This document shows positions 1-64,000 of a stretch of DNA of 64,000 nucleotides, piece after piece. Origin of the DNA: a virus. The position numbers and the translations under genes are program-made. The DNA lies in IMG/VR virus record IMGVR_UViG_3300048904_000261. One strand, given 5' to 3'. Within the stretch, counting starts at the first letter, position 1; every line of letters starts with the position of its first letter. The notes beneath the pieces were generated by a model. The model ran no database searches, was not told where the DNA came from, and saw nothing but the letters and a program-made list of their open reading frames with translations.

Positions 1-1172
1 ACCGATCGCCGCGCGGCAGCCAGGATCCTTTCGGAATGTTCCTTGGCGCGTTGCTGATCGCTGGCGTACTGGGCTGCCACGTCCGCCGCGGCCGGCGGAG
101 GCGGCGTGGTCGCCGTCGTTGCCGGCGTCCTCGCTTTGCCACCGATCGCCGATGCCGCGAGACTGAGGATGGCGCCCGAGATCGCGCCGATCGAAGCATC
201 CTCCGCGATGCTCGAGAAAAGTTTCCGGTCAGGTTCGTACTTGGCCAGCTTGGAAGCGATGACGTCGCCGGCAACTCCCTGGAAAGAATTCTGGATCGCT
301 TCTTCCAAACTCTCCACCCCCGCGTGGAGTAGGCTTTCCTTCAGCGTGCCTCCGCTCATCTCGTCGAGACGGTTAAGCATCTTGGCCAGTGGTACCGCTT
401 CGGTCATGCCGACCGGCAGGTTCAGGACATAGGCCAACATCCGATCGTGTTCGTTCGCCCCGGCCTTGCGCGCCTCCTCGTACCCCTGCTGCGCCTGGGA
501 GAGCGCGCCCAGGCCAGCGACATTCCCGTAGGAGAGACGGGTCGCCGCCGATTTCATTGCTTCCTGCCCGATCTTCAGCGCGGCTTCACGCGCAATTCCT
601 CCAGTCACCGCCCGCTCGAATGCCCGCGTCCCGATCGCCTGCACCAGCCCCCTCTCCGCCAGGCCGGCGGCACCGCCTCCGACGATGAACGCCGCGCCCG
701 ATGCCACCGCCGCCGGTAGCTTCGTGGCAAAGAAGCTTTTCTCGAGACCTGGGACTTCTTCCGGCGCGATCGCTTCGCCGGCGCGGGTCAGTGCGGTCTC
801 CGTTCCGCCGGGCTCGGTCTCGAAACGCATCGGCACGTATTCCGCATCGGGCACTGAGTAGGTACCGGCAATGCGCGCTGCGCTGCCGACTGCTTCGGGT
901 ATCGCGCCCAGCGTTCTGCTGAACCCGCGCACACCGCTGCCAAAGAATTGTTTCCCGTACTCGCCGATGGTTGGCGGGTAAGGCGTGATTTCCAGTGGTG
1001 CGTTCGGTTGGGGCTGCGCCCGCTTGGTCAGCGTTTGAAGGTCGGAGGCAAAGTCCGGAAAGCGGGTCTTGTAATCGGGGTAATTCGTGTCGATCGATTC
1101 CAGCAATTCAGCATCCGTGCGATCGTCGTTCGGATATTGTTTGCGGAAAGCCTCAATGACACGGTTGGCCAT
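1..1172 (-). CDS. Virion internal/ejection-type protein, N-terminal part; gene continues beyond the left window edge
   Basis: Absent from the ORF track because no stop lies in the window. ATG at 1172-1170 (rc) opens a frame that stays open to base 1 (MANRVIEAFRKQYPNDDRTDAELLESID...AAQYASDQQRAKEHSERILAAARR). Ala/Gly-rich. Last gene of the late chain. Confidence 0.6.
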   Translation of the reverse strand, partial: MANRVIEAFRKQYPNDDRTDAELLESIDTNYPDYKTRFPDFASDLQTLTKRAQPQPNAPLEITPYPPTIGEYGKQFFGSGVRGFSRTLGAIPEAVGSAARIAGTYSVPDAEYVPMRFETEPGGTETALTRAGEAIAPEEVPGLEKSFFATKLPAAVASGAAFIVGGGAAGLAERGLVQAIGTRAFERAVTGGIAREAALKIGQEAMKSAATRLSYGNVAGLGALSQAQQGYEEARKAGANEHDRMLAYVLNLPVGMTEAVPLAKMLNRLDEMSGGTLKESLLHAGVESLEEAIQNSFQGVAGDVIASKLAKYEPDRKLFSSIAEDASIGAISGAILSLAASAIGGKARTPATTATTPPPPAAADVAAQYASDQQRAKEHSERILAAARRS

Positions 1173-1205
1173 GGGTCAGACTATTCGCCGAAAGCGAACA
1201 TCCGG

Positions 1206-2954
1206 TCAACGCACAATCTCGGATGGAACGTCGATGACAGGCCCGGCGCGTGGAGGCCAAACGTCGAAAGGCAATCCAGCTCCGCCGCCGCCTGTCCTCT
1301 GGATTTCGCGCTCGTTGTAGATCCGCTGGAGATCTTCGACGGGTACCACGTCCAGATTCAGTCCGCGCTCAAGGTCCGGATACTTCAGCCGGATCGCCTG
1401 GCGGAGGCGCGCGGCGCGCACCGCTCGAGCGTTCATAACTTCGGGGGCCGGCGCCGTCAAAGCAACTTCAGCCGGGCTCGGAGAGAGTCGGACGGTGCTT
1501 GGCGGTGGACCACCAATAAGCCCAAAACTCGGGGCAGCCCGCATGTATCCCATCATCGGCCCGATCTCAGCCGGTACTGGTACGGTCCGATTAACGGATG
1601 CCATGTCTTCGGCACCGAATGCAGCGTTGCCAGCGGCAGTGCCAAGGCCAGGAATGACGGCGGCAGGCATGGCCCTTGGTGCAGGCGGATTCACAGCGGA
1701 AAATAATGGAGGCACGTCCTGGTCCGCACCGCCAAGATCACCAACTGATAGAGCCAGGGGGATTCCAGGTCCAAATAGGAATTCGCCAGCACTCGCCAAG
1801 TTGCTTCCAACCCTGCCAGCAATATCACTTGGCCGCACGCTCAACGCCGATCTTGCATTCCACAGAGCGGGAATGAGCCCGCGTTGCTTCACCTCCAGAC
1901 CGAACGGCATCACCTCGGCTGGCGTGCGTAGGGTAGCTGGCGCGCCCGCGGCAGCAGGTGCGCCAGCTTTGGTTGGCGCGGCAGCGCCGGCGGCACCCGG
2001 CTTTGCCGACTTCGAAAAATCAAGAGCGCCTTCGCCTTTACCTTTTCCACCTCCGCCGATGTCTGAGGGCATGTCCTCACCGATCTGCCGGCTGTATTCA
2101 GGGATCGCCGAAGCGTAACCCGGCCGCGAGATTAGAACCTCGAAAGCTTTAGAAGCCGCGCTGCTTTGAGCTTCCAATCGTTTCACCTCGATCTGTTGCC
2201 TGGGCTCCAGAAAAGTCACGGCGCCTTTAGTCGCAGCGGTGTCATGCTCCAGATCGTACGTCGTGCGCAACGTCCTGCCAGCATCGCCTTTTAGCTGAGC
2301 GAGAATGGCGTCTCGTTCAGCCGGAGTCTTCGCGGCCGCAAGCTGCGAACGGCGCTTTGGATCCTGCTCGGTCGCCAGCACACGTTGCCACGCGTAATCG
2401 GAGAGGCGCTGCGCATAGGTTCCGGCTGCCTCCTTGGCGATGTCGTTGATCTGATTGACGTAACCCTGAGCGCGACGATCTTCCCGGACCAAGTGGCCGG
2501 CCCTGATCTCGATTGCCTTGGGTTGCGCCCGTTCGATGTATTGATCGTCGGTCTCGTCTTTCTTCCTGGTGATTCCAAGCTCCAGGAAATCTCCGATGAG
2601 CGCCTGCTTCTCCCGATCGCTCTGCACCCTGCCGCGCGCCTGCTCGGCGATCTCCGCAACTTTGATCCGGCTGCGCCCCTCCTCCTGTGTGCGTTCCATC
2701 GCGCCTTTTTCCCTGGCAGCTTCGATCTCAGCCGCCGCTCTCTGTGTCGAGCTGATGATCTCTTTCTGCCCGGCGAGATGGGACGCGGCCTGGCGCTCGG
2801 CGAATAGCTGTTGCTCCGCCTGCTGCTGCTGGATGAAGCGTTGCTGCGCCTGGTACCTGGCAAGGTCCACGAGGCCGGCGGAGTAGTCATCCACCGGATT
2901 GCGCCGGGACCGTTCCAGATCCTTCTGCAAAAGAATTTCGTATTGGGTCGCCAT
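1206..2954 (-). CDS. Virion-associated protein, coiled-coil N-terminal half with Gly/Ala/Pro-rich centre (internal virion protein candidate)
   Basis: 582-aa ORF. Q/E/R-rich stretch QQQQAEQQLFAERQAAS and low-complexity PGAAGAAAPTKAGAPAAAGAP. Position after the fibre genes resembles the T7-type internal protein block. Confidence 0.55.
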   Translation of the reverse strand: MATQYEILLQKDLERSRRNPVDDYSAGLVDLARYQAQQRFIQQQQAEQQLFAERQAASHLAGQKEIISSTQRAAAEIEAAREKGAMERTQEEGRSRIKVAEIAEQARGRVQSDREKQALIGDFLELGITRKKDETDDQYIERAQPKAIEIRAGHLVREDRRAQGYVNQINDIAKEAAGTYAQRLSDYAWQRVLATEQDPKRRSQLAAAKTPAERDAILAQLKGDAGRTLRTTYDLEHDTAATKGAVTFLEPRQQIEVKRLEAQSSAASKAFEVLISRPGYASAIPEYSRQIGEDMPSDIGGGGKGKGEGALDFSKSAKPGAAGAAAPTKAGAPAAAGAPATLRTPAEVMPFGLEVKQRGLIPALWNARSALSVRPSDIAGRVGSNLASAGEFLFGPGIPLALSVGDLGGADQDVPPLFSAVNPPAPRAMPAAVIPGLGTAAGNAAFGAEDMASVNRTVPVPAEIGPMMGYMRAAPSFGLIGGPPPSTVRLSPSPAEVALTAPAPEVMNARAVRAARLRQAIRLKYPDLERGLNLDVVPVEDLQRIYNEREIQRTGGGGAGLPFDVWPPRAGPVIDVPSEIVR

Positions 2955-2957
2955 GGC

Positions 2958-4031
2958 TCAGTATCCAAGGTCTGCGCCGACGAAGGCCGCATCGCCGGCT
3001 GCTGTGCCCAGGCCAGCCCCGTAATCAATGGTGTCCGCGTACCCATTGTAAGGCGTGTAACCGGGGTAACCTGCTGCGCTTCCACCGCCGTAACCGTACT
3101 GCTGTGCTGCGGGATAACCAGAACGCCAGCCGCCATTGTTGCCGTACTGGTTGGCGAGATTCCGGTTCAGGAAATATCTGCCGGCTGTGTTGCCAGCTTC
3201 CGCCCCCGCGTTGGCCAGGATCTGTCCGATGCTGGCATTGGGTTGGATCCACGGCGCCATCTCGGGCCGGCCGGGTTGCCCCACGCCGATCCTGAAATAA
3301 TCCAGCGGCGACAATTCGCCGCGGGAGATTGCCCCGGCCACGTCCGCCGGAAGAGTTTCGAACCGGATCGCCTGCGCGGCCAGTGCGCCCGCCAGCTCGG
3401 GGCTTTGCAGTTCCAGCTTCAGGATCTCGTCTCGGATCGATTGCCGTTCCTGGGCGTTCTGCAGCTCGGCCGTCGCCCTTGCCGCGCCCGCTGCCTGGTT
3501 CCCCTCGATGGACGTGCGGAAGGCAAGATTCTCCGCCGCGCTGCCGCTCCCCACAAACCCTTTGCCAGCATTCGACGCGCTGATGGCGTTGAGCCGGTCC
3601 CTGATTCCCTTGTAGATCCCGGTCGCCGTCGTGTCCGCCAGCGCAGTGCGCGCCTGGAACGTAGGCTCGGCATTGGCGAGCCGCCGCCGTTCCAGATCTC
3701 CGCTGAAAATTCCGTAGGCAGCCTTGGTGCCTTCATCCAGGAGCGGTTTGTACCGCCCGGCGACGGCGGCTCCTCGCGCAACCACGTCCGCCGGATTGCC
3801 GTAGTAATCCTTGAGCGCTCTGGAAACGTCGGCGGAGTCGGTCGCGAATTCCTTTTCGGTACCGCCAAGGTATTCAGGAAGGATGGCGTGGCCGGTTGAC
3901 CCGCGGGACTGGGCGAATTGATCCGCCAGAAGCTGGTTGTATTCCCTGGCCTGCTGGGCCTGGGCCTGGGTAGCCCGGTTCTGAGCCTTTGACGAAAGGA
4001 TCGCGCCAACCGTTCCACTCACGATGCTCAT
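2958..4031 (-). CDS. Virion-associated protein with Gly/Tyr-rich C-terminus (internal virion protein candidate)
   Basis: 357-aa ORF. Start overlaps the stop of the upstream GNAT gene (ATGA at 4031-4028). C-terminus is GGWRSGYPAAQQYGYGGGSAAGYPGYTPYNGY. Confidence 0.5.
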   Translation of the reverse strand: MSIVSGTVGAILSSKAQNRATQAQAQQAREYNQLLADQFAQSRGSTGHAILPEYLGGTEKEFATDSADVSRALKDYYGNPADVVARGAAVAGRYKPLLDEGTKAAYGIFSGDLERRRLANAEPTFQARTALADTTATGIYKGIRDRLNAISASNAGKGFVGSGSAAENLAFRTSIEGNQAAGAARATAELQNAQERQSIRDEILKLELQSPELAGALAAQAIRFETLPADVAGAISRGELSPLDYFRIGVGQPGRPEMAPWIQPNASIGQILANAGAEAGNTAGRYFLNRNLANQYGNNGGWRSGYPAAQQYGYGGGSAAGYPGYTPYNGYADTIDYGAGLGTAAGDAAFVGADLGY

Positions 4032-4477
4032 AGGGCTTTCAGGTAATTGCTTTCGATGAGGCGATACCCCAGCCGAAGGTAAAGCTGACCGAGTGCTTCT
4101 GGTTGCAATTTTTGCAGGTGAATCATGCAGATAAAATCCGCCCCGCGTTCAGCCGCCCATGCTTCGAATGCTCGAAGGAGTTTGATCCCATGCCCTCGAT
4201 GATCGGGCAAGACGTACCAGAAAAGTTCAATCGCGCTGACTGTTTCATTGAACGGACTTGGGGCGAGAACGGCACCGAGCGCCCCGGTGATGACCTTCTT
4301 ATCCCCTTGAAGCTCGAATGAGGCAAGCACCATTCCGCGGCCGGATTCGATCAGGTCGGTGAACGTGGTCAGGAATACCGTGGCATCAAACCCGCCGGGC
4401 ATCTTCCCCTCCTCGAAGAAAAGCCGGCCGCCCTCAATACACAAGTGGAGCTGTTCTGGCTTTAAGCGCTCGATCAT
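4028..4477 (-). CDS. GNAT-family N-acetyltransferase
   Basis: 149 aa. Acetyl-CoA motif A-like VLPDHRGHGIKLLRAFEAWAAERGADFI (R-x-x-G-x-G/A) at the expected position. Confidence 0.7.
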   Translation of the reverse strand: MIERLKPEQLHLCIEGGRLFFEEGKMPGGFDATVFLTTFTDLIESGRGMVLASFELQGDKKVITGALGAVLAPSPFNETVSAIELFWYVLPDHRGHGIKLLRAFEAWAAERGADFICMIHLQKLQPEALGQLYLRLGYRLIESNYLKAL

Positions 4478-4946
4478 GTTCCTCGCTCAACGGTGGGCCG
4501 ATCCAATTTGTTTCAACGCTTTTCGGAGTCCCTTGCAGCCAGTGCTGAATGGACAGGAACGCGCCGCCGGTCTCTCCGAAGGTTGCACCGTGCAGCATTC
4601 CCGGGATGACGCGAAGGGCTCTGCCACGATGAGACGATAGGTTGTCCGAAGTCTTTACCACACTCCCGCGTTCCCACGCGTCCTTGCCGTCCAGCCGGAA
4701 ATAAATCTCGCCGGTCAGGTAAACGAGGATCGTGTCCACGTCCGGATGCCGGTGATCGGGGATCTCCGCGAAGGATTTCCCCAGCCCGAGCTGCACCTGG
4801 TATTGGCCCTGCCGGTAGAGAACGAGTTGGGCGAAATCGCCGACGAACGCCGCGCCTTCAAAGGGGCACGACAGAATCATTGGCTGCTGGTGGAACCACG
4901 AAGCGAATTGCTCCAGGTAATCAAGTGGTCGGAATTGCTCGCTCAT
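4434..4946 (-). CDS. Cupin-fold protein
   Basis: ORF 4434..4979. The likely start is the internal ATG at 4946 (MSEQFRPLDY). Cupin motif 1 is PDHRHPDVDTILVYLTGE and motif 2 is RVIPGMLHGATF. Confidence 0.6.
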   Translation of the reverse strand: MSEQFRPLDYLEQFASWFHQQPMILSCPFEGAAFVGDFAQLVLYRQGQYQVQLGLGKSFAEIPDHRHPDVDTILVYLTGEIYFRLDGKDAWERGSVVKTSDNLSSHRGRALRVIPGMLHGATFGETGGAFLSIQHWLQGTPKSVETNWIGPPLSEEHDRALKARTAPLVY

Positions 4947-5697
4947 TGAAATACTTCTCCTGATGTCGGAAGGCGCCATTCAGCAGCTCCGGGTTCGCGA
5001 AGACGGCGCGGTGCTTCTCGCTGATGCCTGGGATCGCCTCCTCTGCAAGATCGCTGTAGGTGCCAGCGTGAAGGTGATCGAAGGCGGCATTCTGTTGGTC
5101 GTTGAACTTCTGTCCGCCGATGCAGTGATAAAGCTGCGCGCACGTGTCGTAAAGATAATGGCGGACCAGCCCGCAGTTTTCCCTGTGTGAATGCAGGACC
5201 GGCGCGAAGTAAGAGATCGGAGTTTTGCATGGGTGTCTCTCGCTCAGCGCGTCGATCGTCCGGATCCCATTCCTGATCATCACCGGATTCATCCAGAGCA
5301 ATGACGTGTGCAGCCGGCCATGGGTGATCCTTCGGGTGAAAGCATCAACGAATTCGGGGATCCACCGTCCGGCAATCGGCGCGTCGAACGTCCAAGTCTC
5401 AACCGCATTGTGTAACACAATGTCCGTGTCGCAAATCCAGAATGGTTCCGCACCCACCCGAACCTTGGTTTCAATCCAGGTGTGGTGCTGCATGAATTCG
5501 TAAGGAAGGTACACCGACGCGTTGACCCGCTTCGCCGCCTCGTGAAGCTCGGTCCAATCGACGTTTTTGTTCGGGTTGCACCGGACCATGATCCTGGCGG
5601 TTGGGAACCCAACGCGGATGGTGTCGAAGACAAGCAGGGTTGCCGGCATCAGCTCCGGCTTCCTGCAGGTTGCAAGGATGTGGACTACGGTGCTCAC
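4921..5697 (-). CDS. Glycosyltransferase-like protein (GT-A-type DxD candidate)
   Basis: 258 aa. An N-terminal beta-alpha pattern is followed by WICDTDIVLH (DxD-like). Overlaps both neighbours. Contains an orphan junction-motif copy at 5407-5421. Confidence 0.4.
   Translation of the reverse strand: MSTVVHILATCRKPELMPATLLVFDTIRVGFPTARIMVRCNPNKNVDWTELHEAAKRVNASVYLPYEFMQHHTWIETKVRVGAEPFWICDTDIVLHNAVETWTFDAPIAGRWIPEFVDAFTRRITHGRLHTSLLWMNPVMIRNGIRTIDALSERHPCKTPISYFAPVLHSHRENCGLVRHYLYDTCAQLYHCIGGQKFNDQQNAAFDHLHAGTYSDLAEEAIPGISEKHRAVFANPELLNGAFRHQEKYFNERAIPTT
5407..5421. repeat. Junction-motif copy (perfect palindrome) inside the GT-like gene
   Basis: ATTGTGTAACACAAT followed by G. Identical to the copy at 48044. 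Encodes I-V-L-H-N on the minus strand. Confidence 0.8.
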
Positions 5698-6665
5698 TGC
5701 GACAGCTCGGTGATGGTCATGGTGCTGCTCAACACCCCACCGAACTTGGCGCCCACTGCGCTTTGATTGACGAAGACTGTCGGGGATCCGGATGGATTCG
5801 TCGAACCGAACCGGACCTTGTAGGTGCGCGCGGTCGTGCTGCCGGCGTCGATGATCGCCATGAGATTCGCTTCGTTGTCGAAGTTGGCCGGGATGCTCGT
5901 CATGGATGCGGCGATCGCGAACTGGTCCGAATCCACGAACAAGGCGATGACGAAGGATGTCCCCACGTCCGCCGCCGCCTGCATGAAGACTTCGATCAGC
6001 AGCTTGGATGTCGCCTTCTTTGGCGTGTAGGTGATGTCCAGGTCCGCGAACGCTTTCCCTTCGGTGTTCTCCGGTACCGTGTTGTCGTAAGGGATGATTG
6101 TCGCCGTGCTATCCAGGGTTACTGACGTCGCGCTTACGATATTCGATGGCGTCCCGGGATCCACTGTTGGGAACGTGGAGATGATCTGGAAGTTGGTGCC
6201 GTCGTAGGCCAGCAGGTGGATGCTGCCGGCGATGATCTCTCCGCCGATCAACGCTTCGCCTGTCATCTTCTTCACGTCCTTGGCGCCTTCGCTGTTCACG
6301 TCCAGGCTAACCGCTCCCGTGTTCGCGTTCGTGAATTTGACGATGCAGAAGAAGGTCGTCGCCGCGCCGTCGCCGTAATCGAAATTGCCGGTGGGATTGA
6401 ACGTCACCGTGTAGTTATCCACGCCGCTTGCCACCCCGTAGAAATTCGCAAACCAATCCAGCTTGGCCTGGGTCACCGCGCGGTCTTTGATGGAGGCTGT
6501 CCCAACCGAATCGTTCTTGAGCGTCCCATCCGCGTTGAAGACAATCTCGAAAAGCTTTGCCAACCCATCGGCGAAGTCGCGCAGCAGCTTTAGGTTGTCG
6601 TCGTGCTCTTCGCTGGTGAGCGGGGAACCCTTCGGTATTCTCAGGGTCAGAGGAGGAACTTGCAT
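5694..6665 (-). CDS. Tail fibre-like protein
   Basis: 323 aa. N-terminal PLTSEEHDDNLKLL, then SIKDRAVTQAKL and SLDVNSEGAKDVKK...LLAYDGTNFQI, patterns common in phage fibre proteins. GGAG lies 5 nt upstream of the ATG. Confidence 0.6.
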   Translation of the reverse strand: MQVPPLTLRIPKGSPLTSEEHDDNLKLLRDFADGLAKLFEIVFNADGTLKNDSVGTASIKDRAVTQAKLDWFANFYGVASGVDNYTVTFNPTGNFDYGDGAATTFFCIVKFTNANTGAVSLDVNSEGAKDVKKMTGEALIGGEIIAGSIHLLAYDGTNFQIISTFPTVDPGTPSNIVSATSVTLDSTATIIPYDNTVPENTEGKAFADLDITYTPKKATSKLLIEVFMQAAADVGTSFVIALFVDSDQFAIAASMTSIPANFDNEANLMAIIDAGSTTARTYKVRFGSTNPSGSPTVFVNQSAVGAKFGGVLSSTMTITELSQ

Positions 6666-6674
6666 GGCTCCGGA

Positions 6675-8285
6675 TTAGATACCTTCCCCGTTTTGTTGTC
6701 CAGCAGCCAGAACGCGCTTGATAGTCTTCAACAATTCCTCGATCGGGACTGGTTTCTTCAATACGGTCTCGCCTTCGAGTTCTTCAGGCAAGTCTGCTAT
6801 GCCTGATAAGAAGATGACCGGGAGATGGAACCCCTGCGCTCTGAGGTTCCGGACGATTTCCCGCCCGCACATGATCGGCATGAACAGGTCGGTGATCAGC
6901 AGGTCGATTTTTTCGCCCGTCCTAAAATACGCCAGCGCTTCGGGACCGTGGCCGGCGGTCATCGTCTTGAATCCACGCCCGTCCAGGTGCATCGCGATCG
7001 CCGTCCTGAACAGTTGCTCGTCGTCCACGAGAACGATTGTCTTCCCGGTGCCATCAACAATTTCCCGCGGCTGATCATCCTGCTTCGCATACAGCGGCAG
7101 ATAAACGCTGAAGGTTGTTCCGACGCCAGGCTCCGAGTTCACCGTGATGTCGCCGCCGTGGTCCTTCAGAATTTCGGAGACGATATGCAGACCGAGCCCA
7201 GTGCCATTCCCGCCCTTCTTGGTCGTGTAGAAGGGCTCAAAGACATGCGGCAAGATGCTCTGCGGAATACCCTGCCCGGTGTCGCGGACGGTGAACATGA
7301 CATACGGCTGGACCGAACTGCTGCCTTCCTTCGAGATCCGGATGTTCCTGGCGCCTAGGTGCAGATCGCCTCCGTTGGGCATGGCGTCCCGCGCGTTCAC
7401 GCACAGGTTTAGGAATACCTGGTAAAGCTGAGTCGTGTCACACTTCACGCTGCCGGTTTCCACGTCGGTTTGGCTGCTGATTTGCAGGTTTGTCGCGAAG
7501 CTTTTCTCGCGAATCGTGCGCCCGATTTCAGTCAGAAGATATTCGGCGGTGACAACCTTGTAGGGGGAACCTTCGGATCCCTTGGCGAAGGCCGTCATCT
7601 GCTTGACCATCTCTCCGCCGCGCATCGCATTTCCATGAATCAGGCTGATCAAATGCTCTGACTCCTCGACAAGCTCTAATCCTTTGACATTGAGTTCGAC
7701 GGTGATCAATTTAAGCAAGTCGGCAAACAGCCGGCGCAGCAGCTCGGCGCCGGCGGCGATGCCACCCAGCATGTTGTTCATGTCGTGAGCCACGCCAGCC
7801 AGGAGGAAACCCAACAGCTCGAGCCGCTGCGCCTTGATCTGTTTCTGGCGTTGCTCAATTTTCAGCCGCTCCTCCTCCTTTTGTTTCAACGCGTCTTGCC
7901 TGCGCATCCACGCCTTCTCCACCGCCGACACCAATCTGGCCGGCCGATCCTTCAAAATATAATCCGCGGCCCCGTACTGGCAGGCGACTGAAGCCGCCTG
8001 GTCATCTCCAAAACTGCCCGTCAGAATGATCACAGGAATTTCTGGATGCAGTTTTCTGATCGTCACCAGGGCTTCTTCCGCAGAAATCCCAGGCACTCTG
8101 CAATCCAGGAGGATGATGTCGATGTCGAGGTTTTCTCCCAGCATTTGGCGGAAACTGTCTCCCTGATTTGCATTGAAGAATTCGATCCCGTCGATGTTAT
8201 CCGCTCGAAAGTCTCGAAGCCGTCTCTTGAATTGTTCAATGTCCTCCTGATTGTCTTCCACGAACAATATTTTGAGGTGCTTCAT
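6675..8285 (-). CDS. Hybrid histidine kinase/response regulator (REC-HisKA-HATPase_c-REC), no TM or sensor domain
   Basis: 536 aa. REC1 has DIILLDCRVPG and ADYILKD. H-box is GVAHDMNNML. N-box is NLCVNARDAM, G1 is DTGQGI, F is FEPFYTTK and G2 is GTGLGLHIV. REC2 has VLVDDE and DLLITDLFMP. The gene is visibly AT-richer than its neighbours. Confidence 0.9.
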   Translation of the reverse strand: MKHLKILFVEDNQEDIEQFKRRLRDFRADNIDGIEFFNANQGDSFRQMLGENLDIDIILLDCRVPGISAEEALVTIRKLHPEIPVIILTGSFGDDQAASVACQYGAADYILKDRPARLVSAVEKAWMRRQDALKQKEEERLKIEQRQKQIKAQRLELLGFLLAGVAHDMNNMLGGIAAGAELLRRLFADLLKLITVELNVKGLELVEESEHLISLIHGNAMRGGEMVKQMTAFAKGSEGSPYKVVTAEYLLTEIGRTIREKSFATNLQISSQTDVETGSVKCDTTQLYQVFLNLCVNARDAMPNGGDLHLGARNIRISKEGSSSVQPYVMFTVRDTGQGIPQSILPHVFEPFYTTKKGGNGTGLGLHIVSEILKDHGGDITVNSEPGVGTTFSVYLPLYAKQDDQPREIVDGTGKTIVLVDDEQLFRTAIAMHLDGRGFKTMTAGHGPEALAYFRTGEKIDLLITDLFMPIMCGREIVRNLRAQGFHLPVIFLSGIADLPEELEGETVLKKPVPIEELLKTIKRVLAAGQQNGEGI

Positions 8286-8456
8286 TGTCCATTAGCGTGA
8301 CACCTTAACCGTGAGAAGCAACCGATTCCTTTGTGAAATGCCTGCTGGCACGCCTTCCGCTCACACACCAATGCCGGTCCTCATAGCCGGCGCGATTCAG
8401 TCTTGTTGCCTTCAACCATGGGGCGGTGAGCCTTGACAGCTTGCCGCCCTCCCGCC

Positions 8457-9422
8457 TCATCGCGAAGAAAAGAACAACTCATTCGAGTACCCTGTCACAT
8501 CGAAACTGTCCACCTGCCGCACGCGGAAGCGCCAGTCACGGTGCTTCTGAAGGTTGCTGGCCTTGTAGTGAATGGTGCCCGGTGTGACCGTTGCGATCTT
8601 CATGAAGGGCGCCAACTCCTTGGATTGCTCGACCTCGGTGCTCATGGCGAGCGTGCCATTCCAGGTCATGTCGATCCAGTTCCCGCCAACTTGAATCGCC
8701 TTGAGACCTGTCGGAGCCGGCGGGGTTGTCGGCGGCGGTGCTGCTGAAACAGTGAATGCAGTATTCGGCCCATCGGTGTAAACCCCATCAACTTTCACCG
8801 CGAGATGTGCCTGCCATATTCCGAACGGCGCGTCCGCGCGAACAGTCCACGAAGCAGTCACCATTGCAACGCCTCCGGGCGCCACTGTTTGAGGGATCAT
8901 GCCGGGGGTCCAATCGTCGAACGGGCCGGACGCATTCGACGCCCCAGGCTGCCGCGCCGTGAGCCAACCTTCATTGATCGTGACCGTTGCGCTCGTGCCG
9001 TTCGTTAGCTTGGCCGTTCCGGTGATTGACTGGCCACGCATGAGGTTGGTCGTCGTTAGGACCGGAGCCGACACGCTGAGCGATCCTGTCGGCGGCGGGA
9101 CGGCAATCGGCGGATTCGTCCAGGTCACGCTTGCCGGACTTTCGGCAGAGATCACCCCGTTCGAGATTTGCCGTGCCGTTAGCCACCAGCGAGTCATGAG
9201 GTTTAAGGGAATGTTCGAGACGGTTGTCTCCAGCGACGGCATCTGCACGTTCGTCACTACAATCGCCTGGTTGGTGCCGATCGCTTGATAGACCAGGTGC
9301 TCCGTTGCGCTCGGCGTTGGGTTCCAGGTCAGTTTCCAGTTTCCGGTCGTCTGAGCGTTTCCACTTGCGGTCAATAAGAGGGACACGATACCGACGCTTC
9401 TCAGCCATGTCCCCTGGCGCAA
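8457..9422 (-). CDS. Signal-peptide protein with two fibronectin type III-like domains; start uncertain
   Basis: ORF track 8457..9620. The upstream part looks non-coding. A TTG at 9422 would give MRQGTWLRSVGIVSLLLTASGNAQ (signal-peptide-like). FN3-like NWKLTWNPTPSATEHLVYQ and APTGLKAIQVGGNWIDMTWNG...FRVRQVDSFDVTGYSNE. Confidence 0.55.
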   Translation of the reverse strand: MRQGTWLRSVGIVSLLLTASGNAQTTGNWKLTWNPTPSATEHLVYQAIGTNQAIVVTNVQMPSLETTVSNIPLNLMTRWWLTARQISNGVISAESPASVTWTNPPIAVPPPTGSLSVSAPVLTTTNLMRGQSITGTAKLTNGTSATVTINEGWLTARQPGASNASGPFDDWTPGMIPQTVAPGGVAMVTASWTVRADAPFGIWQAHLAVKVDGVYTDGPNTAFTVSAAPPPTTPPAPTGLKAIQVGGNWIDMTWNGTLAMSTEVEQSKELAPFMKIATVTPGTIHYKASNLQKHRDWRFRVRQVDSFDVTGYSNELFFSSR

Positions 9423-9761
9423 GCATGGCGACGAGGGGAACGAACTTCCCGAAGGATTCAACGTCACAGACCCTAAGCCGCATCTGGTCACTTCCGCCAG
9501 CGCGTGGCATCGCGCCGTCCAACGTGAAAAAGCGCACCGTGTTAAAGCCTTCGCTACCATCGTGGATAATTGCATAATGCGGTTTCCAGTTGTCAAAGTC
9601 CGGGACGAATAGATAAGCACCGGGTTTCACTAACGGTTTGGATCATGTCAGCAGTGTTTTCACGGCCTTCCAATCATCCAACGGCTGACGTTTACGAAAC
9701 CCGAGCCGAACCAAGAGCCAGTGAAAAGGACGGAACCGACGCCGAAAGCCAATGTGGTAGT

Positions 9762-10568
9762 TCATAGTCCCCATCTCCGAAAATACACCTGCATCCACCT
9801 TAGCTCAGTTTCGCTCAGGTTCCGGTTATACAAAAGGATTTCAAAAGTGTACCCGCTGAATCGGACATTGGCCGTTCCGCTGCCGTTGATGTTTCCGGCA
9901 GTTCCCAAGTAGGCAACGTCCATGTAGCTAGGGATCACGTGCGAGGACAGGCTGCCTTGCGACACGTTATTGCGGAACATAAATGGGTTGCCCGAATTTT
10001 CCATGGCGCACACTGCAATCACAGTTCCCTTGTCGCTGGCCAATCCCGTGAGGACAGAGTTGTGAGTCCCCGCCGCCGCGCGCGTCGTTAGTAACATCGT
10101 CGTATCCTGATCTGCGAAACCGCCTCCAGCCGCGCCGACGATTGACCCGCCTTGAAATTCTCCCGCAGTCGTGCTCGCCTTGATCACGGCAATAACGGTC
10201 CAGAAGTTTGTGGCTATATTCGTTGAGCTTAAATAGAGGGTGTTTTGTGTCGCGAACGAAGTAAGGTTGGTCCACAGCACTCCCGGCAATCCGTTGGCGA
10301 TTCCCGTTTTGAATGTCGGCCTTTGCGCCGCCGTGACGTTGGTAGCGATGAGGCCATACGCTTGGTCGATCCATTCCGTGCCGGTGTTCCCGATCCGCGT
10401 CCCGTCTGTGAGCGCACTGAGGCTGTCGGCCTTCCACCACTGAATCAGACCTTGAGCGTCGTAGGGTTGCGCACCGAATTCTCTCCTCCGCGTTACCGCC
10501 ACAGACATTTGGGCCGTGGCTTCTGCAATCGACAGCAAGCAAAGCAAAAGGGAAAACAATCTTACCAT
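9762..10568 (-). CDS. Signal-peptide protein with concanavalin A-like/LamG-type domain
   Basis: ORF 9762..10682. The likely start is ATG 10568 (MVRLFSLLLCLLSIAEATAQ). C-terminal RFSGYTFEILLYNRNLSETELRWMQVYF is typical of LamG-type lectin folds. Confidence 0.55.
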   Translation of the reverse strand: MVRLFSLLLCLLSIAEATAQMSVAVTRRREFGAQPYDAQGLIQWWKADSLSALTDGTRIGNTGTEWIDQAYGLIATNVTAAQRPTFKTGIANGLPGVLWTNLTSFATQNTLYLSSTNIATNFWTVIAVIKASTTAGEFQGGSIVGAAGGGFADQDTTMLLTTRAAAGTHNSVLTGLASDKGTVIAVCAMENSGNPFMFRNNVSQGSLSSHVIPSYMDVAYLGTAGNINGSGTANVRFSGYTFEILLYNRNLSETELRWMQVYFRRWGL

Positions 10569-11860
10569 ACAGAGGGAGCGGTTGAGCTTTCCTTCCATTG
10601 GACTCGGGCCTTGAGCAAGCGCACCGGCACGTTGGTCCACGTATCCGACGCGTTCGCGCCCTGCCGCGCGACGTTGAACCAAATTGAATCACCCGCTGCA
10701 GGAGAGCCGCCCACCGTGATTGCCGGGGTTACAAAGACTTGTTCCACCTGGCCCGCGGTTGCCAATCCGTTCGTCACAAAAACTTCCGTTCCAAAGACGG
10801 CGTTCGTCATCGCCTCGCCCGGTGCCAGCGAACCCGCCTTGGCGCCCCACACCAGGTTGGTGATGCCGGAGGAGTTTGTGGAATCACACACGACATATAG
10901 CTTCAATTTCACCGTGCCCACGTCCCACACGTCAGGGAAAGTGAGGGAAAATCTCGTGCTCTGCGTCACACCATCAGCGAAAGTCCAGGCATCGCCAAGC
11001 GTGTCATTGACCAGGTTCGTGTAGGTTCCAACAACTGCGGGGGTTGGTCCGGCGTACATTGCGCCGGCCTCGAAGGCTTGATCCCGGTAGATGCCGGTGT
11101 AGGGGGCAGAAAGCGTTAGAGTCGCCGGATCCCATGCGAGGCCAGTGCCGTAATTCGCGTTCGTAACAAGCCCCGTCGAAGTCGTCGCCAGGAGATTTGT
11201 CTTCACCGCCTGGATAGCAATGGAGTTGGTGACGATCAGCGTGTTGTGGTTGCCGTTGACGGTGTAAAGATTACTGACTGTCAGGTTGTTCTGGACCGTC
11301 ACGTTGGACACCGTGATGTTGGAGACCGTAACATTGGTCACCGTGATGTTCGAGACGACGAGGTTGTTGGCGATATTTACGTTGGTAACGGTGATGTTAG
11401 AGACCACCAAATTGTTGGCGATGTTAACATTGGTCACGAGGATGTTGGAGACCGTCAGGTTGTTTACAACGGTCAGATTCGTGGTCACGAAATTGTTGAC
11501 GTTGATGGTCTGCGTGATGTTTGTCGAGAACCCCAAACCGCCCGAACCGTTGTTGGTGAGAATTCCCTCCGCATTGGGAATGCTCCCAAGGGTCGTGCTC
11601 GAAAGCCATCTGGTGACTGCGTTCGCGGTGCCTCCGGCCACATTCGTCACAGTGCCGCTGGAAACTGCGCCATTGGTCCACTTCTGCAATGAGGAATTAT
11701 ACACGAGCCCATCGCCATTGGCCGGCGGCTTGGCCGTCCTGACGTCCTGAAGATCGCCGATCCTGATTTGTGACGCCGGCTGAGCGAATGCCGTCCAAAT
11801 ACACATGCCGGCGAATACAACCAAGCCGAATAGGCCGAAAGCCTGCAGGAGCTTTTTCAT
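10562..11860 (-). CDS. Tail fibre-like protein with N-terminal signal-peptide-like segment and pentapeptide-periodic N-x-T/V repeats
   Basis: 432 aa. N-terminus is MKKLLQAFGLFGLVVFAGMCIWTAFAQ. Fibre-type motif IGDLQDVRTAKPPANGDGLVYNSSLQKWTNG. Repeat block NLTVSNILVTNVNIANNLVVSNITVTNVNIANNLVVSNITVTNVTVSNITVSNVTVQNNLTVSN. Confidence 0.6.
   Translation of the reverse strand: MKKLLQAFGLFGLVVFAGMCIWTAFAQPASQIRIGDLQDVRTAKPPANGDGLVYNSSLQKWTNGAVSSGTVTNVAGGTANAVTRWLSSTTLGSIPNAEGILTNNGSGGLGFSTNITQTINVNNFVTTNLTVVNNLTVSNILVTNVNIANNLVVSNITVTNVNIANNLVVSNITVTNVTVSNITVSNVTVQNNLTVSNLYTVNGNHNTLIVTNSIAIQAVKTNLLATTSTGLVTNANYGTGLAWDPATLTLSAPYTGIYRDQAFEAGAMYAGPTPAVVGTYTNLVNDTLGDAWTFADGVTQSTRFSLTFPDVWDVGTVKLKLYVVCDSTNSSGITNLVWGAKAGSLAPGEAMTNAVFGTEVFVTNGLATAGQVEQVFVTPAITVGGSPAAGDSIWFNVARQGANASDTWTNVPVRLLKARVQWKESSTAPSVW
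11341..11436 (-). repeat. 48-bp tandem duplication within a wider 15-nt periodic block (about 11262-11500)
   Basis: Units 11341-11388 and 11389-11436 differ at 10 of 48 positions yet both encode VTNVNIANNLVVSNIT. The flanks continue a 5-aa period (N-[ILV]-[TV]-V-[ST]). Confidence 0.8.
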
Positions 11861-11868
11861 AGAGAGAT

Positions 11869-12189
11869 TTATCCTGATAGGAGGCGCTGAGAGATTACCC
11901 TGATACCGTCCCCGTCATTTTCCACCCTGACTTTGAAATCAGTTGGGATGAAAAACGCTGCTTCGTAAGGAGGCATCGGCCAGGTCCGCTCCCGCTCCGG
12001 CTCAACCAGCAGAGCGTCCACGCCTCCAACCTGGATCCAAACATTGCCCGTGTTCGGCGTGTCGAGCCCCTTGTCCCCGTAGAATGTCAGACCGTACAGT
12101 TGCATGTTGCCGTCCGGGTCGATGTATTCCGGCGTGGCGGCGTCTGCGACTTCTTTGATCAACTGGAAAGGTTGGTATCGTCGGAGCAT
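11869..12189 (-). CDS. Hypothetical late protein
   Basis: 106-aa ORF in the late chain with balanced composition (MLRRYQPFQLIKEVADAATPEYIDPDGNMQLYG). Confidence 0.55.
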   Translation of the reverse strand: MLRRYQPFQLIKEVADAATPEYIDPDGNMQLYGLTFYGDKGLDTPNTGNVWIQVGGVDALLVEPERERTWPMPPYEAAFFIPTDFKVRVENDGDGIRVISQRLLSG

Positions 12190-12232
12190 TGGATTCCTTT
12201 TGGTTTGGTGAGGCTCGACACGCGCCCCTTAT

Positions 12233-12439
12233 CTACCCCGATTCCAACTTCGTCAACCGCGTTTCTATCTCCGCATCGCGCTTGCGGATGGAGTCGCGCG
12301 TGGATTCCCACAGTTCCCGCCATTGATCTTCCCACTTGGCCAGTGAAGGGAACCGGTCCAAAACCTCTTGCGGCAGCCTCGGAAGTTTGTCCGGAATATC
12401 CACCGGTACCGGCTCACGCTGCCCGGGCTTCTTGGTCAC
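12233..12439 (-). CDS. Hypothetical small helical protein
   Basis: 68-aa ORF. ATGA-type overlap with the upstream 952-aa gene (12439/12436). Confidence 0.5.
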   Translation of the reverse strand: MTKKPGQREPVPVDIPDKLPRLPQEVLDRFPSLAKWEDQWRELWESTRDSIRKRDAEIETRLTKLESG

Positions 12440-15294
12440 GACGTCACCCTCCTGGTGAAGCTGGCGCTGCGCACGCCGGAGATCTCCAGCACGCGCGCAG
12501 TAAGTTCAAACGGGTTATCGATCCCGGCGATCTCGATTTGATCGGCGAAATAATGGCTCCGGAAAAACATCGGGGCAAGATTCTCAACCGGGCTGATCAC
12601 GGCACTCATCAGCGCGGTCGGCGCCTCGACCGGGTTGCGCGTGCCGTATAGGGTCAGCGTCATGGATGTCTGCGCCGATTTGCTCGATAGGATCGGCACC
12701 CAGGAGCGGATGTCTTTCTCCGCCGAGATGCTGCCAAAATCGCTGAGACCGGATTTTAGCCGCGAAGTGTACGGCCCCTTCGTCAGCGAAACCGGGTTTG
12801 CGTCCCGCCGGAAAAAGATCTGCTTCGCCTGCTCGAAGGTCTGCGACTGGAGATAGACCAGGCCATAGAGGAGGACAACTCCCTTGGGCGTTCCCATGAG
12901 GAACCAATCCTCGATTTCACCAACGACCGGCCCGGCCGCCGGCCGCTTCACCGCCGCGGCCGCGCTGATCGTGATGTCGGACGTGGAGGCCGTCATCGGC
13001 TGGCTCAGGTAATCCAGGCAGATCACCCGATCGTCGCCTGTGTACGGGAAGTTTGAAAAGAAGACTTCCTTGGTGAGGATGTTGTTCGCCCCGAAGATCC
13101 ACTTCGAATTTTCCAGCTTCGCGCGGTCGAAGAATTTGTCCTTGCAGACTTCCATCTCCGACATCTCCGTTGGGTACAGGTCCACGATCTTGAACCGGTA
13201 AAAGGAATTTCTGCCGGCGAAAACGTGTTGCGTGTTGTTCACCATCACCAGGGTATTCCGGTAAAAGAGCGCGCGGCTCGCATCGATGCGGCGCAGCAGA
13301 AAGGAGAAAGGCGCTGCCACCTGCCCGGTGTAACGCGCCAGGACGATCGCCGTGTCCTTGTAGATCACCAGCGAACCGTCCAGCTCGAGCATCCCGACAA
13401 TTCCGGAAGTGTCATCCTGCAGATCTTCGAAGCCGACGATCGACGTAGCGGCATCGGCCTTGATGAGATCCGCGCTGGTGACCGCGGTTACCGCCCTTTG
13501 ATCCAGGGACAGCACCCTGTTCGCTGCCACGTAAACCACGTTCGCAGTCAGGTTGCCTCCGGCGGTACCGGCGCCGGCAACGGTCACCTGGTCTCCGATC
13601 TTGAACGACTTCGCCGGTTGATCCAGGAACAGCGTGAACCCGTTCACGGCCATGCTGCCTTTGTAGGTCGGCGCGAAGCGCGTTGGCAATTCGTTCATGC
13701 TCCACGTCAGCCGGTAGCTCACGCGATTGATGAATTGCTTCTCGGTATAGGCCGCGTAGGTGTCCGGGTTTTCGATCCCGATGATCGATGAGGCGATCGC
13801 CAGGTCCGAATCGACGTAAACATTTGTCGCGTCGATGAAGGCGACGATCCTCCGGACTGTGCCGTCTTCCCATGAGATTTCCCGGCCAACCATTTCCGAG
13901 GTGAATATCGTCGCCGCCGCTGTGACTTTGTAATCAGCCGAAGCCTGTTCCGGCTCCGAGGCGACGAAGAAGGACAAGGCCGTGAAGGTCTCCGGCGCGT
14001 TGTCATCCAGGACCACGTGTTGATTATCGGTGAACGTGATGATCACTGACGACCAGCCGTTGACGTAGCGCAGCCGCTTGCCGACCATCGGCGCGGAGAA
14101 TATTGGCGCGGACGCGGCCACGTTCGGGCTGCCGTTTGCCTGGGTACCGGAGATCGTTCCGGAAAAGAGCGAACCGGTTTGCGATGCCGGCGTCCTGAGC
14201 ATGAACCGTTGCGGGGGATTGTTGTTGCCGCCGGACAGGTTCACGTCACGAGCGTTGTTGAAGGCGATGATCGGCGCTGAGAAACCGTTCTCCAGGATGA
14301 TGAACCTGCCAACGTCGCTTGCGCTGAAAAAATCCTGGGTCGTCGTGAACGTGTCTCCAACCATCGTTCCCAGCATCGCCCCGCTTCGGCGCACACCGAT
14401 CGGATCAAACAGCTCGAGCAATTTTTCGGAATGGATCTCCGAGATGTCGCCGAGCATTTGGATCCCGAAGAATTCGGCGATCGCACCTACGGCGGCGATC
14501 CCGGCTTCGCGCAGCTCATAGACCGGCTTGGCCGTCAGATTCTCCGCGCGGAAGGTGAACTCCGGATCCCGGCCGTTGTTGAATACCGAATCGCCGTTGA
14601 TGCAGACGGCCTGCCACCGCTGCGCTTCCGGATCAAACCCATCGGCTATGATGATCCATTCGCCGGTATCCTCCGCGAAGCACGGCGCGTTCGGATTCGG
14701 CGGATCGTCATAAACCTCGTCCTCGTACACGTCGCCGTTTTCCAGGGCGAAAAACTTATAGAGCGTTGTTGGCGTCCCGATGATCAGAGCGCGTTGACCG
14801 TTGGGCCGGCGCGTCTCATGAATCAGCGTGATCGGCGCCCACTCAAGAAGCTGGTAGGTGCGCGGATCCCCGATCGCGTCTCCCTCCGGATAAATCCAGA
14901 TCTCGTCGGCAGCGGCCTGGATTAGTGTGCCGCTGGTAATCTCATCCCCCTCACCGTCACCTGGCCCATTGACTGCGTGATCCTCATTCTCACCGTCGAT
15001 GTAGAGATACGACCAACCTTTTTTAACGGCCACTTTGTCTGCCGTGCCGCCCCAGTTTCCGCCCGGGTTGATGTTGGTCGCGATGCCGTAGGGAAATGGT
15101 TGGTTCCCCAAAGCGGCGTCGGTGTTTCCCTGAAAATAATCGTGGCCTTCCCTCCGCAACTCTCGGTCGATGTAGCGTCTGAAGTTAAGCTTGGTGACAT
15201 AGTGAAGGATCCCCGCGGTGTCAGCCGACAGATTGGAGATGAGCGCCCCGCCCTGAGACGGCCGAACTTCGATTGGTTCGTAGCGCGCAGGCAT
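12436..15294 (-). CDS. Large tail structural protein (tail tubular B / nozzle-like by position and size)
   Basis: 952-aa ORF directly after the adaptor-like gene, sharing one base with it at 15294. No catalytic motifs seen. Assigned by gene order only. Confidence 0.45.
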   Translation of the reverse strand: MPARYEPIEVRPSQGGALISNLSADTAGILHYVTKLNFRRYIDRELRREGHDYFQGNTDAALGNQPFPYGIATNINPGGNWGGTADKVAVKKGWSYLYIDGENEDHAVNGPGDGEGDEITSGTLIQAAADEIWIYPEGDAIGDPRTYQLLEWAPITLIHETRRPNGQRALIIGTPTTLYKFFALENGDVYEDEVYDDPPNPNAPCFAEDTGEWIIIADGFDPEAQRWQAVCINGDSVFNNGRDPEFTFRAENLTAKPVYELREAGIAAVGAIAEFFGIQMLGDISEIHSEKLLELFDPIGVRRSGAMLGTMVGDTFTTTQDFFSASDVGRFIILENGFSAPIIAFNNARDVNLSGGNNNPPQRFMLRTPASQTGSLFSGTISGTQANGSPNVAASAPIFSAPMVGKRLRYVNGWSSVIITFTDNQHVVLDDNAPETFTALSFFVASEPEQASADYKVTAAATIFTSEMVGREISWEDGTVRRIVAFIDATNVYVDSDLAIASSIIGIENPDTYAAYTEKQFINRVSYRLTWSMNELPTRFAPTYKGSMAVNGFTLFLDQPAKSFKIGDQVTVAGAGTAGGNLTANVVYVAANRVLSLDQRAVTAVTSADLIKADAATSIVGFEDLQDDTSGIVGMLELDGSLVIYKDTAIVLARYTGQVAAPFSFLLRRIDASRALFYRNTLVMVNNTQHVFAGRNSFYRFKIVDLYPTEMSEMEVCKDKFFDRAKLENSKWIFGANNILTKEVFFSNFPYTGDDRVICLDYLSQPMTASTSDITISAAAAVKRPAAGPVVGEIEDWFLMGTPKGVVLLYGLVYLQSQTFEQAKQIFFRRDANPVSLTKGPYTSRLKSGLSDFGSISAEKDIRSWVPILSSKSAQTSMTLTLYGTRNPVEAPTALMSAVISPVENLAPMFFRSHYFADQIEIAGIDNPFELTARVLEISGVRSASFTRRVTS

Positions 15295-17315
15295 CAGGGA
15301 TCAATGGAGATAGTGTTCCCGTCCGAAATCAGCGAAGCAACATTGGCCTGGCCTTCCGCCGATAATGCGGACAGCAACGCGTTGGTTCCCCCGTTCAGGA
15401 AGACCGAAGCGCTGGTCACGCCGCTGGCCACGGTGCGCGTCAGGATATGCTCGGTCACGGCAGGCGGCAGCGCGTTGGTATCGAAGGCGTAGGTCTTTCC
15501 ATTCAGTAGCATCAGGACGGTGATGACAACGCTCGTCAACACGCAGTCATCCAATTCGATGTCGCCACCCAGCGTAGTGAACACAGGAGCGCTGAACGTA
15601 GTCAGGTTCGGGCAATTCGACGCGCCGATTTTACCGCCGATGCTTTTGCAGGACGGCAGCGAGATAACCGCCATCGCCGATGTGCTCACCAGGAAATCTC
15701 CCTCCACGGACTCCATCGCATCCAGGTTGATGCTGGTCACTGTCAGCATCGAATCCAGGAACACGCCGCCTCCAAACACCTTCATCGCCGGCAGGCTCAG
15801 TGACGTGACTTGATCTGAATTGGCCGCGCCGAAATCCCCATAGGCAATCACCCAGGTTGGCTTGGACACCTCGCCGATGTCCTCGAAAATCATCTCGTTG
15901 ACCGCGCAGACTTCATTGCTGAAATCCGACTCGACGTCATCGGTGACACCGCGCACCTTGTAGCAATAGACGTCCATTGCCGACATGACATCGGTATCGG
16001 TGTAGGTGGAGACATCGCCGTCCACGTCGGCGATCTTCGTCCATTCGCCGTCGTTGATTGAACGCCAGACCTCCGTGGTATCCCTGCCGGTGATCAGGTT
16101 CCAATCCAGGATGGTGGTACCGTTTGAGGAGCTGTTGCGCAGGTCCAGTACCGCGGCTTGATCCACGCAGCCAGGAATGACCGCGGTGCCAGCCACCAGA
16201 AGATCCAACGGGCAAAACTCGTCGGTGGTCTTGTTCCGCACCTTCAGGCACGGATCGAAGCGGTACCCGAACGCGGTCGTTGAGATGTTGCCTATCTCGC
16301 CTTTCTGCGGCTCGAATTCGAAAACCTTTTCGCTGCCGGATCCGATGATGGAGATTGCCACGAACTCCTCAGTCGTCTGATTGATCAGATGGAACCAGCC
16401 GCCAAAAAATCCGTACCCTTCGGCGGAGGCGGTGACACAATCGTCCCAAGTCGGCTGATCGATCGGCGGGCCGATGAGGAACTCTTCTTCGCCCAGCGTG
16501 CCTACGACGGTGATCTTGTGGTACGCCCCGCCTGTATCGAGTAGGTAAAAGAACCCTCCGGAAAATCCGCACGAGGCGCCGTCGAAGCAGCAGATCGTGG
16601 TCTTGCAATCGCAGTGCCCCATCCTCTCCGGTTGCGGAGATGAAGTTGCCGGCGGAGCTTCGGCGCGCCGTTTCCAGTCCAAGGTCAACCTCGTTCGTAT
16701 TCCCATCATGGACGGGTTGCCAGCGTAAGAAGTCCAATAGGAACCGGACAGCACCAGGTCTTTATCCACCTCCCTGGTAATGCGCGACTTCACAAAATAG
16801 GAAACGGCTTCCGCTTCCTCATCGCTGAACTTCACTTCATCGTCGTCATCGAAAACGCCTTTGATCCCCGACCAGTAGAGCCAGCATTCGCTGAGGGTCT
16901 TTAGCTTTGGAAAGATCACGAACTTGTCGGCGAACGGGCTGGTCGCGATGAAATACTGCCAGCCAACAATCCTGGGCTTGCCGCAAAACAGGTCGAAGCG
17001 ATTCTCCCAAGGGTAGGGCACGAAAGGTCTCCGAATGCAATGGCAGGTCTTGGTTACGTAGTAGGAGTCGGTGATGATCGCGCGATCGGGGATTTCACCG
17101 ATGGACGCTTCGCCCTCCTCCGTCACGTCGAATTCTTTGAACACGTTCCGGTGACCTTCCTTGAGCTGCGGGATAAACGACTGCATATCCAGGAGCGCGG
17201 CGGTGACCATTCGATCGAAGTACTTCGCGCTCCCGAGCGAGACGCCGTGGCGCGCGCCGTCAACGGTGATGAGATCCCTCACGGCGGTTTTGAAATCTGA
17301 AAATGGTTGGCTCAT
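15294..17315 (-). CDS. Tail structural protein (adaptor / tubular A-like N-terminus) with FN3-like and leucine-rich-repeat-like C-terminal extension
   Basis: 673 aa. FN3-like NGTTILDWNLITGRDTTEVWRSINDGEWTKIADVDGDVSTYTDTDV..YCYKVRGV. C-terminal repeats ISLPSCKSIGGKIGASNCPNLTTFSAPVFTTLGGDIELDDC. Confidence 0.4.
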   Translation of the reverse strand: MSQPFSDFKTAVRDLITVDGARHGVSLGSAKYFDRMVTAALLDMQSFIPQLKEGHRNVFKEFDVTEEGEASIGEIPDRAIITDSYYVTKTCHCIRRPFVPYPWENRFDLFCGKPRIVGWQYFIATSPFADKFVIFPKLKTLSECWLYWSGIKGVFDDDDEVKFSDEEAEAVSYFVKSRITREVDKDLVLSGSYWTSYAGNPSMMGIRTRLTLDWKRRAEAPPATSSPQPERMGHCDCKTTICCFDGASCGFSGGFFYLLDTGGAYHKITVVGTLGEEEFLIGPPIDQPTWDDCVTASAEGYGFFGGWFHLINQTTEEFVAISIIGSGSEKVFEFEPQKGEIGNISTTAFGYRFDPCLKVRNKTTDEFCPLDLLVAGTAVIPGCVDQAAVLDLRNSSSNGTTILDWNLITGRDTTEVWRSINDGEWTKIADVDGDVSTYTDTDVMSAMDVYCYKVRGVTDDVESDFSNEVCAVNEMIFEDIGEVSKPTWVIAYGDFGAANSDQVTSLSLPAMKVFGGGVFLDSMLTVTSINLDAMESVEGDFLVSTSAMAVISLPSCKSIGGKIGASNCPNLTTFSAPVFTTLGGDIELDDCVLTSVVITVLMLLNGKTYAFDTNALPPAVTEHILTRTVASGVTSASVFLNGGTNALLSALSAEGQANVASLISDGNTISIDP

Positions 17316-17851
17316 GGTTCATCCTTCGTAGGCACGTTGTACTTTCCTTTGCCATCCTGGGCGCGAAACGATCGCTCGCCCATATCCCTTTTCGGCGCCG
17401 CCTGTTTTATGATCGATGAAGCGCTGGGCTCAATGACGCCCACCTGAATGTCCGAAAGGTCGAAGACTTTTCCATTGGCCGTGGCCGCTGGAGGAGGAGG
17501 GGTAACCGGCTTGCCATTCTCAACCACGACCGCACGGCGTTGGGCAGGGTTGCCCACCAGATCGATTGGGACTGGAGGCGCTTGCGGTTGTGGCGATACG
17601 GGTAAGAGTCGCAAGTTCGGCTGATGAGTTTTTTTTTTGAGATTGGCGGCGTATTCCGCCTGCGTGATGCGCGTGATACCCGACTTCGGTTTCCGGACCA
17701 ACTCATCCAGTCCGCTCATTGTCTCCTTGTCCTCAACGGCGGCAACTCCAAGCCAGGCGCCGGCAAAGAATTTGTAAACGTCGAAAGTGAACCGTTTCCC
17801 GCCGGGTAGCTTCACCGCCCGGCTTGCATTCGCGGCGTGGTAGAAAGTCAC
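17312..17851 (-). CDS. Hypothetical late protein with Pro-rich centre
   Basis: 179-aa ORF with ATGA overlaps at both ends. Contains an A10 run (17638-17629 on the coding strand). Confidence 0.55.
   Translation of the reverse strand: MTFYHAANASRAVKLPGGKRFTFDVYKFFAGAWLGVAAVEDKETMSGLDELVRKPKSGITRITQAEYAANLKKKTHQPNLRLLPVSPQPQAPPVPIDLVGNPAQRRAVVVENGKPVTPPPPAATANGKVFDLSDIQVGVIEPSASSIIKQAAPKRDMGERSFRAQDGKGKYNVPTKDEP
17629..17638 (-). repeat. A10 homopolymer in coding sequence
   Basis: T10 on the plus strand. Encodes KKK-T in 17312..17851. Confidence 0.9.
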
Positions 17852-18507
17852 GATGCCGTTTTAGTCTCCAAAGGGCGGCGGCACAATGCGAAAATATCCT
17901 CCCCGCGCAAGTCGGTGTTGTAGCCAGCCTCCCTGATGAATTGGGCAATCTTCCGATGACTCTGTTTGCCGATCGCGTTGAGCCACACGTCCAGCGTTTC
18001 GCGCCGAACGATTTCGAAGCCGACCTGCCGGATCATTTCGTCCAATTCGTAGGGCGAGTACTCCCGAACGTGCGGCCTGAACAGCATCGGCGGGGCGAGC
18101 CCGAGCGCCTGGTGGATCACGGTGATTGAGCAAGGATTCGGCGTGGTCAGAAACAAATGCCCGCCCGGTTTGAGGCTCATCCAGCAACTTGCCAGGAGCA
18201 TGTGGGTACCGCTTCCCCTCCATTCGGTCTGGAGATCATCGCGCTCGATGTCGGCAATGTGCTCCAGGCATTCCATGCAGAGCACCAGGTCGCAGTCCGG
18301 AACGATGAATCCCTCCCGCAAATCGCCGTGGTAATACGCCGCCAGCTTCCCGGGCCAGCGATCTTGGATCATGTTTGTGAACGGGCTGATGCCGCCCAAG
18401 TCCAGGATTGAGTAAGGCCCGGCCGCTTCGGCGATCGGCGCGATCCAGTCCAGGCTCCATTTGTAGCGGCGCGCGTGGATGGCGGCGTAATCGTCGGCGG
18501 GGGTCAT
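17848..18507 (-). CDS. Class I SAM-dependent methyltransferase
   Basis: 219 aa. Motif I-like ILDLGGISPF, post-I CDLVLCMECLEHI and LKPGGHLFLTTPN. Confidence 0.7.
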   Translation of the reverse strand: MTPADDYAAIHARRYKWSLDWIAPIAEAAGPYSILDLGGISPFTNMIQDRWPGKLAAYYHGDLREGFIVPDCDLVLCMECLEHIADIERDDLQTEWRGSGTHMLLASCWMSLKPGGHLFLTTPNPCSITVIHQALGLAPPMLFRPHVREYSPYELDEMIRQVGFEIVRRETLDVWLNAIGKQSHRKIAQFIREAGYNTDLRGEDIFALCRRPLETKTAS

Positions 18508-18908
18508 GCAGGCAGTTTCTCCAGGTCCAGGGTGTATTTGAGGAAGCCGTCGCTCCAGGCTTTTTTTATGCGATCGTGATTCTTGCGATCAGTGAGAATG
18601 AGCGGAGCGTCTGAAAATCCTACGATCTTTTCCCCGAAGAACATTGAATTCAGCAGCAGTGAACCATTCCGGATTGGCTCTATCGGCCCAGCTATTGGTC
18701 CGCCGGAGGCCAGTAGTTTCTCCGTCGCTCGCAGATACCCTTCGTCAAAGCAGGTTGCCGCTCGGTTTGTCTGTTGCCAGAAGGTGAGGAGCCGGTAATC
18801 GATTTGTCTCTGCGCCCGCCAGACGCGCTGATAGGTCTTGGCCGGCGGCAGCACGGCGAACCCGAACAGTGCCAGCGCGGAGTTGCGTAGAAAGGAGCGA
18901 CGGTTCAT
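18504..18908 (-). CDS. Small protein with twin-arginine (Tat) signal peptide
   Basis: ORF 18504..18947. ATG 18908 gives MNRRSFLRNSALALFGFAVLPPA, matching the S/T-R-R-x-F-L-K Tat consensus. ATGA overlap with the upstream small ORF. Confidence 0.6.
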   Translation of the reverse strand: MNRRSFLRNSALALFGFAVLPPAKTYQRVWRAQRQIDYRLLTFWQQTNRAATCFDEGYLRATEKLLASGGPIAGPIEPIRNGSLLLNSMFFGEKIVGFSDAPLILTDRKNHDRIKKAWSDGFLKYTLDLEKLPA

Positions 18909-19069
18909 TTGATGCTCGCGATCTTCAGGTTTGTCGCCATCACGCATTCAATTCCATTCGGAACGTCGTTCCCTTTTTCATCTCTTGTGAAGCCCTCGAC
19001 TTTTACGAGATCAAAGGTGTACGTGACCGTCTTCGATTTGAGACGCTGCCTGCGCCTCGGCTTAACCAT
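18905..19069 (-). CDS. Hypothetical small basic protein
   Basis: ORF 18905..19120. The internal ATG 19069 (MVKPRRRQRLKSK) avoids overlap with the upstream gene, which ends at 19083. Confidence 0.35.
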   Translation of the reverse strand: MVKPRRRQRLKSKTVTYTFDLVKVEGFTRDEKGNDVPNGIECVMATNLKIASIK

Positions 19070-19082
19070 CACGCATTGGTAC

Positions 19083-20186
19083 TCACTTTCCCGCTTCAAG
19101 CTCGTTGAATTCTCTTTCACTGATTTCCTTCGTGTCCTTCCGGTTCTCGATCAGAGCGATGATGTTCGGATCGGCTGTGGCCATGTAACCCTTCTGCGGG
19201 TAGAAAGGCGAGCGCAGTCTTCGCAGCTTCCAGGGTATCGCGTGAGCCTTGTTCATCAGCGGCATCGGGCCGTTTTCCGCCAGGAAATACCGCATCTTCG
19301 GTTTCGAGTAGGTGCCAGGATCCTGCCAGTGGATCTCCGGAAACTCCGCGATCGCATCGAATGAATCGTTTACACCCAGCGCAACCTTGAACTCTTCCTC
19401 CTCCCAAAGCCCCACCGGGAAAACGACAATCGGCTTCCAGCCAGGCACCGAAGGATTGGGCAACGTCTCATCCTGCTCGCTCGCGCGCAGAAGCGCGGGA
19501 GAGATCGCTTTAATCGCAAACGGCGGCTTGGCCTCGAACATGTAAGCGCCCATCGCATAGCGCCGGTCCCGCTCCCTGTGGGCTGCGTGGCTGTGGAAGA
19601 AGGTCAGGAACCAATCACCGCGCCGGATCGGCGGGGTGCCGCCCCGGAGGATTTCCCCCCAAGGCCAGTGAAGCGGCAGCTCGCTTCGATACTCGTTGAC
19701 CGGTCTGAAACTGTTGTCCAGCTCAACGACGATGTGCGGAACGATCGAGTACACAAAAAATAAGCTGCCTTCGTGGCTGAAGAACTGCCAGTTTTTCTCC
19801 GAGCTTTTGCTGATGTTGCCGCCGTAGGGAATCGTTACCTTCTCCTCCGGCTGCCAGTCGGCCCCAAGCCTTGCTACCTGTTGGATTGAAAGGAACGGAA
19901 CCTTTTCATAGATCCCTTCGGTGAACGCGACGTAAAATCTTCCTTCGTGGCGGAAGACGCGGCCATCCTCGAAACTTCCCTTGCCGGCGATGTCCAATTC
20001 CTCTTCGACAATCAACTCGTTGTGGATTCTTCGCTGCCAGATCAGGCGCGCGCGTTTCTGCTGCGGGTCATAGACGCGCGAGCAAAACCGTTTCCCGTCG
20101 TGCGTGCCGGAATTGTAGCTGTGAAAGCAGGACAGCAGTTTTTTGACGGGGACACCTTGATTGAGGATCGACGGGATTGGATTCAC
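19083..20186 (-). CDS. Hypothetical protein, beta-propeller-like repeats (glycosidase/glycosyltransferase-like, weak)
   Basis: 367 aa with a GTG start. Repeated blade-like segments GRFYVAFTEG, GSLFFVYSIVPH, DWFLTFFHSH and YAMGAYMFEA, plus EKNWQFF. Family not identified with certainty. Confidence 0.3.
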   Translation of the reverse strand: MNPIPSILNQGVPVKKLLSCFHSYNSGTHDGKRFCSRVYDPQQKRARLIWQRRIHNELIVEEELDIAGKGSFEDGRVFRHEGRFYVAFTEGIYEKVPFLSIQQVARLGADWQPEEKVTIPYGGNISKSSEKNWQFFSHEGSLFFVYSIVPHIVVELDNSFRPVNEYRSELPLHWPWGEILRGGTPPIRRGDWFLTFFHSHAAHRERDRRYAMGAYMFEAKPPFAIKAISPALLRASEQDETLPNPSVPGWKPIVVFPVGLWEEEEFKVALGVNDSFDAIAEFPEIHWQDPGTYSKPKMRYFLAENGPMPLMNKAHAIPWKLRRLRSPFYPQKGYMATADPNIIALIENRKDTKEISEREFNELEAGK

Positions 20187-20220
20187 GGCGACGATAGTGA
20201 TATGGGAAATCCCATGTCAC

Positions 20221-20257
20221 AATAAAAAACCCGGCGCGCCTTGGGCAGCGCACCGGG
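20221..20257 (-). terminator. Rho-independent terminator downstream of the capsid gene
   Basis: Minus strand reads CCCGGUGCGC-UGCCCAAG-GCGCGCCGGG (10 bp including one G-U), followed by UUUUUUAUU. Confidence 0.65.
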
Positions 20258-20304
20258 ATCATCGAGACCACCTATCCGTTCACCGCAGCTTACTCAGGGC
20301 CGCG

Positions 20305-20334
20305 GCGCCATGATCTTCGGACAGATCATGGCGC
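20305..20334. other. Perfect 12-bp stem-loop just after the capsid stop
   Basis: GCGCCATGATCT-TCGGAC-AGATCATGGCGC. There is no U-tract on the minus-strand side. Confidence 0.5.
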
Positions 20335-20349
20335 GGAGCAACGCTTTTT

Positions 20350-22044
20350 TTAAGACGAGGCAGTGCAAGGCGTGGCCGTGAGCACAGCGCATTCGTCGCT
20401 GAAGTTTTCAACCACCAAATGCCGGTTGGCGTCACCGAGCTGGACCTGAATCGTTTTGCTCTGCAACTGGTAGTGATTCACGTTGGGCTGAATCACGCAG
20501 TTGTAGAGGTTGTCCGCGATGTTGGTCTGCCGGTTCACGCTGCGCGCGTCGGCCATGGCCACGGCGACATCGCTCCAGTCGATCGCCCAAAGCTGCCGGC
20601 CACGGCTCTTGATCGCGCTCGGGAACGCAGCCAGGTGATCGTCGAAATAATCATCGTGGAAAAAGTTGATGATAATTCCGTCTTCGGGGAATTCGAACTT
20701 GTCGTAATTCCACATGACCTGGTTGTTGAACACCAGCTTTTGGCCAGGCGTGTAAAACCTGGTTGTCTCCAACCCGTAGCGATCGCGCACATAGGCGATG
20801 AAGGCTGCCTGCCAGATCGAATAGGTGAACCGGTCGCCGAACAAGTCAATCTCGCCCATGCCTTCCAGGCCGCGATGCCGGCGCAGCGCGTAGAACATCG
20901 ATTTGATCATGTCGATGTCCAGAGCGGCGCCTTGCATGTCGATCACGCGGCCGCACTCGGAGAGCTGCGTGCGCGCGCCCAGCGTGTTGGCCTTGTATTC
21001 CAGGACGCAACCCGTATTGGCCGGATCCACGACTTGGGGCAGATCCTGGTAATCGTTGGACGTCTGGTTTTCGTTGATGCGCTGCCCGTAAAACAAGGTG
21101 TTAAACATGTCGCGCTCTTCCTGTTCGCCCTGGCGCTTGCGTTGGTCGGCCAGCGGCAAAGTCCGGAACTTCTGGAAGAAGGTTCCCGTGAGGGGCGCCT
21201 GCAGGGCTTTGACATACTCGTCGTTGTAGCACCAGGTCGAGCGGATCGTCTGCCACCAGAAATCGCGCAGCTTGAGCGTGTTCTCAGCGGGGTATTGGTA
21301 GCACCAGCTTTCGTAGTTGCTGACCGAATTGGCCAGGTTGATGACCACGCCGGTTTCAGGAGCGAACACGTCCTGATCATCGCCGCTCAGAGCGGCCCAG
21401 CCTGCGGAGCTATAGGGCGGCTCGACGTCCACGTCCGCTTTGCTTACGGGACCGGCATCGGCATTGATCGCGCCGAGCACCTTGAATTGCAGCGTGCGCG
21501 CAACCGCGGTCACCGGATCCAACGTCAGCACGGTGATGAATTTGCCGGGCAGGAAATACTTCTCGATGTTCACCAGCGCGGTAGCGAATGCGCCGGCTTC
21601 GTTGATCACAGTCAATCTCCACGCGCCGGCGTGCTGCGGCACGTAGGTCGCGCCAGGCGTTGCCGTCGCGGATTCGATGACGAAATAGTTGGAGTTGACC
21701 ACGCTGCGTTGCGGCACCAATGAGAAAGGCGCGATGACGCTGCGGTTGTGTTGATCGGTCCCGAGCACGCCCTGCTTGCCGGGACGAATGCGGGAAAGGA
21801 GAAGGTCCATCAGCGTGCGTTGCTTCACGCCGGTCATGCGCAGTTCTTTGGTCTGCGCGATGATGCGGTCCATGCCGACTTCCTTCAGACCCAGGTTTTC
21901 GATGTCTTCGGCGGTCCATGCCTGGATGTTGGCGCGCGTCAGCGTGCAGCCGCACGATTCATCGACGGTGATCAAACGGGGATTGCAATTATCAAGGAGA
22001 CTCATAATTTCATTGGCCTTTCGTTCCTCCAATTCTGAGGCCAA
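20350..22044 (-). CDS. Major capsid protein (by position, size and flanking terminator)
   Basis: 564-aa ORF after the scaffold-like gene. TTG start at 22044 is preceded by AGGTGG 4 nt upstream. A hairpin and a canonical terminator follow. Confidence 0.6.
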   Translation of the reverse strand: MASELEERKANEIMSLLDNCNPRLITVDESCGCTLTRANIQAWTAEDIENLGLKEVGMDRIIAQTKELRMTGVKQRTLMDLLLSRIRPGKQGVLGTDQHNRSVIAPFSLVPQRSVVNSNYFVIESATATPGATYVPQHAGAWRLTVINEAGAFATALVNIEKYFLPGKFITVLTLDPVTAVARTLQFKVLGAINADAGPVSKADVDVEPPYSSAGWAALSGDDQDVFAPETGVVINLANSVSNYESWCYQYPAENTLKLRDFWWQTIRSTWCYNDEYVKALQAPLTGTFFQKFRTLPLADQRKRQGEQEERDMFNTLFYGQRINENQTSNDYQDLPQVVDPANTGCVLEYKANTLGARTQLSECGRVIDMQGAALDIDMIKSMFYALRRHRGLEGMGEIDLFGDRFTYSIWQAAFIAYVRDRYGLETTRFYTPGQKLVFNNQVMWNYDKFEFPEDGIIINFFHDDYFDDHLAAFPSAIKSRGRQLWAIDWSDVAVAMADARSVNRQTNIADNLYNCVIQPNVNHYQLQSKTIQVQLGDANRHLVVENFSDECAVLTATPCTASS

Positions 22045-22139
22045 GTCGCCACCTGTGAAGAGTTGCGGGCGATTTCCTTGAAAATTTATTTAGCCCTCGT
22101 TAGCCCGGAGACTAAATTTGCGGATCTGCAAAAGACGCG

Positions 22140-22206
22140 GGCGGCGCCGGGATGGTCGGGAAAAGCCCGCTGCCAGAGCCTTCGGCGCCGCCTATTTTAC
22201 TTTTGG
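22140..22206. other. Stem-loop between the scaffold and capsid genes (possible attenuator)
   Basis: GGCGGCGCC (22140-22148) pairs with GGCGCCGCC (22184-22192) across a large loop. T-rich on the plus side. Only UCUUUUG on the minus side. Confidence 0.25.
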
Positions 22207-22230
22207 CTTGTGGGTTCGCCGTGTAAAAAT

Positions 22231-23811
22231 CTATGCCCGGGCGGGCAACCCAAGTATTTGCAGCTCAGAGTTTGACATGACGTGCTGCTGCCCAACGCTG
22301 CCAGCTCCCTGGCCTGGGGCCGCGCTCACCCCGGCGCGCGGGGATCCAACGGGCTCCGGAGGAGGCGTTGCTGCGCCTGGCGTGGGCGGCGGATTTGCAG
22401 CACCGGGAACCGGCGGAGGGGGAGTCGCGGGGGGCGGCTTGATGTAGCCGGCCTTCGTAAGGCGTTCGCGTTCGGCTTTTACCAGCGCGTCGATGTGGTC
22501 GCGCGTGTTGCGCTCCATCATGGCCAGGATGTCTTCCTGGGAGAACGTCCAGTGCTTCGCGGCCTCTGCGCGGTTATTCATCCAAAGCTCGTTGAACTTT
22601 CCTCGCGGAAGGAAACTCTGCGCGGTGCCATCCTCCCCGTTTCGAAATCGCTTGTCCCCGCCATGGGCTGCAAAAGTTTCACCAGCCCTGCGGATGAAAC
22701 GAATAACCCACTCCTGATCAGCATTCTGCGGGTTGTAGTCTTTGACGCCGTTTTCCATGGCCAGGAATTCAGCCGCGGCGCGTTCGCCGTGCCCATAGGC
22801 TTTGACCACGATCGGGACGAAGAGCGGATCGGCTTCAGTCGCTTTCTCGATGCCATTGGTTTCAATCGCCTTGGCGATCTCTGCGATCGGCGAGGCGGGA
22901 TCGGACGCCATCAGCTTGCCAACATTGGATTGGAAGGCGCCCAGGCGCCCTTCAATGATCGGGCGTTTCTCCATCAGATCCTGGCGCTTTTGGATCTCCT
23001 CGGTTTGCTTCGTAAACTTTTCGGTGACCTTTTGGGTGGTCGATTCCTCCACCTGGGCGATCAACCGATCGGTCTTGAGCTTATCCCACGCGGCTGGCGC
23101 GATCTCGGGACGCGCGCCTTGCACGAAAGTCTGGAACGCTTCGTCGTCATCGTCGAAGCTGCGGTTCGGATCCTTCTGCCGCTCGGTATTGACGTACTGA
23201 TCGACGGCCTTGTAAAAGTTCAGGAACTTTCCGGACAGCCCCTTGTATTCATCGCCTTTGCCTTCCGCCCACTTCGCCAGTTCGTAGGCTTCCTTCTCCG
23301 GCTGGAGCATCGTCGCGATGAACGGATCCTCGACCGGGGCGGCGGGTGCTGGAGCCGCCGGAGCGGCCGGCTGTGGACTTTCGCCAATTACCTTGCGCAG
23401 AACTTCCTCGACGACCGACGCAATAGGCTTCTCCCGTCGCACAGTGACCCCTGGCGGCGGCGTTGCTGGTGCTCCTGGTGTTCCAGGGGCGGGCGGGGCG
23501 CCTGGAGGCGTCCCCGGGGTTCCTGGCGGCGATGGCGGTGCTGTTGACGGCGTTACTGCCGCGCCGCCAGGGGTTCCCGGAGGCTGCCCTGGTGGGGGCG
23601 GGGTGGTTGCTCCCGGAGCCGGGGCAGCCGGCGAAGGCGGCGGAGGAGCTGCAACGACAACCCCGAGATCTTCGAAGATGGATTTTAGCTGCGGATCATC
23701 CGCGCCCTTTTCAACCGGAGGCGGAGTCGGCGGTACCGCTGGAGCGGCGGCGGGCGGGGGTGTCGTTGCTGCTGCTGGAGGTGCGGCCGGAGGTGCTGCT
23801 GCTGCGTTCAT
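22231..23811 (-). CDS. Scaffolding-like protein (Pro/Ala-rich termini, charged helical centre)
   Basis: 526 aa. Lies between the portal block and the capsid gene. Termini are PPAAPPAAATTPPPAAAP and PPPATPPPPVPGAANPPPTPGAATPPPEP. The centre is rich in E, K and Q. Confidence 0.5.
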   Translation of the reverse strand: MNAAAAPPAAPPAAATTPPPAAAPAVPPTPPPVEKGADDPQLKSIFEDLGVVVAAPPPPSPAAPAPGATTPPPPGQPPGTPGGAAVTPSTAPPSPPGTPGTPPGAPPAPGTPGAPATPPPGVTVRREKPIASVVEEVLRKVIGESPQPAAPAAPAPAAPVEDPFIATMLQPEKEAYELAKWAEGKGDEYKGLSGKFLNFYKAVDQYVNTERQKDPNRSFDDDDEAFQTFVQGARPEIAPAAWDKLKTDRLIAQVEESTTQKVTEKFTKQTEEIQKRQDLMEKRPIIEGRLGAFQSNVGKLMASDPASPIAEIAKAIETNGIEKATEADPLFVPIVVKAYGHGERAAAEFLAMENGVKDYNPQNADQEWVIRFIRRAGETFAAHGGDKRFRNGEDGTAQSFLPRGKFNELWMNNRAEAAKHWTFSQEDILAMMERNTRDHIDALVKAERERLTKAGYIKPPPATPPPPVPGAANPPPTPGAATPPPEPVGSPRAGVSAAPGQGAGSVGQQHVMSNSELQILGLPARA

Positions 23812-24086
23812 GTGAGTTTTCTTCCTCCGTGTTCGTCGTTATCGATGATGACGCCGGGAACGTAGGTAATGGCCTCCGCGATCGCGTAGCTGCCATCGGG
23901 ATTACGTTGCTGGGTTGTCACCTGGACGATCGCCCCACCGCCAACCGACATTGCCTTCGTCGATTTCATCCAGCCTTCAGTCTGGCTGGAAGCTTTGCAA
24001 AGAAGTTGCCACGCGTCTCCGTTGCCGAAGACTTTCAAGTCCGGAACATTCGCCTTCGCTCCGGATACGTCCGTCAGAGTTTTCAT
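23808..24086 (-). CDS. Hypothetical late protein
   Basis: 92-aa ORF with ATGA overlaps on both sides. Confidence 0.55.
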   Translation of the reverse strand: MKTLTDVSGAKANVPDLKVFGNGDAWQLLCKASSQTEGWMKSTKAMSVGGGAIVQVTTQQRNPDGSYAIAEAITYVPGVIIDNDEHGGRKLT

Positions 24087-25018
24087 AAGAACGGTAGTTT
24101 ATCGATCGTGAATCCGCACGCGCCTCTGTGCCCGCCGCCGCCGTACTTCACGGCGATCGCCGACAAGTCCAGGTCTTTCCGGTGCGCGGCGTGGTAGAGA
24201 GAAACTGTCCAGCGCTTGCCGTTGTAGAAGAACGCCATCAATGCGTCGTGCCCAGTCTCCGCCACGTCGCGCGCGGCGAATGTCTGCGAGTTACAACGCG
24301 CGGTTGTCAGCGCCAGAAATTTCAGCCCCTCCCAGTCCACCAGGAAACTGCGCTCGCGCATGATGTCACCATCGCGCTTCTTGTAGCACTGCATCGCTGC
24401 CCGGCCATAGCGAAGAATATCGGCGATGTATTCGCCTTCAGCGTCTGGTTCGCCAGTGGAAAGAAGTTTGTCCCACTGAATCGGAACCAAGCAATCCAAC
24501 CCAAACTGAAACTCCAAGTCGCCGTCTCCGCGATGATCCCAAATGTCGTACTCGCCGGCAAGACGAACGGAGAGCGGCTCGGTCACTTTGCGATCGATGT
24601 AGTCTTGTTTCGCTGGAAGGTTTAGGATGTGGCATTCCGGCCCTCCGAATGGAAATCGCTGCAAGAAATACTGCCACGCCAGCCTGCACGCGGCCACGCC
24701 GTCGATGCGGTAGCCGGGGATGTAGGTCGGGTGAGAGTCGATCGCGCTCTTGTGATGATCGATCCACGTGATTTCCCGGCCGTCAAAGTTGGATGGCAGG
24801 CCCGCTGGCGGAAGATCCTTGGGAAACTTGTAGCCGAACACCGCGTCCACCGGAAGATCCAGAACGTAAACTTTGCCCGGCGTGATCGCTGAAAGCTCCA
24901 ACGGCTTATTCGCAAAATCCCACCCGATCAGCTTCGCGTCCGGAAGAAACTTGCGCGCGATCTCGCGACAGAAAACTCCGTCGTAATCGGCGCTGTGATG
25001 AATGACGGTAGGGCTCAT
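24083..25018 (-). CDS. DHH/DHHA1-family phosphoesterase (NrnA-sized)
   Basis: ORF 24083..25108. ATG 25018 gives MSPTVIHHSADYDGVFC (DHH motif I/II-like HH..D.DG). WIDHHKS is the DHH motif. C-terminal GGGGHRGACGF is the DHHA1 GGGH signature. Confidence 0.7.
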   Translation of the reverse strand: MSPTVIHHSADYDGVFCREIARKFLPDAKLIGWDFANKPLELSAITPGKVYVLDLPVDAVFGYKFPKDLPPAGLPSNFDGREITWIDHHKSAIDSHPTYIPGYRIDGVAACRLAWQYFLQRFPFGGPECHILNLPAKQDYIDRKVTEPLSVRLAGEYDIWDHRGDGDLEFQFGLDCLVPIQWDKLLSTGEPDAEGEYIADILRYGRAAMQCYKKRDGDIMRERSFLVDWEGLKFLALTTARCNSQTFAARDVAETGHDALMAFFYNGKRWTVSLYHAAHRKDLDLSAIAVKYGGGGHRGACGFTIDKLPFL

Positions 25019-25224
25019 CCTCCCAAAATCTCCACGGCTTTCTTGGCGACTTCCACCCAGGCATCGCTCTGCTTTTGTTTCTTGGGATCCGACCGAAAGT
25101 CTTCCCAACTGGGAAGCGGATCGTTGTTGAACGCCTTGCCACCAACGGCAACGCAGTAGTGATCGTACAACTGCCCGGCGATGTCTTCGTAGTCTGGCAT
25201 AGCTTCAGTTGCGGTTGCGGTCAT
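25015..25224 (-). CDS. Hypothetical small protein
   Basis: 69 aa (MTATATEAMPDYEDIAGQLYDHYCVAVGGKAFNNDPLPSWEDF). This is the only protein-like part of shadow ORF 25015..26475. ATGA overlaps the portal stop (25224/25221) and the DHH start (25018/25015). Confidence 0.55.
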   Translation of the reverse strand: MTATATEAMPDYEDIAGQLYDHYCVAVGGKAFNNDPLPSWEDFRSDPKKQKQSDAWVEVAKKAVEILGG

Positions 25225-27590
25225 CTCCCCATTCCTGCCGGCTGCGGTACCCCTGGCGGCATCCCGTTGGGCATCCCGTTTCTTCCGCCACTGGCGATCT
25301 GGATGATCGTGCTGATCTGCTGGCTCTGTTGCTCCAATGTCGCGGTGAGGTGCTGAAGCACGCCTTCGATCTGCTGGATCGCTTTGCTGTGCTCCTCCAG
25401 CGTGGAGGCCATCTGCTGCATCGCCTGCTGGACTTGTTCGCCTGCCGATGGGCTCATTGGCTGGTTGCCTTTCGGGTCGTCGTCCGGCAGCTTCAAATCG
25501 TAGGCTCCGGACAGCCGCGAAAGTTCGTTGATGATTCCGGCTAGTTGATTCTTCGTCAAGGATTCCTGCACCGCCGGTATGGGCAAAATGGATTTGAGAA
25601 GTTCGCCCAGTGTCGCGGCGGCTTGCGTGTTGGAAGCGCGCTCCGCCCCGTCTCTGCTGGTGAAAATGAATTCGTGCTCGAGCCGGCCCTTGGCACCGAT
25701 GATCGTCCCGGTGTAACGGCCAAAAGCCTGGGTCGCTTCCTCCTCGTCCATGTCCTCGATCTGCAGGCCGGCCTTCGCGATCACTTCCTTGGAGTAACGC
25801 GCGATCACCGGCACGCGAAAGTTTTGTTCGCCGTGAAACATGTACGACTCGTAAATGATCTTCTTCTTTGCGGCCCTGAATTCGTCCAGCGCGTCGGAGA
25901 TGAAGTTGTAAACCGATTCCGTTGTTCCGGCGATCAGGTTGGTTTCCGTCGCGGAGATTTCCCGCGGGGCTGGCTGGCCCTGCTCCTGGGGCGACAGCGC
26001 CATCACGCGCTCCATGAGGCTCATCAAGCGGAGCATCGCCTCCATGACGAGCGTGATCTGCGTGGAGGATTTCGTTTCGATCAGGCTGATGATGTCCCCA
26101 ACCTTGAGGTGAAGTTCCTCGAGCTTCGCGCGCGAAATTTCCAACACGGTAATTTCGCTGCGCCATTTCTTGCCGTGCGCGCGTTTGCGAAACTCCGTGC
26201 GCTGCTCCGGGCTCAGCACGTCGATGTCGAGCACGAGGATTTTCTGGTTGTCGCCAGTGAGCGCCAGCAGGAGGTAGCTGACCAGGTTGGTCATGTGATC
26301 CTGCCACGCAAGCAGCTCGTGACCGACGCCCAGGTTGAGTTGCCGATCGTCCTTTTCGTTGTAGGAGAGGACCGCACCCGGCGTTGAAGGCAGGATCTCC
26401 GCGTAGATGATCGTGTCCCAGCCGGCGACTACAAATCGCACCCACACTGGGTAAGGGTAGCTTCCAAATCCCCACTCCGATGGGATCAGCTTTTCGTAGT
26501 AGTTGGCGATGACGACCGACGTGTCGTTCTGTTCGCCGGAATAGTAACCGATCAAATTCTTGCGATCGTTGCCTGCCGTCACGTCCAAGAACGTGGCCGG
26601 CACCGCCGGAGGAGTGATCGTCGTGTAGTACTGGGAAAAATATTGGGCGTAAGTCTGGAAGAGGGACAGGTAAACCTGATTGTAGCCGACTTCAGTGCGG
26701 TTGAAGTAAAGCGGGTTGTTGTGGATCGATCCGAAACGCGCGACATCCCAAAACCCGATGTACTCGCAGCCCGAATCGGAGTTGAGACTTGCGAGCGTGT
26801 AAGCGTTGTCGCAAAAAACGCGGGACGGATGCGGCTTCACCCAGGCGAGCCCTTCCCGGGTGACTACCGCCTCAAATTCCGGTTTACTCTTGTCCTCCGG
26901 CGCCTTCTTCTTTTCAGCCCAGTGCATGTCCCGCTCCCACGCGCACCGGACGAAATCAACGGTGTGCCCGTACATGAGCCCATCGCGGTAAGCCTGGACG
27001 TCGGTGTGCCGATAATCGAATTGATCGGCCATGATGTCCGCGCGCTGGCTCATAATGTCCGCGCGGAGCTTTCCGACCTGGCTGGTGGACCGGCTCTCGT
27101 ATTTGAAGTACGGAAAAAGGTTGTTGTACTTGTTGGACTGCGCGGCCAACCGGCGAGTCACCATCGAGCGCACCAGGTTGATGCTGACATCGAAGAAGCG
27201 CGGAAGGTCGATCCCGGTGATGTTCCCCTTCTCGTCTTTCTTGACAAATTCATCCGCGCACTTGAGATCCCTCAACTGATTCGCGCATGTGGCGGTGTCG
27301 ATCCGGTTTTGCCCGTAGAGAACGAGCGGATAAATCTTGTTTGAGAGCGGCGGCGGTTCCCAGGCCAGGTCAACGGCGGAATAGAACTGATAATTTTTCA
27401 GCGAGAAATTGATGTGCTCCATCAGCCGGTTGTTGATCCGGTCCTCGAAAGTTTTCCGGAGCTTGCACCGTGCTTCGCAGAGTTTCTTGTCTTCCTCCGT
27501 CGCATCGACTGCCGCCGGCTTTGCGGTGAAGATTTCGCGCAGCGCCTTGTTGGTGGTACCCGTCTTCTCCAACGCTGCTGGCGAGATCAT
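25221..27590 (-). CDS. Portal protein (by size and position)
   Basis: 789-aa ORF downstream of the terminase and upstream of the scaffold and capsid genes. No enzymatic motifs seen. Confidence 0.6.
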   Translation of the reverse strand: MISPAALEKTGTTNKALREIFTAKPAAVDATEEDKKLCEARCKLRKTFEDRINNRLMEHINFSLKNYQFYSAVDLAWEPPPLSNKIYPLVLYGQNRIDTATCANQLRDLKCADEFVKKDEKGNITGIDLPRFFDVSINLVRSMVTRRLAAQSNKYNNLFPYFKYESRSTSQVGKLRADIMSQRADIMADQFDYRHTDVQAYRDGLMYGHTVDFVRCAWERDMHWAEKKKAPEDKSKPEFEAVVTREGLAWVKPHPSRVFCDNAYTLASLNSDSGCEYIGFWDVARFGSIHNNPLYFNRTEVGYNQVYLSLFQTYAQYFSQYYTTITPPAVPATFLDVTAGNDRKNLIGYYSGEQNDTSVVIANYYEKLIPSEWGFGSYPYPVWVRFVVAGWDTIIYAEILPSTPGAVLSYNEKDDRQLNLGVGHELLAWQDHMTNLVSYLLLALTGDNQKILVLDIDVLSPEQRTEFRKRAHGKKWRSEITVLEISRAKLEELHLKVGDIISLIETKSSTQITLVMEAMLRLMSLMERVMALSPQEQGQPAPREISATETNLIAGTTESVYNFISDALDEFRAAKKKIIYESYMFHGEQNFRVPVIARYSKEVIAKAGLQIEDMDEEEATQAFGRYTGTIIGAKGRLEHEFIFTSRDGAERASNTQAAATLGELLKSILPIPAVQESLTKNQLAGIINELSRLSGAYDLKLPDDDPKGNQPMSPSAGEQVQQAMQQMASTLEEHSKAIQQIEGVLQHLTATLEQQSQQISTIIQIASGGRNGMPNGMPPGVPQPAGMGR

Positions 27591-27991
27591 GCGGCTTTCT
27601 CCTCTTCGTTGCGCGGCTCGTTGGCCAGCTTAAAAGTCTTCGCCGCCATCGCGTCTTGCAGGCCGAACTGCCCCAGCTTGAATTGCAGGAGCCGGTTCCA
27701 TTGGACCGTGAGTGTCATCGGCCAGTGATTATTCCGCGCGTAAATCGAGATCATGCTCGGCTCGAACTGCCCGGCCCAAGCGCACAATTCCCGGACTGAA
27801 CAACGCATCAGTCTGGAAAGCTCGCGCACCTTCGCATTATCCCATTGGTCCAAGCCGGCGGCTTTGTAGTGAAATCGGATCGCCGCCATTTTTGGCGTCG
27901 AGATCTTATCGAGCCGACCGCCGAAGTCCATTCTCGGAGCGAGATCGAACTTTCGGATTTTGTCGGCCATCGTTTTTCGCGTGTTACCCAT
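27587..27991 (-). CDS. Hypothetical protein (possible DNA-binding; small-terminase role not supported)
   Basis: 134-aa ORF. ATGA overlap with the portal start. Helix-turn-helix-like VRELSRLMRCSVRELCAW. Confidence 0.45.
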   Translation of the reverse strand: MGNTRKTMADKIRKFDLAPRMDFGGRLDKISTPKMAAIRFHYKAAGLDQWDNAKVRELSRLMRCSVRELCAWAGQFEPSMISIYARNNHWPMTLTVQWNRLLQFKLGQFGLQDAMAAKTFKLANEPRNEEEKAA

Positions 27992-28263
27992 TACGGCGCG
28001 ACGTAGGGTTCCTTGGCTCCGCCGGCGCCCATGACGATCATCACGGGTTCCTTGCTGGCGTCTGGCGTGATCGGCTCGGTCTCGTCGGACTCCTCGGACG
28101 CGACTTCCTGAACGGTTGCAGTGGCGCCGTTCTCATCCATCGAATCCAGTTGGAACTTGATCGTGAGCTCGTAGGACTCGCCGACGTTCCAACCGCCGAA
28201 GAGCGCTTTGAGATCCGGGTTGTTGGCGAAGTCGAAGGAGATTTTGTTTTTTTCGCTGGTCAT
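27991..28263 (-). CDS. Hypothetical acidic protein
   Basis: 90-aa ORF. Its stop shares one base with the next start (TAATG). Confidence 0.5.
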   Translation of the reverse strand: MTSEKNKISFDFANNPDLKALFGGWNVGESYELTIKFQLDSMDENGATATVQEVASEESDETEPITPDASKEPVMIVMGAGGAKEPYVAP

Positions 28264-28299
28264 AACACCGGAGAGTTGAACGCTCGCGCTTGCCGGAAG

Positions 28300-29844
28300 T
28301 CAAGCGGCATAAACCTGCGGGGTGACCACCTCGCCCACCTGCGGCCTCATCGATCCCTCGCCGCGCGCGGAGTAGTAGAGGAACGGATAGCTCCACGCGG
28401 AGAAGGCGTGGCCGAACCTGGACTTTGGTTTAGGTATCATCGCGTTATTCGGAGCGCATTCCAATTTCATGAAACTTTCCCGGCATCGTGTGCACGTGGC
28501 GCTGACGAGAACGTCGGCTTCCTGGAGTTTCTCCTTGGTCAACCGCACGCGCGTTTCAATGGAGAACGGCCCCTTCGGCGCGGCAACCATTTTGATCGTC
28601 ATGCCGTGCTTTTTCGCGATGTCCTCCACGTCCTTGCAGTCGAAGGATCCCTTGGCCGCGCGGAACTGGTTGAAAGCCGAATCGTCGGAGATGTGCTGGA
28701 AACGAAACTCGGTTTTCTGCCGTTCGTTCCAATACTTCATCCGCTTGATGACGATGGGGACCAGGCGCGAGTAGGGCATGTACCGATCGATGTAAACGCA
28801 CTCATCGAACATGATCCACTTGATCGCGGAGACGGTCGGGATGAATTGCTCGAAGATAATCGCGGAGTGCGCCTGGCCCAAGTCCCAGCCCAGTACGATC
28901 GGCTGGCCGACGATCGGCAGGATCCCCTCGTTTTTGAGCGCGTTGCCCCGGACGTGAACGGTCTCGTTGTAATCCTCGTGGAAGAGCGCGTCTTCGGTGC
29001 TGGCCTCCACCCATTCGCCCAGGACGTTGCGCCGGTACTCGGTGTCGTCGCCCTTCGTCGCGTCGAGGAGCCGCTCCCAATACTTTGGCGGCAGATTCTT
29101 TTTGTTGTCGTTGATCGGCAGGTGCAGGACGAAATAATTGTCGTTCCAGGATCCATCCGCGTTCACCGGCTGGATGAAGAACCGGATGTAAAGCCAGTGC
29201 GACGGCCCGGCCGGGTTGGCGGTGTAAACGATCGGTTGATGCGCGATGTGCGTGTCGCGCCCAAGCTGCTGGACCAGGTGCTTGAAGTAGGTGTCGGTTT
29301 CCAGCGTCTGCGCTTCGTCAACGAGAACGAACGTCGGCTCGATTCCCTTCACGCGCGGGGCGACGAACCCTTCGTAGGGCATGGAGACCAGGACGACGCG
29401 AGACCAGCCTCCAAACTTATTGCTGATCCAAATGTAGGTGTCCTTGTATTTGTTCTGGCGCGGTTCGGTGAACACGGCGCCCCCGCCCTGCTCCCATTCC
29501 GCGCGGATGAAGGTGTTGAGCTTGTGCCACGCGCCGCCTTCCTCGCCCTGCCGGCCCGTGGGAACGATCATCAGCGCGCGCGCGTTGTAATTCTCGCGGC
29601 AGTGATGAACCAGCGCGTGAGTGCCAACGACCGATTTCCCTGAATAGCGTTCCCCAAACAACAGCGTGTAAAGGTGCTTCTGGATTCTGTCGAAGGCGTG
29701 GCTCTGCAGGGGATTCAACTTCGGGCGGTACGGCCGGTAGAAAATTCCCTTGGGCTCACTGTCCGGCGCGACGTAGCCTTCCTCCTCGAAGATCTCCGAC
29801 ATAGCCAACATCTGTTCGGAGGATGGGAGACGATGATTTGCCAT
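28300..29844 (-). CDS. terL: Terminase large subunit
   Basis: 514 aa. Walker A-like FGERYSGKSVVG, Walker B-like TFVLVDEAQ, and a C-terminal nuclease-like acidic region (WDLGQAHS...FDECVYID). Confidence 0.8.
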   Translation of the reverse strand: MANHRLPSSEQMLAMSEIFEEEGYVAPDSEPKGIFYRPYRPKLNPLQSHAFDRIQKHLYTLLFGERYSGKSVVGTHALVHHCRENYNARALMIVPTGRQGEEGGAWHKLNTFIRAEWEQGGGAVFTEPRQNKYKDTYIWISNKFGGWSRVVLVSMPYEGFVAPRVKGIEPTFVLVDEAQTLETDTYFKHLVQQLGRDTHIAHQPIVYTANPAGPSHWLYIRFFIQPVNADGSWNDNYFVLHLPINDNKKNLPPKYWERLLDATKGDDTEYRRNVLGEWVEASTEDALFHEDYNETVHVRGNALKNEGILPIVGQPIVLGWDLGQAHSAIIFEQFIPTVSAIKWIMFDECVYIDRYMPYSRLVPIVIKRMKYWNERQKTEFRFQHISDDSAFNQFRAAKGSFDCKDVEDIAKKHGMTIKMVAAPKGPFSIETRVRLTKEKLQEADVLVSATCTRCRESFMKLECAPNNAMIPKPKSRFGHAFSAWSYPFLYYSARGEGSMRPQVGEVVTPQVYAA

Positions 29845-29846
29845 GC

Positions 29847-31247
29847 CTAATCATTGTGCGGCAGGTTGGGTTGGTCTGGCAAGTCATCGGCGGAAACTTT
29901 CGCCGCCGATTCGAAGCGCGTGTAACCGCGGAGGAAGGTCAGACGAACCTCCGGATAGGTAGGGCCGTTGCGTTGTTTGGCGATTAACAAATTCACCGCG
30001 GTTACTTCCGCGTTGTCCACTTCTTCGTCGTCATCGGCCTTCGGTTTGTAGAGCAGGCCGACAAAATCCGCGTCCTGTTCAATCGCGCCGGACTCGCGAA
30101 GGTCCGACATGCGCGGCCTTCGTTTCCCGTCGCGTTCCACGTCGCGGTTCAACTGGGATAGCACGATCACAGGGATAGCCAACTCCTTTGCCAGTGATTT
30201 TATCCCGCTGGAAATGTCGGCGATCTCCTGCTGGCGATTGTCCGCCTTCCGGTTGCTGGAATGCAGGAGTTGGAGGTAATCGATCACGAGAAGTTTGATC
30301 CCGAACTGCGCCGCCATGCGCCGCGCCTTGGTGCGAAGCTGGAAGATGGACAGAGACGACGAATCGTCGATGTGGATTGACGCCGATGAAAGTTTGCCGG
30401 CAGCTCCGGTGATCTTCGGGAAGTCCCGCTCGGCCAGGAATCCTTCACGGATGTTTCGAAGGTTCACACGCGCGCGCGAACAGAGCATCCGGAGCATCAG
30501 CGAATCAGCCGTCATTTCCAGGCTGAAAATTCCGACCGGAAGCTTCTGATCAACGGCGACGTGTTCGGCGATCTGAACGGCCAGGGCGGTTTTGCCCATC
30601 GACGGCCTCGCGGCAATGACGATCATTTCGCTGGTTTGAAAACCGAAGGTCATTTTGTCCAGATCGGGGAACCCGGTTGGTAACCCTGTCAGCAAACCCT
30701 GATGGGCGTGATAATGTTCGATGGTGGCGATCGCGCGCTGCGCCAGCTCCTTCGCTGTTGGAAGAACCTTGATGGTTGTCTGATCGCCCAGCTTCAGGAT
30801 CGATTGTTCGGCCTCGTCGATAATGTCCTCGACGTCCTCCTCGCCGGCCTCGTAGGCCGCGCCGACAATGCTGGTGGCAACCTGGATAATTTTTCGAAGG
30901 CGCGCCTTCTGTGACACCATTTTCACGTACCACGCGACGTTGCCTGGAGATGGCGCGGCATCCGGGAGCGCCGAAATGTAGGCAACCCCACCGACTTCAT
31001 CCAGTTTACGCATGGCCTTCAATCGTTCGCACAAGGTCAGCAGGTCGATCGGGACACGCTCATCGTGCATGGCCAGGCAATGGGCGAACAGGGTTCGGTG
31101 CCGAAGATCGTACATGGATTCGGGGCCGATCGTCCCACACTCGGGAATTGCCAGCCCGGGATCCAGGAGGATGCAGCCCAGGATGCCGCGCTCTGCATCG
31201 ATGCTGTGCGGGGGAAGCCGATCTGTGGTTGGTGTGCCGTTTTTCAT
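29847..31247 (-). CDS. dnaB: Replicative DNA helicase DnaB
   Basis: ORF 29847..31301. ATG 31247 overlaps the upstream stop (ATGA). N-terminal DAERGILGCILLDP. Walker A AARPSMGKTALA. Also LVIDYLQLL and SQLNRDVE. Confidence 0.9.
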   Translation of the reverse strand: MKNGTPTTDRLPPHSIDAERGILGCILLDPGLAIPECGTIGPESMYDLRHRTLFAHCLAMHDERVPIDLLTLCERLKAMRKLDEVGGVAYISALPDAAPSPGNVAWYVKMVSQKARLRKIIQVATSIVGAAYEAGEEDVEDIIDEAEQSILKLGDQTTIKVLPTAKELAQRAIATIEHYHAHQGLLTGLPTGFPDLDKMTFGFQTSEMIVIAARPSMGKTALAVQIAEHVAVDQKLPVGIFSLEMTADSLMLRMLCSRARVNLRNIREGFLAERDFPKITGAAGKLSSASIHIDDSSSLSIFQLRTKARRMAAQFGIKLLVIDYLQLLHSSNRKADNRQQEIADISSGIKSLAKELAIPVIVLSQLNRDVERDGKRRPRMSDLRESGAIEQDADFVGLLYKPKADDDEEVDNAEVTAVNLLIAKQRNGPTYPEVRLTFLRGYTRFESAAKVSADDLPDQPNLPHND

Positions 31248-31882
31248 CGCTTCGTCTCCGGTTTGAGTTGGTTCCAGCGAATGTTGGCGATCGCAGCCCA
31301 AGACTGCGTTCGCTTTTTACCCGGGCAACGGCGCGAATGGTCGAGATCCAGCAGAAGGCGCTTGAACTTTTCGGGACACTCCCTGTAACGCAGCCGCCAG
31401 TTGGCCCCATAGGCACTGCACTCGTCGGGAGTGAAATACCCAGTGAGTTCAAAGATCGCTTCCTCCTCCCCTTTCAAAGGTACCTTTGAATCTGTACCTT
31501 TAATACAGTCCTTATTAGGGTACCGAAAACCTGAGTCTCTGGTTTCCTTAATCTCTGAACTTTCAGAGATTAAGGTTTTATTGATCTCTGACAGGTCTGT
31601 GGATTCGTAGATAACCCAACCGCTTCCACCCGTCTTACCGCCACAAAACTTCAACTCTGCATATCCAACCGAGCGCAACTCTTTCAGAGCTGATCGGACA
31701 GCAGTAGGACCATCCGGCCCCATTTTGGAAAGCTGTTCAGAACTCACAACCCAGTTTGGAGGGCGACTGAGAAGATAGGCCAGAAGCCCCCTGGCTTTCC
31801 AACTCAGGCGCTCGTCTGCGAGCGCCTTGTTTTGAATCATCACGTATCCGTGATCGTGGCGGGCGACTTTAATTATCGGCAT
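31244..31882 (-). CDS. Replication initiator / helicase-loader-like winged-helix protein
   Basis: 212 aa. N-terminal YVMIQNKALADERLSWKARGLLAYLLSRPPNWVVSSEQLSKMGPDGPTAVRSALKELRSVGY. Directly upstream of dnaB. Confidence 0.5.
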   Translation of the reverse strand: MPIIKVARHDHGYVMIQNKALADERLSWKARGLLAYLLSRPPNWVVSSEQLSKMGPDGPTAVRSALKELRSVGYAELKFCGGKTGGSGWVIYESTDLSEINKTLISESSEIKETRDSGFRYPNKDCIKGTDSKVPLKGEEEAIFELTGYFTPDECSAYGANWRLRYRECPEKFKRLLLDLDHSRRCPGKKRTQSWAAIANIRWNQLKPETKR

Positions 31883-32118
31883 AGTGCCTCCGGAGCTGTT
31901 GGAATTCCTTCTGATTCCAGGTACCTGTCCGCTATCTCCAATTTGGCAATTTCGATGTCGGAGTAGCTAGGACCAAGCGGGCCTAACGCTCCTATTTCGT
32001 AATTCTTCTTCAGGGCAAGGTAGGTCTCAACCGCTTTGTGAAGTTCCACGAGTTTATCCCATCGCGTTGGTCTAGGCATAATTCTACATGCAAAAAGCTG
32101 CCGCTGGTTCCGAGTCAA
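31873..32118 (-). CDS. Hypothetical small protein
   Basis: 81-aa ORF. Overlaps the downstream start by 10 nt. Confidence 0.5.
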   Translation of the reverse strand: MTRNQRQLFACRIMPRPTRWDKLVELHKAVETYLALKKNYEIGALGPLGPSYSDIEIAKLEIADRYLESEGIPTAPEALCR

Positions 32119-32259
32119 AGATGTGGATTGGCAACGGTAGGAACCAAACCCACCACGGAACCAACGGCAAAGTTAGTGTATCAGAACGACAGGTCTTTGA
32201 AACCCGGCGTCAGACTACCAAAGCGTTTGCACAGACGGCAACCCGGACTTATTGGAAAG

Positions 32260-32460
32260 TTATTCACAGGCTTTTCCCAATGGTATGACCAACCAGAGCA
32301 ACGGGTTAATCTTCCTGGACCGGATCTTATACCCCATCTCTTTTGCCTCGACGTAAACGCGCGACGGTGACCGCGGCCACTCGAAGCATTCACCGCGCTG
32401 GATCATCCGGCGCGCGTGCGCGATTGAATCCGGAGCGAAGCAGGCGTCGAAGATGTTCAC
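32260..32460 (-). CDS. Possible small protein with GTG start
   Basis: GTG at 32460 overlaps the stop of the upstream gene (GTGA). 66 codons (VNIFDACFAPDSIAHARRMIQRGECFEW...). The upstream part of ORF 32260..32676 is a shadow frame. Confidence 0.3.
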   Translation of the reverse strand: MNIFDACFAPDSIAHARRMIQRGECFEWPRSPSRVYVEAKEMGYKIRSRKINPLLWLVIPLGKACE

Positions 32461-32735
32461 GGCCAGTCTTTGTAAAGCACGACGCCGTGCTTTTCCGGAT
32501 CCAGAACCTCGACGGCGTTGACACATGGATCGGCGTCGAGAATCAATTTCGCTATGACCAGCGGATCGCTCACACCGACGTCGTTGATTTTGCGTTCGAC
32601 CTTCAGCAACGCCGATTTGTCGAAAACCACGAAGCAACCACCGGGATCGGCATTTGGCATAGTCTCCTGGCGCCACACCCTCACATTGTAGCCGCAGACC
32701 TTCAACGGCGTCATCGATTCAAGGAGAAGATTCAT
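32457..32735 (-). CDS. Hypothetical small protein
   Basis: 92-aa ORF (MNLLLESMTPLKVCGYNVRVWRQETMPNADPGGCFVVFDK). Confidence 0.5.
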   Translation of the reverse strand: MNLLLESMTPLKVCGYNVRVWRQETMPNADPGGCFVVFDKSALLKVERKINDVGVSDPLVIAKLILDADPCVNAVEVLDPEKHGVVLYKDWP

Positions 32736-32740
32736 AAAGA

Positions 32741-33391
32741 TTATTTTTCCAACGGGTTAAGGTGAATTGAAGACAATGCTTGTTCGAGCGCTTGCTGCAA
32801 TGCCAGCCAGCCTTCCTGGGTACCGCCTTTGTCCGGATGCTCCGTCTGCGATCGGATTCGATACGCCTCCCTGATCGCCGTTTCGTTGGCCCACGAGCTG
32901 ACGCCCAGGATCACCCACCATGCGCTGCCTCCAGTCCGCTCGGGGATCGCCAGGTACCCGCGAAACGCCTGTTCGACGTTGGTGCAGCCCCAGCGGTGCC
33001 GTCCGCGCTGCGCCTCGATGTCCTTGCCGATCGCGTAAATGTTCCAGGCCACGCGGTTCCATTTGTCACAGGAAAGAACGACCGGCCGTTGATGATTCTT
33101 CCCGCCGCGCGAGAACACCAGGTTGAAGTAGATCGCAACGCCAGGATCGGCAGGTTCACTCTGGTCGGAGTACGGCGTCCCGTCGCGTTTGTAGCGTAAG
33201 TTGCTGGAAATAATTACAGTTCCGTCTTCGAAATCATAACGCCTGGTATTCAATCGGTTGATCTCCTGCAGGACGAAATCCACGGCGCCGGCGACAGTCT
33301 TCAGATCGAACCGCGCATAGCCGCGCTGATGTGGCGGCGTCCTGGCAATGTTCTCAGGCCAAGACAATGGAAATCTGGTGATCTCGCTCAC
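32741..33391 (-). CDS. J-domain (DnaJ-like) protein
   Basis: 216 aa. C-terminal WWVILGVSSWANETAIREAYRIRSQTEHPDKGG carries the HPD tripeptide in a J-domain helix II/III context. Confidence 0.7.
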   Translation of the reverse strand: MSEITRFPLSWPENIARTPPHQRGYARFDLKTVAGAVDFVLQEINRLNTRRYDFEDGTVIISSNLRYKRDGTPYSDQSEPADPGVAIYFNLVFSRGGKNHQRPVVLSCDKWNRVAWNIYAIGKDIEAQRGRHRWGCTNVEQAFRGYLAIPERTGGSAWWVILGVSSWANETAIREAYRIRSQTEHPDKGGTQEGWLALQQALEQALSSIHLNPLEK

Positions 33392-34581
33392 GGCAACGCC
33401 TTGCGCACCAGGGACGGCCCCTTCCTCTTGCGCTCAATCAAACCGTGAAGCGTCACGTTCACAATCTGTTTGGCCTCCTTTTGCGTGATCTTCTGCGGGG
33501 TGTTCCTGCGCGCTTGGTAGATGACTTCCTCCATATCGCCGACGCTCACGCGGCAGCAGCCGGAGAATTGCTTCGCGTCCATGATCCCCTTGAACGCGGT
33601 GTACGCGGCCGGGATGTCCGTGACGTGCCGGACCTCATCCCCAGGCTCCAGCACCCAGCCCGGGATCGTGTCTGGCATCGCTTCGATGATTTTCTTCGCG
33701 TCCTCGTAACGGTCCTCCAGGAACTTGGCCAGCTCCCTACGGCGGGACAGGAACATGTCCCATTGCTCGCTCGTCCACGTGACCGATGGCATGTGCTGGA
33801 GTTTCTCGAGGGCCATGATCCAGGACCGGTACTCCCCGCAGATCGGTTTGCACGGGCAGAATTGACATTGGATTTCCCCGGCGTAACGCGGGGCGTTCTC
33901 CTGATGGGCGGCGTCCCAAATCTCGTCAATCTCCTTCTTCGCCGTGGCGATGTCGTCCCCGGTGTAGAAAACGATGTCGGCCTTGTTGGCGCATCGCGGC
34001 TGGATGATCGCCCCGTAGAATGGCAGCAACGGATCCTGGGCCAGGATGAATTCGAAGAAGTCGGCCTCCATCCTCTCCGACTTCTCCACGACATCCATCT
34101 GTTCGGGCTTCAAATCGTCCCGGGGCGAAAGCGGCTCAGAGGCGGCTCTGTGAAGCCGGGTGCCCTCCGCCGCGTCTTCAGACCGGTCATCCTTCCAAAG
34201 CCCCTGGGCGGTCATGCTGCGCTCCAAGGCCAGTGAACCAGGACAAAGACTGAACCGTAAAAGCGAGCTTGGGCGGAATTCCTCCTCAACCCCGATCGCC
34301 GGGGCTTTGCCTTCCGCATCCTCCAGCTCCGCGAGCGGCAACATCACCAGGTAACACCTGAGCTGCATGTTGACGTCGGCTGGTGGGACTTCGCCCCGGC
34401 CGAACTTGCGGTCCAGGACCACGGTGACACCCAGCTTTGGGTACCGGCGCACCAGATCGGGCCGGCCCAGGAATATCGGCTTGCCGTCCCTCATGTAAAC
34501 GTGGCGTTCCTCGTTCAACTCAACGTAGAAGGGTGGTTTCATGGTTTGTCTGTTATCAGGGCAAGTCGCACTGTTAATCAA
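33388..34581 (-). CDS. PD-(D/E)xK nuclease with Cas4/AddB-type four-cysteine cluster
   Basis: 397 aa. N-terminal Cys in RFSLCPGSL. C-terminal IQCQFCPCKPIC fits C-x2-C-x5-C. Acidic/Lys motifs lie between them. Confidence 0.65.
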   Translation of the reverse strand: MINSATCPDNRQTMKPPFYVELNEERHVYMRDGKPIFLGRPDLVRRYPKLGVTVVLDRKFGRGEVPPADVNMQLRCYLVMLPLAELEDAEGKAPAIGVEEEFRPSSLLRFSLCPGSLALERSMTAQGLWKDDRSEDAAEGTRLHRAASEPLSPRDDLKPEQMDVVEKSERMEADFFEFILAQDPLLPFYGAIIQPRCANKADIVFYTGDDIATAKKEIDEIWDAAHQENAPRYAGEIQCQFCPCKPICGEYRSWIMALEKLQHMPSVTWTSEQWDMFLSRRRELAKFLEDRYEDAKKIIEAMPDTIPGWVLEPGDEVRHVTDIPAAYTAFKGIMDAKQFSGCCRVSVGDMEEVIYQARRNTPQKITQKEAKQIVNVTLHGLIERKRKGPSLVRKALP

Positions 34582-34814
34582 TGGTTCTGCTGCTTCGGTT
34601 CAGCGATGTCGCGAAAGCGATGCACTCTACAATCGGGGTTAAAACATTGACGGTGCGGCCAGTCACCCATGACCGACATTCCCTCAAAGCCGCAGGCCGG
34701 ACAGCATTCCAAAGACTCATCCGCAGCAGAACAAACCGGCTGGAGCGAACCGGGCTGAGCTTTCTCTTTTTCAGAGTCCAGCGGCCAGCAATCTCCTGGG
34801 TGTGCTAGTGCCAT
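34578..34814 (-). CDS. Small zinc-ribbon protein (tandem relative of the next gene)
   Basis: 78 aa. CCPACG...CFNPDC. Shares the N-terminal GSLQPV segment and upstream flank with 34815..35075. Confidence 0.55.
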   Translation of the reverse strand: MALAHPGDCWPLDSEKEKAQPGSLQPVCSAADESLECCPACGFEGMSVMGDWPHRQCFNPDCRVHRFRDIAEPKQQNH

Positions 34815-34838
34815 TTATGTCTTTCCGCCCGGTCGCTC
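34743..34838 (-). promoter_or_regulatory. Long-range stem enclosing the start codon of 34578..34814
   Basis: On the minus strand, GAGCGACCGGGC (34838-34827) pairs with GCCCGGTTCGCTC (34755-34743). 12 bp with one bulged T. The ATG at 34814 lies in the loop. Confidence 0.5.
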
Positions 34839-35075
34839 ACCCGGGGCGTTAGCCCGCCGATTCCATTCCGTGAGTTGGAAGTCATAGACGAGTTGGCCAC
34901 GCAGAAGACAGGTCGAGTCGTGCTTGCAGTAGATGCGCGGTCCATGTGGCGCGTTCACCAATGCCGCTTCCACTCCGCAGAATGGACACGGCAGAGGACG
35001 CGGCGGGCTAACCACCGGCTGGAGCGAACCGGCAGCCCGCTGGTCTTCATTAGGATTTCTCGATGTCATACTCAT
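34815..35075 (-). CDS. Lar-like (restriction-alleviation family) zinc-ribbon protein
   Basis: 86 aa. LPCPFCGVEAALV...YCKHDSTC...LTEWNRRA matches the CPFCG...WNRRA pattern of Lar-family proteins. Confidence 0.55.
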   Translation of the reverse strand: MSMTSRNPNEDQRAAGSLQPVVSPPRPLPCPFCGVEAALVNAPHGPRIYCKHDSTCLLRGQLVYDFQLTEWNRRANAPGERPGGKT

Positions 35076-35096
35076 GGGTCATTCTACCGGTCGCTC
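35022..35096 (-). promoter_or_regulatory. Long-range stem enclosing the start codon of 34815..35075
   Basis: GAGCGACCGG (35096-35087) pairs with CCGGTTCGCTC (35032-35022). 10 bp with the same bulged T. Confidence 0.45.
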
Positions 35097-35115
35097 ACCC
35101 GGAGCGTTCGGCGAA

Positions 35116-35409
35116 TCACGGACAGCAATAACCATCGTCAGTAACAAGCCATTTCCTGCGATGCGGGTCATAAATGGCACCCGTCGATGCTATCCACGTC
35201 TCGACGGCTTTCTTAATGCACCGATCATATTCCTCTCTTCTCATGCACCCCATGAGGTCCGTAAAATTGCCCACGATGAGACACCTTGCCACGACCGCTG
35301 TGCATTGCCTCGCCACCGCTGCCGCCGCTTCATGGCGTTCATTCTCTGTCAGCAGAACTTTTCCGGCCTGCTCCTCAATTTCCGCCTCCGACCACCACTT
35401 GTTTGCCAT
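35116..35409 (-). CDS. Hypothetical small protein
   Basis: 97-aa ORF (MANKWWSEAEIEEQAGKVLLTENERHEAAAAV). Confidence 0.5.
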   Translation of the reverse strand: MANKWWSEAEIEEQAGKVLLTENERHEAAAAVARQCTAVVARCLIVGNFTDLMGCMRREEYDRCIKKAVETWIASTGAIYDPHRRKWLVTDDGYCCP

Positions 35410-35421
35410 AGTGATTCGCTT

Positions 35422-35724
35422 TCAATATCCATCGTAGAACGGGCTTCCGTATTGCTCGGAGAGCGCCACCAAAAAATGAGCCAGTGCCCTGGCCTTGGCG
35501 ATTACGGTTTCCCGCATGTGACTCTTCCACTCATCCGGGATGGTTCCGAAGTCCTCGTAGAATACCATGTCTCCCCTCGTGTCCTTCACGCATACGCCAG
35601 CAGCGTTGTCTTGGTCGAGATACCACGGTAAGGGACAGACTCGTTTCAGTTGCTCCCAATTCGCCGAACACTGCGCTCCAGCGAACCGGCGCGCGCCTTC
35701 GGGTTTATCTGTGGTCTCTGGCAT
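35422..35724 (-). CDS. Hypothetical small protein
   Basis: 100-aa ORF. Its start codon lies inside a 15-bp long-range stem (35679-35694 / 35745-35759). Confidence 0.55.
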   Translation of the reverse strand: MPETTDKPEGARRFAGAQCSANWEQLKRVCPLPWYLDQDNAAGVCVKDTRGDMVFYEDFGTIPDEWKSHMRETVIAKARALAHFLVALSEQYGSPFYDGY

Positions 35725-35759
35725 ATTCAGGAGTCTCCGGTTGTGCGCGCCGGTCGCTG
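35679..35759 (-). promoter_or_regulatory. Long-range stem enclosing the start codon of 35422..35724
   Basis: CAGCGACCGGCGCGC (35759-35745) pairs with GCGCGCCGGTTCGCTG (35694-35679). 15 bp with the same bulged T. The outer G/C swap relative to the other two stems is compensatory. Confidence 0.5.
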
Positions 35760-36059
35760 AGCTTGGTCGTTAGCTGGCAGAGCACGCACGTAGGATTCGA
35801 TGAGCTTCGCCTTCCAGTCTCGCCGGCCATGTTCGAGGTCGCAGACATACATTGCGCTGTATCCCATTCGCCGCGCCATCTCGCGGCCAGATATTCCAGC
35901 GGCTTCGCGTGCCGTTTTCATCCGCAGACCGATTTGCGCCGGGTCACACACCGTCCCGCTTCCGCCGCATTGCGGGCAGACACGCTCCGGGATGCCAGCT
36001 AACAACTCACTGGAGCGAACCCGGCCATTGCGTTTTGGTTTCAATTCGGGAGTCTTCAT
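35727..36059 (-). CDS. XRE-family helix-turn-helix protein with N-terminal CxxCxGxG zinc ribbon
   Basis: ORF 35727..36119. ATG 36059 overlaps the upstream stop (ATGA). CPQCGGSGTVC. HTH LRMKTAREAAGISGREMARRMGYSAMYVCDLEHGRRDW. Confidence 0.65.
   Translation of the reverse strand: MKTPELKPKRNGRVRSSELLAGIPERVCPQCGGSGTVCDPAQIGLRMKTAREAAGISGREMARRMGYSAMYVCDLEHGRRDWKAKLIESYVRALPANDQAQRPARTTGDS
36010..36026 (-). repeat. Orphan copy of the downstream-arm element
   Basis: Plus strand CTGGAGCGAACCCGGCC. 33-49 nt inside the XRE gene. No upstream partner found. Confidence 0.5.
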
Positions 36060-36460
36060 GGCACTTCCGACCAGATCGGTGCATTGCGGTCTTTTGGCGC
36101 GAAAGAACTGGTGCGCCATTCGATCAAGATACCCTTCCGTTTCAGAGCACGCGCCGCCGATATGATGGGCAGTCGGCCATTTCCGCCGAGATCGGCTTGC
36201 ATATTGCAGGCGTGCTTTACCGCCCTGAGCACGCGCTGTTGAGTAGGCGAAACCGTGCCATAACCAATCGCTCCAGCGAACCCGGCTTTTGCGTTTACGA
36301 CATGGGTTTCCAGCACTGAGACTAGAAATTCATTTTTGCCCCTGTCCTGCGAGAGTTGCAGCCACCCATTGCGTTTGCCACAACATTTCCACCAACCCCG
36401 TTCATCAGTGATTTTGACCAGATCACCAACGCGCACAACACGGCGACGACTTGGTTTCAT
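36056..36460 (-). CDS. Hypothetical protein (possible winged-helix C-terminal half)
   Basis: 134-aa ORF. VSPTQQRVLRAVKHACNMQADLGGNGRLPIISAARALKRKGILIEW. Confidence 0.5.
   Translation of the reverse strand: MKPSRRRVVRVGDLVKITDERGWWKCCGKRNGWLQLSQDRGKNEFLVSVLETHVVNAKAGFAGAIGYGTVSPTQQRVLRAVKHACNMQADLGGNGRLPIISAARALKRKGILIEWRTSSFAPKDRNAPIWSEVP
36271..36286 (-). repeat. Orphan copy of the downstream-arm element
   Basis: Plus strand CTCCAGCGAACCCGGC. Shares the extended flank ..TTGCGTTT with the 36010 copy. Lies in a different reading frame. Confidence 0.5.
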
Positions 36461-36741
36461 GGTTTGTCTCTGTCGCAGAATGCGGTTGGGCAGTCGGAAA
36501 AGGTGCAGTGGTCCGGATCGGGGCAGTATTTATGGCCCTTCGGCTTGGGATGCCAGGGAGCTTGGTGTCCATGAATCGCGCACAGGATGTTTGCCGTTGC
36601 GGCCATGCAGCCGGCTGCGATCCATTCCACTGTGTCATCGTCCGATTTCGCAGCGGCCGCGCGCCAGTATTTGTATTCCGCAAGGACGATGGCTTCGATC
36701 TCTTCAGGAGTCATAAAAAATCCGCCGGGCGCTCCTATCAC
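36457..36741 (-). CDS. Hypothetical Cys/His-rich small protein; start uncertain (GTG 36741 or ATG 36714)
   Basis: 94-aa ORF. MTPEEIEAIVLAEYKYWRAAAA...HGHQAPWHPKPKGHKYCPDPDHCTFSDC. ATGA overlap with the downstream gene. Confidence 0.5.
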   Translation of the reverse strand: MIGAPGGFFMTPEEIEAIVLAEYKYWRAAAAKSDDDTVEWIAAGCMAATANILCAIHGHQAPWHPKPKGHKYCPDPDHCTFSDCPTAFCDRDKP

Positions 36742-37012
36742 TCCTGGGTTACGGGAGTGAGCCCCGGAGCGCCCGGGTCAGTGACAAACGGGTCACCAAA
36801 TTGGCGTTACGGTTGGATTCTATCCGTAACCTGGGCGGATGCTGCAGACAGAGCCATCCCAGGCCGAAGCCTTTCACTTCCCCGTAACATTTGCGACGGT
36901 TTCGCGTGCGCCTTTCTCCCTTGCGGGGTGGTGGACAGGCGCGCAATGCCACCGCCTTTCGGCTCGGCCACCGACAACGCTTTCTGCCCAGCAGACGCCT
37001 CGCGTGAATTGT

Positions 37013-38389
37013 TCATTTCCTCGCCGCGTGCCTTCGGTTAATCCGGATCTGCCCGGCGATCGCCTCGATGTTCTCCGCGAGATCCTCCAGCACGTCATCG
37101 GGCAACTGGACGATCTGTTCGGTGGTAGGCTCGCAGAGCTTCCGGAATTTCAGCACGTCCAGAACTTCGGTTTCCGTGATTTTCTGCGCGCCGATCAACT
37201 CGTAGCATTTTGCTGCAAGGACGTTGGACGGAGCCGCCGGAGCGCTGCCGAATAGTTCGCCTGCAGGAGCGGCAGGAGCTTCTGGCGCCTTCGGCGGTTC
37301 CGGTTCCTGGGGCGGGGCTGCCATGGCCGCTTTCTTGGCCGCACGCGCATCGCGCGCCTTGGCCATACGCGCCTGGGCTTCGGTCATCACCGGATCCCCA
37401 GCCTGCGGGGTAGTTGCTGCCGGATCTTTGGCCGGTTCAGTCTTCGCAGGTTCAGTCTTTGCCCCTTCGCTGGCAGGGGCCAGACCGGCGGCAGCTTCCG
37501 CTTTCTTATCCGCTTCGGCCTTCTTCGCGGCCGCTTCCGCTTCGGCCTTCTTTTTCTTTTCCTCATCGAACTTGGCCGCTTGTGGGGCCGATGGGGTTGC
37601 GATGTCGAAGAAATCCTCTCTTTTACCCATGCCATCCTTCAGGGACGTGAAGATCTTCCGGAGAATGACCATTTCCTGCTCCGAAACTGCGCTCAACTTG
37701 TGTTGCAATCGGCGCTCCAACATCTCCACGGACACCTGGAAGTCGGCGAACGCCGTCACCATCTTGCGAACGCGATCCACCAGCGGTTCGGTATGCCCGG
37801 TCTTCAGGGTTTTATCGCATTGCTCGATCGCGGAGTCGATGATGTCGCGAGGAATCACCGCTTCCATGCAGGCCCGCTTCCGGCGCGCGGCGAAATTGGC
37901 GACGTGCTCGTATTGGTCCCTTGGATCGGTCAGCTTCTCGATCCCGGCGGTCTTCGTGTAGCGTTCGTGCCGCACGGTGAAGGTTTTGAAGTCGTGCGCG
38001 TTAGTCTCCAAGTCCCAGGCGATCGCCATAACGCGGCTTTCCCCGTCCACGTTGTCCAGCTCGATGACGCCACTCTGGAAATTCCCCCATTGCTGGGCGA
38101 TCACCTCCAGAAGTCTGATGGATGCGCCGCTGATTTGCGTCCCGCCGCGCGCGTAAAGGTAGGTTGCCTCCTCCGCGAGCCCGGGCCGCTTGCACGCCTC
38201 GATGATTCGCTGGAAGGCGGCGTGCTGATCGCGCGGGAATTTTTTGGCGACAACCAGGGCAGCCTGGATCTGCTGCGCTTCACGGGATTGGGCGAGCTGG
38301 ACAAGCGCAGACTGGTCATTAGCTGCCACGGCGAAAGGGTTTTCACTCATAGTGCCGATGAGATTCAAACCCGCCTTGTAATTTTGCAA
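37013..38389 (-). CDS. Putative recombination / ssDNA-annealing-type protein (family not resolved) with K/A/E-rich disordered linker
   Basis: 458 aa. Start is TTG 38389 or ATG 38350. Conserved-looking core ATYLYARGGTQISGASIRLLEVIAQQWGNFQSGV...VMAIAWDLETN. First gene of the minus arm. A Cas4-type nuclease lies downstream. Confidence 0.35.
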   Translation of the reverse strand: MQNYKAGLNLIGTMSENPFAVAANDQSALVQLAQSREAQQIQAALVVAKKFPRDQHAAFQRIIEACKRPGLAEEATYLYARGGTQISGASIRLLEVIAQQWGNFQSGVIELDNVDGESRVMAIAWDLETNAHDFKTFTVRHERYTKTAGIEKLTDPRDQYEHVANFAARRKRACMEAVIPRDIIDSAIEQCDKTLKTGHTEPLVDRVRKMVTAFADFQVSVEMLERRLQHKLSAVSEQEMVILRKIFTSLKDGMGKREDFFDIATPSAPQAAKFDEEKKKKAEAEAAAKKAEADKKAEAAAGLAPASEGAKTEPAKTEPAKDPAATTPQAGDPVMTEAQARMAKARDARAAKKAAMAAPPQEPEPPKAPEAPAAPAGELFGSAPAAPSNVLAAKCYELIGAQKITETEVLDVLKFRKLCEPTTEQIVQLPDDVLEDLAENIEAIAGQIRINRRHAARK

Positions 38390-38409
38390 GCGAAAAAGCG
38401 AAAATTTCG

Positions 38410-38438
38410 TTGACCGCGCTTTGAAGGCGGCGGATAGT
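38410..38438 (+). promoter_or_regulatory. Sigma70-like promoter of the plus-arm operon (near-leaderless)
   Basis: TTGACC (38410-38415), a 17-nt spacer and GATAGT (38433-38438). The ATG follows 8 nt later at 38447. Confidence 0.35.
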
Positions 38439-38446
38439 CACTGGCC

Positions 38447-38641
38447 ATGCCAGCGTATTACACACGGCGAAAGGATGACCGGAAATTTTTAAGCTACACC
38501 ATCCGGCTGCCGGAGGAGATGGACGGTCAACTGAGCAAGCTGTGCGCTGGCGGCAAGACCAAATCGCGGATGCTGGCCGAAATCTGCGAGCGCGCGCTGC
38601 GCAAGCCGAAGCTGCTGGTTATCCTGATGAATTCCCGATGA
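38447..38641 (+). CDS. Ribbon-helix-helix (CopG/Arc-type) DNA-binding protein
   Basis: 64 aa. LSYTIRLPEEMDGQLSKLCAG..SRMLAEICERAL fits a strand-helix-helix layout. First gene of the plus arm, immediately after a sigma70-like promoter. Confidence 0.55.
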   Translation: MPAYYTRRKDDRKFLSYTIRLPEEMDGQLSKLCAGGKTKSRMLAEICERALRKPKLLVILMNSR

Positions 38642-38916
38642 ACGCGCAATCCCTAGCGAAGTCGTTGCAGAACGAGCTGGCCTCCTACAAAGCGGACATC
38701 GTAGTGACAGCGAACCTGTCCGCGCCTTCGGCCATCCGGTTAATCGCGATCCTGCAAGTTGCCTCCCGGCATCCGGAGATGCCGCCGTCGGAATTTGACT
38801 TCATCAAGATGATGGTCGAGAAGACCGCGCAAGGCTTCAAGCCGGAGCATACGGCGATCGCCGAAGTGATCCGGCGCGGCTGGGACCAACAGTACGACAA
38901 ATCCTTTGACGCATGA
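38638..38916 (+). CDS. Hypothetical protein
   Basis: Internal ATG of ORF 38542..38916, overlapping the upstream stop (ATGA 38638-38641). 92 aa. Confidence 0.55.
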   Translation: MNAQSLAKSLQNELASYKADIVVTANLSAPSAIRLIAILQVASRHPEMPPSEFDFIKMMVEKTAQGFKPEHTAIAEVIRRGWDQQYDKSFDA

Positions 38917-39263
38917 CCACCCAGGAAGAGATTGCCCAAAAGATCCACGATAAATGCGACGAACTGACGCTGCTTTTACGGGACGCCAGGCACGTGGGGT
39001 TGAAGGCCGTCATCACGCACCGGGATTCGGATGAGATCTTGGAGATCTTGGCTAGAGTGCGCGATGACTACGTGTTCGCCGTGATCATTGAGCGCCGGTC
39101 TCCGCCAAAGAAGTTCCTCCGACGTCCTCCGCCGCCGGAACCTGGCAGCCTGGCCGGGGGAGCGGGGGTGTCCGGCACCTGGGTCGACACTGAGACGGTT
39201 ACCACCCAAACCCCTGTCGCTCCTCCGCCGGCAGATTCTCCGTCGCCCAGCAGTGCTTTTTGA
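38913..39263 (+). CDS. Hypothetical protein with Pro-rich tail
   Basis: 116-aa ORF with an ATGA overlap. Confidence 0.55.
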   Translation: MTTQEEIAQKIHDKCDELTLLLRDARHVGLKAVITHRDSDEILEILARVRDDYVFAVIIERRSPPKKFLRRPPPPEPGSLAGGAGVSGTWVDTETVTTQTPVAPPPADSPSPSSAF

Positions 39264-39266
39264 ACA

Positions 39267-39521
39267 ATGCCAGAAAAGGAACATAGCAGCCGCAGCCCAA
39301 AGGCGAGCCCGAATACGGACGGCAGCGTCGAAGATCTTTTCCGTAGATTGGACACTTCGGACAAACTTTTATCTTTCCTCTCCATTTACGTCGCCTATTT
39401 GCGGAGAAGAACTGGAGGAGAGATCCACGCCACAGCATGGCCCATAGCAGAGACACAGTTGAAGCAAACCGGGATTCTTCCCGGAGGACTTCCCGCCATT
39501 CCGCGAAGCGGGCGGGCTTGA
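39267..39521 (+). CDS. Hypothetical protein (weak)
   Basis: 84-aa ORF in an AT-richer patch. A competing antisense Cys-rich ORF (39199..39537) cannot be excluded. Confidence 0.35.
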   Translation: MPEKEHSSRSPKASPNTDGSVEDLFRRLDTSDKLLSFLSIYVAYLRRRTGGEIHATAWPIAETQLKQTGILPGGLPAIPRSGRA

Positions 39522-39537
39522 AACCGAAGATTCGCAT

Positions 39538-40068
39538 GTGAAGATCCTACTCGCCATCGACCCGGGAGCAAGCGGAGGCATCGCGTATATGCTGGGCAAT
39601 TCGATCGCCAGTTGCACCGTCTTCCCGCGGCCCGACACGGAGGGCGAGCTGCTGGACCTGATCCGCTCCATCGTCGAGGAGACTGGCGGAGAAGAGGCCC
39701 GGGCCGTGGTTGAGGAAGTCGGCGGATACATCGGGGAGGACCAGCCGGCCTCCAGGGCGTTTACTTTCGGGCGTGGGTACGGTTACATCCTGGGCGTGCT
39801 GGGCGCGCTCAACGTGCGCGTGGAACTGATCAAACCGCAAGCCTGGCAGAAGGCGCTCGGGCTCGGAACTTCGGGCCGGACCAGGGCATCGCGTGGGGCC
39901 AGTGAAGCGGAGAGGAAAGCCGTGCGCGATTTCAACGCCGGGGCGAAACGGGATTGGAAGAACAAGCTGAAGGAAAAGGCGCAGCAGCTTTTTCCGACGA
40001 TACCCGTGACGCTGAAGACGTGCGATGCGCTCCTGCTGCTGGAGTACGGGCGGAGGACCGGCGGATGA
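39538..40068 (+). CDS. RuvC-like Holliday junction resolvase
   Basis: 176 aa with a GTG start. KILLAIDPGASGGIAY (Asp), VVEEVGGY (Glu) and C-terminal KTCDALLLLEYG (Asp). Confidence 0.7.
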   Translation: MKILLAIDPGASGGIAYMLGNSIASCTVFPRPDTEGELLDLIRSIVEETGGEEARAVVEEVGGYIGEDQPASRAFTFGRGYGYILGVLGALNVRVELIKPQAWQKALGLGTSGRTRASRGASEAERKAVRDFNAGAKRDWKNKLKEKAQQLFPTIPVTLKTCDALLLLEYGRRTGG

Positions 40069-40346
40069 AAACCGAAGCTGAAATCCAGAAGGCGCACGAC
40101 ATCCTGGTCGAGATAATTCTCAACCGCGTTCCCAATCCGTTCCCGCCGAAGACGCGGGAATTGCTGATGGCACGGATGGATGTCCTGTGCTGGGCATTGG
40201 ATCATGACCACAACAAGAGCTTCGAAGAGAATCTGGAGAAGATTCAGAAATTCCTGGCGCAACTGGGCTACTCGCTGAACACAGCCGCCGCGCCATTCAC
40301 CGAGGACACGCATCCGATGGGGCCGACCACGGGAATACCTACGTGA
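40065..40346 (+). CDS. Hypothetical protein
   Basis: Internal ATG of ORF 39954..40346 with an ATGA overlap. 93 aa. Confidence 0.55.
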   Translation: MKTEAEIQKAHDILVEIILNRVPNPFPPKTRELLMARMDVLCWALDHDHNKSFEENLEKIQKFLAQLGYSLNTAAAPFTEDTHPMGPTTGIPT

Positions 40347-40558
40347 GCCGAAACCGAAAACCGCTGGACATCTCCAGTTTCACTTTGCTGCCCTGCCCGT
40401 TCTGCGGCGGGAAGGCTGACATCGAGCTTATCGAAAACGGAATCGAGACCCGGAAGGTTGCGGGCTGCAACACCAAATTTTGCCAGGGCTATCAATCGGC
40501 GCACGCCTTCGCTACCTACAAGGAAGCTGCCGCTGCATGGAACCGTAGAGCCAAGTGA
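40343..40558 (+). CDS. Lar-like (restriction-alleviation family) zinc-ribbon protein
   Basis: 71 aa with a GTGA overlap. LLPCPFCGGKADIE...CNTKFC...YKEAAAAWNRRAK. Confidence 0.65.
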   Translation: MSRNRKPLDISSFTLLPCPFCGGKADIELIENGIETRKVAGCNTKFCQGYQSAHAFATYKEAAAAWNRRAK

Positions 40559-40565
40559 AGAAGTT

Positions 40566-41414
40566 ATGGGAGACAAGACTGCAATTCAATGGACCGATCA
40601 CACGTTCAATCCGTGGATCGGTTGTGCCAAGGTCTCCGCCGGCTGCACGCACTGTTACGCCGAGGAGCTGATGGACAAGCGGTACGGCCGCGTGCATTGG
40701 GGCAAGGGCCAGCCGCGCGATCGGACGAGCGCGGAGAACTGGAAGCTGCCGCTGCGCTGGAACGCGGATGCGCTGAAGGCGAATCGTTTCGACCGCGTAT
40801 TCTGCGCGTCCCTGGCCGACTGGCTGGATGAGGAAGTGGACGCGAATTGGCTGGCAGATTTGCTGGGGCTGATCGGGCGGACACAAAATCTGCATTGGCA
40901 ACTTCTCACCAAGCGGCCGGAGAATTGGGAAAGCCGCATGGGGATCGTTCAGGGATTATTTCATCAACCGAGCACGGAGGCGGCGATTGCGAAGGGATGG
41001 CTGGCCGGAACGCCGCTGCGCAACGCGTGGATCGGCGTCAGCGCGGAGGACCAGGGGAACTACGCTCTCCGGATCCCGCGCATGTTCAAGATCCCGGCGA
41101 AGACCTACTTCGTATCGGCGGAACCGCTCCTGGGGCCGATCAAGCTTGAAGGTTACAGAAGGCCGGACTGGCTGATCATCGGCGGGGAGAGCGGGGACAA
41201 GGCCAGGGAGTGCCGCGTTGAATGGATCAGCGATTTGCTACGGCAATGCCGGCAGCTTGGTATCGCGCCGTTCGTGAAGCAGATTGGATCGTATCACTCC
41301 TGGCCCTTCGGCACAGATCAGAGCGCGACTCTTCTGAAGCTCAAGGACAAAAAAGGCGGCGATCCTTCGGAATGGCCGGAGGAGCTGCGCGTGAGGGAGT
41401 TCCCGAAATCATGA
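40566..41414 (+). CDS. DUF5131 (phage Gp37/Gp68-family)-like protein
   Basis: Internal ATG of ORF 40458..41414. MGDKTAIQWTDHTFNPWIGCAKVSAGCTHCYAE and later FVSAEPLLGPI...IIGGESG are hallmarks I associate with this family. Confidence 0.6.
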   Translation: MGDKTAIQWTDHTFNPWIGCAKVSAGCTHCYAEELMDKRYGRVHWGKGQPRDRTSAENWKLPLRWNADALKANRFDRVFCASLADWLDEEVDANWLADLLGLIGRTQNLHWQLLTKRPENWESRMGIVQGLFHQPSTEAAIAKGWLAGTPLRNAWIGVSAEDQGNYALRIPRMFKIPAKTYFVSAEPLLGPIKLEGYRRPDWLIIGGESGDKARECRVEWISDLLRQCRQLGIAPFVKQIGSYHSWPFGTDQSATLLKLKDKKGGDPSEWPEELRVREFPKS

Positions 41415-41599
41415 TGACGCGCGTTGACATCGAGAAGAACATCGAGGCGGATGACACCCCGTTCACGCTGCCGTTCTGGCTGGCAGGTCTGCTGGTCAAA
41501 GAATGCCGGCGCCAGGGATTGACCACCTTCGGGTACCACAGCGAAGGAGTCTTCGAAGTCGCTTTCACGGTCAAGATCACGAAGAAGGAAAAGAAATGA
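41411..41599 (+). CDS. Hypothetical small protein
   Basis: ATGA overlap. 62 aa. Confidence 0.5.
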   Translation: MMTRVDIEKNIEADDTPFTLPFWLAGLLVKECRRQGLTTFGYHSEGVFEVAFTVKITKKEKK

Positions 41600-41808
41600 G
41601 CAATGGCACGATCATGAAGAAGGAGAAAAAGACATTCATCGTGACGGCGACTGTCAACGGCAAGCTGGTTGGAACAAAGCATGTCACGTTCACGGACGAG
41701 AAAGGCACCGGCTTCGAAGGCGCGGCGTTCGCCTGTGCGCTTCTGCAGACCGAGCAAAGGCTCAGGGAGGAGTTGCTGAAATTGAAATGGGAGGAGGAAA
41801 AGAAATGA
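41596..41808 (+). CDS. Hypothetical small protein
   Basis: ATGA overlap. 70 aa. GAAGGAAAAG lies upstream. Confidence 0.5.
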   Translation: MSNGTIMKKEKKTFIVTATVNGKLVGTKHVTFTDEKGTGFEGAAFACALLQTEQRLREELLKLKWEEEKK

Positions 41809-42125
41809 GCGATGAATCCAAAGGCGGCATAGCTTTTCAGAAGGGACCGCCGTGCTCGGTCTGCGGCGGTACCGGCAAACCCGGCGGCAACGACGCGTCC
41901 TGCATCTGCATGGGAGCGGGTACCATGGAGGCGGAGATCAAGAATCTCCGGGACGGGTTCAACGCGCTGCGCCTGGAATTCAACGCGATCACGACGGCCC
42001 TTCGCCTGCTGGGCTACCGGATCGATAAACCGTCTCAGATCCTGGGCTGCGTGGAATCGCTTGCCAAACAGCTCAAGGAAGCGGAAGACGAATACGTGAA
42101 ACTCAAAAGGCAGAGGGTCAAATGA
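41805..42125 (+). CDS. Small CxxCxGxG zinc-finger / coiled-coil protein
   Basis: ATGA overlap. 106 aa. PPCSVCGGTGKPGG. GGAGGAGG lies upstream. Confidence 0.5.
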   Translation: MSDESKGGIAFQKGPPCSVCGGTGKPGGNDASCICMGAGTMEAEIKNLRDGFNALRLEFNAITTALRLLGYRIDKPSQILGCVESLAKQLKEAEDEYVKLKRQRVK

Positions 42126-42532
42126 GCGAACCAACTTTTCCGGAGTGCTCTAATTACGAACAATTCCGCGCTGAATTGGGGAAGCTGCCGATGACATGGT
42201 ATCCTGACTTGTTGCGGGCGATGACGGTTTACGCGGTTCACAAGAAGGTGTTCCGGCCTGGAAGGCTGGCTGACTTTGTTGCCGAAGTTGAACGGATTGC
42301 TCCGATGGTTTCCGGCGAGGAGCCCGGCCGGCAGCTTTGCCCGCATCATCCGAACGTGGATTACCGGGCGGCCTGGGGATGTCCGGATTGCGTTGAGGAG
42401 CTGCGCGTCAAACTCGCCGTGACGCGCGGCCTGCTGGCAGAGGCACGCCCGCTCGTGATGGGTTTCCTCTGCGATTGCGCCAACCCGGGGAACGGCGATC
42501 TGCTGAACCGAATCGAAGCGGATCTGAAATGA
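42122..42532 (+). CDS. Hypothetical protein
   Basis: 136-aa ORF with an ATGA overlap. Confidence 0.55.
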   Translation: MSEPTFPECSNYEQFRAELGKLPMTWYPDLLRAMTVYAVHKKVFRPGRLADFVAEVERIAPMVSGEEPGRQLCPHHPNVDYRAAWGCPDCVEELRVKLAVTRGLLAEARPLVMGFLCDCANPGNGDLLNRIEADLK

Positions 42533-42726
42533 GCCCGGGCATCTACCAGCGCGAGGACGGCACCGTTTACTGGCTTCGCCAGGACGGGCGCTGGCAGTAT
42601 CTTTCGCCGCTGTTCGGCGAGTGGCTAGACGTATTCGACCAACCCAACAACGAACTGGCGCGCTACCCGAGGAACCTTGGAAGGTTTATTAACGACCTTA
42701 ACGATGGCCCACGTCCTAATTCGTAA
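42529..42726 (+). CDS. Hypothetical small protein
   Basis: ATGA overlap. 65 aa. Confidence 0.5.
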   Translation: MSPGIYQREDGTVYWLRQDGRWQYLSPLFGEWLDVFDQPNNELARYPRNLGRFINDLNDGPRPNS

Positions 42727-42991
42727 ACGGTTTGATCTTCCGGAGCCGACGAGCTGGATTCTGTATTGCGAATGCGGCCAGATCTTCGGTTCGGTCAACG
42801 CCAACACCATCGAGAATTGTGTCGGCGACATCCTCGACACGCACCGCGAGCACGTGCGGACTGTCACCGGGTACCTCGCCCTTGAACTTGACGTGGAACC
42901 GCTCAACCCGAACCGCACGCTTATCCAGCGCGCCTGCGACGTGAATCAAAAACTTTACGATCTGCCGGAGAGCAAGGAAGGTTACCCATGA
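42704..42991 (+). CDS. Hypothetical protein
   Basis: Internal ATG of ORF 42677..42991. 95 aa. Confidence 0.45.
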   Translation: MAHVLIRKRFDLPEPTSWILYCECGQIFGSVNANTIENCVGDILDTHREHVRTVTGYLALELDVEPLNPNRTLIQRACDVNQKLYDLPESKEGYP

Positions 42992-43215
42992 CATTCGCCG
43001 AAGCTGAGGCCGCGCTGAAGATGGCGCCAGAGGACGATCAACTCTCCCAGGTCGAGCCGAACATGACGCGGCGAAATCTCAAATACAACGCGCTGCGCGC
43101 CCTGAACAATCTGAAGCACCGCTTCGCCGTCACCCCGATTCAGGATAACTTCGCGCATTACATCGCGCAGATCGCCCAGGACTGGACCGATCCAGTGACC
43201 CTCTACTATTTATGA
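42988..43215 (+). CDS. Hypothetical small protein
   Basis: 75-aa ORF with an ATGA overlap. Confidence 0.5.
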   Translation: MTFAEAEAALKMAPEDDQLSQVEPNMTRRNLKYNALRALNNLKHRFAVTPIQDNFAHYIAQIAQDWTDPVTLYYL

Positions 43216-43234
43216 CCCTCACCAATTCGGCGGG

Positions 43235-43771
43235 GTGCTCTGCACCTGGAACACGGAGGAGCTGGCGAAGAGGAAAGCCAAGGTGGAAAGCGGTTACCAG
43301 AACGCCGCCGAATTCCTGGGCTCGCACTTCGGACCAAACGAGGTGATCAAAACCGCCAAGCAAAAAATGATGGAGGCGGCACAGGAGCGCGCCGAAACCG
43401 CCCAGGCCCGGGCAGCGAACAAGATCATCGCCGAACAGGAAACGCGCATCAGGAACATGGCTTACGGCGCAATGGGCGCGCCGGCCCCCGGAACCGATCC
43501 CTATTGGGATTCGCTGCGTGAGAAACAGCTTCGCGGGATGGCCAACTTCATGCCGAAGTTTGATCCCACCGTGATTGAGAACGTGCCGATGACCGATGAG
43601 ATCCTGGCGAAGCTTCGTCAACTTCGTCAACTCCAGGCCGCAGCTTCCACAGGTAATACGCAGAAGCGTGACAATCCGCCATCTCCACCGCCGGAACCGG
43701 AGAAGAAGCCGGAGCCCAAGCCCGATCCGAAGTCGCCCACGTTCGTTCTGAAGCGGCCGAAGCTGTGTTGA
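43235..43771 (+). CDS. Hypothetical protein, helical with Pro/Lys-rich tail
   Basis: 178-aa ORF with a GTG start. Confidence 0.5.
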   Translation: MLCTWNTEELAKRKAKVESGYQNAAEFLGSHFGPNEVIKTAKQKMMEAAQERAETAQARAANKIIAEQETRIRNMAYGAMGAPAPGTDPYWDSLREKQLRGMANFMPKFDPTVIENVPMTDEILAKLRQLRQLQAAASTGNTQKRDNPPSPPPEPEKKPEPKPDPKSPTFVLKRPKLC

Positions 43772-43796
43772 AAACGCGGGACCAACGGCTGATAAA
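43768..43796 (+). promoter_or_regulatory. Possible internal promoter ahead of the 43842 gene and the DNA methyltransferase
   Basis: TTGAAA (43768-43773), a 17-nt spacer and GATAAA (43791-43796). Confidence 0.3.
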
Positions 43797-43841
43797 AAGC
43801 CGCCCTGTCAAGTTTGGCCGGGCAAGTTACAAAGGATTTTT

Positions 43842-44075
43842 ATGAACCAGCAAAATATCTCTACGTGCGGGCTCCCGTTCGACACCCCGGAGGCAATGGT
43901 CCGAATGTTCAAGGCGCAACGATCCGGCGCCTCCCCGGAGTTTCGTCGTGTGTTGGATGGCTTGATTGAAAAGTGGGAAGGCTGGCACGGCACGACCTTT
44001 CGTTACCTCTGGCTCGGCGGCAGTGTTCGCATTGTGAATTTCGATGAGCTGAAACGGATGGTGGTGATGCTATGA
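43842..44075 (+). CDS. Hypothetical small protein
   Basis: 77-aa ORF. AAGGA lies 5 nt upstream. Preceded by promoter-like TTGAAA-17-GATAAA. Confidence 0.5.
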   Translation: MNQQNISTCGLPFDTPEAMVRMFKAQRSGASPEFRRVLDGLIEKWEGWHGTTFRYLWLGGSVRIVNFDELKRMVVML

Positions 44076-45418
44076 ACGGTGAGCCCGCAACCTACACCCT
44101 GCTGGAAGGGGACGCGCTGGAGAAACTGCGCTGGCTCGCCGATGATTCGGTTCACTGTGTCGTCACCTCACCGCCCTACTGGGGGCTGCGCGATTACAAG
44201 ACCGCCGGCCAGATTGGCCTGGAGAAAACCCCGGAGCTTTGGGTTGCGCGCCTGGTGGAAGTCTTCCGCGAAGTCCGCCGCGTCCTTCATCCGAGCGGTA
44301 CGCTCTGGCTCAACGTGGGTGACAGTTACTCTTCCGGCGATCGCGCGACGTGGCGCAGCGGAGTCTCCGACAACAAGGGCCAGCAGGTTCTTGATGACAT
44401 GCCGCGACCGAAGACCCCGCCAGGAATGAAGGCGAAGGATCTCATTGGCCTTCCCTGGATGCTCGCCTTCGCGCTGAGAGCTGATGGATGGTATCTGCGC
44501 CAAGACATCGTTTGGGCCAAGCCCTCCTGTATGCCCGAATCGGTCACCGATCGCTGCACCAAAAGCCACGAATATATTTTCCTCCTCACAAAGGAACCGC
44601 AGTATTTCTACGACATGGAAGCGATCAAGGAGCCGGTCACCGGAGGAACGCACCCGCGGCGTGAGGGAGCCAACTCGCGCATGAGCGTCGAGCGTCAACC
44701 TGGCAAGGAGAATTCCAAACCCAACCCGTCGCGCTACTCGCGGATCCCAAGCGGCTGGGACACCGGGCCTGGCAATCATCACGGGCGCTACGAGCATCAG
44801 CAGCCGAAGCTCCCCGGTGTCACCCCGAAATCGGCGCCGGCAGGCAGCGGCACCAAGGCCAACGAATCCTTTCACGCCGCTTGCGTCGATCTTGTCTCCA
44901 ACCGAAATAAGAGAAGCGTCTGGACCATCGCCAGCGAGCCTTACCCAGGCGCGCACTTCGCCACCTTCCCGACCGAGCTGCCCAAACTCTGCATTCTCGC
45001 CGGCACCAGCGCGCGCGGCGTCTGCCCTTCCTGCCTGGCGCCGTGGGAGCGTATCCTCGAGGACGGCCAGCCCGATCTCGCCCACCAGCAGGCGTGCGGC
45101 GGAGATGGCAACGGCGATTACTTCGGCAAAGCCACCAAGGATTATTCCTCCGCCAACGCCCAGGATCCAGCGGCTACCAAAGCGCGCATCCTCCGCGGCA
45201 TGGTCGAAAAGAAAACCATCGGCTGGAAACCCACGTGCGATTGTTCCGAACCTCCAATCCCCGCCACCGTCCTGGATCCTTTCGCCGGCAGCTTTACCAC
45301 GTGCGCCGTCGCCCTGGAACTTGGCCGCTCCGCCATCGGCATCGAGCTTAATCCCGACTACATCGCCCAAGGCCAGGAGCGCCTCGCCAAGGTCACACCG
45401 GGGCTGAAGCTTTTTTGA
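44072..45418 (+). CDS. DNA methyltransferase (beta-class N6-adenine/N4-cytosine type)
   Basis: 448 aa. Catalytic VVTSPPYWGLRDY (SPPY) near the N-terminus and AdoMet motif VLDPFAGSFTTCAVALELGRSAIGIE near the C-terminus. Confidence 0.85.
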   Translation: MNGEPATYTLLEGDALEKLRWLADDSVHCVVTSPPYWGLRDYKTAGQIGLEKTPELWVARLVEVFREVRRVLHPSGTLWLNVGDSYSSGDRATWRSGVSDNKGQQVLDDMPRPKTPPGMKAKDLIGLPWMLAFALRADGWYLRQDIVWAKPSCMPESVTDRCTKSHEYIFLLTKEPQYFYDMEAIKEPVTGGTHPRREGANSRMSVERQPGKENSKPNPSRYSRIPSGWDTGPGNHHGRYEHQQPKLPGVTPKSAPAGSGTKANESFHAACVDLVSNRNKRSVWTIASEPYPGAHFATFPTELPKLCILAGTSARGVCPSCLAPWERILEDGQPDLAHQQACGGDGNGDYFGKATKDYSSANAQDPAATKARILRGMVEKKTIGWKPTCDCSEPPIPATVLDPFAGSFTTCAVALELGRSAIGIELNPDYIAQGQERLAKVTPGLKLF

Positions 45419-45421
45419 ACC

Positions 45422-45706
45422 ATGACCATCGAGGCAATCGACGCAAACATAAAGTGGCTCCAGGATCGCCTCTACATGGCGCGCCGAATCCTCATGGCCG
45501 ATGGCGTCGAGCATCCCGTATTCGTCCTGCTGACAAAAACGCCGGAGGAACGCGCCAAGATCGAAAATCTTTTCCTCAACTACTACCGGTCCATGTACGG
45601 CGACATCCAATTTGTGAAGTCCATCCGGCCAGGCTCAAATTGCGCGGGCATCACCCACCTCGAATTGCCCGAACTTTGCGCCTCCATCGCTCTCATCGAC
45701 ATCTGA
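45422..45706 (+). CDS. Hypothetical protein
   Basis: 94-aa ORF. Last gene of the 38.4-45.7 kb operon. Confidence 0.5.
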   Translation: MTIEAIDANIKWLQDRLYMARRILMADGVEHPVFVLLTKTPEERAKIENLFLNYYRSMYGDIQFVKSIRPGSNCAGITHLELPELCASIALIDI

Positions 45707-45714
45707 GTAAATCG

Positions 45715-46284
45715 TCATGCCGGCGGCTGACTTTTGAATGACTCGGTGATCCTGCGCACCCGCTTCCCAACCGGCATCCCGTCCCGGTCGATCTCCCCTG
45801 CCTCCAGCTTCCGCACATACTCCCGTTCCCCAGGCAATGGCTTTCCAGACCCGCCACCTGCCGCAGCCACCTGCGCCTTTTGCCTCTCCCGCCATCGCGC
45901 CTGCGCTTCCTTGTTCTGCTGTCGCCGTTTCTCAGGATCCCTCGTCGCCCGATACTTCGCCCCGTTCACCACCAGGTAATCAAATTGCCCGATCCGCACC
46001 AGCCTCCGCCCGTCCGATTCCTTGCTCCGCGATTCTCCATCCGGCGAACACAGCATCTCGATCGCCCCTGCCACTTCCTTCTCAGGCTCCCCCAATATGA
46101 ACGCCAGCAGCTTCGGGTTCAGTTCCACCTCCATCCGCTCTCCTCCATCCCCCCGCGGCACCATGTTCGCGATCACATAACCCATAACCGCAAAGACCAC
46201 CGCCCCCTTCCCGATCATCGATCCTGTGTACATGCTCGCGTGATGCTTCCCAAACCCGACCAACGCCGGTAATGGTGATGTCAT
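45715..46284 (-). CDS. Winged-helix-like DNA-binding protein (replisome-organizer N-terminal-like / regulator candidate)
   Basis: ORF 45715..46293 (TTG). ATG at 46284. LNPKLLAFILGEPEKEVAGAIEMLCSPD...RLVRIGQFDYLVVNGAKYRATRDPEKRRQQNKEAQARWRER. The only minus-strand gene in the plus arm. Confidence 0.45.
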   Translation of the reverse strand: MTSPLPALVGFGKHHASMYTGSMIGKGAVVFAVMGYVIANMVPRGDGGERMEVELNPKLLAFILGEPEKEVAGAIEMLCSPDGESRSKESDGRRLVRIGQFDYLVVNGAKYRATRDPEKRRQQNKEAQARWRERQKAQVAAAGGGSGKPLPGEREYVRKLEAGEIDRDGMPVGKRVRRITESFKSQPPA

Positions 46285-46295
46285 TCTTCCCAACC

Positions 46296-46325
46296 CCTAT
46301 ACCAGAACCTTAAAACCGTAAGCAA
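46296..46325 (-). promoter_or_regulatory. Possible promoter of the reverse gene 45715..46284
   Basis: Minus strand TTGCTT (46325-46320), an 18-nt spacer and TATAGG (46301-46296). Confidence 0.25.
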
Positions 46326-47220
46326 GCAATAATCCGATGTAAGCACGTAATCGGCATATCAGCCGCAATCCGCCCAAGCAGAAGCAGAAGCAGAGGGGGT
46401 ACAGGGGGAGACTATCTCTCTATCCCAAAATCACCCCAAAATCGTAACTTCTCCCCAACCGCATTTTCAAGAGAGTAGAGAAGAGGGGCTTGTCAAGGAT
46501 CCCGGCGCGCGCCCGCGACCCCGGAACCCCCCCTGGGTCGAAGCCGAAATCGGCCTGGAATAGGGCTTTGGAACGTCAATTCATTCTGTAAACCCTTGCA
46601 ATCCAGCCTTGTGTGGCTTTGTCATGCCGCGGCATCCCGTCAAACCAACGGTTTCAGGCAAAAAGCCCAGTAAAATCAATGCCATGTAGCCGGTGACATG
46701 GTGAAGGAACACCGCACTCCGCCAGACCAAGCGCTGGAATACGGCATTCGTGGCAAGCGAAAACTTGCTAGTCTCTTCCCCATACAAGACTGAAAACAAC
46801 GTGGGCGTTGTAAAGTTCCAATGCCGTGGGATAACGAACCTTGCCAAAGGGATACTGAAGCAGTCAAGCCAGTCACTTCTCCCCGATAGCTGACGTTGCA
46901 AGTAAAGTTTCGAAAAGTAGCAGCAAAACACCTAGAAAGGCCAACGACACAAGCGCAATGGGCATTGTCCGAAAGGTTGCGTGATTGAGCAAAGCCGAAA
47001 GTATGGGTGAACAGGGAGTAGGGGAAAATTGCACTTTGAAACCTGGCAATACGAAGTTCCGTATACATCTTAAACTGTTACTTGCCACGCGGCATGTCAG
47101 ACAGACGGGTAAACTCACGAAGGGTACCGCTGAAAAAAACACCTAGCAAACAAGCGAACGACGGCAGGGAAAAATCATAGTAGGCCATTGAATTGGCTGA
47201 ATCCAATCTGCCGTCTGTTC

Positions 47221-47341
47221 GTTCCAATCCAATCTGAGCGCGCAAGTTCTCAGTGTGGATTGGAACTAACAAGTTCCCGATTCTGTTACACAATAAGCCA
47301 GAGTCGAAACAATCGGTACAAACCAGAAAGTACAAACAGTT
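47221..47341 (+). promoter_or_regulatory. Early leader unit 1
   Basis: Interrupted 18-bp stem 47221-47238 / 47249-47266 (GTTCCAATCCA..TGGATTGGAAC). Motif copy 1. CCAGAAAG at 47323-47330. ACAGTTATGA at 47336-47345. Confidence 0.5.
47280..47294. repeat. Junction-motif copy 1
   Basis: ATTCTGTTACACAAT followed by A (no ATG). Lies in the leader of the 47342 gene. Confidence 0.85.
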
Positions 47342-47914
47342 ATGATCAAAGAGTTAATTCAAGCGGCCGGCGCAAGTCGGAATGGCAAGTCCAAGGTTGC
47401 ATCCCTCGTGAATGCGAGCCCAGCAGTGAACGCGCGGCGCGCTCAGCCTGCATCGGTTGCGGCGCCGAAAGTCGAAGAGCCCAGTGACGCGGATATTGAC
47501 AATGGTTCGGAAGATTCGTTCGGTGACGAAGAGCACACTGCGTTGAAAGCGCGGTTCATCGATGCTTTGACCGCGCATTGCAAGGCGACGGCGCCGTTGA
47601 GTGAAGTAGTCGCCGAAATGATCGGGCAGGACATTGAAAGGGACGAAGCAATCGATTGGGGGATTGAGTCGGGATTGAGTGAAGGCTATGTCCGCTCGAC
47701 AGTCAGCAGCTTGTATATCGCGCTCACTGGCAAGCGCCAAGTCAAAGCGGGCGGCGGCCGCAAGGCGAACAAGGGCGCAAGGGCTTGCGCGATTCGGGCT
47801 CTGAAGGAATGCGAGACCGTTTCCGATGCGAAGGCATTGCTTCTCGCGGCGCGCCGGCTGATCGAAAAGTGGGAGAAGGCCGGCTCGACTGAGAAGGAAT
47901 TGGCCAAAGGATAA
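47342..47914 (+). CDS. Hypothetical early protein
   Basis: 190-aa ORF preceded by the conserved leader ACAGTTATGA. Confidence 0.6.
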   Translation: MIKELIQAAGASRNGKSKVASLVNASPAVNARRAQPASVAAPKVEEPSDADIDNGSEDSFGDEEHTALKARFIDALTAHCKATAPLSEVVAEMIGQDIERDEAIDWGIESGLSEGYVRSTVSSLYIALTGKRQVKAGGGRKANKGARACAIRALKECETVSDAKALLLAARRLIEKWEKAGSTEKELAKG

Positions 47915-47930
47915 TCCCTGGTTCCGGCTG

Positions 47931-47945
47931 ATTCTGTTACAGAAT
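47931..47945. repeat. Junction-motif copy 2 (perfect palindrome)
   Basis: ATTCTGTTACAGAAT plus G. 16 nt after the stop of the 47342 gene. Confidence 0.9.
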
Positions 47946-48043
47946 GGTGCGCTCTGCCCCGGATGTTCCACGTGGAACGTCTGCTGGGCAGAGCGCGGCA
48001 TTCACCCAAGGTGAAACCGTCGCAAGTCAAATAAACCAAGCCC

Positions 48044-48058
48044 ATTGTGTAACACAAT
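48044..48058. repeat. Junction-motif copy 3 (perfect palindrome)
   Basis: ATTGTGTAACACAAT plus G. Its ATG opens a 9-codon ORF ending in an ATGA overlap with the 48083 start. Confidence 0.9.
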
Positions 48059-48082
48059 GGCAATTCCGAAAGAACCACAGTT

Positions 48083-48457
48083 ATGAAGAACAACACCAAC
48101 ACCAACGGCACGGACAACACCAACGGCATCACGGCGGCGCTGAGCGCGGATGGCAAGTGCCTCGTGGTCTCGCTGCCCCTCATCCTGGACCAGGGCAAGA
48201 AGACCAAGAACGGCCGGAACTACGTGGCGGCGTCGAGCGGCGACTTCCCCAAGAACTGGGTCACGCTGGTCGTGGATGGGGAAGAGATCGGGTTCAACGC
48301 CATCGCGTTGGTCAAAGACCCGACGCATCCCGACAATCAGCCCAAGGTCGAGCCGGTCAAGCCCGCGATGCCCAAATTCTTCCAGAAGAAGGCCAGCTCG
48401 GGCAAGGTGCAGGGCAATGGCACGGTCAATCGCCTGAAGCCGGCCAGTGTCCAGTAA
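48083..48457 (+). CDS. Hypothetical early protein
   Basis: 124-aa ORF (MKNNTNTNGTDNTNGITAALSADGK...). Conserved leader. Its start overlaps the stop of a 9-codon upstream ORF. Confidence 0.6.
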   Translation: MKNNTNTNGTDNTNGITAALSADGKCLVVSLPLILDQGKKTKNGRNYVAASSGDFPKNWVTLVVDGEEIGFNAIALVKDPTHPDNQPKVEPVKPAMPKFFQKKASSGKVQGNGTVNRLKPASVQ

Positions 48458-48576
48458 TCGGCGGCATTGTGTGACAGAATGATCTGAGTCATGCGGTCTG
48501 CCCGGGACAGTGCACCGGGCAGCACGCAGCACTCACGCTGCAGATCAACAACCAAACCGAAAGCGAGAAAACAGTT
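48458..48576 (+). promoter_or_regulatory. Early leader unit 3
   Basis: Motif copy 4. Stem CTGCCCGG / CCGGGCAG at 48498-48505 / 48515-48522, extendable to 48492-48528. CCGAAAG at 48557-48563. ACAGTTATGA at 48571-48580. Confidence 0.55.
48466..48480. repeat. Junction-motif copy 4
   Basis: ATTGTGTGACAGAAT plus G. 9 nt after the stop of the 48083 gene. Confidence 0.9.
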
Positions 48577-48777
48577 ATGAGGAGAGTCACTGAAACCACG
48601 TGGACCTGGAGGGTGAATACACCCAACGGGATAGTCCTGATACCGGATGTCCCGGTGTCTGTCGCAATCAGACGGGCCGGGATGTTCGGGCCGGAGTCAG
48701 TCACGCCGGCGACCGAGGAAGAACACCGGAGCGCCGTCCATTCTGTCACACAATGCCAGGAAGGAGCGGGGCGATGA
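48577..48777 (+). CDS. Hypothetical early small protein
   Basis: 66-aa ORF with the conserved leader. Confidence 0.5.
   Translation: MRRVTETTWTWRVNTPNGIVLIPDVPVSVAIRRAGMFGPESVTPATEEEHRSAVHSVTQCQEGAGR
48740..48754. repeat. Junction-motif copy 5
   Basis: ATTCTGTCACACAAT plus G. Its ATG is the start of 48753..49052. Confidence 0.9.
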
Positions 48778-49052
48778 TCACCTACAAATACGACGGCGAA
48801 CCGCTCGAATGCCTGGCCAGAACGGTCGAGTTCCTGGTGATGAGCACCGATTCATGGGACGTGAACTTCGCCGTGGTCAAGGCGCTGTCTGAAACCCGGC
48901 CGTTCATCGACCAGTTCCCGGACTGGGAAGTGGACCGGCTGTTCGCGGCGGAGCTGAAGAAGAGCATCGGGTTCCGCAGTCAACGGCTCATGGCTATCCG
49001 CACCGTGCTGGGCAACCGCGTGTTCAAGGATAGCTGGTCATCCATTCTGTAA
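48753..49052 (+). CDS. Hypothetical protein
   Basis: Internal ATG of ORF 48600..49052, coinciding with junction motif 48740-48754. 99 aa. Stop TAA lies inside the next motif. Confidence 0.55.
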   Translation: MPGRSGAMITYKYDGEPLECLARTVEFLVMSTDSWDVNFAVVKALSETRPFIDQFPDWEVDRLFAAELKKSIGFRSQRLMAIRTVLGNRVFKDSWSSIL

Positions 49053-49058
49053 CACAAT
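49044..49058. repeat. Junction-motif copy 6
   Basis: ATTCTGTAACACAAT plus G. Contains the upstream stop TAA (49050-49052) and the start at 49057. Confidence 0.9.
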
Positions 49059-49485
49059 GAACACCATCACCTACACCGACGACGAAGAAGCCCGGTTCGG
49101 CCTGATCTCTGGACCATTCTGGCAAGACTGCTGCCACCATGAACCGGGCTCATACGTGGCATCGTTCGAAATCTGCAAGCCCAGCCCGATGGTCAAAGGC
49201 GGGTACAAGCAGGAGTTTTACGATCTCTACGTGTTTGAGAACCGCGGGCAGGAAATCTGCATCCGGTACGGGGCGGAGTGCTCGGAGTATATCTCGCCCG
49301 GTCACCTGGGCCAGTTCCTCACCAGGTTCACGGTGCATGAGCCATATCAGACGGCAGCCAGCATCCTGCTGCACTTCGGCATGGTTGAGTGGCGCAAGAA
49401 GGCAGCCGAAATCCTGGGCGAATTGTTCCCGCCAGCCGTGCCCCTGAACCCGGCTGATTGTGCGACACAATCGGCCGGCATTTGA
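49057..49485 (+). CDS. Hypothetical protein
   Basis: 142-aa ORF. Its start is the motif ATG (49044-49058 plus G). Confidence 0.6.
   Translation: MNTITYTDDEEARFGLISGPFWQDCCHHEPGSYVASFEICKPSPMVKGGYKQEFYDLYVFENRGQEICIRYGAECSEYISPGHLGQFLTRFTVHEPYQTAASILLHFGMVEWRKKAAEILGELFPPAVPLNPADCATQSAGI
49457..49471. repeat. Junction-motif copy 7
   Basis: ATTGTGCGACACAAT followed by C. Lies at the 3-prime end of the 49057 gene, ahead of the fourth leader. Confidence 0.8.
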
Positions 49486-49617
49486 TCCAGGACGAGCCAG
49501 ACCACCATCTTACCCCGGCATGGGGTATCAAAGCCACGCTCAGCCAAACGTCGCGAGCTGAGCGGGGCTTAATGCGGAGCGACACCAAACAGTCCGACAC
49601 CGAAAGACACCACAGTT
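49486..49617 (+). promoter_or_regulatory. Early leader unit 4
   Basis: Preceded by motif copy 7. Stems ACCCC/GGGGT (49512-49526) and CGCTCAGC/GCTGAGCG (49537-49564). CCGAAAG at 49600-49606. ACAGTTATGA at 49612-49621. Confidence 0.55.
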
Positions 49618-49917
49618 ATGAAGAACTCCACCTATCAAGATCGCGTTGACCGGATCATCGCGAAAGACCAGCTCACCGTCACGAACATGAAGGCGCTTTA
49701 CGCCGTCACCGGGGAGCGTTACCGCAACGCCGAGACTCCGGCCGATGAAGAGCGGGCAACCATCATCGCCGACAACATCAACTCCTGGCTGATCAAGGTC
49801 GCGCTGCGCCGGCACCGCAAGGAAGTGGCCGCGGCGACGGGCCCCCTCAACAATACCCTGGCTGCGCTCACCATCGGCAGGATCAAGGCGCGCCGGTTCA
49901 ACGGCAGCAAGGGATAA
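49618..49917 (+). CDS. Hypothetical early protein
   Basis: 99-aa ORF with the conserved leader. Confidence 0.6.
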   Translation: MKNSTYQDRVDRIIAKDQLTVTNMKALYAVTGERYRNAETPADEERATIIADNINSWLIKVALRRHRKEVAAATGPLNNTLAALTIGRIKARRFNGSKG

Positions 49918-49925
49918 CCTCAGCG

Positions 49926-49940
49926 ATTCTGTCACACAAT
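49926..49940. repeat. Junction-motif copy 8
   Basis: ATTCTGTCACACAAT plus G. Its ATG is the start of the unlisted 59-codon ORF. Confidence 0.9.
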
Positions 49941-50118
49941 GAACCCCGCTGAAGAGAAATACAAAGCGGCCCGGCAAGCGCACCTTGACTGTGTGCGCCG
50001 TCTCAACGTGGCCGATGGACAGAAGGCATCGGCCCAACTGCTGGCCAAGCTGCAACACGAAGTTGACGAGGCGTGGAAGGAACGCTGCCGCTGCTTCAAC
50101 GCTTACATGGAGAGCTGA
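49939..50118 (+). CDS. Hypothetical small helical protein (below ORF-track cutoff)
   Basis: 59 codons from the motif ATG (49926-49940 plus G): MNPAEEKYKAARQAHLDCVRRLNVADGQKASAQLLAKLQHEVDEAWKERCRCFNAYMES. Its stop abuts the next start at 50119. Confidence 0.5.
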   Translation: MNPAEEKYKAARQAHLDCVRRLNVADGQKASAQLLAKLQHEVDEAWKERCRCFNAYMES

Positions 50119-50448
50119 ATGAACCTGAGAATCGTCGAGGACGGGGAAGGTCCAACCAAAACCTTCCTCGTCATCGACCCAAGTGAAGGCGTCCCATTAG
50201 TTCTGGATGCCTACGAAACCGAGGCTGAAGCGCGGAGCTTCATCCAATTCATCGGGCAGAGCGACATCGCCATCCCTGTGCCCGCTGTTACCAAGAACCT
50301 GATCGAAACCCAAGGCGAAACCTGTGCGGTGTGCGGAGCCCCGCTCTACCGTGAAACCCCGGGCCAGTGCGCCCCGTGCAAGCAATACTTCCCCGCTTGC
50401 CCCGATCCTAACAACAACGGGGAGGAACCAGACAGCGAGTGGATATGA
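50119..50448 (+). CDS. Hypothetical protein with C-terminal Cys cluster
   Basis: 109-aa ORF. CAVCGAPLYRETPGQCAPCKQYFPAC. Confidence 0.55.
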   Translation: MNLRIVEDGEGPTKTFLVIDPSEGVPLVLDAYETEAEARSFIQFIGQSDIAIPVPAVTKNLIETQGETCAVCGAPLYRETPGQCAPCKQYFPACPDPNNNGEEPDSEWI

Positions 50449-50723
50449 AACCAAGGACCAGAACCTACGAGGCAATCGGTGATGCCGACCGGTACGTCCG
50501 GCGCGTCATCTGCACCGAAACCTACCGTGATAGCCAGCATTGGTGGGTGGTCATCATCCCCGAGGGATACGGCTCCGACCCGCAGCCGATTGTCTTCGCA
50601 AAGAAAACTGAAAGCGGGTGGAGCGTCGAACAAGAGGAAGGCTACGGACATTTCCGTCCGGAGTACGCCTTCGCCATCGCCCGACTGCTCACCGGCAACA
50701 CTGCTTATTCTGAGACACAATGA
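50445..50723 (+). CDS. Hypothetical protein
   Basis: ATG 50445 overlaps the upstream stop (ATGA). 92 aa. The ORF track lists a GTG at 50439. Confidence 0.55.
   Translation: MKPRTRTYEAIGDADRYVRRVICTETYRDSQHWWVVIIPEGYGSDPQPIVFAKKTESGWSVEQEEGYGHFRPEYAFAIARLLTGNTAYSETQ
50707..50721. repeat. Junction-motif copy 9
   Basis: ATTCTGAGACACAAT plus G. Its ATG is the start at 50720. Confidence 0.9.
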
Positions 50724-50983
50724 GCAAAACCAACAGGACAGATAGGACTGGAGAAACCGAGCATCAGAACTATCACCAATCGACGGTGAAGGTCATCCAC
50801 TACTACCGGCGCGAGTGCTACGGCACTCAGTTGGAGATTGTCGTCGATGAAGGCGACCGCAAGGTGCTGGCCCAACTTACAGGCCGGACCAAAACCATCA
50901 ACGGGACCATCCGGGAATTGCTGCGCGACCTGAGCGGGGGACGCATCCAGTTCCAGGAAGTGCTCGCACCCAAACAACCCTGA
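50720..50983 (+). CDS. Hypothetical protein
   Basis: 87-aa ORF. Its start is the motif ATG (50707-50721 plus G). Confidence 0.55.
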   Translation: MSKTNRTDRTGETEHQNYHQSTVKVIHYYRRECYGTQLEIVVDEGDRKVLAQLTGRTKTINGTIRELLRDLSGGRIQFQEVLAPKQP

Positions 50984-50997
50984 TTCTGTGACACAAT
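50983..50997. repeat. Junction-motif copy 10
   Basis: ATTCTGTGACACAAT plus G. Its first base is the last base of the upstream TGA. Its ATG is the start at 50996. Confidence 0.9.
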
Positions 50998-51145
50998 GAA
51001 ACTCGTAGAGATCATCACTAACATCCTCACGTTCATCGCCGGCGCCGCCTTAATGGTGCTGGTGTGGGCGGTACAACTGTTCCTGTTCGGAGCAACCATC
51101 ATGCTGGCCCTGTGGGTATTCTTCAAAATCATCAGCTTATTCTGA
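50996..51145 (+). CDS. Small two-helix membrane protein (below ORF-track cutoff)
   Basis: 49 codons from the motif ATG: MKLVEIITNILTFIAGAALMVLVWAVQLFLFGATIMLALWVFFKIISLF. Stop TGA lies inside the next motif. Confidence 0.5.
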   Translation: MKLVEIITNILTFIAGAALMVLVWAVQLFLFGATIMLALWVFFKIISLF

Positions 51146-51153
51146 GACACAAT
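51139..51153. repeat. Junction-motif copy 11
   Basis: ATTCTGAGACACAAT plus G. Contains the upstream TGA (51143-51145) and the start at 51152. Confidence 0.9.
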
Positions 51154-51856
51154 GAAAACCGTAGCATCAATACTCAAGGCCAGTGAGCTGGCCTACACAC
51201 TCAGCGACGATTGGAACTGGCAACGGCGTGGCGAACGCCCGCTTGATCTCCACATCCAGGCATACCAAACCTACGGTGATGGGACGGTCCAACACAGCGG
51301 CGCCTGGGCTCCGCAATTCCACGACATCATCGACGTGTGCCTCTCGTTCACCGCTGCCATCCTCGCCGACCCGTTCGCCGAAGAGTGGAAGCTGTTGACC
51401 CGATCACTGTGCCGGACGCAGCCGTGCTTCCTCCGCTTCGCCCTGTCGGTGAAGTATAAGGAGGGAGTCAGTCAGTATTACAACATCACCGACATGAAGT
51501 TGGGTAAGTCGGAGAAGCTACGCCATGACAAGCGCTGGGAAGAAGTCTGGTCCGCGTGCAATGGGACGCCGGCCAGTGCGCTGACGATTCTCTATCACCG
51601 GAAGGAATCAATGGACTGGTTCGAGCGCGTGGATCTGGCGATGCGGCTCACGGCATTGGCGCAGGCCGATGGCTGGGGCTACCAACCCATCGAGGAAGTG
51701 TTCGCTCCGCTCGCCGATCTGGAACGGCTTGGCGATTGGCGCCAGGCATTCGAGGGGTACCGCCGTGCCGTCGAAGCAGCCGAGTCACTGGACCTGGCGC
51801 GCCGGCTCAGCGCCAACGCGCTGGAGAACACCAACAGAAGCAAGGCCGCGGCCTGA
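51152..51856 (+). CDS. Hypothetical protein
   Basis: 234-aa ORF. Its start is the motif ATG (51139-51153 plus G). Confidence 0.6.
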   Translation: MKTVASILKASELAYTLSDDWNWQRRGERPLDLHIQAYQTYGDGTVQHSGAWAPQFHDIIDVCLSFTAAILADPFAEEWKLLTRSLCRTQPCFLRFALSVKYKEGVSQYYNITDMKLGKSEKLRHDKRWEEVWSACNGTPASALTILYHRKESMDWFERVDLAMRLTALAQADGWGYQPIEEVFAPLADLERLGDWRQAFEGYRRAVEAAESLDLARRLSANALENTNRSKAAA

Positions 51857-51870
51857 TTGTGAGACACAAT
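51856..51870. repeat. Junction-motif copy 12
   Basis: ATTGTGAGACACAAT plus G. Abuts the upstream TGA. Start at 51869. Confidence 0.9.
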
Positions 51871-52210
51871 GAGTAACATCACACCCGGAGAATGGATCGC
51901 ACTCAACGGCGGTCCCTACATCGTAGCCCAAGGTGAGGACGGCGGCTATCGAGTCGTCGCCATCACCGCCAACACGTTCAACGAAGTCACCTTCGCCGCT
52001 GGCGTAGGCACCATCGAAGACAAGGCCAATGCCAAAGTGCTGGCCGCATCCCCGGCTCTGTTCACCGCCTGCAAAGACGCGCTCGAATGGATATGGGGCG
52101 AGATCGGTAACGACCAGGAGAGCCTTGCCAATCACGGCAAAGAGGGACACGACTCCGACACTTGCATCGTTTGCACACTGCGCGATGCACTCAAGAAAGC
52201 GACACCATGA
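51869..52210 (+). CDS. Hypothetical protein (paralog family with 54816..55103)
   Basis: 113-aa ORF. Its start is a motif ATG. TPGEW...ANAKVLAASPALFTACKDAL parallels TPKPW...DDAMLISAAPELLAACKAVV. Confidence 0.6.
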   Translation: MSNITPGEWIALNGGPYIVAQGEDGGYRVVAITANTFNEVTFAAGVGTIEDKANAKVLAASPALFTACKDALEWIWGEIGNDQESLANHGKEGHDSDTCIVCTLRDALKKATP

Positions 52211-52407
52211 AACTCGAAGAAGCAAAAGAGGAAGCCAAGTCCGCAGCTATCAAATCCAAAATGCCCATCGCCCTCGTCAACGAGGGACTTCACGCCGACG
52301 AATTCGCCGAGCGTGAAGAGGACGGCACTAGCTACGGTTACTGCCCCGAGCTGGCCGTGCCGATCCTGTATCGGTACGGCACCGTCGTTGAAATCATCAA
52401 CCCATGA
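52207..52407 (+). CDS. Hypothetical small protein
   Basis: Internal ATG of ORF 52162..52407 with an ATGA overlap. 66 aa. Confidence 0.5.
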   Translation: MKLEEAKEEAKSAAIKSKMPIALVNEGLHADEFAEREEDGTSYGYCPELAVPILYRYGTVVEIINP

Positions 52408-52598
52408 AGCGCTACCTGCTGTTCGCCGGGATGACCTACTATCCGCTGCCAGGGTGGGAAGGTTTCATCGGCAGCTTCGACACCGCCGATGAGGCACAGG
52501 CCGAAGGTGAGAGGAGACAAAACCAATCCGCGTTCACCGACTGGTGGCAGGTCGTTGACTCAACCACCGGACAGATCGTTGTCCAATGCGAATCGTGA
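52404..52598 (+). CDS. Hypothetical small protein
   Basis: 64-aa ORF with an ATGA overlap. Confidence 0.55.
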   Translation: MKRYLLFAGMTYYPLPGWEGFIGSFDTADEAQAEGERRQNQSAFTDWWQVVDSTTGQIVVQCES

Positions 52599-52795
52599 AG
52601 ACATCAACCATCATCACCGTCGAGTTTCTCCCGATGTTCAAACGCATCTGGATTACTCGCCGGCTGAAGAACGGGATCAACTTGTCCCGTCAATACCCGC
52701 TGCACAGCAGAAGCCTGACCCGCATCTTCAAGGTGGCAGGGCACTGGCGTTGGGTGCAACCGCACGTATCAACACCGAGATTGGAGAGACCATGA
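52586..52795 (+). CDS. Hypothetical basic small protein (weak)
   Basis: 69-aa ORF. Its stop overlaps the next ATG (ATGA). Confidence 0.35.
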   Translation: MRIVKTSTIITVEFLPMFKRIWITRRLKNGINLSRQYPLHSRSLTRIFKVAGHWRWVQPHVSTPRLERP

Positions 52796-52965
52796 GACTA
52801 CACCCACAACTCAAACCCATCATCGATGCCATCACGAAGGACAACCCTTCGCTGCGCCTCGTAACGAAACCCGACCCGACTCATCCCTTGCTGGAATCAG
52901 GCGGGAACGGAAAGCCAATAGCTATGCTGAAGGGAGTTTCAAAATTTCGGAAAGGCGGAACATGA
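52792..52965 (+). CDS. Hypothetical small protein
   Basis: Internal ATG of ORF 52489..52965, preceded by GGAGAG. 57 aa ending KFRKGGT. Confidence 0.5.
   Translation: MRLHPQLKPIIDAITKDNPSLRLVTKPDPTHPLLESGGNGKPIAMLKGVSKFRKGGT
52940..52958 (+). repeat. 19-bp direct repeat, left copy
   Basis: CAAAATTTCGGAAAGGCGG. Identical copy at 53158-53176. Confidence 0.9.
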
Positions 52966-53186
52966 AAATGTTGGTTATGAGAAACTCTATAGGAGGGATG
53001 ATCTGGCAAGCCTATAGAGTAGAAAATGCGGAAGAGGAAACAATACTAATTAGGAACGCTAACCAAAATGGCTTCCTAGTTGAAACTCAACCAGAAGGCT
53101 ACACCACGGAAACAACACCAGGTTGGAGAGACACTCCAGAATGGAAAGTATGCCTAGCAAAATTTCGGAAAGGCGGGAAGTCTTAA
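52962..53186 (+). CDS. Hypothetical small protein in an AT-rich insert
   Basis: 74-aa ORF. Clearly lower GC than its surroundings. Flanked by a 19-bp direct repeat. Ends KFRKGGKS. Confidence 0.5.
   Translation: MKMLVMRNSIGGMIWQAYRVENAEEETILIRNANQNGFLVETQPEGYTTETTPGWRDTPEWKVCLAKFRKGGKS
53158..53176 (+). repeat. 19-bp direct repeat, right copy
   Basis: CAAAATTTCGGAAAGGCGG. The two copies bracket the AT-rich ORF 52962..53186. Confidence 0.9.
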
Positions 53187-53187
53187 T

Positions 53188-53325
53188 ATGAACAGGTATG
53201 TAACATTAAGACAGGTAGTAATAGCCTATACGGTCTTAATGACCTTCATACAGTGCCAAGATTGCCAAACTGCTGACCCGACTGCGCAACGGCTGCAACT
53301 GGTCAGTCCCGTGGTAATTCTGTAA
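53188..53325 (+). CDS. Possible small protein (below ORF-track cutoff)
   Basis: 45 codons: MNRYVTLRQVVIAYTVLMTFIQCQDCQTADPTAQRLQLVSPVVIL. Stop TAA lies inside junction motif 53317-53331. Confidence 0.35.
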   Translation: MNRYVTLRQVVIAYTVLMTFIQCQDCQTADPTAQRLQLVSPVVIL

Positions 53326-53331
53326 CACAAT
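53317..53331. repeat. Junction-motif copy 13
   Basis: ATTCTGTAACACAAT plus G. Start at 53330. Confidence 0.9.
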
Positions 53332-53659
53332 GAGAGTCCGAGTTCACTTCAACTTACATCGGCGTGACTTCAGCGTCATCGATCCTTCGACCGGCCGAGT
53401 CATCCGCAACACCGACACCATCACCCTTCGAGACGTGGAGTTCCGCGTCTCGGAGAAGGGACGGCAGCGTGTCATCCGTACCAGGTGCCGGATGGTCCAT
53501 GCCTATGCGATCGGCACCATCACCGAGCACCAACCACTGAAGACAGCCTGCACCTACAACCCATATCGCGCTGGACATTTCCACCGTCGAGGCTATCCCG
53601 ACCAGCCAGTCTGGACGGCCGACGTGGTTACGTTCAGCGGCGGTTACTGCTGGATATGA
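53330..53659 (+). CDS. Hypothetical protein
   Basis: 109-aa ORF. Its start is a motif ATG. Confidence 0.6.
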   Translation: MRVRVHFNLHRRDFSVIDPSTGRVIRNTDTITLRDVEFRVSEKGRQRVIRTRCRMVHAYAIGTITEHQPLKTACTYNPYRAGHFHRRGYPDQPVWTADVVTFSGGYCWI

Positions 53660-53660
53660 A

Positions 53661-53987
53661 ATGAAACTGGAAATGAAATCCAAATGCGACAACTGCGACT
53701 GGGTCGGCGAGCCGGAGGACAAGGAGATCCCCGGCCTGCATGAGCGGGTTGATCCCGGTGGCACCATGCCATCGGGTGAATGCCCTGAATGCGGATGCCT
53801 GTGCTACCCGGACGTGGACACACGATACCTGCTGACACCAACCGACAAAGTTTGGTGCCCGAAGTGTGAGCGGAAAGTATCCATGCTCGCCACTCAGGAA
53901 CTGGACGGCCCTGCATTCTACATCTGCTTTTCGTGCCGTCACGTTGCGCAGATCGGAGTGGGGCCAGTCAATACTGTAACAGAATGA
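53661..53987 (+). CDS. Multi-CxxC zinc-ribbon protein
   Basis: 108 aa. CDNC, CPECGC, CPKC and CFSC pairs. Confidence 0.55.
   Translation: MKLEMKSKCDNCDWVGEPEDKEIPGLHERVDPGGTMPSGECPECGCLCYPDVDTRYLLTPTDKVWCPKCERKVSMLATQELDGPAFYICFSCRHVAQIGVGPVNTVTE
53971..53985. repeat. Junction-motif copy 14 (variant)
   Basis: ATACTGTAACAGAAT plus G. Start at 53984. Confidence 0.8.
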
Positions 53988-54604
53988 GCCTACCATCCAC
54001 GTTCAGACCGAAGACATCGGCTGACTTCATCGGCCCGGCTGGCAAGTGGGCGGCGCACCTCGAGAAGCTGGTGCGCCTGGCCCTGCCTACCGGGGATCCA
54101 CTCCGCATCATGCTGCTCGGTGCCTCCGGCGTCGGCAAGAGCCAGCTCGCCGAACACCTGGTCCGCACGACCGGCGCCGGCAAGTTCAGCATCAGCCGGT
54201 ATAACGGCAAACGCTTCCGCATCGAGGACGTTGCCGACATCAGCAGCCGGTTCCAACTGCGCGATATGTTCGGCGGGTTCCGCGTTCTCCAACTGGAGGA
54301 AGTCGATCAGGTACCGCCGGGCACACAGATCGCCCTGCTCACCATGCTGGATGATCTGCCACCGTTCACGGCCTGCATTGCCACGAGTAATTGCAGCGTC
54401 AAACAATTCGAGGTCCGGTTTCAACGGCGGTTCACCGTCTGCGAGATCGATCCTCCCACCGAGAAGGATATTCTGGCCATGCTCCAGTTGCGCTGGCCAG
54501 TGATCCCGAAGAAACGCGCCGTCGAGATCGCAACTTTCTGTTGCGGCTCGGTCGGCCAGGCATTAACCGATGCGGACAATGCTTACGCGGAGTTCGCAGC
54601 ATGA
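53984..54604 (+). CDS. AAA+ ATPase, clamp-loader (RFC/DnaX small subunit)-like
   Basis: Internal ATG of ORF 53933..54604 at motif 53971-53985. Walker A LLGASGVGKS, Walker B VLQLEEVD and sensor-1-like CIATSN. Confidence 0.55.
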   Translation: MSLPSTFRPKTSADFIGPAGKWAAHLEKLVRLALPTGDPLRIMLLGASGVGKSQLAEHLVRTTGAGKFSISRYNGKRFRIEDVADISSRFQLRDMFGGFRVLQLEEVDQVPPGTQIALLTMLDDLPPFTACIATSNCSVKQFEVRFQRRFTVCEIDPPTEKDILAMLQLRWPVIPKKRAVEIATFCCGSVGQALTDADNAYAEFAA

Positions 54605-54819
54605 AGATCATCCGAAGCCGGGTCATCCGGTTCAACGTGGTCCACGACAACGGGCATCACGACACCATTGACTTCATCCCTTACGACAACGTGCCGGGAT
54701 GGACGCACCGCATTGCCTATAACGGCAGGCTCACGGCGCACTGGGTCTGCGACAAATTCAAACCGAGCGTCGAGGTAGCACAATTCTTCCTCGACAAAAT
54801 TCTGGCCACAAAACCATGA
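54601..54819 (+). CDS. Hypothetical small protein
   Basis: Internal ATG of ORF 54391..54819 with an ATGA overlap. 72 aa. Confidence 0.5.
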   Translation: MKIIRSRVIRFNVVHDNGHHDTIDFIPYDNVPGWTHRIAYNGRLTAHWVCDKFKPSVEVAQFFLDKILATKP

Positions 54820-55103
54820 GCAAACACACACCAAAACCGTGGAGCTACGCTTGCGATAGCGGCCACTCAACGCCGTGTCTTCGCGGGGTTCAACACTCCA
54901 AGAAGGCAGTGGTCTATTCCGAAGACCGGACGATTGCCAGTCACATTGCAAACTGGGATGACGCCATGCTGATCTCGGCCGCGCCTGAGTTGTTGGCCGC
55001 GTGCAAAGCCGTGGTCGGCTTGATCGAAGCGATGCACGAAGTTCCACCAACGCGCGCAAATATGCTCCGCGCTGCCATCCGCAAGTCCGAAGGGCACCAA
55101 TGA
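54816..55103 (+). CDS. Hypothetical protein (paralog family with 51869..52210)
   Basis: 95-aa ORF with an ATGA overlap. Confidence 0.55.
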   Translation: MSKHTPKPWSYACDSGHSTPCLRGVQHSKKAVVYSEDRTIASHIANWDDAMLISAAPELLAACKAVVGLIEAMHEVPPTRANMLRAAIRKSEGHQ

Positions 55104-55189
55104 ACTACATCATCGCCATCCTGCTGGCTGCCATCGGCACCACCATCTGGCTATACCTATACCGCCGGTTCATCGAGCCGCGCGGTTGA
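55100..55189 (+). CDS. Possible 29-aa single-pass membrane peptide
   Basis: ATG 55100 overlaps the upstream stop. MNYIIAILLAAIGTTIWLYLYRRFIEPRG. The last base of its TGA stop (55187-55189) is the first base of junction motif 55189-55203. Confidence 0.4.
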   Translation: MNYIIAILLAAIGTTIWLYLYRRFIEPRG

Positions 55190-55203
55190 TTCTGTGACAC
55201 AAT
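55189..55203. repeat. Junction-motif copy 15
   Basis: ATTCTGTGACACAAT followed by C. Abuts the upstream TGA. 56 nt before the 55259 start. Confidence 0.85.
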
Positions 55204-55258
55204 CACCCACGCTTAACCACGTTCAACCATACACAACCACAGGTACCCATAGATACCC

Positions 55259-56155
55259 ATGAGTAACAACGGACAAGCACAGACACAGGCGCTCCTGGTC
55301 TCCCTCTCCTTCACCCTCTGCCGTCAAAGCAGGGAGTCCAAGAAGGAAGCGAAGCGGAGCGAGGACGCCAACAATGCGCACCGCGGGGTGTGCAAGACAT
55401 CGGTCTTCTACTTCAAGGAGATCGTCGGCAAGCAAACCAATGACGCGCTCTTCGACCTGCGCCAATACACCAACGCCTGGAGGAGCGAGCACAACAGGCT
55501 GACCAGGCCGTGGGATGGCAACAACGTCCGGCTCCTGCCGGCGGCACTCGTCGCCCAGTACATCGACGCCAAGTCCAAGTTCGAGGAAGGGTTCCCCGCC
55601 GTCCTGCAGGGGTTCCTCGAAGTTTACCAGGACTGGTTCGTCACGGCCCCTCACCGGATGGGCGAGCTGTATGACGTCGCCGACTTCCCGTCCTTCGACG
55701 AGGCGCGCACCGCCATCGGCTTCGATGTCCACATGCTGCCGCTCCCTGAAGCGGAGCAATGGAAGAAAATCTCCATCATCAGCCCCGACCTGGCGCAGAC
55801 GATGGAGGCAAGCACCAACGCACGCATCGCCAAGGCAGTCGAGGCGGCGCGCAAACAGACATGGGTTGACCTGATCGAACCGGTCCAGCACATCGTCACC
55901 ACGCTGAGCAAGGACAAGGGCAAGATCTTCGACAGCCTGATCGGCAACCTCGTCAACATCCTGGACCTGGCGCCGGCATTCAACCTGAGCGGGGACCAGC
56001 AGATGAGTCAGTTCATCACCGAAGCGAAGGCGAGCCTGGCCGTCATCAACCCGGACGATTTGCGGAACGACCCGGAGATCCGCAAGACCACATGCAAGAA
56101 GGCCGAGGCCATCCTCGCCAAGTTCGGTCAACTCGGTAACAGGAAGTTCGCATGA
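55259..56155 (+). CDS. Hypothetical protein (resembles DUF3150-type phage/plasmid proteins, weak)
   Basis: 298-aa ORF with a CA-rich 56-nt leader that lacks a Shine-Dalgarno site. Confidence 0.5.
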   Translation: MSNNGQAQTQALLVSLSFTLCRQSRESKKEAKRSEDANNAHRGVCKTSVFYFKEIVGKQTNDALFDLRQYTNAWRSEHNRLTRPWDGNNVRLLPAALVAQYIDAKSKFEEGFPAVLQGFLEVYQDWFVTAPHRMGELYDVADFPSFDEARTAIGFDVHMLPLPEAEQWKKISIISPDLAQTMEASTNARIAKAVEAARKQTWVDLIEPVQHIVTTLSKDKGKIFDSLIGNLVNILDLAPAFNLSGDQQMSQFITEAKASLAVINPDDLRNDPEIRKTTCKKAEAILAKFGQLGNRKFA

Positions 56156-56445
56156 GAAAAGAAGAGAGAGCCGACGCACTGCGCGAGAAGTTTCGAGAGA
56201 AGCTTCTGGCCCACGTTCAACAAGACGACGCCCACCGCCTATTGGCCATTGCCACCATCGAAGCGCAACGGAAGGAAGCGGACTCCAGAGAGAAACTGGT
56301 GGCCTCCGCCAGAGACGTCGCTGAACTATGCCGGTTGGTTCACGGCGATCGGTATTTGTGCGACACCAAATACCAACTGCCTGATGGTCGCATCGCGGAG
56401 ATCACCGACCGGGGAATCTTCGTCCTCAACGTCAACAAAATCTAA
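56152..56445 (+). CDS. Hypothetical protein
   Basis: 97-aa ORF with an ATGA overlap. Confidence 0.55.
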   Translation: MRKEERADALREKFREKLLAHVQQDDAHRLLAIATIEAQRKEADSREKLVASARDVAELCRLVHGDRYLCDTKYQLPDGRIAEITDRGIFVLNVNKI

Positions 56446-56449
56446 TGAC

Positions 56450-56704
56450 ATGGACACCAAACCAAGCACCGACGCTGAGCGTTGCCAACTGGCGCGCGAG
56501 GTGTTCAATACATGCTTCAATAACACGGAGGCTTTCAGAGAGAATCATTTCGGATCGGACCTTTCCTATCTGATTGGCGCCATAGTGGATGACGTCAATT
56601 CCTTTGTGGATTGGACCGAGTGCCAAACCATTCTTGCGAAGTTCCGCGAATGGTTCCCACCGGAACATAAGGTGTGGCTCTACATCGTCGAAGGGGAATA
56701 CTGA
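56450..56704 (+). CDS. Hypothetical protein
   Basis: Internal ATG of ORF 56249..56704. 84 aa. Confidence 0.5.
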   Translation: MDTKPSTDAERCQLAREVFNTCFNNTEAFRENHFGSDLSYLIGAIVDDVNSFVDWTECQTILAKFREWFPPEHKVWLYIVEGEY

Positions 56705-56905
56705 ATGGACACCTGGTTAGTCATTCACCATCAGCACGGCGGCGCCTTTGCCGCTGCGCTGGTGGAATCCGATCACGAACCCAAGGATGATGAAGTCATC
56801 CGCGCCCTGGACCTGGAGCACGCTCCCGGCCAGGGCGAATCCATCACCGTCCAACTGGTGGACAAGGCCGACGTGCCGGTCCTGCCAGCAACGCAACCGA
56901 AGTAG
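56705..56905 (+). CDS. Hypothetical acidic small protein
   Basis: 66-aa ORF starting immediately after the upstream stop. Confidence 0.5.
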   Translation: MDTWLVIHHQHGGAFAAALVESDHEPKDDEVIRALDLEHAPGQGESITVQLVDKADVPVLPATQPK

Positions 56906-56908
56906 GGC

Positions 56909-56945
56909 TTGACAGTGTATGGCGGTTAGCATACAAACGCCATAC
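56909..56945 (+). promoter_or_regulatory. Promoter with overlapping inverted-repeat operator ahead of the RHH gene
   Basis: TTGACA (56909-56914), a 17-nt spacer and TACAAA (56932-56937). The inverted repeat GTATGGCG (56917-56924) / CGCCATAC (56938-56945) flanks the -10 and ends at the ATG. Confidence 0.45.
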
Positions 56946-57092
56946 ATGAAAACGCCAAGCACAATCCGCTTCTCTTACGGTGCCAAGAAAATCCTTGCCC
57001 GGTTGACGCGCAAGTTAGGCGTCAGCCAGTCGGCAATCATCGAGATGGCTATTCGCCAGTTCGACGAAACAAGTAGAGCAAAATCCAAATGA
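56946..57092 (+). CDS. Ribbon-helix-helix (Arc/MetJ/CopG-type) regulator (below ORF-track cutoff)
   Basis: 48 codons: MKTPSTIRFSYGAKKILARLTRKLGVSQSAIIEMAIRQFDETSRAKSK. Preceded by TTGACA-17-TACAAA, which overlaps an 8-bp inverted repeat. Its stop overlaps the next ATG. Confidence 0.6.
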   Translation: MKTPSTIRFSYGAKKILARLTRKLGVSQSAIIEMAIRQFDETSRAKSK

Positions 57093-57559
57093 GTCATGTC
57101 GTCACATCGGAAATCAAGATCAAGGATCTTGAAGCGCTCCGTAAAGCAGTCGAGTCATTCGGCTGTGTCATGGTGCGGAAACCCAAATACAACTGGTTCG
57201 GTCGCAGCGTCGGGGATTACCCGCTGCCCAAAGGAATGACCGAAGCACAACTCGGGAAGTGCGAGTGGGCAATCCAAGTGCCCGGTGCCTACTACGAAGT
57301 CGGAGTCGTCCGCCTGCCGGACGGCAGCTACACGCTGGCCTTCGACTTCTATGGATCGTCCACTCGGGATTACGTCCCCGGCGCGTCCATGCAGCACGAC
57401 GGCCAGAAGTTGAAGACTAAGTTCGGGGATAAGCTGTGTCTGCTGGCGCAGCAATACAGCAAGCAGGTCACCCTCGCCGCTGCAAAGAAGGCCGGCTACT
57501 CCGTGATGCAGAAGGTCACGCCGGAAGGAAAGATAAAACTCCAGCTCATCCAGTTATGA
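57089..57559 (+). CDS. DUF1257 (Ycf35-like)-type protein
   Basis: 156 aa. The N-terminal pattern VVTSEIKIKDLEALRKAVESFG and the adjacency to a DUF2997-like gene resemble the DUF1257/DUF2997 pairing known from bacterial genomes. Confidence 0.45.
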   Translation: MSHVVTSEIKIKDLEALRKAVESFGCVMVRKPKYNWFGRSVGDYPLPKGMTEAQLGKCEWAIQVPGAYYEVGVVRLPDGSYTLAFDFYGSSTRDYVPGASMQHDGQKLKTKFGDKLCLLAQQYSKQVTLAAAKKAGYSVMQKVTPEGKIKLQLIQL

Positions 57560-57807
57560 GCAGCGAGGCAGCGAAGAAAGCCTGGGCCACGCGCCGGGCC
57601 AGGACGAAGAAGCGCACGCCGGTCCAGCGTCTTACCACGCTGGCCAATGAGCTGGTCCGCTGGCGCCGGAAGGAAACGATCGCCCGAAACAAACTCAAGA
57701 AGCTGAACTTCCAGTTGGAACAGCTCGTCGAGGAAGTTCTCATTCCTCCGCTGGTACCAGACGGCACGTTCAGCACCATGTTCAAAGGAAGGAAGATCAC
57801 CAAATGA
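57556..57807 (+). CDS. Hypothetical basic helical protein
   Basis: Internal ATG of ORF 57436..57807 with an ATGA overlap (CAGTTATGA). 83 aa. Confidence 0.5.
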   Translation: MSSEAAKKAWATRRARTKKRTPVQRLTTLANELVRWRRKETIARNKLKKLNFQLEQLVEEVLIPPLVPDGTFSTMFKGRKITK

Positions 57808-57998
57808 AGAAGGGAATCATTCACGTCACAATCAATCCGGACGGCACCGTCGAGGTTGCTCCGGTAGGATTCAAGGGCCGTCAGTGCAAGGACAAGACCA
57901 AGTTCCTTGAGCAAGCGCTCGGGCTGGATGGCAGCAACTCGAAGAACACGTCCGAGTATTACGAAAGCGAGCAGGTGAAGATCGGACAACGGACATGA
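57804..57998 (+). CDS. DUF2997-type small protein
   Basis: 64 aa. MKKGIIHVTINPDGTVEVAPVGFKGRQCKDKTKFLEQALG matches the pattern I associate with DUF2997. Confidence 0.5.
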   Translation: MKKGIIHVTINPDGTVEVAPVGFKGRQCKDKTKFLEQALGLDGSNSKNTSEYYESEQVKIGQRT

Positions 57999-58198
57999 CC
58001 AAACGAATCGAGTGGGCCTATCCGACATCCGACAACGCGGAGCGATTCGGATTCAAGGACGGGTGTTACACGGTCGAGATGGTTGAACGCACGCCAGAGC
58101 AGCAGCCAGCAATCGCCGTGGCAGCCTTCGCAACGCTGGCCGAAGCGAAGGATCACGCGCATAAAATCGGTGCTGCGTGGGATCGAATCACCAAATGA
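57995..58198 (+). CDS. Hypothetical small protein
   Basis: 67-aa ORF with an ATGA overlap. Confidence 0.5.
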   Translation: MTKRIEWAYPTSDNAERFGFKDGCYTVEMVERTPEQQPAIAVAAFATLAEAKDHAHKIGAAWDRITK

Positions 58199-58479
58199 AA
58201 TCAATCACCATCACCATAGAGGACTGGACTCCGAACATAAGATACACTAACCCGTGCGGTTGCCTATTGCACCGCGCGGCAGTCAGGGAATTCAAACCAA
58301 GGCGCGCCGATCTTCTAGTCGTCTGCCCCGGCCGTCTGGTCGTTGACGTGTCGAAGAAGAACCCGGAGAAGTATCGCTACGACCCGAAGTGGGAGGACCA
58401 GTTGAAGCTGGCGCATGCAGACCCGTGCTACCTGCCACTGACAATCCCGATCTGGAAAGATGAAAACGATAACGATTAA
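58195..58479 (+). CDS. Hypothetical protein
   Basis: Internal ATG of ORF 58177..58479 with an ATGA overlap. 94 aa. Confidence 0.5.
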   Translation: MKSITITIEDWTPNIRYTNPCGCLLHRAAVREFKPRRADLLVVCPGRLVVDVSKKNPEKYRYDPKWEDQLKLAHADPCYLPLTIPIWKDENDND

Positions 58480-58765
58480 CACCGATGGCAGCATCGAGTT
58501 CCTGGGCGACACCTGCCCGCTCGACCTGCCGTTGGCCAACGCTGTGCGGCGGCGCGTCTCGGTCATAGAACCAACAAAGTTCTGGAAAAAGAAAGCATTC
58601 CAAATCCTCCGCCGTGTGGCGGGGGAGACCGGGGCCGCCGCCGCCTTCACTCGGAGGTGGTCTGGCCCGTGGCGGGTGACAATTCTCGCCACTGGGCAGA
58701 CCGAAGTATTCCAGGAGCGCAGCGATGCGATCGCCTGGGAGATCAACCTACTCAATGAGCTATGA
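58460..58765 (+). CDS. Hypothetical protein
   Basis: 101-aa ORF. Confidence 0.5.
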   Translation: MKTITINTDGSIEFLGDTCPLDLPLANAVRRRVSVIEPTKFWKKKAFQILRRVAGETGAAAAFTRRWSGPWRVTILATGQTEVFQERSDAIAWEINLLNEL

Positions 58766-59016
58766 CCATCTGGAAATTCCCACTTCAAGTGGCAGACAGG
58801 CAGACAGTGATGATGCCTGGCGGCGCTGCAATTCTCACCGCGCAAATGCAGAGCGGACAGCTTTGCTTATGGGCACAGGTAGAGGCCACGCAAACCAAGA
58901 CACCGCGCGTTATCAGAATCTTCGGTACCGGGCATGGTATACCTGACGCTGATAACGATTACATCGGGACAGTTCAGATGGGGCCGCTCGTCTGGCATGT
59001 CTTCGAGGAACTGTGA
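58762..59016 (+). CDS. Hypothetical protein (widespread small phage protein pattern)
   Basis: 84 aa. MTIWKFPLQV...MPGGAAILTAQMQSGQLCLWAQV...IFGTGHGIP...YIGTVQMGPLVWHVFE. Confidence 0.55.
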   Translation: MTIWKFPLQVADRQTVMMPGGAAILTAQMQSGQLCLWAQVEATQTKTPRVIRIFGTGHGIPDADNDYIGTVQMGPLVWHVFEEL

Positions 59017-59020
59017 ACAA
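59011..59020 (+). repeat. Degenerate junction-like decamer CTGTGAACAA (left)
   Basis: Contains the stop TGA of 58762..59016. Repeated at 59186-59195. Confidence 0.6.
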
Positions 59021-59185
59021 TTTGATTTGTCCAGTAGCCCACGTGGCTGGCGCGATCCATAACTGGCGCGCATCAGTCTGGAATGGGTGCAACAGCGTAG
59101 CGGTGCGGGATCGCACGCCTGGTTTTGGCCGGCCATAGCTGTCCTTTCGCCGGGCCTCCGCTGTGCTGGGCAAATCATTCTTAAT

Positions 59186-59195
59186 CTGTGAACAA
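59186..59195 (+). repeat. Degenerate junction-like decamer CTGTGAACAA (right)
   Basis: Contains the GTG start of 59188..59703. Confidence 0.6.
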
Positions 59196-59703
59196 GGAAA
59201 CCATCTATCAACAAACCGTCGCTCAGTATAACGAGTGGTACGGAGACGACCCGTCGCACAAGATCAACGGGTGCTGCCTCTACTGGGCGCTGACCGGAGC
59301 GATCATCTTCCAACGGCACGGCATCAGGTCAATCATTCAGGCCGGGACAATGCAATGGCCCGGCCGCGAGGACGACGGAGTTAACGACACACACTTCGGC
59401 TACGTCTGGAGTCCGGAACGGGAGGAGTCACAGGCCGCGCTAAGGGCTGGCATCTTTCCTGAAATCCATATCTGGCTGGCGCTGCCGGAGCGCGGCGAGA
59501 TCGTGGACTTCTCGGTATCCTTCCTGCCCGGGCTGGCGGAGCGCGACGGGTTCAAGTGGACACTGCCGCCTCCGCCTCAGTACCTGTGGTCCACCAAGGA
59601 TGAGATGCCCGAAGGGGTGATCTACTCGCCGAAGTTCCAGGCGATTGCCTGGCTCACTGGCAAACTCGAAGCAGACGGTTTAATCCAATCACGCGCGGCG
59701 TGA
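59188..59703 (+). CDS. Hypothetical protein with Cys...His...Asp arrangement (papain/transglutaminase-like candidate)
   Basis: 171 aa with a GTG start. NGCCLYWALTGAIIF, EIHIWLALPERGEIVDFS. Similar layout in the partial gene at 63579. Confidence 0.4.
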   Translation: MNKETIYQQTVAQYNEWYGDDPSHKINGCCLYWALTGAIIFQRHGIRSIIQAGTMQWPGREDDGVNDTHFGYVWSPEREESQAALRAGIFPEIHIWLALPERGEIVDFSVSFLPGLAERDGFKWTLPPPPQYLWSTKDEMPEGVIYSPKFQAIAWLTGKLEADGLIQSRAA

Positions 59704-59717
59704 TTATGTAACACAAT
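59703..59717. repeat. Junction-motif copy 16 (variant)
   Basis: ATTATGTAACACAAT plus G. Abuts the upstream TGA. Start at 59716. Confidence 0.8.
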
Positions 59718-60240
59718 GACCGCCGGTGAAGCCATCAAGATTCTGAACGGGGTTAAGCCAAGCGATTCACCCTGGAAAAAGAATCCGCATCTCACGGAGA
59801 AGCAGGCGCACAAGATCGTATTGGATCACGTGCAATCCCTGAAGCCAGAGTTCGTGCTGGTTCCGTGGATGGTTCGCCGGTTGGTTCAGGTCACGAAGTT
59901 GAAGAAGGTAAAGAAGGAGCAGGCCGAAATGAAAACCATTGCGAAGGTGTTCACCTTCGCGTCCAGCTCAGGGAGCGGGGCATACGAGACCCTTCAGTAC
60001 GACGATGGGTCAACGTCATGCGCCTGCCCCGGCTGGTGCCGACGAGTAGCTGCCGATGGCAGCCGCTCCTGTAAACACACTCGGTTCATCGACCAGGGGA
60101 TTGCTGAGGCCAACTGCGTCAGCAGCCACGATTACACAACTCAAACCACCAAGCAGAAAATCACAACCACCAAATCCAATGGCACCGAAAAAGAAAACTC
60201 AGACCGAAAGCTCGGGCAACGCAAGTTCCAACTCGACTAA
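59716..60240 (+). CDS. SWIM-type zinc-finger protein
   Basis: 174 aa. Its start is a motif ATG. CACPGWCRRVAADGSRSCKHT fits C-x-C-x(n)-C-x-H. Confidence 0.6.
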   Translation: MTAGEAIKILNGVKPSDSPWKKNPHLTEKQAHKIVLDHVQSLKPEFVLVPWMVRRLVQVTKLKKVKKEQAEMKTIAKVFTFASSSGSGAYETLQYDDGSTSCACPGWCRRVAADGSRSCKHTRFIDQGIAEANCVSSHDYTTQTTKQKITTTKSNGTEKENSDRKLGQRKFQLD

Positions 60241-60247
60241 ACCTGTC

Positions 60248-61780
60248 ATGTCACAACTCACCGCATATCTCCGCTCTGGCAGGGCTGGGATCAATGTCCA
60301 GTCCTTCGAGGAGGTCCGCGTGGAATTGGAACTGAAGACAATCGCCAGCCAGCTTGGCTGGTCGGTTTACATCTGGTCCTGCACCGATGGCGTCATCTGC
60401 GTCTCGGGCAGCAAGCCGACGTCGATCTCCGATACGGAAGATCCGATGCTCATGCTCCAGGCATTCGAGAAGCTGCCGCAGAAATCCCTGCTGATTGCCC
60501 GGGACTTCCACATGTTCATCAAGAGCACCCATGGTGATCCGAACCCGGTCCTTGTCCGCAAGATCAAGGACGTGCTCAGCACGGCGCAGTCCGAGAACCG
60601 CGCCTTCATCATCGTCGGGTGCCAGGTCCATCTGCCGGCTGAACTTCAGAAGGAAGTCAGCGTGGTTGAGTTCAAGCTGCCCGGTCGGGACTTGCTCCGG
60701 ACCACGGCGGAAAACATCGGCACCGCCGGCGGCGTTGACACGCCGGAGAACGGCGTCATGGAAAAGCTGGTCGATGCCTGCTGCGGATTGACCACCACAG
60801 AGGCGGCGGATGCGCTGGCCCTGTCCATCGTGGAGGCTCACGCCCTGGTCCCTGAGATCGTGGCGCGGGAGAAGGCGTTGACCGTCAAAAAGAATGGGGT
60901 GCTCGAGATCTTCGAGACCCTGGTTAGCGCGAAAGACATCGGCGGGTTGCAGATCCTGAAGCACTGGATCGGCCGGCGCAAGCTGGCGTTCACGAAGAAG
61001 GCCAAGGAGTACGGCCTTCCCACGCCGAAGGGTGTCCTGATCGTCGGGATCCCCGGCTCCGGCAAATCCCTCACGGCCAAGGCGACTGCCTCCATCATGG
61101 AGGTGCCGTTGCTGAAGCTGGATGCCGGCAACCTGTTCGCCAGCCACGTTGGCGAGAGCGAGCGCAACATGCGGATCGCGATTCAGACGGCGGAGGCCGT
61201 CGCGCCGTGCGTCCTGTGGGTGGATGAGATCGAGAAAGGGTTCAGCGGTTCGAAGTCCAGCGGTTCGACGGACGGCGGCACCAGTGCCCGAGTCTTCGGC
61301 ACGTTCCTCAACTGGATGCAGGAGAAGACCGCCCCGGTCTTCGTCTTCGCCACGGCCAACGACATCAGCCAGCTCCCGCCGGAGTTCCTGCGCAAGGGCC
61401 GGTTCGATGAGCTGTTCTTCGTGGACCTGCCGGACGGTGGAGAGCGCCGGGAAATATGGACGGTGCACCTGGGCAAGCGCAACCGGACGGACGGCGAGTT
61501 CGAAATCGACATCGCCGACTTGGCCAGCCGAACCAACGGGTTCACTGGCGCTGAGATCGAGGCCGCGGTGAATGAGGCCATGTTCGCGGCGTTCGACGAG
61601 GACGTCCCGATGGGCAACAAACACCTGCAGGACGCGGTTGCCAACACCGTGCCGTTGTCCAAGACGATGGCGGCTGACATCGAGCGGCTCCGCGGCTGGG
61701 CTGAAGGCCGCGCCCGCCGTGCCTCCGAAGACACGACGGTCAAGAGCGCCACGCAGAAGGGGATGCGGAAGATCTCCTGA
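60248..61780 (+). CDS. Classical AAA ATPase (Ycf46-like architecture: N-terminal domain plus C-terminal AAA module)
   Basis: Internal ATG of ORF 60056..61780. 510 aa. Walker A GIPGSGKSLTAKA, Walker B CVLWVDEIEK, sensor-1 VFATAND and second region of homology LRKGRFDELFFVDLP. Confidence 0.8.
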   Translation: MSQLTAYLRSGRAGINVQSFEEVRVELELKTIASQLGWSVYIWSCTDGVICVSGSKPTSISDTEDPMLMLQAFEKLPQKSLLIARDFHMFIKSTHGDPNPVLVRKIKDVLSTAQSENRAFIIVGCQVHLPAELQKEVSVVEFKLPGRDLLRTTAENIGTAGGVDTPENGVMEKLVDACCGLTTTEAADALALSIVEAHALVPEIVAREKALTVKKNGVLEIFETLVSAKDIGGLQILKHWIGRRKLAFTKKAKEYGLPTPKGVLIVGIPGSGKSLTAKATASIMEVPLLKLDAGNLFASHVGESERNMRIAIQTAEAVAPCVLWVDEIEKGFSGSKSSGSTDGGTSARVFGTFLNWMQEKTAPVFVFATANDISQLPPEFLRKGRFDELFFVDLPDGGERREIWTVHLGKRNRTDGEFEIDIADLASRTNGFTGAEIEAAVNEAMFAAFDEDVPMGNKHLQDAVANTVPLSKTMAADIERLRGWAEGRARRASEDTTVKSATQKGMRKIS

Positions 61781-61794
61781 GCAGTAACCCCGCT

Positions 61795-61825
61795 GGCAGA
61801 CCGGGCAAAGTCTGCCGCATTTGAT
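61795..61825 (+). terminator. Weak terminator-like hairpin after the AAA ATPase gene
   Basis: GGCAGAC-CGGGCAAA-GTCTGCC followed by GCATTTGAT. Confidence 0.3.
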
Positions 61826-61827
61826 CA

Positions 61828-62578
61828 ATGATACCACTCATCCTATCAATCGACTTCGACTTCTGCATTCAGGAAGATCGGCAACTGGACATGGGACACG
61901 GCGACAACAACCTATTCAACACCGTGCTCTGGCAAGTGCGCCAGCAAATGTGGGCCGCGCAAGGCAAGACCGTGCAGCAACTGTGCCCGATGGCGCACCA
62001 TCCGGTTGGGCTCGCCATCTCGTTGGCAAATAGATTCATCGTCAACAACTGTGATTGCGCCTGGGGAGAAAGCCACATTGGCATCCTCGAACCTCGAATT
62101 CCTCGACCGGTTCCATCCGAAGGGGCCGATCGAGGTTATCAACTTCGATGCGCACCATGACCTGGGTTACAACGGCGACGATTACAAAGCAGACTACAAA
62201 CCCAACTGTGGTAACTGGGCGATGCAACTGCTTCGGCAGAATCGCCTGCAGAAATACACGCTGGTTTATCCGGAATGGCGCAAGGCGCATCCGGAACCAG
62301 GATCGGCCGCGCTCATCCGGGGGTACCAGAAACATCTGCCCGACCGGATCCTCGTCAACCGGTGGAAGGCGTGGCTCAAGCTGCTGACGAGCAAACGAAA
62401 GATTGACGGCCTGTTCATCTGCAGGTCCGGACCTTGGGTGCCTCCGTGTTACGACGGTGACTTCAACGACATGGTTCGGTTCCTGACAGGGACAAAGGAA
62501 GCCATCGCTCAACGCGCCACGTCGCCGCCACCCGACCCGAACACAATGGAAGGCGTGCTCGCCTCACTCGTGAAATGA
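61828..62578 (+). pseudogene. Gene split into two frames by a 7-bp tandem duplication (product has an FDAHHDLGY metal-site-like motif)
   Basis: ORFs 61828..62160 and 62006..62578 overlap in frames +1 apart. CCTCGAA occurs twice in tandem (62085-62091, 62092-62098). Removing one copy joins ..SHIGIL to EFLDRFHPKGPIEVINFDAHHDLGY.. in frame. Confidence 0.6.
62085..62098 (+). repeat. 7-bp tandem duplication CCTCGAA-CCTCGAA
   Basis: Read directly. It causes the frame change between ORFs 61828..62160 and 62006..62578. Confidence 0.9.
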
Positions 62579-62609
62579 ACTTGGACATTCAAATCAAAAA
62601 GGAGAGACC

Positions 62610-62996
62610 ATGATCACCAAAGTAGCACTATCAATCCGCCAGCCTTGGGCCTGGCTAATCGTCAACGGCCACAAGGACATTGAGAATCGTGAGTGGGGCA
62701 CGGGCTTTCGCGGCCCGCTCTTCATCCACGCCGGCAAGACAATGACCAAGGATGACTACGCCGCCTGCACCTACTTCCTCGCCGGGATGAAGACGACGTG
62801 GCGCCTGCCTGCCTACGATGTCCTGCTCAAACAACAGTGCGGGGGCATCGTCGGTGAAGCGAAGATGATCGGCTGCGTCAGCTTCAGCGGCAGCCCATGG
62901 TTCACCGGCAAGTACGGTTTCGTCCTGCGCGATGCCAAGGTTCTGCCGTTCCAACCGTGCAAAGGTAAACTCGGATTCTTCAGACCAGAGGTATGA
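62610..62996 (+). CDS. ASCH-domain protein
   Basis: 128 aa. ALSIRQPWAWLIVNGHKDIENREW...GGIVGEAKMIGCV...FVLRDAKVLPF is a typical ASCH pattern. AAGGAGAGA lies upstream. Confidence 0.65.
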   Translation: MITKVALSIRQPWAWLIVNGHKDIENREWGTGFRGPLFIHAGKTMTKDDYAACTYFLAGMKTTWRLPAYDVLLKQQCGGIVGEAKMIGCVSFSGSPWFTGKYGFVLRDAKVLPFQPCKGKLGFFRPEV

Positions 62997-63018
62997 ACAT
63001 CAACAAGACCAAGCTGCA

Positions 63019-63186
63019 ATGAGAAGTTGGAAGAAAGGTGACAGATGGAAGACCCGGCATGGCATTGTCTTTGTCGTCGAGATTGTCAGACGCGACGGTT
63101 CGGCAATGCTTCAGATGATCAAGCCGATGGTCAACCGGCTATTCCGCCAAAAGTTAATCCCTCCTGATTGGAGGAGAACGAAATGA
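63019..63186 (+). CDS. Hypothetical small protein
   Basis: Internal ATG of ORF 62932..63186. 55 aa. Confidence 0.45.
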   Translation: MRSWKKGDRWKTRHGIVFVVEIVRRDGSAMLQMIKPMVNRLFRQKLIPPDWRRTK

Positions 63187-63407
63187 GCACCATACCAAAA
63201 TCAAACCTGCTGTGCCCCGAGTGCCAGCAACCGTTATCCAAACTGCCCGGGCTTGGCAGCACCGTGATCCTCTTCTGCGCGCGAGGCCCGTGCCCGAGCC
63301 AGGCCGCGAACGACGGCGCGCAAGGCCCGACCGAGGAGGCTGCCTACGCCAAGCTCACGGCCTACATCAAGAACGATCAACGACCAAGACCGAGTGAAGA
63401 GAATTAA
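63183..63407 (+). CDS. Small zinc-ribbon protein
   Basis: Internal ATG of ORF 63168..63407 with an ATGA overlap. CPECQQ...CARGPC. Confidence 0.5.
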   Translation: MSTIPKSNLLCPECQQPLSKLPGLGSTVILFCARGPCPSQAANDGAQGPTEEAAYAKLTAYIKNDQRPRPSEEN

Positions 63408-63582
63408 AGTGAAAGTCGAACTGACCGAACTGGAAGCCAGCGCGCTCCTCTTTGCTGCCGGGAATATCCTTGATGCCGGCGGTGATGAGGTCTTGGACTT
63501 TTACAACGATGCCAAGCAAGACCGGAACGCCGCGTACCGAGCGACGGCGAAAATCAAATCGGCATTACGAAAGGCACAATGA
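63394..63582 (+). CDS. Hypothetical small protein; start uncertain (GTG 63394 or GTG 63409)
   Basis: 62-aa ORF. Confidence 0.45.
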   Translation: MKRIKVKVELTELEASALLFAAGNILDAGGDEVLDFYNDAKQDRNAAYRATAKIKSALRKAQ

Positions 63583-64000
63583 TGGGAGAAACAATGACCC
63601 GCCTTGCCAAAGCCGCTGCCTTCCTGGCTGCGAACGCACCGGAGAAAATCCTGAAAAACTTCCGGCCTGACTGCTGCATCGCCGCCACCAATGTAGCGCT
63701 GAAGTTCCTTGGGCAGTTGGAATTCTCCACGCTGCCGCAAGTGACACAGCTAGCGGTTTACACCATGCCGCTGTGGAAGAGAGTCGCCGATGGAACTTAT
63801 CTCCCTCCAATGCGAGACGGGGAATGGAGTGTAGGTTCAGGGTTCGGTGAAGACCCGCGTAAAGATCCGGAACACGAACGATACGACCCGACCTGGGCTG
63901 GATTCGCCGGACACCTGGTTGCGCTGGCATCCGAGAAGGATGAGACCTTCCTGGTGGACCTGTCCTTCGGGCAAGTCTCACGCCCAGCCAAAGGGATGAC
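63579..64000 (+). CDS. Hypothetical protein with Cys...His...Asp arrangement; runs off the right edge
   Basis: Absent from the ORF track because no stop lies in the window. ATG 63579 overlaps the upstream stop. MMGETMTRLAKAAAFLAANAPEKILKNFRPDCCIAATNVALKF...FAGHLVALASEKDETFLVDLSFGQ. Confidence 0.5.
   Translation, partial: MMGETMTRLAKAAAFLAANAPEKILKNFRPDCCIAATNVALKFLGQLEFSTLPQVTQLAVYTMPLWKRVADGTYLPPMRDGEWSVGSGFGEDPRKDPEHERYDPTWAGFAGHLVALASEKDETFLVDLSFGQVSRPAKGM

Follow-up and report, generated by a model that had tools for sequence, protein, structure and literature searches.

Why would a phage repeat one short, symmetric DNA word along its early operon, so that the word itself supplies the stop codon of one gene and the start codon of the next? 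We addressed this question in a 64,000-nt stretch of DNA from an uncultured soil phage (hereafter the window). A sequence-only reading had offered three roles: an operator or promoter array, a termination-reinitiation signal, or a shared junction for cassette exchange. The phage is probably temperate; in a 99% identical strain variant a PF00589 integrase lies just beyond the window end.

The motif and its symmetry

The motif, ATT[C/G]TG[T/A]NACA[C/G]AAT, had been listed as 16 copies, and all 16 are there, on the plus strand within 47280–59717. Thirteen match the degenerate 15-mer exactly; those at 49457, 53971 and 59703 have one mismatch each. All copies were thought to lie in one 12.4-kb stretch of the plus arm, which holds for these 16, but a seventeenth had been missed. 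It is a perfect palindrome (ATTGTGTAACACAAT, 5407–5421, no strand assigned) inside the minus-strand gene 4921–5697 of the minus arm, it is without the conserved Y/R flanks described below, and it brings the window to 14 exact sites and 17 with at most one mismatch. Shuffles of the window gave 0.00 exact matches against 25 strand-matches observed, and 1.29 against 36 when up to two mismatches were allowed.

The 15-bp core stands, but the full dyad is wider: 19 bp, Y-n-ATwsTGT-n-ACAswAT-n-R. This extended pattern has 16 matches in the window where 0 are expected. Information content is limited to positions −1 to 17, with a symmetric Y(−1)/R(17) pair at the ends (T at −1 in 9/16 copies, A at 17 in 12/16), and comparison of the copies revealed neither conserved sequence upstream nor a −35 element.

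The arms ATTCTGT, ATTGTGT and ATACTGT combine freely, each behaving independently among a few allowed half-sites. The copies at 47931 and 48044 are perfect 7+1+7 palindromes, as had been read. The commonest form of the motif carries a C.C mismatch between its arms, so the motif does not maintain a hairpin or cruciform. A 19-bp dyad with independent half-sites fits a protein dimer that reads double-stranded DNA, rather than a hairpin or a sigma-70 promoter. Two features sit less easily with a dimer operator. The half-site centres are separated by only 8 bp, a short distance for a classical helix-turn-helix dimer, and the left arm in the window is mostly C where the right arm is mostly G-equivalent (p = 0.004). 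A purely symmetric operator does not predict such a directional constraint, though it could stem from common ancestry of the copies.

Placement at gene junctions

By chance 13.6% of copies would be expected to touch non-coding DNA, a stop or a start codon; 14 of the 16 do so (p = 7e-11), and the description of the motif as a junction feature of the early arm is supported. Copy density drops along the operon, from eight in the first 2.7 kb to one in the last 4.5 kb.

A G follows 13 of the 16 copies, as reported. Ten of the ATGs so formed had been taken as the starts of the best ORFs, and nine of them are indeed the best starts of coding ORFs (49057, 49939, 50720, 50996, 51152, 51869, 53330, 53984 and 59716); an independent pipeline called three of these nine likewise in a strain variant. 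The copy at 49044–49058 supplies a TAA (positions 7–9) to gene 48774–49052 and the ATG to gene 49057–49485. Gene 49939–50118 starts in the copy at 49926–49940, the one exception to the overlap with stops, as the upstream stop lies 9 nt before the motif. A CTGAGAC variant (50707–50721) starts gene 50720–50983 while its TGA at 15–17 ends gene 50445–50723. Next, A1 of the copy at 50983–50997 completes the TGA of gene 50720–50983 and the same copy starts gene 50996–51145, which ends on the TGA at 5–7 of the copy at 51139–51153, where gene 51152–51856 begins. That gene in turn has its TGA completed by A1 of the copy at 51856–51870, whose ATG starts cassette 51869–52210. Further along, the copies at 53317–53331 and 53971–53985 (the latter with the ATACTGT left arm that predominates in relative L061) start an L5 gp82-like gene (53330–53659) and an AAA/clamp-loader-like gene (53984–54604). 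The last copy (59703–59717, ATTATGT arm, missing from L061) completes with A1 the TGA of gene 59188–59703 and starts gene 59716–60240.

The tenth start, 48753, is ambiguous. Its copy (48740–48754) lies within the 3′ end of gene 48577–48777, and the in-frame rival ATG 48774 has a AGGAAGGAG Shine-Dalgarno and overlaps the upstream gene through ATGA. Other copies stand apart from starts. One (49457–49471) lies within the 3′ end of gene 49057–49485 and precedes a 146-nt structured leader to ATG 49618; another (55189–55203) lies 55 nt upstream of a 298-aa gene (55259–56155) and has same-place counterparts in relatives L078 and L076.

Upstream stops thus fall within the motif or at its edge, in each of the three frames (TGA at −1 to 1, TGA at 5–7, TAA at 7–9, TGA at 15–17), and conservation is at the nucleotide and not the protein level, as proposed. 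The reported absence of a Shine-Dalgarno holds for the fused starts but is no special trait of motif genes, for the same lack is seen at most non-motif junctions of the early operon, which are ATGA-type overlaps. A stop at positions 15–17 is enriched in four lineages that use differing stop codons (11/16, 5/9, 8/10 and 4/5 against 20% expected), which hints at an added translation-level constraint.

The head of the early operon

Four motif copies lie around the first two early genes. The first (ATTCTGTTACACAAT, 47280–47294) is 47 nt upstream of the first gene (ATG 47342), and the second (47931–47945) is 17 nt past the stop of that gene (47342–47914, plus strand) and is followed by a strong hairpin. 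A copy just upstream and another just downstream of this gene are found in the window, L061, L084 and L087. The ATG of the third copy (48044–48058) opens a 9-codon uORF, the TGA of which overlaps ATG 48083. The fourth (48466–48480) is 9 nt past the stop of the second gene (48083–48457, plus strand).

Directly 3′ of this fourth copy lies a conserved two-hairpin element (48481–48561, plus strand) that covaries and is present in all motif-bearing relatives. A weaker second copy of the element (47937–48031, plus strand) between motif copies 47931 and 48044 has a very stable fold (z = −7.7). The element is directly downstream of some motif copies.

The first three genes of the operon track the motif. 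The first encodes 190 aa with a helical C-terminal domain and no known fold (best Foldseek E = 1.0 for its model, no significant match); every motif-bearing lineage has it, and the sampled motif-less relatives do not. The second (124 aa, basic tail, GC3 0.91; its structure model, at pLDDT 45, is unusable) occurs in each lineage whose array is intact and is missing where a lineage's motif has decayed. The third (48577–48777, plus strand, 66 aa) is common to all motif-bearing lineages. Sampled motif-less relatives are without all three genes and without the hairpin element. The products of the first and second genes are candidate binding proteins. The recognisable DNA binders in the window are an XRE protein (35727–36119) and RHH proteins, none of them linked to the motif.

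A possible operator array

We tentatively favour, at a little under even confidence, the reading in which a dimeric, sequence-specific DNA-binding protein recognises a 19-bp site with the motif at its core and the copies form an operator or roadblock array in the early operon. The binding protein would most likely be phage-encoded, with one of the three conserved first operon genes as the leading candidate. Sites are densest at the promoter-proximal end and sit in the gaps between a stop and the next start, where bound protein may repress or block transcription through the operon. The first site would act as operator and the internal sites as roadblocks, some of them reinforced by the adjacent hairpin. 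With genes so tightly packed and hardly any spacers between them, such a site must overlap stop and start codons: AAT plus G gives ATG, and the stops come from T-R-A or TGA inside the site or at it. Codon supply would then be a consequence of compaction, not a function, since gene packing forces the overlap. Multi-copy intergenic sites, known or predicted to be protein-bound, have precedents in phage non-structural operons (PMC4351075, PMC7302621, PMC9283540).

The relatives bear on this reading. Variant arrays are present in four related metagenomic phage lineages. In L084 all eight canonical ATTCTGT-N-ACAGAAT copies are perfect palindromes, with a flank pair that is mostly C...G (6/8), and they stand 1 to >100 nt from start codons; fusion to an ATG is therefore optional. 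The operator half of the original operator-or-promoter option thus has the best fit, given the 19-bp dyad, the independent arms and the L084 palindromes, and the leaderless-promoter half is not supported as an obligatory role. Nor is the motif obligatory at its junctions: homologues of the genes at 49939, 51152, 53330 and 55259 lack it at their starts in relatives, a pattern that the sequence-only reading had itself named as counting against its proposal.

Cassette exchange at motif junctions

Is the motif instead primarily a boundary for cassette exchange, a standard linker with stop and start codons at which single genes are swapped, inserted and deleted? Recombination would be homologous, through 15–19 bp of identity, or promoted by a site-specific protein. 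We consider this unlikely, but single-gene cassettes between copies give the earlier cassette-junction reading direct support. In strain variant L003 an 84-aa and an 88-aa cassette each lie precisely between a pair of motif copies, at places where the window has a single copy (49926 and 51139, respectively). L089 has a 59-aa cassette fused to its 55189-type copy, and at its equivalents of 49926, 51139, 51856 and 53317 the same upstream gene and motif are followed by another downstream gene; L061 has gene 53330–53659 without the motif. Cassette 51869–52210 is missing from L003 and L089, and its 3′ end (GCGACACCATGA) resembles a decayed right arm.

Enrichment over ordinary junctions is another matter. 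Motif junctions hold ~7–8 of ~22 breakpoints and ~36% of junctions carry the motif, so breakpoints are not enriched there. A 1-bp central spacer would not fit the core sites of tyrosine or serine recombinases. Moreover, symmetric flanks that differ between lineages, and conservation across lineages that share ~50% protein identity, point to a sequence-specific reader whose function is selected every generation. Under the operator reading, the identical 15–19 bp words would double as short homologies at which single-gene cassettes are gained, lost and swapped, and the exchange would be a by-product of the array.

Promoter and translational alternatives

As a self-contained phage promoter, or one paired with an activator site, the motif would start transcription at the A of the terminal AAT, a role that we judge quite unlikely. 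Class I genes would then have leaderless or very short-leader mRNAs, and transcripts from other copies would begin with the conserved hairpin. Several placements suit this idea. AAT plus G is fused to the start in nine window genes and seven L089 genes; the L061 left arm is TACTGT, sometimes with TG before it, exactly 6 nt before the A of ATG, an arm spacing that equals the canonical extended −10 geometry; the conserved hairpin starts 0–9 nt past the motif in ~10 instances, as a transcript 5′ end would; and in L084 the AGGAG Shine-Dalgarno of the first gene comes directly after the motif. Against it, the window arm at −12 to −7 is TTCTGT or TTGTGT, without the near-invariant key A at −11, and sites in a sigma-70 scan were no more frequent than chance. 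At other places in these phages the host clearly uses TTGACA/−10 promoters, a search of the window found neither a phage RNA polymerase nor a phage sigma factor, a promoter has no need of the full 19-bp symmetry, and relatives express the same genes without the motif. With the lack of upstream conservation and the L084 distances, these points argue against a leaderless promoter as an obligatory role.

An RNA-level signal at junctions, either ribosome release followed by Shine-Dalgarno-less restart at the embedded AUG or an operator on which a translational repressor would cover the AUG, strikes us as improbable: stops and start do share one 19-nt word with no Shine-Dalgarno at the fused starts, the 15–17 stop is enriched, an A follows all fused ATGs of the window and of L089 (and 3/4 in L061), and motif ATGs open short uORFs that end on the main ATG (window, L061), but non-motif junctions of the operon couple through plain ATGA overlaps, six window copies and most L084 copies are far from any start codon, all-frame stops occur in only 3/16 copies, an RNA hairpin would have a 3-nt loop and, usually, a mismatch, and dyad symmetry with arms read alike points to duplex DNA. 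Termination-reinitiation as an obligatory role is not supported, given the L084 distances and the relatives that keep the genes without the motif.

Comparison with known phage repeats

By analogy, the array appears to be of a known but poorly understood kind, akin to the inverted repeats of Cluster O and EG phages, stoperators and PeSLs. The 17–18 bp inverted repeats of Cluster O mycobacteriophages (TGTTCGGNNNCCGAACA) and Microbacterium Cluster EG phages (GATCAACCNNGGTTGATC) are predicted to bind a dimeric protein, their function being unknown (PMC4351075, PMC7302621). Like the motif here, they are many copies of one short dyad word in short intergenic gaps of a non-structural operon, kept among relatives despite differing flanking genes, and some indels are flanked by two copies. 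The window's AAA ATPase (60179–61780) is most similar to Cluster O AAA ATPases (31% identity). The sequences differ, with a spacer of 1 bp here and 2–3 bp there. More than half of the copies here are fused to start and stop codons, whereas the sites in Cluster O have no link to starts and those in EG lie 14–22 bp upstream. Some copies here are also tied to a conserved hairpin element, and the host lineage is another one, the sole host link here being relatives binned with Verrucomicrobiia MAGs.

The stoperators of Cluster A mycobacteriophages are likewise >15 copies of a repressor-type site in short intergenic spaces, often over stop and start codons (PMC9283540, PMC6550527), in temperate phages (as this one probably is), with a proposed block of elongation as well as initiation. 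They differ as asymmetric 13-mers bound by a two-domain monomer, spread genome-wide and active in one orientation only (PMC9283540, PMC6550527); no homologue of their repressor was found here.

PeSL (early promoter plus stem-loop) cassettes of T4-type phages are composite junction elements that run from upstream stop to downstream start (PMC2839356, PMC4122927). As here, they recur between small genes of unknown function, sometimes with a stem-loop, and bound insertions, deletions and replacements between close relatives, a pattern in line with cassette exchange (PMC2839356). A PeSL, however, has a consensus sigma-70 promoter and a Shine-Dalgarno within ~50–100 bp, and the element here is a 19-bp dyad with neither.

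The start-associated sequences (SAS/ESAS) of Cluster K mycobacteriophages are also confined to the non-structural half and adjoin ATG starts (PMC3203893), with the upstream stop sometimes inside the repeat and a variable link to a given gene. SAS are asymmetric, have an AGGAG Shine-Dalgarno core and lie 3–7 bp upstream of the start (PMC3203893). The motif here, by contrast, is symmetric, is without a Shine-Dalgarno and itself supplies the start codon's first two bases.

In Streptomyces phage phiC31 the conserved inverted repeat (CIR) is reportedly a 17-bp inverted-repeat operator for the phage repressor, said to occur, as in the array here, in many highly conserved intergenic copies in the early region of a temperate phage. 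Unlike the motif here, CIRs reportedly occur together with conserved early promoters and show no fusion to start codons.

A dyad-symmetric motif at early gene junctions

Exact matches to the degenerate 15-mer ATTSTGWNACASAAT number 14 in the window, or 25 when counted by strand, because most of the sites are near-palindromic; 100 dinucleotide-preserving shuffles of the window gave none. Allowing one mismatch recovers the copies at 49457, 53971 and 59703. All 16 copies listed by an earlier, sequence-only reading are thus present, although it overlooked a seventeenth, a perfect palindrome at 5407-5421. Expressed as a 7+1+7 dyad, the motif occurs 17 times in the window against 0 expected; a further match with two mismatches, at 30906, probably arose by chance. 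As that reading stated, the copies at 47931 and 48044 are perfect 7+1+7 palindromes and a G follows the motif in 13 of 16 cases. Sixteen of the 17 copies lie within 47.3-59.7 kb. Of the 16 plus-arm copies, 14 touch non-coding DNA or a start or stop codon, compared with 13.6% for a random 15-mer (p = 7e-11). The isolated copy at 5407-5421 falls within a minus-strand late-arm gene, reads DIVLHNA in frame and is without the conserved pyrimidine and purine flanks.

When all copies are aligned with their flanks, the conserved block extends from position -1 to position 17 (the 15-mer being positions 1-15). Nothing is conserved upstream of the motif, and there is therefore no -35-like element. Nearly all copies have a pyrimidine at -1 and a purine at 17, so the site is a 19-bp dyad, Y-n-ATwsTGT-n-ACAswAT-n-R. 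Each arm picks independently from ATTCTGT, ATTGTGT and ATACTGT, and folding of the commonest form in the window, ATTCTGT...ACACAAT, would leave a C.C mismatch. A self-pairing structure as the basis of the motif does not agree with this half-site pattern; a dimeric protein that would read two half-sites on duplex DNA does. The only clearly asymmetric position is the G at 16, which creates the ATG. There is also an arm bias, mostly C on the left and mostly the G-equivalent on the right (p = 0.004, for copies that share descent and a nearly symmetric site), and it could stem from a directional constraint or from the shared descent of the copies. We abandoned a 'universal three-frame stop' as a general rule, since only 3 of 16 copies comply. 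The half-sites resemble those of E. coli LexA (TACTGT/ACAGTA in the related contig L061), and the overall shape that of GntR/AraR-type operators; the spacing fits neither.

The window is a tailed-phage genome with recognisable terminase, DnaB, DNA methylase, AAA ATPase and PD-(D/E)XK nuclease genes. Late and replication genes occupy the minus strand up to ~38.4 kb, and the array lies in a plus-strand operon that begins after a ~1-kb non-coding stretch (46234-47341). These 1.1 kb have no convincing genes. A hairpin with 23-nt arms lies at 47216-47271 (fold z = -5.6), AATCCAATCTG occurs twice as a direct repeat, and the left half-site ATTCTGT stands alone near 46583. No integrase is encoded inside the window. 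A 99% identical strain variant (L083) has a tyrosine integrase (PF00589) from 12843, downstream of the AAA ATPase and ~2 kb beyond the window end, and the phage is therefore probably temperate. In the relative L081 a tyrosine integrase (PF00589) likewise lies downstream of the AAA ATPase, at 14128-15051.

Related phages with and without the array

Related contigs, reached by looking for homologues of two proteins, the 298-aa one (55259-56155) and the first early one (47342-47914), come from soil metagenomes. Two short ones were binned in a Verrucomicrobiia MAG, the only hint, and one from binning alone, that the host belongs to the Verrucomicrobia. The array is present on five further contigs, which represent three other lineages and two close relatives of the window phage. 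L089 and L003, from the window's own lineage (76-100% nucleotide identity), have 12 copies each. L061, with ~69% protein identity to the window, has 9, mostly ATACTGT-N-ACA[C/G][A/T]AT. The Verrucomicrobiia-binned L084 has 8 perfect palindromes, ATTCTGT-N-ACAGAAT, flanked mostly by C...G where the window mostly has T...A, and L087, whose first protein is ~49% identical to the window's, has 5 copies in 2.2 kb. Only four decayed copies, with the right arm kept, are found in L062 and L086. Sister or more distant phages (L064-68, L079-82) have none, and a de novo search of motif-less relatives found no other repeated motifs.

Farther afield, the window has no nucleotide similarity to cultured phages in INPHARED; protein-level matches were all distant, the AAA ATPase, for example, at 31% identity. 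In IMG/VR, exact motif matches were multiple in the same phage only, and 57 other contigs had one chance match each. IMG/VR searches with the 234-aa protein and a profile of gp47342 (the product of gene 47342-47914) returned nothing beyond the same phage contig, and a search with the AAA ATPase gave one distant locus (41%) on a 188-kb contig. Metagenome and genome scans added few loci.

Relatives also have the same genes without the motif, the outcome that the earlier reading had itself named as a refutation, and it tells against a gene-specific expression signal. The homologue of gene 49939 is fused to the motif in the window and L003 and joined by a plain ATGA overlap in L089; gene 52207, unfused in the window, is fused to it in L089; and in L061 no motif precedes the homologue of gene 53330. 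The copy upstream of the 298-aa gene is present in the window, L076 and L078, and absent from L061 and the motif-less phages.

A predicted binding-site array

On the sequence evidence, the best-supported reading is that the motif copies form an array to which a dimeric DNA-binding protein would bind and so control early-operon transcription. That they act as operators or roadblocks is suggested by the dyad and its half-site behaviour, by flanks that differ between lineages, by the motif copies that bracket the first gene, and by a copy density graded from the start of the operon, taken with the probably temperate lifestyle. The codon overlap would then come from squeezing a 19-bp site into junctions with almost no spacer. 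This putative role resembles that of stoperators (PMC9283540) and the one predicted for Cluster O and Cluster EG repeats (PMC4351075, PMC7302621).

Gene cassettes come and go at the motif copies. At two places where the window has a single copy, 49926 and 51139, L003 has a pair, and exactly between the two copies lies an 84-aa gene or an 88-aa gene, respectively. L003 and L089 both lack window gene 51869-52210, and in L089 the next gene is joined directly to the motif. L089 also has a 59-aa gene inserted immediately after the 55189-type copy, and at three further junctions the upstream gene and motif are unchanged and the downstream gene is different. These gains, losses and replacements make the motif a seam of mosaicism, like PeSLs (PMC2839356) and some Cluster O indels (PMC4351075). 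When the window is compared with L089, however, motifs coincide with ~7-8 of ~22 breakpoints, and ~36% of junctions have a motif, so motif junctions are not visibly preferred over ordinary gene boundaries. That the motif serves mainly as a recombination boundary is unlikely.

A little less likely still is a promoter with its transcription start at position 14. The geometry in L061 and the position of the conserved hairpin described below would fit, but the window arm reads TTCTGT, the -35 element is absent and the presence of the motif is optional. Scans for sigma-70 promoters and for intrinsic terminators were both at chance level, and we rejected both identities. We also rejected N4-type hairpin promoters, there being no giant virion RNA polymerase and no maintained arm pairing. 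Pfam and PHROG scans of 94 ORFs found no phage RNA polymerase or sigma factor, and the one DxDGD-type motif among these ORFs is in a structural protein. Directly before the small RHH gene 56946-57092 lies a sigma-70-like promoter, TTGACA-17-TACAAA (56909-56937), and L061 has TTGACA-16-TATTGT at the equivalent place (~8965-8995), ahead of a different small basic ORF; from these we conclude that the host polymerase uses canonical -35/-10 signals.

A more ambitious proposal, which we consider doubtful, makes the motif a portable 'gene-cassette adaptor': a 19-bp word, read by one of three conserved early proteins, that would end the upstream gene, give the next AUG, mark where a leaderless or hairpin-capped transcript begins and act as the point of single-gene exchange. 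If true, phages of an under-studied bacterial phylum would have a modular expression system of a new molecular type, akin to integrons or PeSLs.

The genes at 47342-47914, 48083-48457 and 48577-48777 are the only ones common to all motif-bearing lineages, and the lineage with decayed motifs has no homologue of the second. The predicted structure of gp47342 has a confident helical C-terminal domain and no significant match among PDB folds. The model of gp48083, the second product, was too poor for use, and neither sequence found anything in the PDB. Gene 48083-48457 has a third-position GC of 0.91 (~0.72 is typical). Its product is rich in Asn and Thr at the N-terminus, and the basic C-terminal tail is 100% conserved in a homologue of 60% overall identity. 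Judged by these features, gp48083 has the look of an early protein that binds nucleic acid and is very highly expressed.

An ~80-nt conserved two-hairpin element (GAGUUUCGCGGUCUGCCC...GGGCAGCACGCGGCACUCACGCCGC) begins 0-9 nt after a motif copy. It follows 2 of the 16 window copies, at 48481-48561 and, more weakly, at 47937-48031. Across the relatives it follows about ten motif copies and is present in every motif-bearing one, with locations in L061 (1480-1565), L084 (5212-5286 and 5590-5669), L087 (2298-2382), L089 (421-499 and 723-787) and L086 (8540-8642). Compensatory changes are seen in 5 of 16 pairs, and motif-less relatives lack the element. It may act as a terminator, as an antitermination (nut/put-like) RNA or as a 5' stabiliser. 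Rfam gave no match at gathering or relaxed thresholds, for this element or otherwise, and a search for tRNAs was negative. Four leaders end in ACAGTTATGA, which is exact at 47336-47345, 48077-48086, 48571-48580 and 49612-49621, the starts of the first four leader-preceded genes; with up to one mismatch it has 6 matches against 1.18 expected. CCGAAAG lies 8-12 nt upstream of each, as CCAGAAAG for the one at 47336, and these leaders are rich in C/A and poor in G.

Start codons, stop codons and translation

Ten motif ATGs had been taken as the starts of the best ORFs. Nine are borne out, and three of these are also called by an independent pipeline in the 99% identical strain variant. The tenth, 48753, is ambiguous: a strong Shine-Dalgarno sequence precedes the in-frame ATG at 48774, which overlaps the stop of the upstream gene. 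Three different frames are indeed used by the upstream genes that terminate within or at the motif. Motif ATGs lack Shine-Dalgarno sequences, as claimed, but this is not peculiar to motif genes because most non-motif junctions of the operon are ATGA-type overlaps that also lack them. In L084, start codons lie 1, 2, 7 or many nucleotides downstream of the motif, and ATG fusion is therefore a local solution and not a defining property. More constant across all lineages is a motif within ~20 nt after the upstream stop.

Least probable of all is a translational signal. Stop codons at positions 15-17 are enriched in four lineages, which use different ones; part of this enrichment is explained by the dyad's purine at position 17. 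In two places the motif ATG begins a short uORF whose TGA overlaps the main-gene ATG (TTATGA): one of 9 codons at 48057-48086 in the window, and one of 6 codons at 2009-2029 in L061.

Comparison with known systems

Recombinase core sites have inverted arms around a crossover spacer of 6-8 bp (tyrosine) or centred on 2 bp (serine), and integron attC sites are imperfect palindromes of 57-141 bp. The single base between the arms and the 19-bp length match none of the three. To our knowledge, no function has ever been established for arrays of short inverted repeats between early phage genes. Such arrays have been described several times, for example in Cluster O and Cluster EG (PMC4351075, PMC7302621), where arms of 7-8 bp flank a short spacer and each genome has at least ~10 copies, most of them in the small gaps between non-structural genes. 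The window, with 17 copies of its 7+1+7 dyad, agrees with them in these respects, and 9-12 copies were counted in relatives. It does not share their repeat sequence or belong to a homologous cluster, given the lack of INPHARED nucleotide similarity.

Cluster A stoperators are asymmetric 13-bp sites for a monomeric repressor, whereas the window has a 19-bp dyad and L084 eight perfect palindromes. Stoperator orientation follows transcription; the arms here are biased, in near-symmetric copies of shared descent. The temperate Cluster A phage encodes an immunity repressor (HTH plus stoperator domain); here there is the integrase of the strain variant, and Pfam and PHROG scans found no homologue of a stoperator-type repressor. 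T4-type PeSLs combine a consensus sigma-70 early promoter (-35, -10 and AT-rich upstream region), absent at the motif, with an adjacent stable stem-loop, where the window has its conserved hairpin after 2 of 16 copies; like the motif, they bound indels and replacements between close relatives. The Cluster K SAS is an asymmetric 13-mer with a Shine-Dalgarno core, 3-7 bp upstream of the start, whereas the motif is symmetric, has no purine-rich core and takes in the AT of the ATG. By sequence and defining features, the motif is not a stoperator, SAS, PeSL or Cluster O family member.

The lineage is an unusually clean case for finding the function of such arrays, because the site is compact, half-site variants differ between lineages, sister phages are without the array, the candidate partner genes that co-occur with it number just three, a conserved RNA-like hairpin is linked to it, and cassettes are gained and lost at its sites at strain level. 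It could reveal how such arrays control early operons and whether regulatory sites double as seams of phage mosaicism, and it offers a first view of gene-expression signals in phages tied, by binning alone, to Verrucomicrobia.

Reverse transcriptase genes (RVT_1), which may belong to a diversity-generating retroelement, lie downstream of the early region in L061 (16691-17572), L062 (19223-20023) and L063 (11331-12206); no equivalent was seen in the window. The window's AAA ATPase (60179-61780, phrog_8638) has its best cultured-phage matches, at 31% identity, in Cluster O mycobacteriophages, the cluster with a 17-bp dyad array, a likeness that may be coincidental.

Follow-up and report, generated by a model that had tools for sequence, protein, structure and literature searches.

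A conserved layout of palindrome, RNA hairpin and leader at gene junctions of an uncultivated phage that resembles known phage repeat systems

The closest analogues of the elements described here are the SAS and ESAS repeats and the Cluster O palindromes of mycobacteriophages, the stoperators, the stem-loop cassettes of T4-type phages and the RNase III sites of T7. SAS and ESAS of Cluster K mycobacteriophages are confined to the non-structural arm, show a strong preference for ATG, accompany genes of unrelated families and are unexplained in function; ESAS are the subset of SAS with extra inverted repeats (PMC3203893). Cluster O mycobacteriophages carry tens of copies of a 17-bp dyad repeat, TGTTCGGNNNCCGAACA, which consists of two 7-bp inverted half-sites and often occupies the short gaps between genes of one transcription block; related genomes differ by deletions between copies, and its authors propose that the repeats are sites of a dimeric regulator (PMC4351075). 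Cluster A stoperators are many operator copies in short intergenic spaces, by which one repressor silences long operons through an elongation block (PMC9283540). The PeSL (promoter-early stem-loop) cassettes of T4-type phages combine a stem-loop, a Shine-Dalgarno box and a start upstream of ORFans in a plastic region (PMC2839356).

The window, the whole stretch of 64,000 nucleotides that was analysed, comes from an uncultivated phage with a genome of about 77.6 kb that encodes an integrase and whose host possibly belongs to the Verrucomicrobia; one contig, L001, is 95-99% identical to this phage. The original prediction singled out four genes with long upstream regions, and these were found to be about 1 kb for the first gene (46294-47341) and 168 nt (47915-48082), 119 nt (48458-48576) and 132 nt (49486-49617) for the others. 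It read them as promoter-leader cassettes of one shared layout, and what stands of this reading is the presence of conserved functional intergenic expression elements, not the promoter part, the common layout or CCGAAAG as a separate box. The expected conservation in relatives was observed, as the order motif, hairpin, A/C-rich leader and (A/G)GTTATG(A) is kept in relatives whose first-gene protein shares only 45-67% identity. The layout, real and kept in relatives, looks like the known, still-unexplained phage repeat systems and not like a row of promoters. Our explanation, which taken as a whole we hold tentatively and at somewhat less than an even chance, is that the four units are intercistronic expression cassettes in a single long block of small accessory genes that share one orientation. 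Each long junction would consist of up to three separable parts, namely a DNA palindrome, an RNA hairpin and a translation-initiation leader; the timing of block expression is something that we infer.

The palindrome is a 19-bp motif with the consensus T-N-ATTSTGT-N-ACASAAT-N-A, and 16 copies were found between 47280 and 59717, a 12.5-kb block of the window, with one more elsewhere (0.5 expected) and none in the following ~9 kb of the genome past 59717. The copies of the block, all on the plus strand, are ATTCTGTTACACAAT at 47280-47294, the first of the array, matched by a first copy ahead of the first-gene start in all six relatives whose region was read; a copy at 47931-47945 and the perfect palindrome CCATTGTGTAACACAATGG at 48044-48058 in unit 2; a copy at 48466-48480 in unit 3; ATTGTGCGACACAAT at 49457-49471 in unit 4; and 11 others, most of them merging with the ATG of the following gene, at 48740, 49044, 49926, 50707, 50983, 51139, 51856, 53317, 53971, 55189 and 59703 (span 48740-59717). 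A copy at the head of every unit had been predicted, and this holds for units 2 and 3 only, as the copy of unit 1 comes after the stem and that of unit 4 falls within the final codons of the preceding ORF (49057-49485). Almost every gene in the block has the palindrome at its start, every block copy is start-associated, and the start codon is formed by the last bases of the motif in 12 of the 16 copies. A search of IMG/VR found several motif copies only in the near-identical contig of this phage. In the relatives fetched, the first gene of the block (gene A) is found together with both the motif and the 1-kb region, and the more distant L176 has no gene of this size, no 1-kb gap and no motif.

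When 74 instances of the motif from 11 loci were combined, the position matrix correlated with its own reverse complement (0.96), with symmetry reaching the T at -2 and the A at +2. The combinations at positions 4 and 12 (CC 31, CG 17, GC 14 and GG 8) were exactly those expected from independence, indicating no selection for base pairing between the two positions; this independent variation of the half-sites argues for a dimeric DNA-binding protein and against RNA pairing. C was favoured on the plus strand at both variable positions, so that a strand-specific or RNA-level constraint of some kind acts on the motif too, a point against our explanation. Two of the three larger indels relative to L001 consisted of exactly one ORF and one motif copy with motif copies on both flanks, and the third had no motif flank on its right side. 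A dimeric phage-encoded regulator may bind the palindrome and gate transcription through the block, as an operator array or a stoperator-like roadblock; judged by analogy, an elongation block by a repressor would be the most likely mechanism. The palindrome would also be a breakpoint for the gain and loss of gene cassettes, since it is the only sequence common to unrelated neighbouring genes. One site per gene exceeds what a repressor would seem to need, which counts against the operator reading.

The motif resembles the Cluster O repeat in its inverted 7-bp half-sites, many copies in one block and repeat-bounded deletions, but the spacer is 1 bp here against 3 bp, and one third of the Cluster O copies are in coding regions and the copies there are untied to start codons, whereas all block copies here are start-associated (PMC4351075). 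Cluster A stoperators are asymmetric 13-14-bp sites of a monomeric repressor present in both genome arms, in contrast to the palindrome here with its predicted binding (PMC9283540), and SAS are asymmetric with the Shine-Dalgarno core AGGAG, which the palindromic motif lacks (PMC3203893). As for the regulator, only candidates can be named, none of them strongly predicted. A divergent gene on the minus strand (45715-46293; 294 homologues) encodes a protein that has a winged helix and a long basic helix (AF2 pLDDT 82), and Foldseek aligned ~85 columns of it with the DNA-binding domains of CooA, CRP and CprK (probability up to 1.0, E 9e-3). This protein is present in L176 too, a locus without the motif, which counts against it as the motif regulator. 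A weak ribbon-helix-helix match was obtained at 38447-38641, a tyrosine recombinase encoded elsewhere in the genome is a further candidate, and no DNA-binding fold was recognisable in the sequence or AF2 model of the gene A product.

The hairpins of units 2 and 3 belong to what we consider a new RNA hairpin family, R1, built in three tiers: its base (GAGUuUCGCGG ... CGCGGCACUC) and a 2x2 internal loop are conserved, and the upper helix covaries freely. R1 is located 0-9 nt 3′ of the motif, within the 5′ untranslated region of particular genes. The copy of unit 2 (47942-48016, plus strand) scored 45.5 bits with the R1 model (E 3.7e-9; minus strand, 16.4 bits) and bears at its tip the 14-bp palindrome GTTCCACGTGGAAC (47965-47978), which occurs in relatives also. 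That of unit 3 (48486-48547, plus strand) scored 59.1 bits (E 1e-12; minus strand, 23.1 bits); its outer, middle and inner tiers are GAGU/ACUC, GCGG/CGC and CUGCCCGG/CCGGGCAG, and an optional second hairpin, GCAGC-ACUCAC-GCUGC, follows. When 16 copies from relatives were compared, pairing held in 95.7% of 233 cells, and compensatory double changes were seen at 11 of 15 pairs; none of 500 shuffles reached these values, and slid controls pair at 30-47%. A U·G wobble in 13 of the 16 copies exists on the plus strand only, being a C·A mismatch on the opposite strand. The covariance model recovered copies outside the seed, at 59.6 and 42.4 bits, and scored the plus strand about 35-45 bits above the minus strand; the thermodynamic strand preference of the hairpins was modest (plus strand more stable in 13 of 18 cases; G·U pairs, 33 versus 24). 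Covariation had been proposed as a check of the hairpins, and by this measure those of units 2 and 3 are genuine plus-strand RNA structures.

Most relatives have two copies of R1, the maximum per locus, and about half of all copies have an alternative second hairpin overlapping the 3′ arm. One copy precedes the orthologues of the unit 2 gene (gene B) in all relatives examined, irrespective of the upstream gene; R1 thus moves with the downstream gene, as fits the leader originally proposed. R1 would be a processing or stability site, cut by an RNase III-type enzyme or shielding the 5′ end at which it comes to lie, and either role would uncouple the downstream cistron from its neighbour. The RNase III sites of the T7 early region, according to Dunn and Studier in 1983, are reportedly related irregular hairpins of ~20 bp with an internal loop and without a U-tract, located between early genes of a polycistronic transcript. 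R1 differs in its symmetric 2x2 internal loop, conserved base sequence, limit of two copies per locus and constant position in 5′ UTRs, and RNase III cleavage at R1 is suggested by analogy only. The inverted repeats of ESAS are upstream of the SAS, whereas R1 is downstream of the motif and shows RNA covariation (PMC3203893).

A strong stem without a following U-tract was ascribed to each of the four units, and both features were recovered, with RNA folds of -31.3 kcal/mol (z -8.7) at 47216-47271, -44.9 kcal/mol (z -8.8) at 47943-48002, -28.6 kcal/mol (z -4.4) at 48486-48534 and, for the two hairpins within 49511-49570, -31 kcal/mol (z -3.8). The stems are not of one kind, as the R1 model matched units 2 and 3 and neither unit 1 nor unit 4. 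The unit 1 stem (47216-47271, plus strand) is the terminal helix, CAATCC/GGATTG, of the 1-kb region, and relatives have a homologous CAATCCC...GGGATTG helix. The hairpins of unit 4 (49511-49526 and 49531-49570, plus strand) are lineage-specific, and a true R1 hairpin is found upstream of the orthologue of the unit 4 gene in L167 and L182. The conserved 1-kb region itself (46294-47341), between the divergent gene at 45715-46293 and the first gene of the block, is noncoding, with all three types of stop in all six frames in the window and five relatives, and presumably contains regulatory or leader sequences. Its GC content is about 50% against about 58%, conserved blocks are seen in alignments A2 and A4, and the plus-strand MFE has z -1.5 to -2.9. 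A search of 46200-50000 against Rfam gave no match.

The leaders end in the box ACAGTTATGA, which has, as predicted, exactly four exact copies (47336, 48077, 48571 and 49612), each with the ATG of an ORF inside; allowing one mismatch raises the count to 6, where 1.18 are expected and none of 100 shuffles reaches 6. CCGAAAG alone is not enriched in the window (18 matches, 14.4 expected), but its reported placement 4-7 nt before three of the four boxes is specific. Among 2.9 million viral contigs, CCGAAAG-N(4-8)-ACAGTTATGA occurs more than once only in the near-identical contig of this phage. The translation-initiation regions, all on the plus strand, are CCAGAAAG-N6-ACAGTTATGA at 47323-47345 (mean unpaired probability 0.65), CCGAAAG-N4-ACAGTTATGA at 48066-48086 (0.69), CCGAAAG-N7-ACAGTTATGA at 48557-48580 (0.66) and CCGAAAG-N5-ACAGTTATGA at 49600-49621 (0.62), compared with 0.42 +/- 0.11 at random positions for this range of 0.62-0.69. 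The leaders after the stems are C/A-rich and G-poor as described, with 38-50% A and 17-21% G against 25% and 28% in the block.

Orthologous genes of relatives have cGAAAGGAyAGTTATG or GGAG-type boxes 5-10 nt upstream of the same (A/G)GTTATG start. By this sequence comparison, CCGAAAG...ACAGTTATGA appears to be a degenerate form of CGAAAGGAyAGTTATG, that is, a Shine-Dalgarno-like box with its start context, and CCGAAAG is most simply explained in this way rather than as the separate regulatory box first proposed. The 3′ tail of the host 16S rRNA presumably ends in CCUCCUUUCU, as is generally the case. Such a leader, A/C-rich, G-poor, predicted to be unpaired and carrying a GAAAG(GA) box about 10-13 nt before the ATG together with the start context AGTTATGA, would permit de novo ribosome loading on genes too distant from the previous stop codon for translational coupling.

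We consider it unlikely that each unit is a self-contained promoter-leader cassette, in which the motif or adjoining sequence is a promoter for host RNA polymerase plus a phage factor, or for an unrecognised phage polymerase, and R1 is the 5′-terminal hairpin of the primary transcript. The motif does lie upstream of nearly all genes and travels with gene cassettes, R1 starts 0-9 nt past it and goes with the downstream gene, and GC-rich hairpins adjoin it in L167, L161 and L179. In addition, L181 and L182 have a canonical U-tract terminator between gene A and the motif-plus-R1 unit directly downstream, where fresh transcript starts would make sense; genes beyond it need read-through, antitermination or an unseen promoter, which counts against our own explanation. 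However, no -35/-10-like element was found on the plus strand of 45600-50200, the scan of which gave a single site, on the minus strand, against 1.6 expected by chance, and searches of the larger proteins, a 2053-aa ORFan included, revealed neither an RNA polymerase nor a sigma factor. The only conserved candidate, a 19-bp palindrome with independent half-sites, resembles no known promoter class, and since 12 of the 16 copies in the window end in the start codon itself, the genes concerned could not be served by a transcript that begins beyond the motif. If CASAAT were taken as a -10 box, the start would fall inside the ORF and past the conserved outer helix of R1. PeSLs are likewise repeated intergenic cassettes that bound insertions and deletions between close strains, but they are defined by a strong sigma-70 -35/-10 promoter, absent here, and their stem-loops are terminators (PMC2839356).

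Termination is also the basis of a second, quite unlikely reading, by which the stems are factor- or Rho-dependent attenuators or terminators stepping down operon expression and the G-poor leaders are Rho-loading (rut-like) instead of ribosome-landing sites. Strong hairpins after stop codons, unstructured G-poor leaders (42% C and 9% G at 55204-55258), the attenuator-like overlap of the R1 3′ arm by an alternative hairpin in about half of the copies, and the hairpins that in several relatives adjoin the motif at its T-rich left half agree with it. Against it, no window stem is followed by a U-tract, and the example of L181 and L182 shows that terminators of that type exist in this clade; R1 goes with the downstream and not the upstream gene; the conserved sequence of its helix base and internal loop is unneeded for termination; and the leaders end in a conserved, properly spaced Shine-Dalgarno-like box. 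It is very unlikely that recombination at the DNA level is the primary role of motif and hairpins, as sites of an integron-like or PeSL-like cassette system used by the phage tyrosine recombinase or general recombination functions. Such a recombinase is encoded by the genome, near-identical strains differ by motif-flanked single-gene indels, one inserted ORF of L001 starts with the same sequence as an ORF of the distant relative L181, and R1 has a conserved base and variable interior like attC sites. The recombinase, however, scored 31.6 bits with the integron-integrase model (cut-off 265) and its gene is ~17 kb away, a tyrosine-recombinase core site would be longer than the 7-1-7 motif, and R1 is limited to two copies per locus with the indels at plain motif copies, the third indel lacking a motif flank on the right. 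Short shared repeats recombine without a dedicated function.

The genes of the four units are all on the plus strand. Gene A (47342-47914, 190 aa) encodes an all-helical ORFan with 17 homologues (AF2 pLDDT 70), for which fold and sequence searches gave no matches. Orthologues of gene B (48083-48457, 124 aa) were found in five relatives with BLASTP E values of 1e-19 to 1e-34, short forms being assigned by reading, and the unit 4 gene (49618-49917, 99 aa) also has orthologues in relatives. The 66-aa ORF of unit 3 (48577-48777) is not called by public gene callers; it is a real gene, as relatives have kept its W(T/S)WRV.TP core.

The four long upstream regions, those of the + strand genes starting at 47342, 48083, 48577 and 49618 (units 1-4), are real and conserved, and they are composite rather than uniform. 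The start box ACAGTTATGA was found in exactly four copies (47336, 48077, 48571 and 49612), each containing the ATG of an ORF, and this count was reached by 0 of 100 shuffles; CCGAAAG by itself was not enriched in the window. Among 2.9 million viral contigs, CCGAAAG-N(4-8)-ACAGTTATGA occurred more than once per contig in this phage only. The leaders of the four units are rich in A and C and poor in G, and the four stems are strong in RNA folding (-28.6 to -44.9 kcal/mol, z -3.8 to -8.8), with a U-tract after none of them (0/4). The start box and the stems were therefore as the original prediction had described them. It had also placed the junction motif at the head of every unit and given all four the same layout; we found the unit 1 copy after the stem, the unit 4 copy inside the 3′ end of the upstream ORF, and the RNA hairpin family R1 in units 2 and 3 only.

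When IMG/VR was scanned for exact occurrences of the leader box and of the motif, most matches were lone chance ones, and more than one per contig was seen in the phage's own contig only; for this reason relatives were reached through proteins. The product of gene A (47342..47914, 190 aa), the first gene of the block, gave 17 homologues of 38-95% identity, and further relatives came from its divergent neighbor (294 homologues) and from metagenome and genome scans. A DNA similarity search with 46000-52000 matched nothing among 50,697 phage records.

The junction motif, a 19-bp palindrome (ATTSTGTNACASAAT), is present in 16 copies within 47280-59717 and in one at 5407, where 0.5 were expected. 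The array thus amounts to 16 copies per 12.5 kb, every one at a gene junction, and no copy was found in the approximately 9 kb of genome past the window end. In 12 of the 16 the final two bases of the motif and the following G form the start codon, and the others lie 20-62 nt before a start or head a hairpin unit. Every locus fetched via a gene A homologue has the motif at gene junctions; L176, a more distant locus with only the neighbor gene, is without a gene A-sized gene, the 1-kb gap and the motif. L176 has a repeat of its own, an asymmetric 13-mer (GTCAAGCGGAAAG; 8 copies at no more than two mismatches, 0.67 expected) with sites including 5455-5467 and 16494-16506.

Pooling 74 instances from 11 loci gave the consensus T-N-ATTCTGT-N-ACACAAT-N-A, that is, half-sites ATTSTGT and ACASAAT separated by a 1-bp spacer. 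The motif matrix correlates with its own reverse complement at 0.96, and the flanks are symmetric too. Pairings at positions 4 and 12 (CC 31, CG 17, GC 14, GG 8) fit independent half-sites, indicating that an RNA hairpin is not selected; such a hairpin was also rejected because a 1-nt loop is impossible and the two positions do not covary. On sequence grounds, the simplest reader of so symmetric a motif would be a dimeric DNA-binding protein. C is favored at both variable positions on the + strand, which shows some strand-specific pressure, possibly against a hairpin at the start codon. A GGAG or AGGA core is absent from the motif. CASAAT was considered as a -10 box and rejected, since transcription would then start within ORFs and past the outer helix of R1, and a LexA box was set aside because the spacing does not suit the LexA consensus. 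The distant copy at 5407-5421, a perfect match to the palindrome (ATTGTGTAACACAAT) in the - strand late region, apparently lies inside ORF 4921-5697.

The window was also compared with L001, a contig 95-99% identical to it. Two of the three larger indels consist of exactly one ORF and one motif copy, with motif copies on both sides of the inserted cassettes (L001 12604-12845 and 14032-14286), so that near-identical strains show single-gene cassettes gained or lost exactly at the repeat. The third begins about 4 nt ahead of the motif copy at 51856 and deletes it; its right edge has no motif. The motif therefore marks sites of gene gain and loss, and indels bounded by repeats have also been reported for PeSLs (PMC2839356) and Cluster O repeats (PMC4351075).

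Covariation in relatives upheld the RNA hairpin for the family of units 2 and 3. Long junctions in relatives have, in order, the motif, GAGUuUCGCGGnC, a variable helix, gCaCGCGGCACUCAC, an A/C-rich leader and the start. Sixteen R1 copies were aligned to one common three-tier fold (tiers of 4 + 5 + 6-13 bp, a 2x2 internal loop and the conserved ends GAGUUUCGCGG and CGCGGCACUC), in which 95.7% of 233 cells are paired and both partners change in 11 of 15 pairs; none of these measures was reached in 500 shuffles, and sliding the 3′ partner by 1-3 columns lowered the pairing to 30-47%. One pair is U·G in 13 of the 16 copies and would be a C·A mismatch on the opposite strand, which indicates that the structure is formed by + strand RNA. 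The alignment yielded a covariance model, which detected non-seed copies (59.6 and 42.4 bits in L181/L182, 42.5 bits in L161), and + strand matches outscored their - strand images by about 35-45 bits. The model gave about two copies per relative, zero matches on the contigs L176, L177 and L186, and in the window only unit 3 (48486-48547, 59.1 bits) and unit 2 (47942-48016, 45.5 bits). The unit 1 stem is instead homologous to a CAATCC(C)/GGGATTG helix by which, in relatives, the 1-kb noncoding region is closed, and the unit 4 stems have no counterpart in relatives, two of which (L167, L182) carry a true R1 copy ahead of the orthologue of the unit 4 gene. Orthologues of gene B (48083..48457, 124 aa) always have an R1 copy upstream, regardless of the preceding gene, indicating that R1 belongs to the 5′ UTR of the downstream gene rather than to the 3′ side of the upstream gene. 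A second hairpin, H2 (GCGGC-ACUCAC-GCCGC, loop ACUCAC), shares sequence with the 3′ arm of R1; about half of the copies are able to form it, and only 59% of its cells are paired. A search against Rfam gave nothing at the gathering score in the whole window and nothing at E ≤ 5 in 46200-50000, and a tRNA/tmRNA scan was likewise without a match.

The palindrome GTTCCAC(G/A)TGGAAC occurs once per locus, mostly at the tip of an R1 hairpin (window 47965-47978; L175 8090; L167 2431; L168 1669; L184 681; L164 8565-8588; L179 approximately 1000). The chromosomal ParB site parS has a 16-bp palindromic consensus, TGTTNCACGTGNAACA, with which window 47964-47979 (TGTTCCACGTGGAACG) agrees at 15 of 16 positions. 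Relatives keep the GTTCCA and TGGAAC arms and vary in the center (CACATG, CACGGG, TACGTG). In L161 (4855-5037, - strand) and L169 (2092-2376, - strand), R1 is split beside GTGGAACA by a reverse-oriented gene for a putative HNH endonuclease, so assigned from reading the translation; L184, close to L161, has the hairpin uninterrupted. The palindrome beside these HNH-like genes may be a homing site.

Orthologous genes of relatives start with (A/G)GTTATG(A) and have GGA, GGAG or GAAAGGA 5-10 nt before it (for example cGAAAGGAcAGTAgaacaccATG and cgaaGGATAGTTATG), and, judged by comparison of the sequences, the CCGAAAG or CCAGAAAG of the window is the box of relatives minus its GGA. Many bacterial 16S rRNAs have CUUUC, complementary to GAAAG, at the extreme 3′ end, which may not be the tail in this host. 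The distance from the GAAAG box to the ATG is 10-13 nt, the spacing expected for a 16S 3′-end register, and such a register would explain why CCGAAAG varies in distance and frame, as the original prediction had noted. The predicted unpaired probability of the four start regions is 0.62-0.69, compared with 0.42 ± 0.11 at random positions and 0.32-0.61 at other starts. Genome-wide, few starts have classical Shine-Dalgarno sequences. Translational coupling through a mini-ORF upstream, whose stop would be the TGA within ATGA, was rejected, because starts in this genome generally have A at +4 (ATGA) and the candidate uORFs lack conservation. A fifth long-leader gene, missing from the original list, starts at 55259; at 55189-55261 a 55-nt leader without a hairpin (42% C, 9% G) separates a motif copy from the ATG.

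We tentatively favor a model in which the units combine up to three elements, an operator-like palindrome, a processing or stability hairpin and a ribosome-loading leader. The palindrome would gate the block and double as the cassette boundary, R1 would act in the processing or stability of particular 5′ UTRs, and the unstructured Shine-Dalgarno-like leader would let ribosomes load de novo. The original prediction had instead read the units as promoter-leader cassettes for the earliest genes. The promoter part was not supported by a scan of 45600-50200 for sigma-70-like -35/-10 sites, which gave none on the + strand and one on the - strand (1.6 expected); the leaders also have no TANNNT-type hexamer at a usable distance, and the larger proteins, a 2053-aa ORFan included, gave no sign of an RNA polymerase or sigma factor. 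We regard that reading as unlikely. In favor of attenuators, the stems are strong and lie after stop codons; an intrinsic terminator is, however, a GC-rich hairpin with an immediate U-tract, from which all four stems differ. Canonical terminators are present in the clade, since L181/L182 have one (a stem followed by CCTTTTTCTTT; L181 stem 2840-2864) between gene A and the motif-plus-R1 unit, and the window stems are thus unlikely to be simple terminators. Attenuation appears very unlikely to us. GC-rich hairpins also lie directly beside the T-rich left half of the motif in L167, L161 and L179, and hairpins after gene A (L181 2826-2870, L161 4563-4598) have the tRNA T-arm-like loops GGTTCAAATCC and GGTTCAATCCC, the one in L181 being the U-tract terminator.

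That the repeats are dedicated recombination sites would agree with the indels bounded by motif copies, and a tyrosine recombinase is encoded beyond the window. An integron, however, has an integrase and attC sites (RYYYAAC ... GTTRRRY) at every junction, whereas R1 has the ends GAGUUUCGCGG and CGCGGCACUC and is found at only two junctions per locus, and the recombinase was rejected as an integron integrase (31.6 bits against TIGR02249, cut-off 265). We consider this reading highly improbable. The 1-kb noncoding region offers a further alternative. At 46294-47341 there is no ORF in any frame under any stop reassignment, and the position and several blocks are conserved across six relatives (GAGTAGAG, CCATGTAG..TGnAG, GACGTTGCAnGTAAAG, GGAAAATTGCAC, GACGTTGCANGTAAAG, and CGACCCC-loop-GGGGTCGAAtCC, a hairpin with T-loop-like sequence); a recoded gene was rejected, as all three stops occur in every frame in six genomes. 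GC is about 50%, the + strand MFE z-scores are modest (-1.5 to -2.9), and the alignment, at 43% identity, supports only a few helices. The region may act as a large, structured leader or ncRNA, or else be densely packed with regulatory sites, and both it and R1 are candidates for new RNA families. It is conceivable, though quite improbable, that this region, R1 and the gene A product together make up a novel RNA-based system of control in the phage, to which the palindrome array would correspond at the DNA level. In one version, a leader RNA or RNA-protein complex would render RNA polymerase termination-resistant across the block, which would explain the canonical terminators inside the block in some relatives.

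Returning to the favored model and its operator-like palindrome, three products are candidate regulators only, none assignable to the motif. The divergent gene 45715-46293 (- strand) encodes, in a model of pLDDT 82, a winged-helix DNA-binding domain like those of CooA, CRP and CprK (approximately 85 columns), with a long basic helix after it. This product, matched by no model of Pfam, PHROG or NCBIfam, belongs to a large uncharacterized family (the 294 homologues), many members being on 25-67-kb phage-like contigs. The gene A product is all-helical, and its fold matched nothing in PDB and BFVD, nor did its profile match PDB sequences. The first + strand gene (38447) has a weak ribbon-helix-helix match. 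The proteins of the four units had been described as unknowns, and this held, as Pfam, PHROG and NCBIfam gave nothing convincing; two marginal PHROG matches (E 0.003-0.007) to families of unknown function were set aside.

As for known systems, N4-type hairpin promoters have a 5-7-bp stem and a 3-nt loop and are read by a giant virion RNA polymerase; the stems here, of 15-26 bp, differ from them. The 2053-aa ORFan, the only giant ORF, gave no evidence of being such a polymerase, having no Pfam, PHROG or PDB-sequence match, a comparison that covers known families only; its ORF (L177 16263-20387, - strand) lies outside the window, at about 71.4-77.6 kb of the genome, and adjoins a glycosyltransferase family 29 (sialyltransferase-like) gene. 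The early RNase III sites of T7 are also among the closest systems, and R1 may be likened to them, since both are irregular hairpins of about 15-22 bp that contain an internal loop, lie between cistrons and lack a U-tract. Start-site repeat arrays are known from phages as SAS/ESAS (PMC3203893), Cluster O repeats (PMC4351075), stoperators (PMC9283540) and PeSLs (PMC2839356), mostly without an assigned function. These four are the nearest published systems, and the present array fully matches none. SAS/ESAS of Cluster K are likewise short conserved sequences near starts, with ATG preferred and confined to the non-structural arm, but they are asymmetric with a Shine-Dalgarno core complementary to 16S rRNA, whereas the motif here is palindromic and coreless. 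Stoperators of Cluster A likewise place many copies of a single operator in the short gaps between the genes of long operons; they are, however, asymmetric, and a monomeric immunity repressor bound there blocks elongation, while the present motif is symmetric. The Cluster O dyad repeats share the two 7-bp inverted half-sites, the short spacer, the copy-to-copy indels and copy numbers in the tens. PeSLs of T4-type phages share the stem-loop by a regulatory sequence upstream of ORFans and the motif-bounded indels seen against L001; their hallmark, a sigma-70-like -35/-10 early promoter in each cassette, is absent here.

The array is a new independent example, from an uncultivated clade, whose components are cleanly separable into a symmetric DNA site, a covarying RNA hairpin tied to one orthologous gene and a defined leader. 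If the palindrome is a roadblock operator or R1 a processing site, this would give a simple account of how small accessory genes are both regulated and shuffled, and pools of such genes are where anti-defense genes tend to sit in phages.

Contigs of 77.6-77.7 kb with the same genes and differing end points were assembled in at least 10 data sets, which suggests that the genome is complete at about 77.6 kb. Genes at 1.2-38.4 kb are on the - strand, with terminase, DnaB, a replication initiator and virion proteins among them, and those past 38.4 kb are almost throughout on the + strand and include a DNA methylase and an AAA ATPase. The contig of one relative is included in a Verrucomicrobiia MAG bin. 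At 6675-8285 (- strand) the window also encodes an unusual cargo for a phage, a hybrid histidine kinase in which HisKA, HATPase_c and receiver domains were recognized, two of the three at E 1e-30 and 8e-28.
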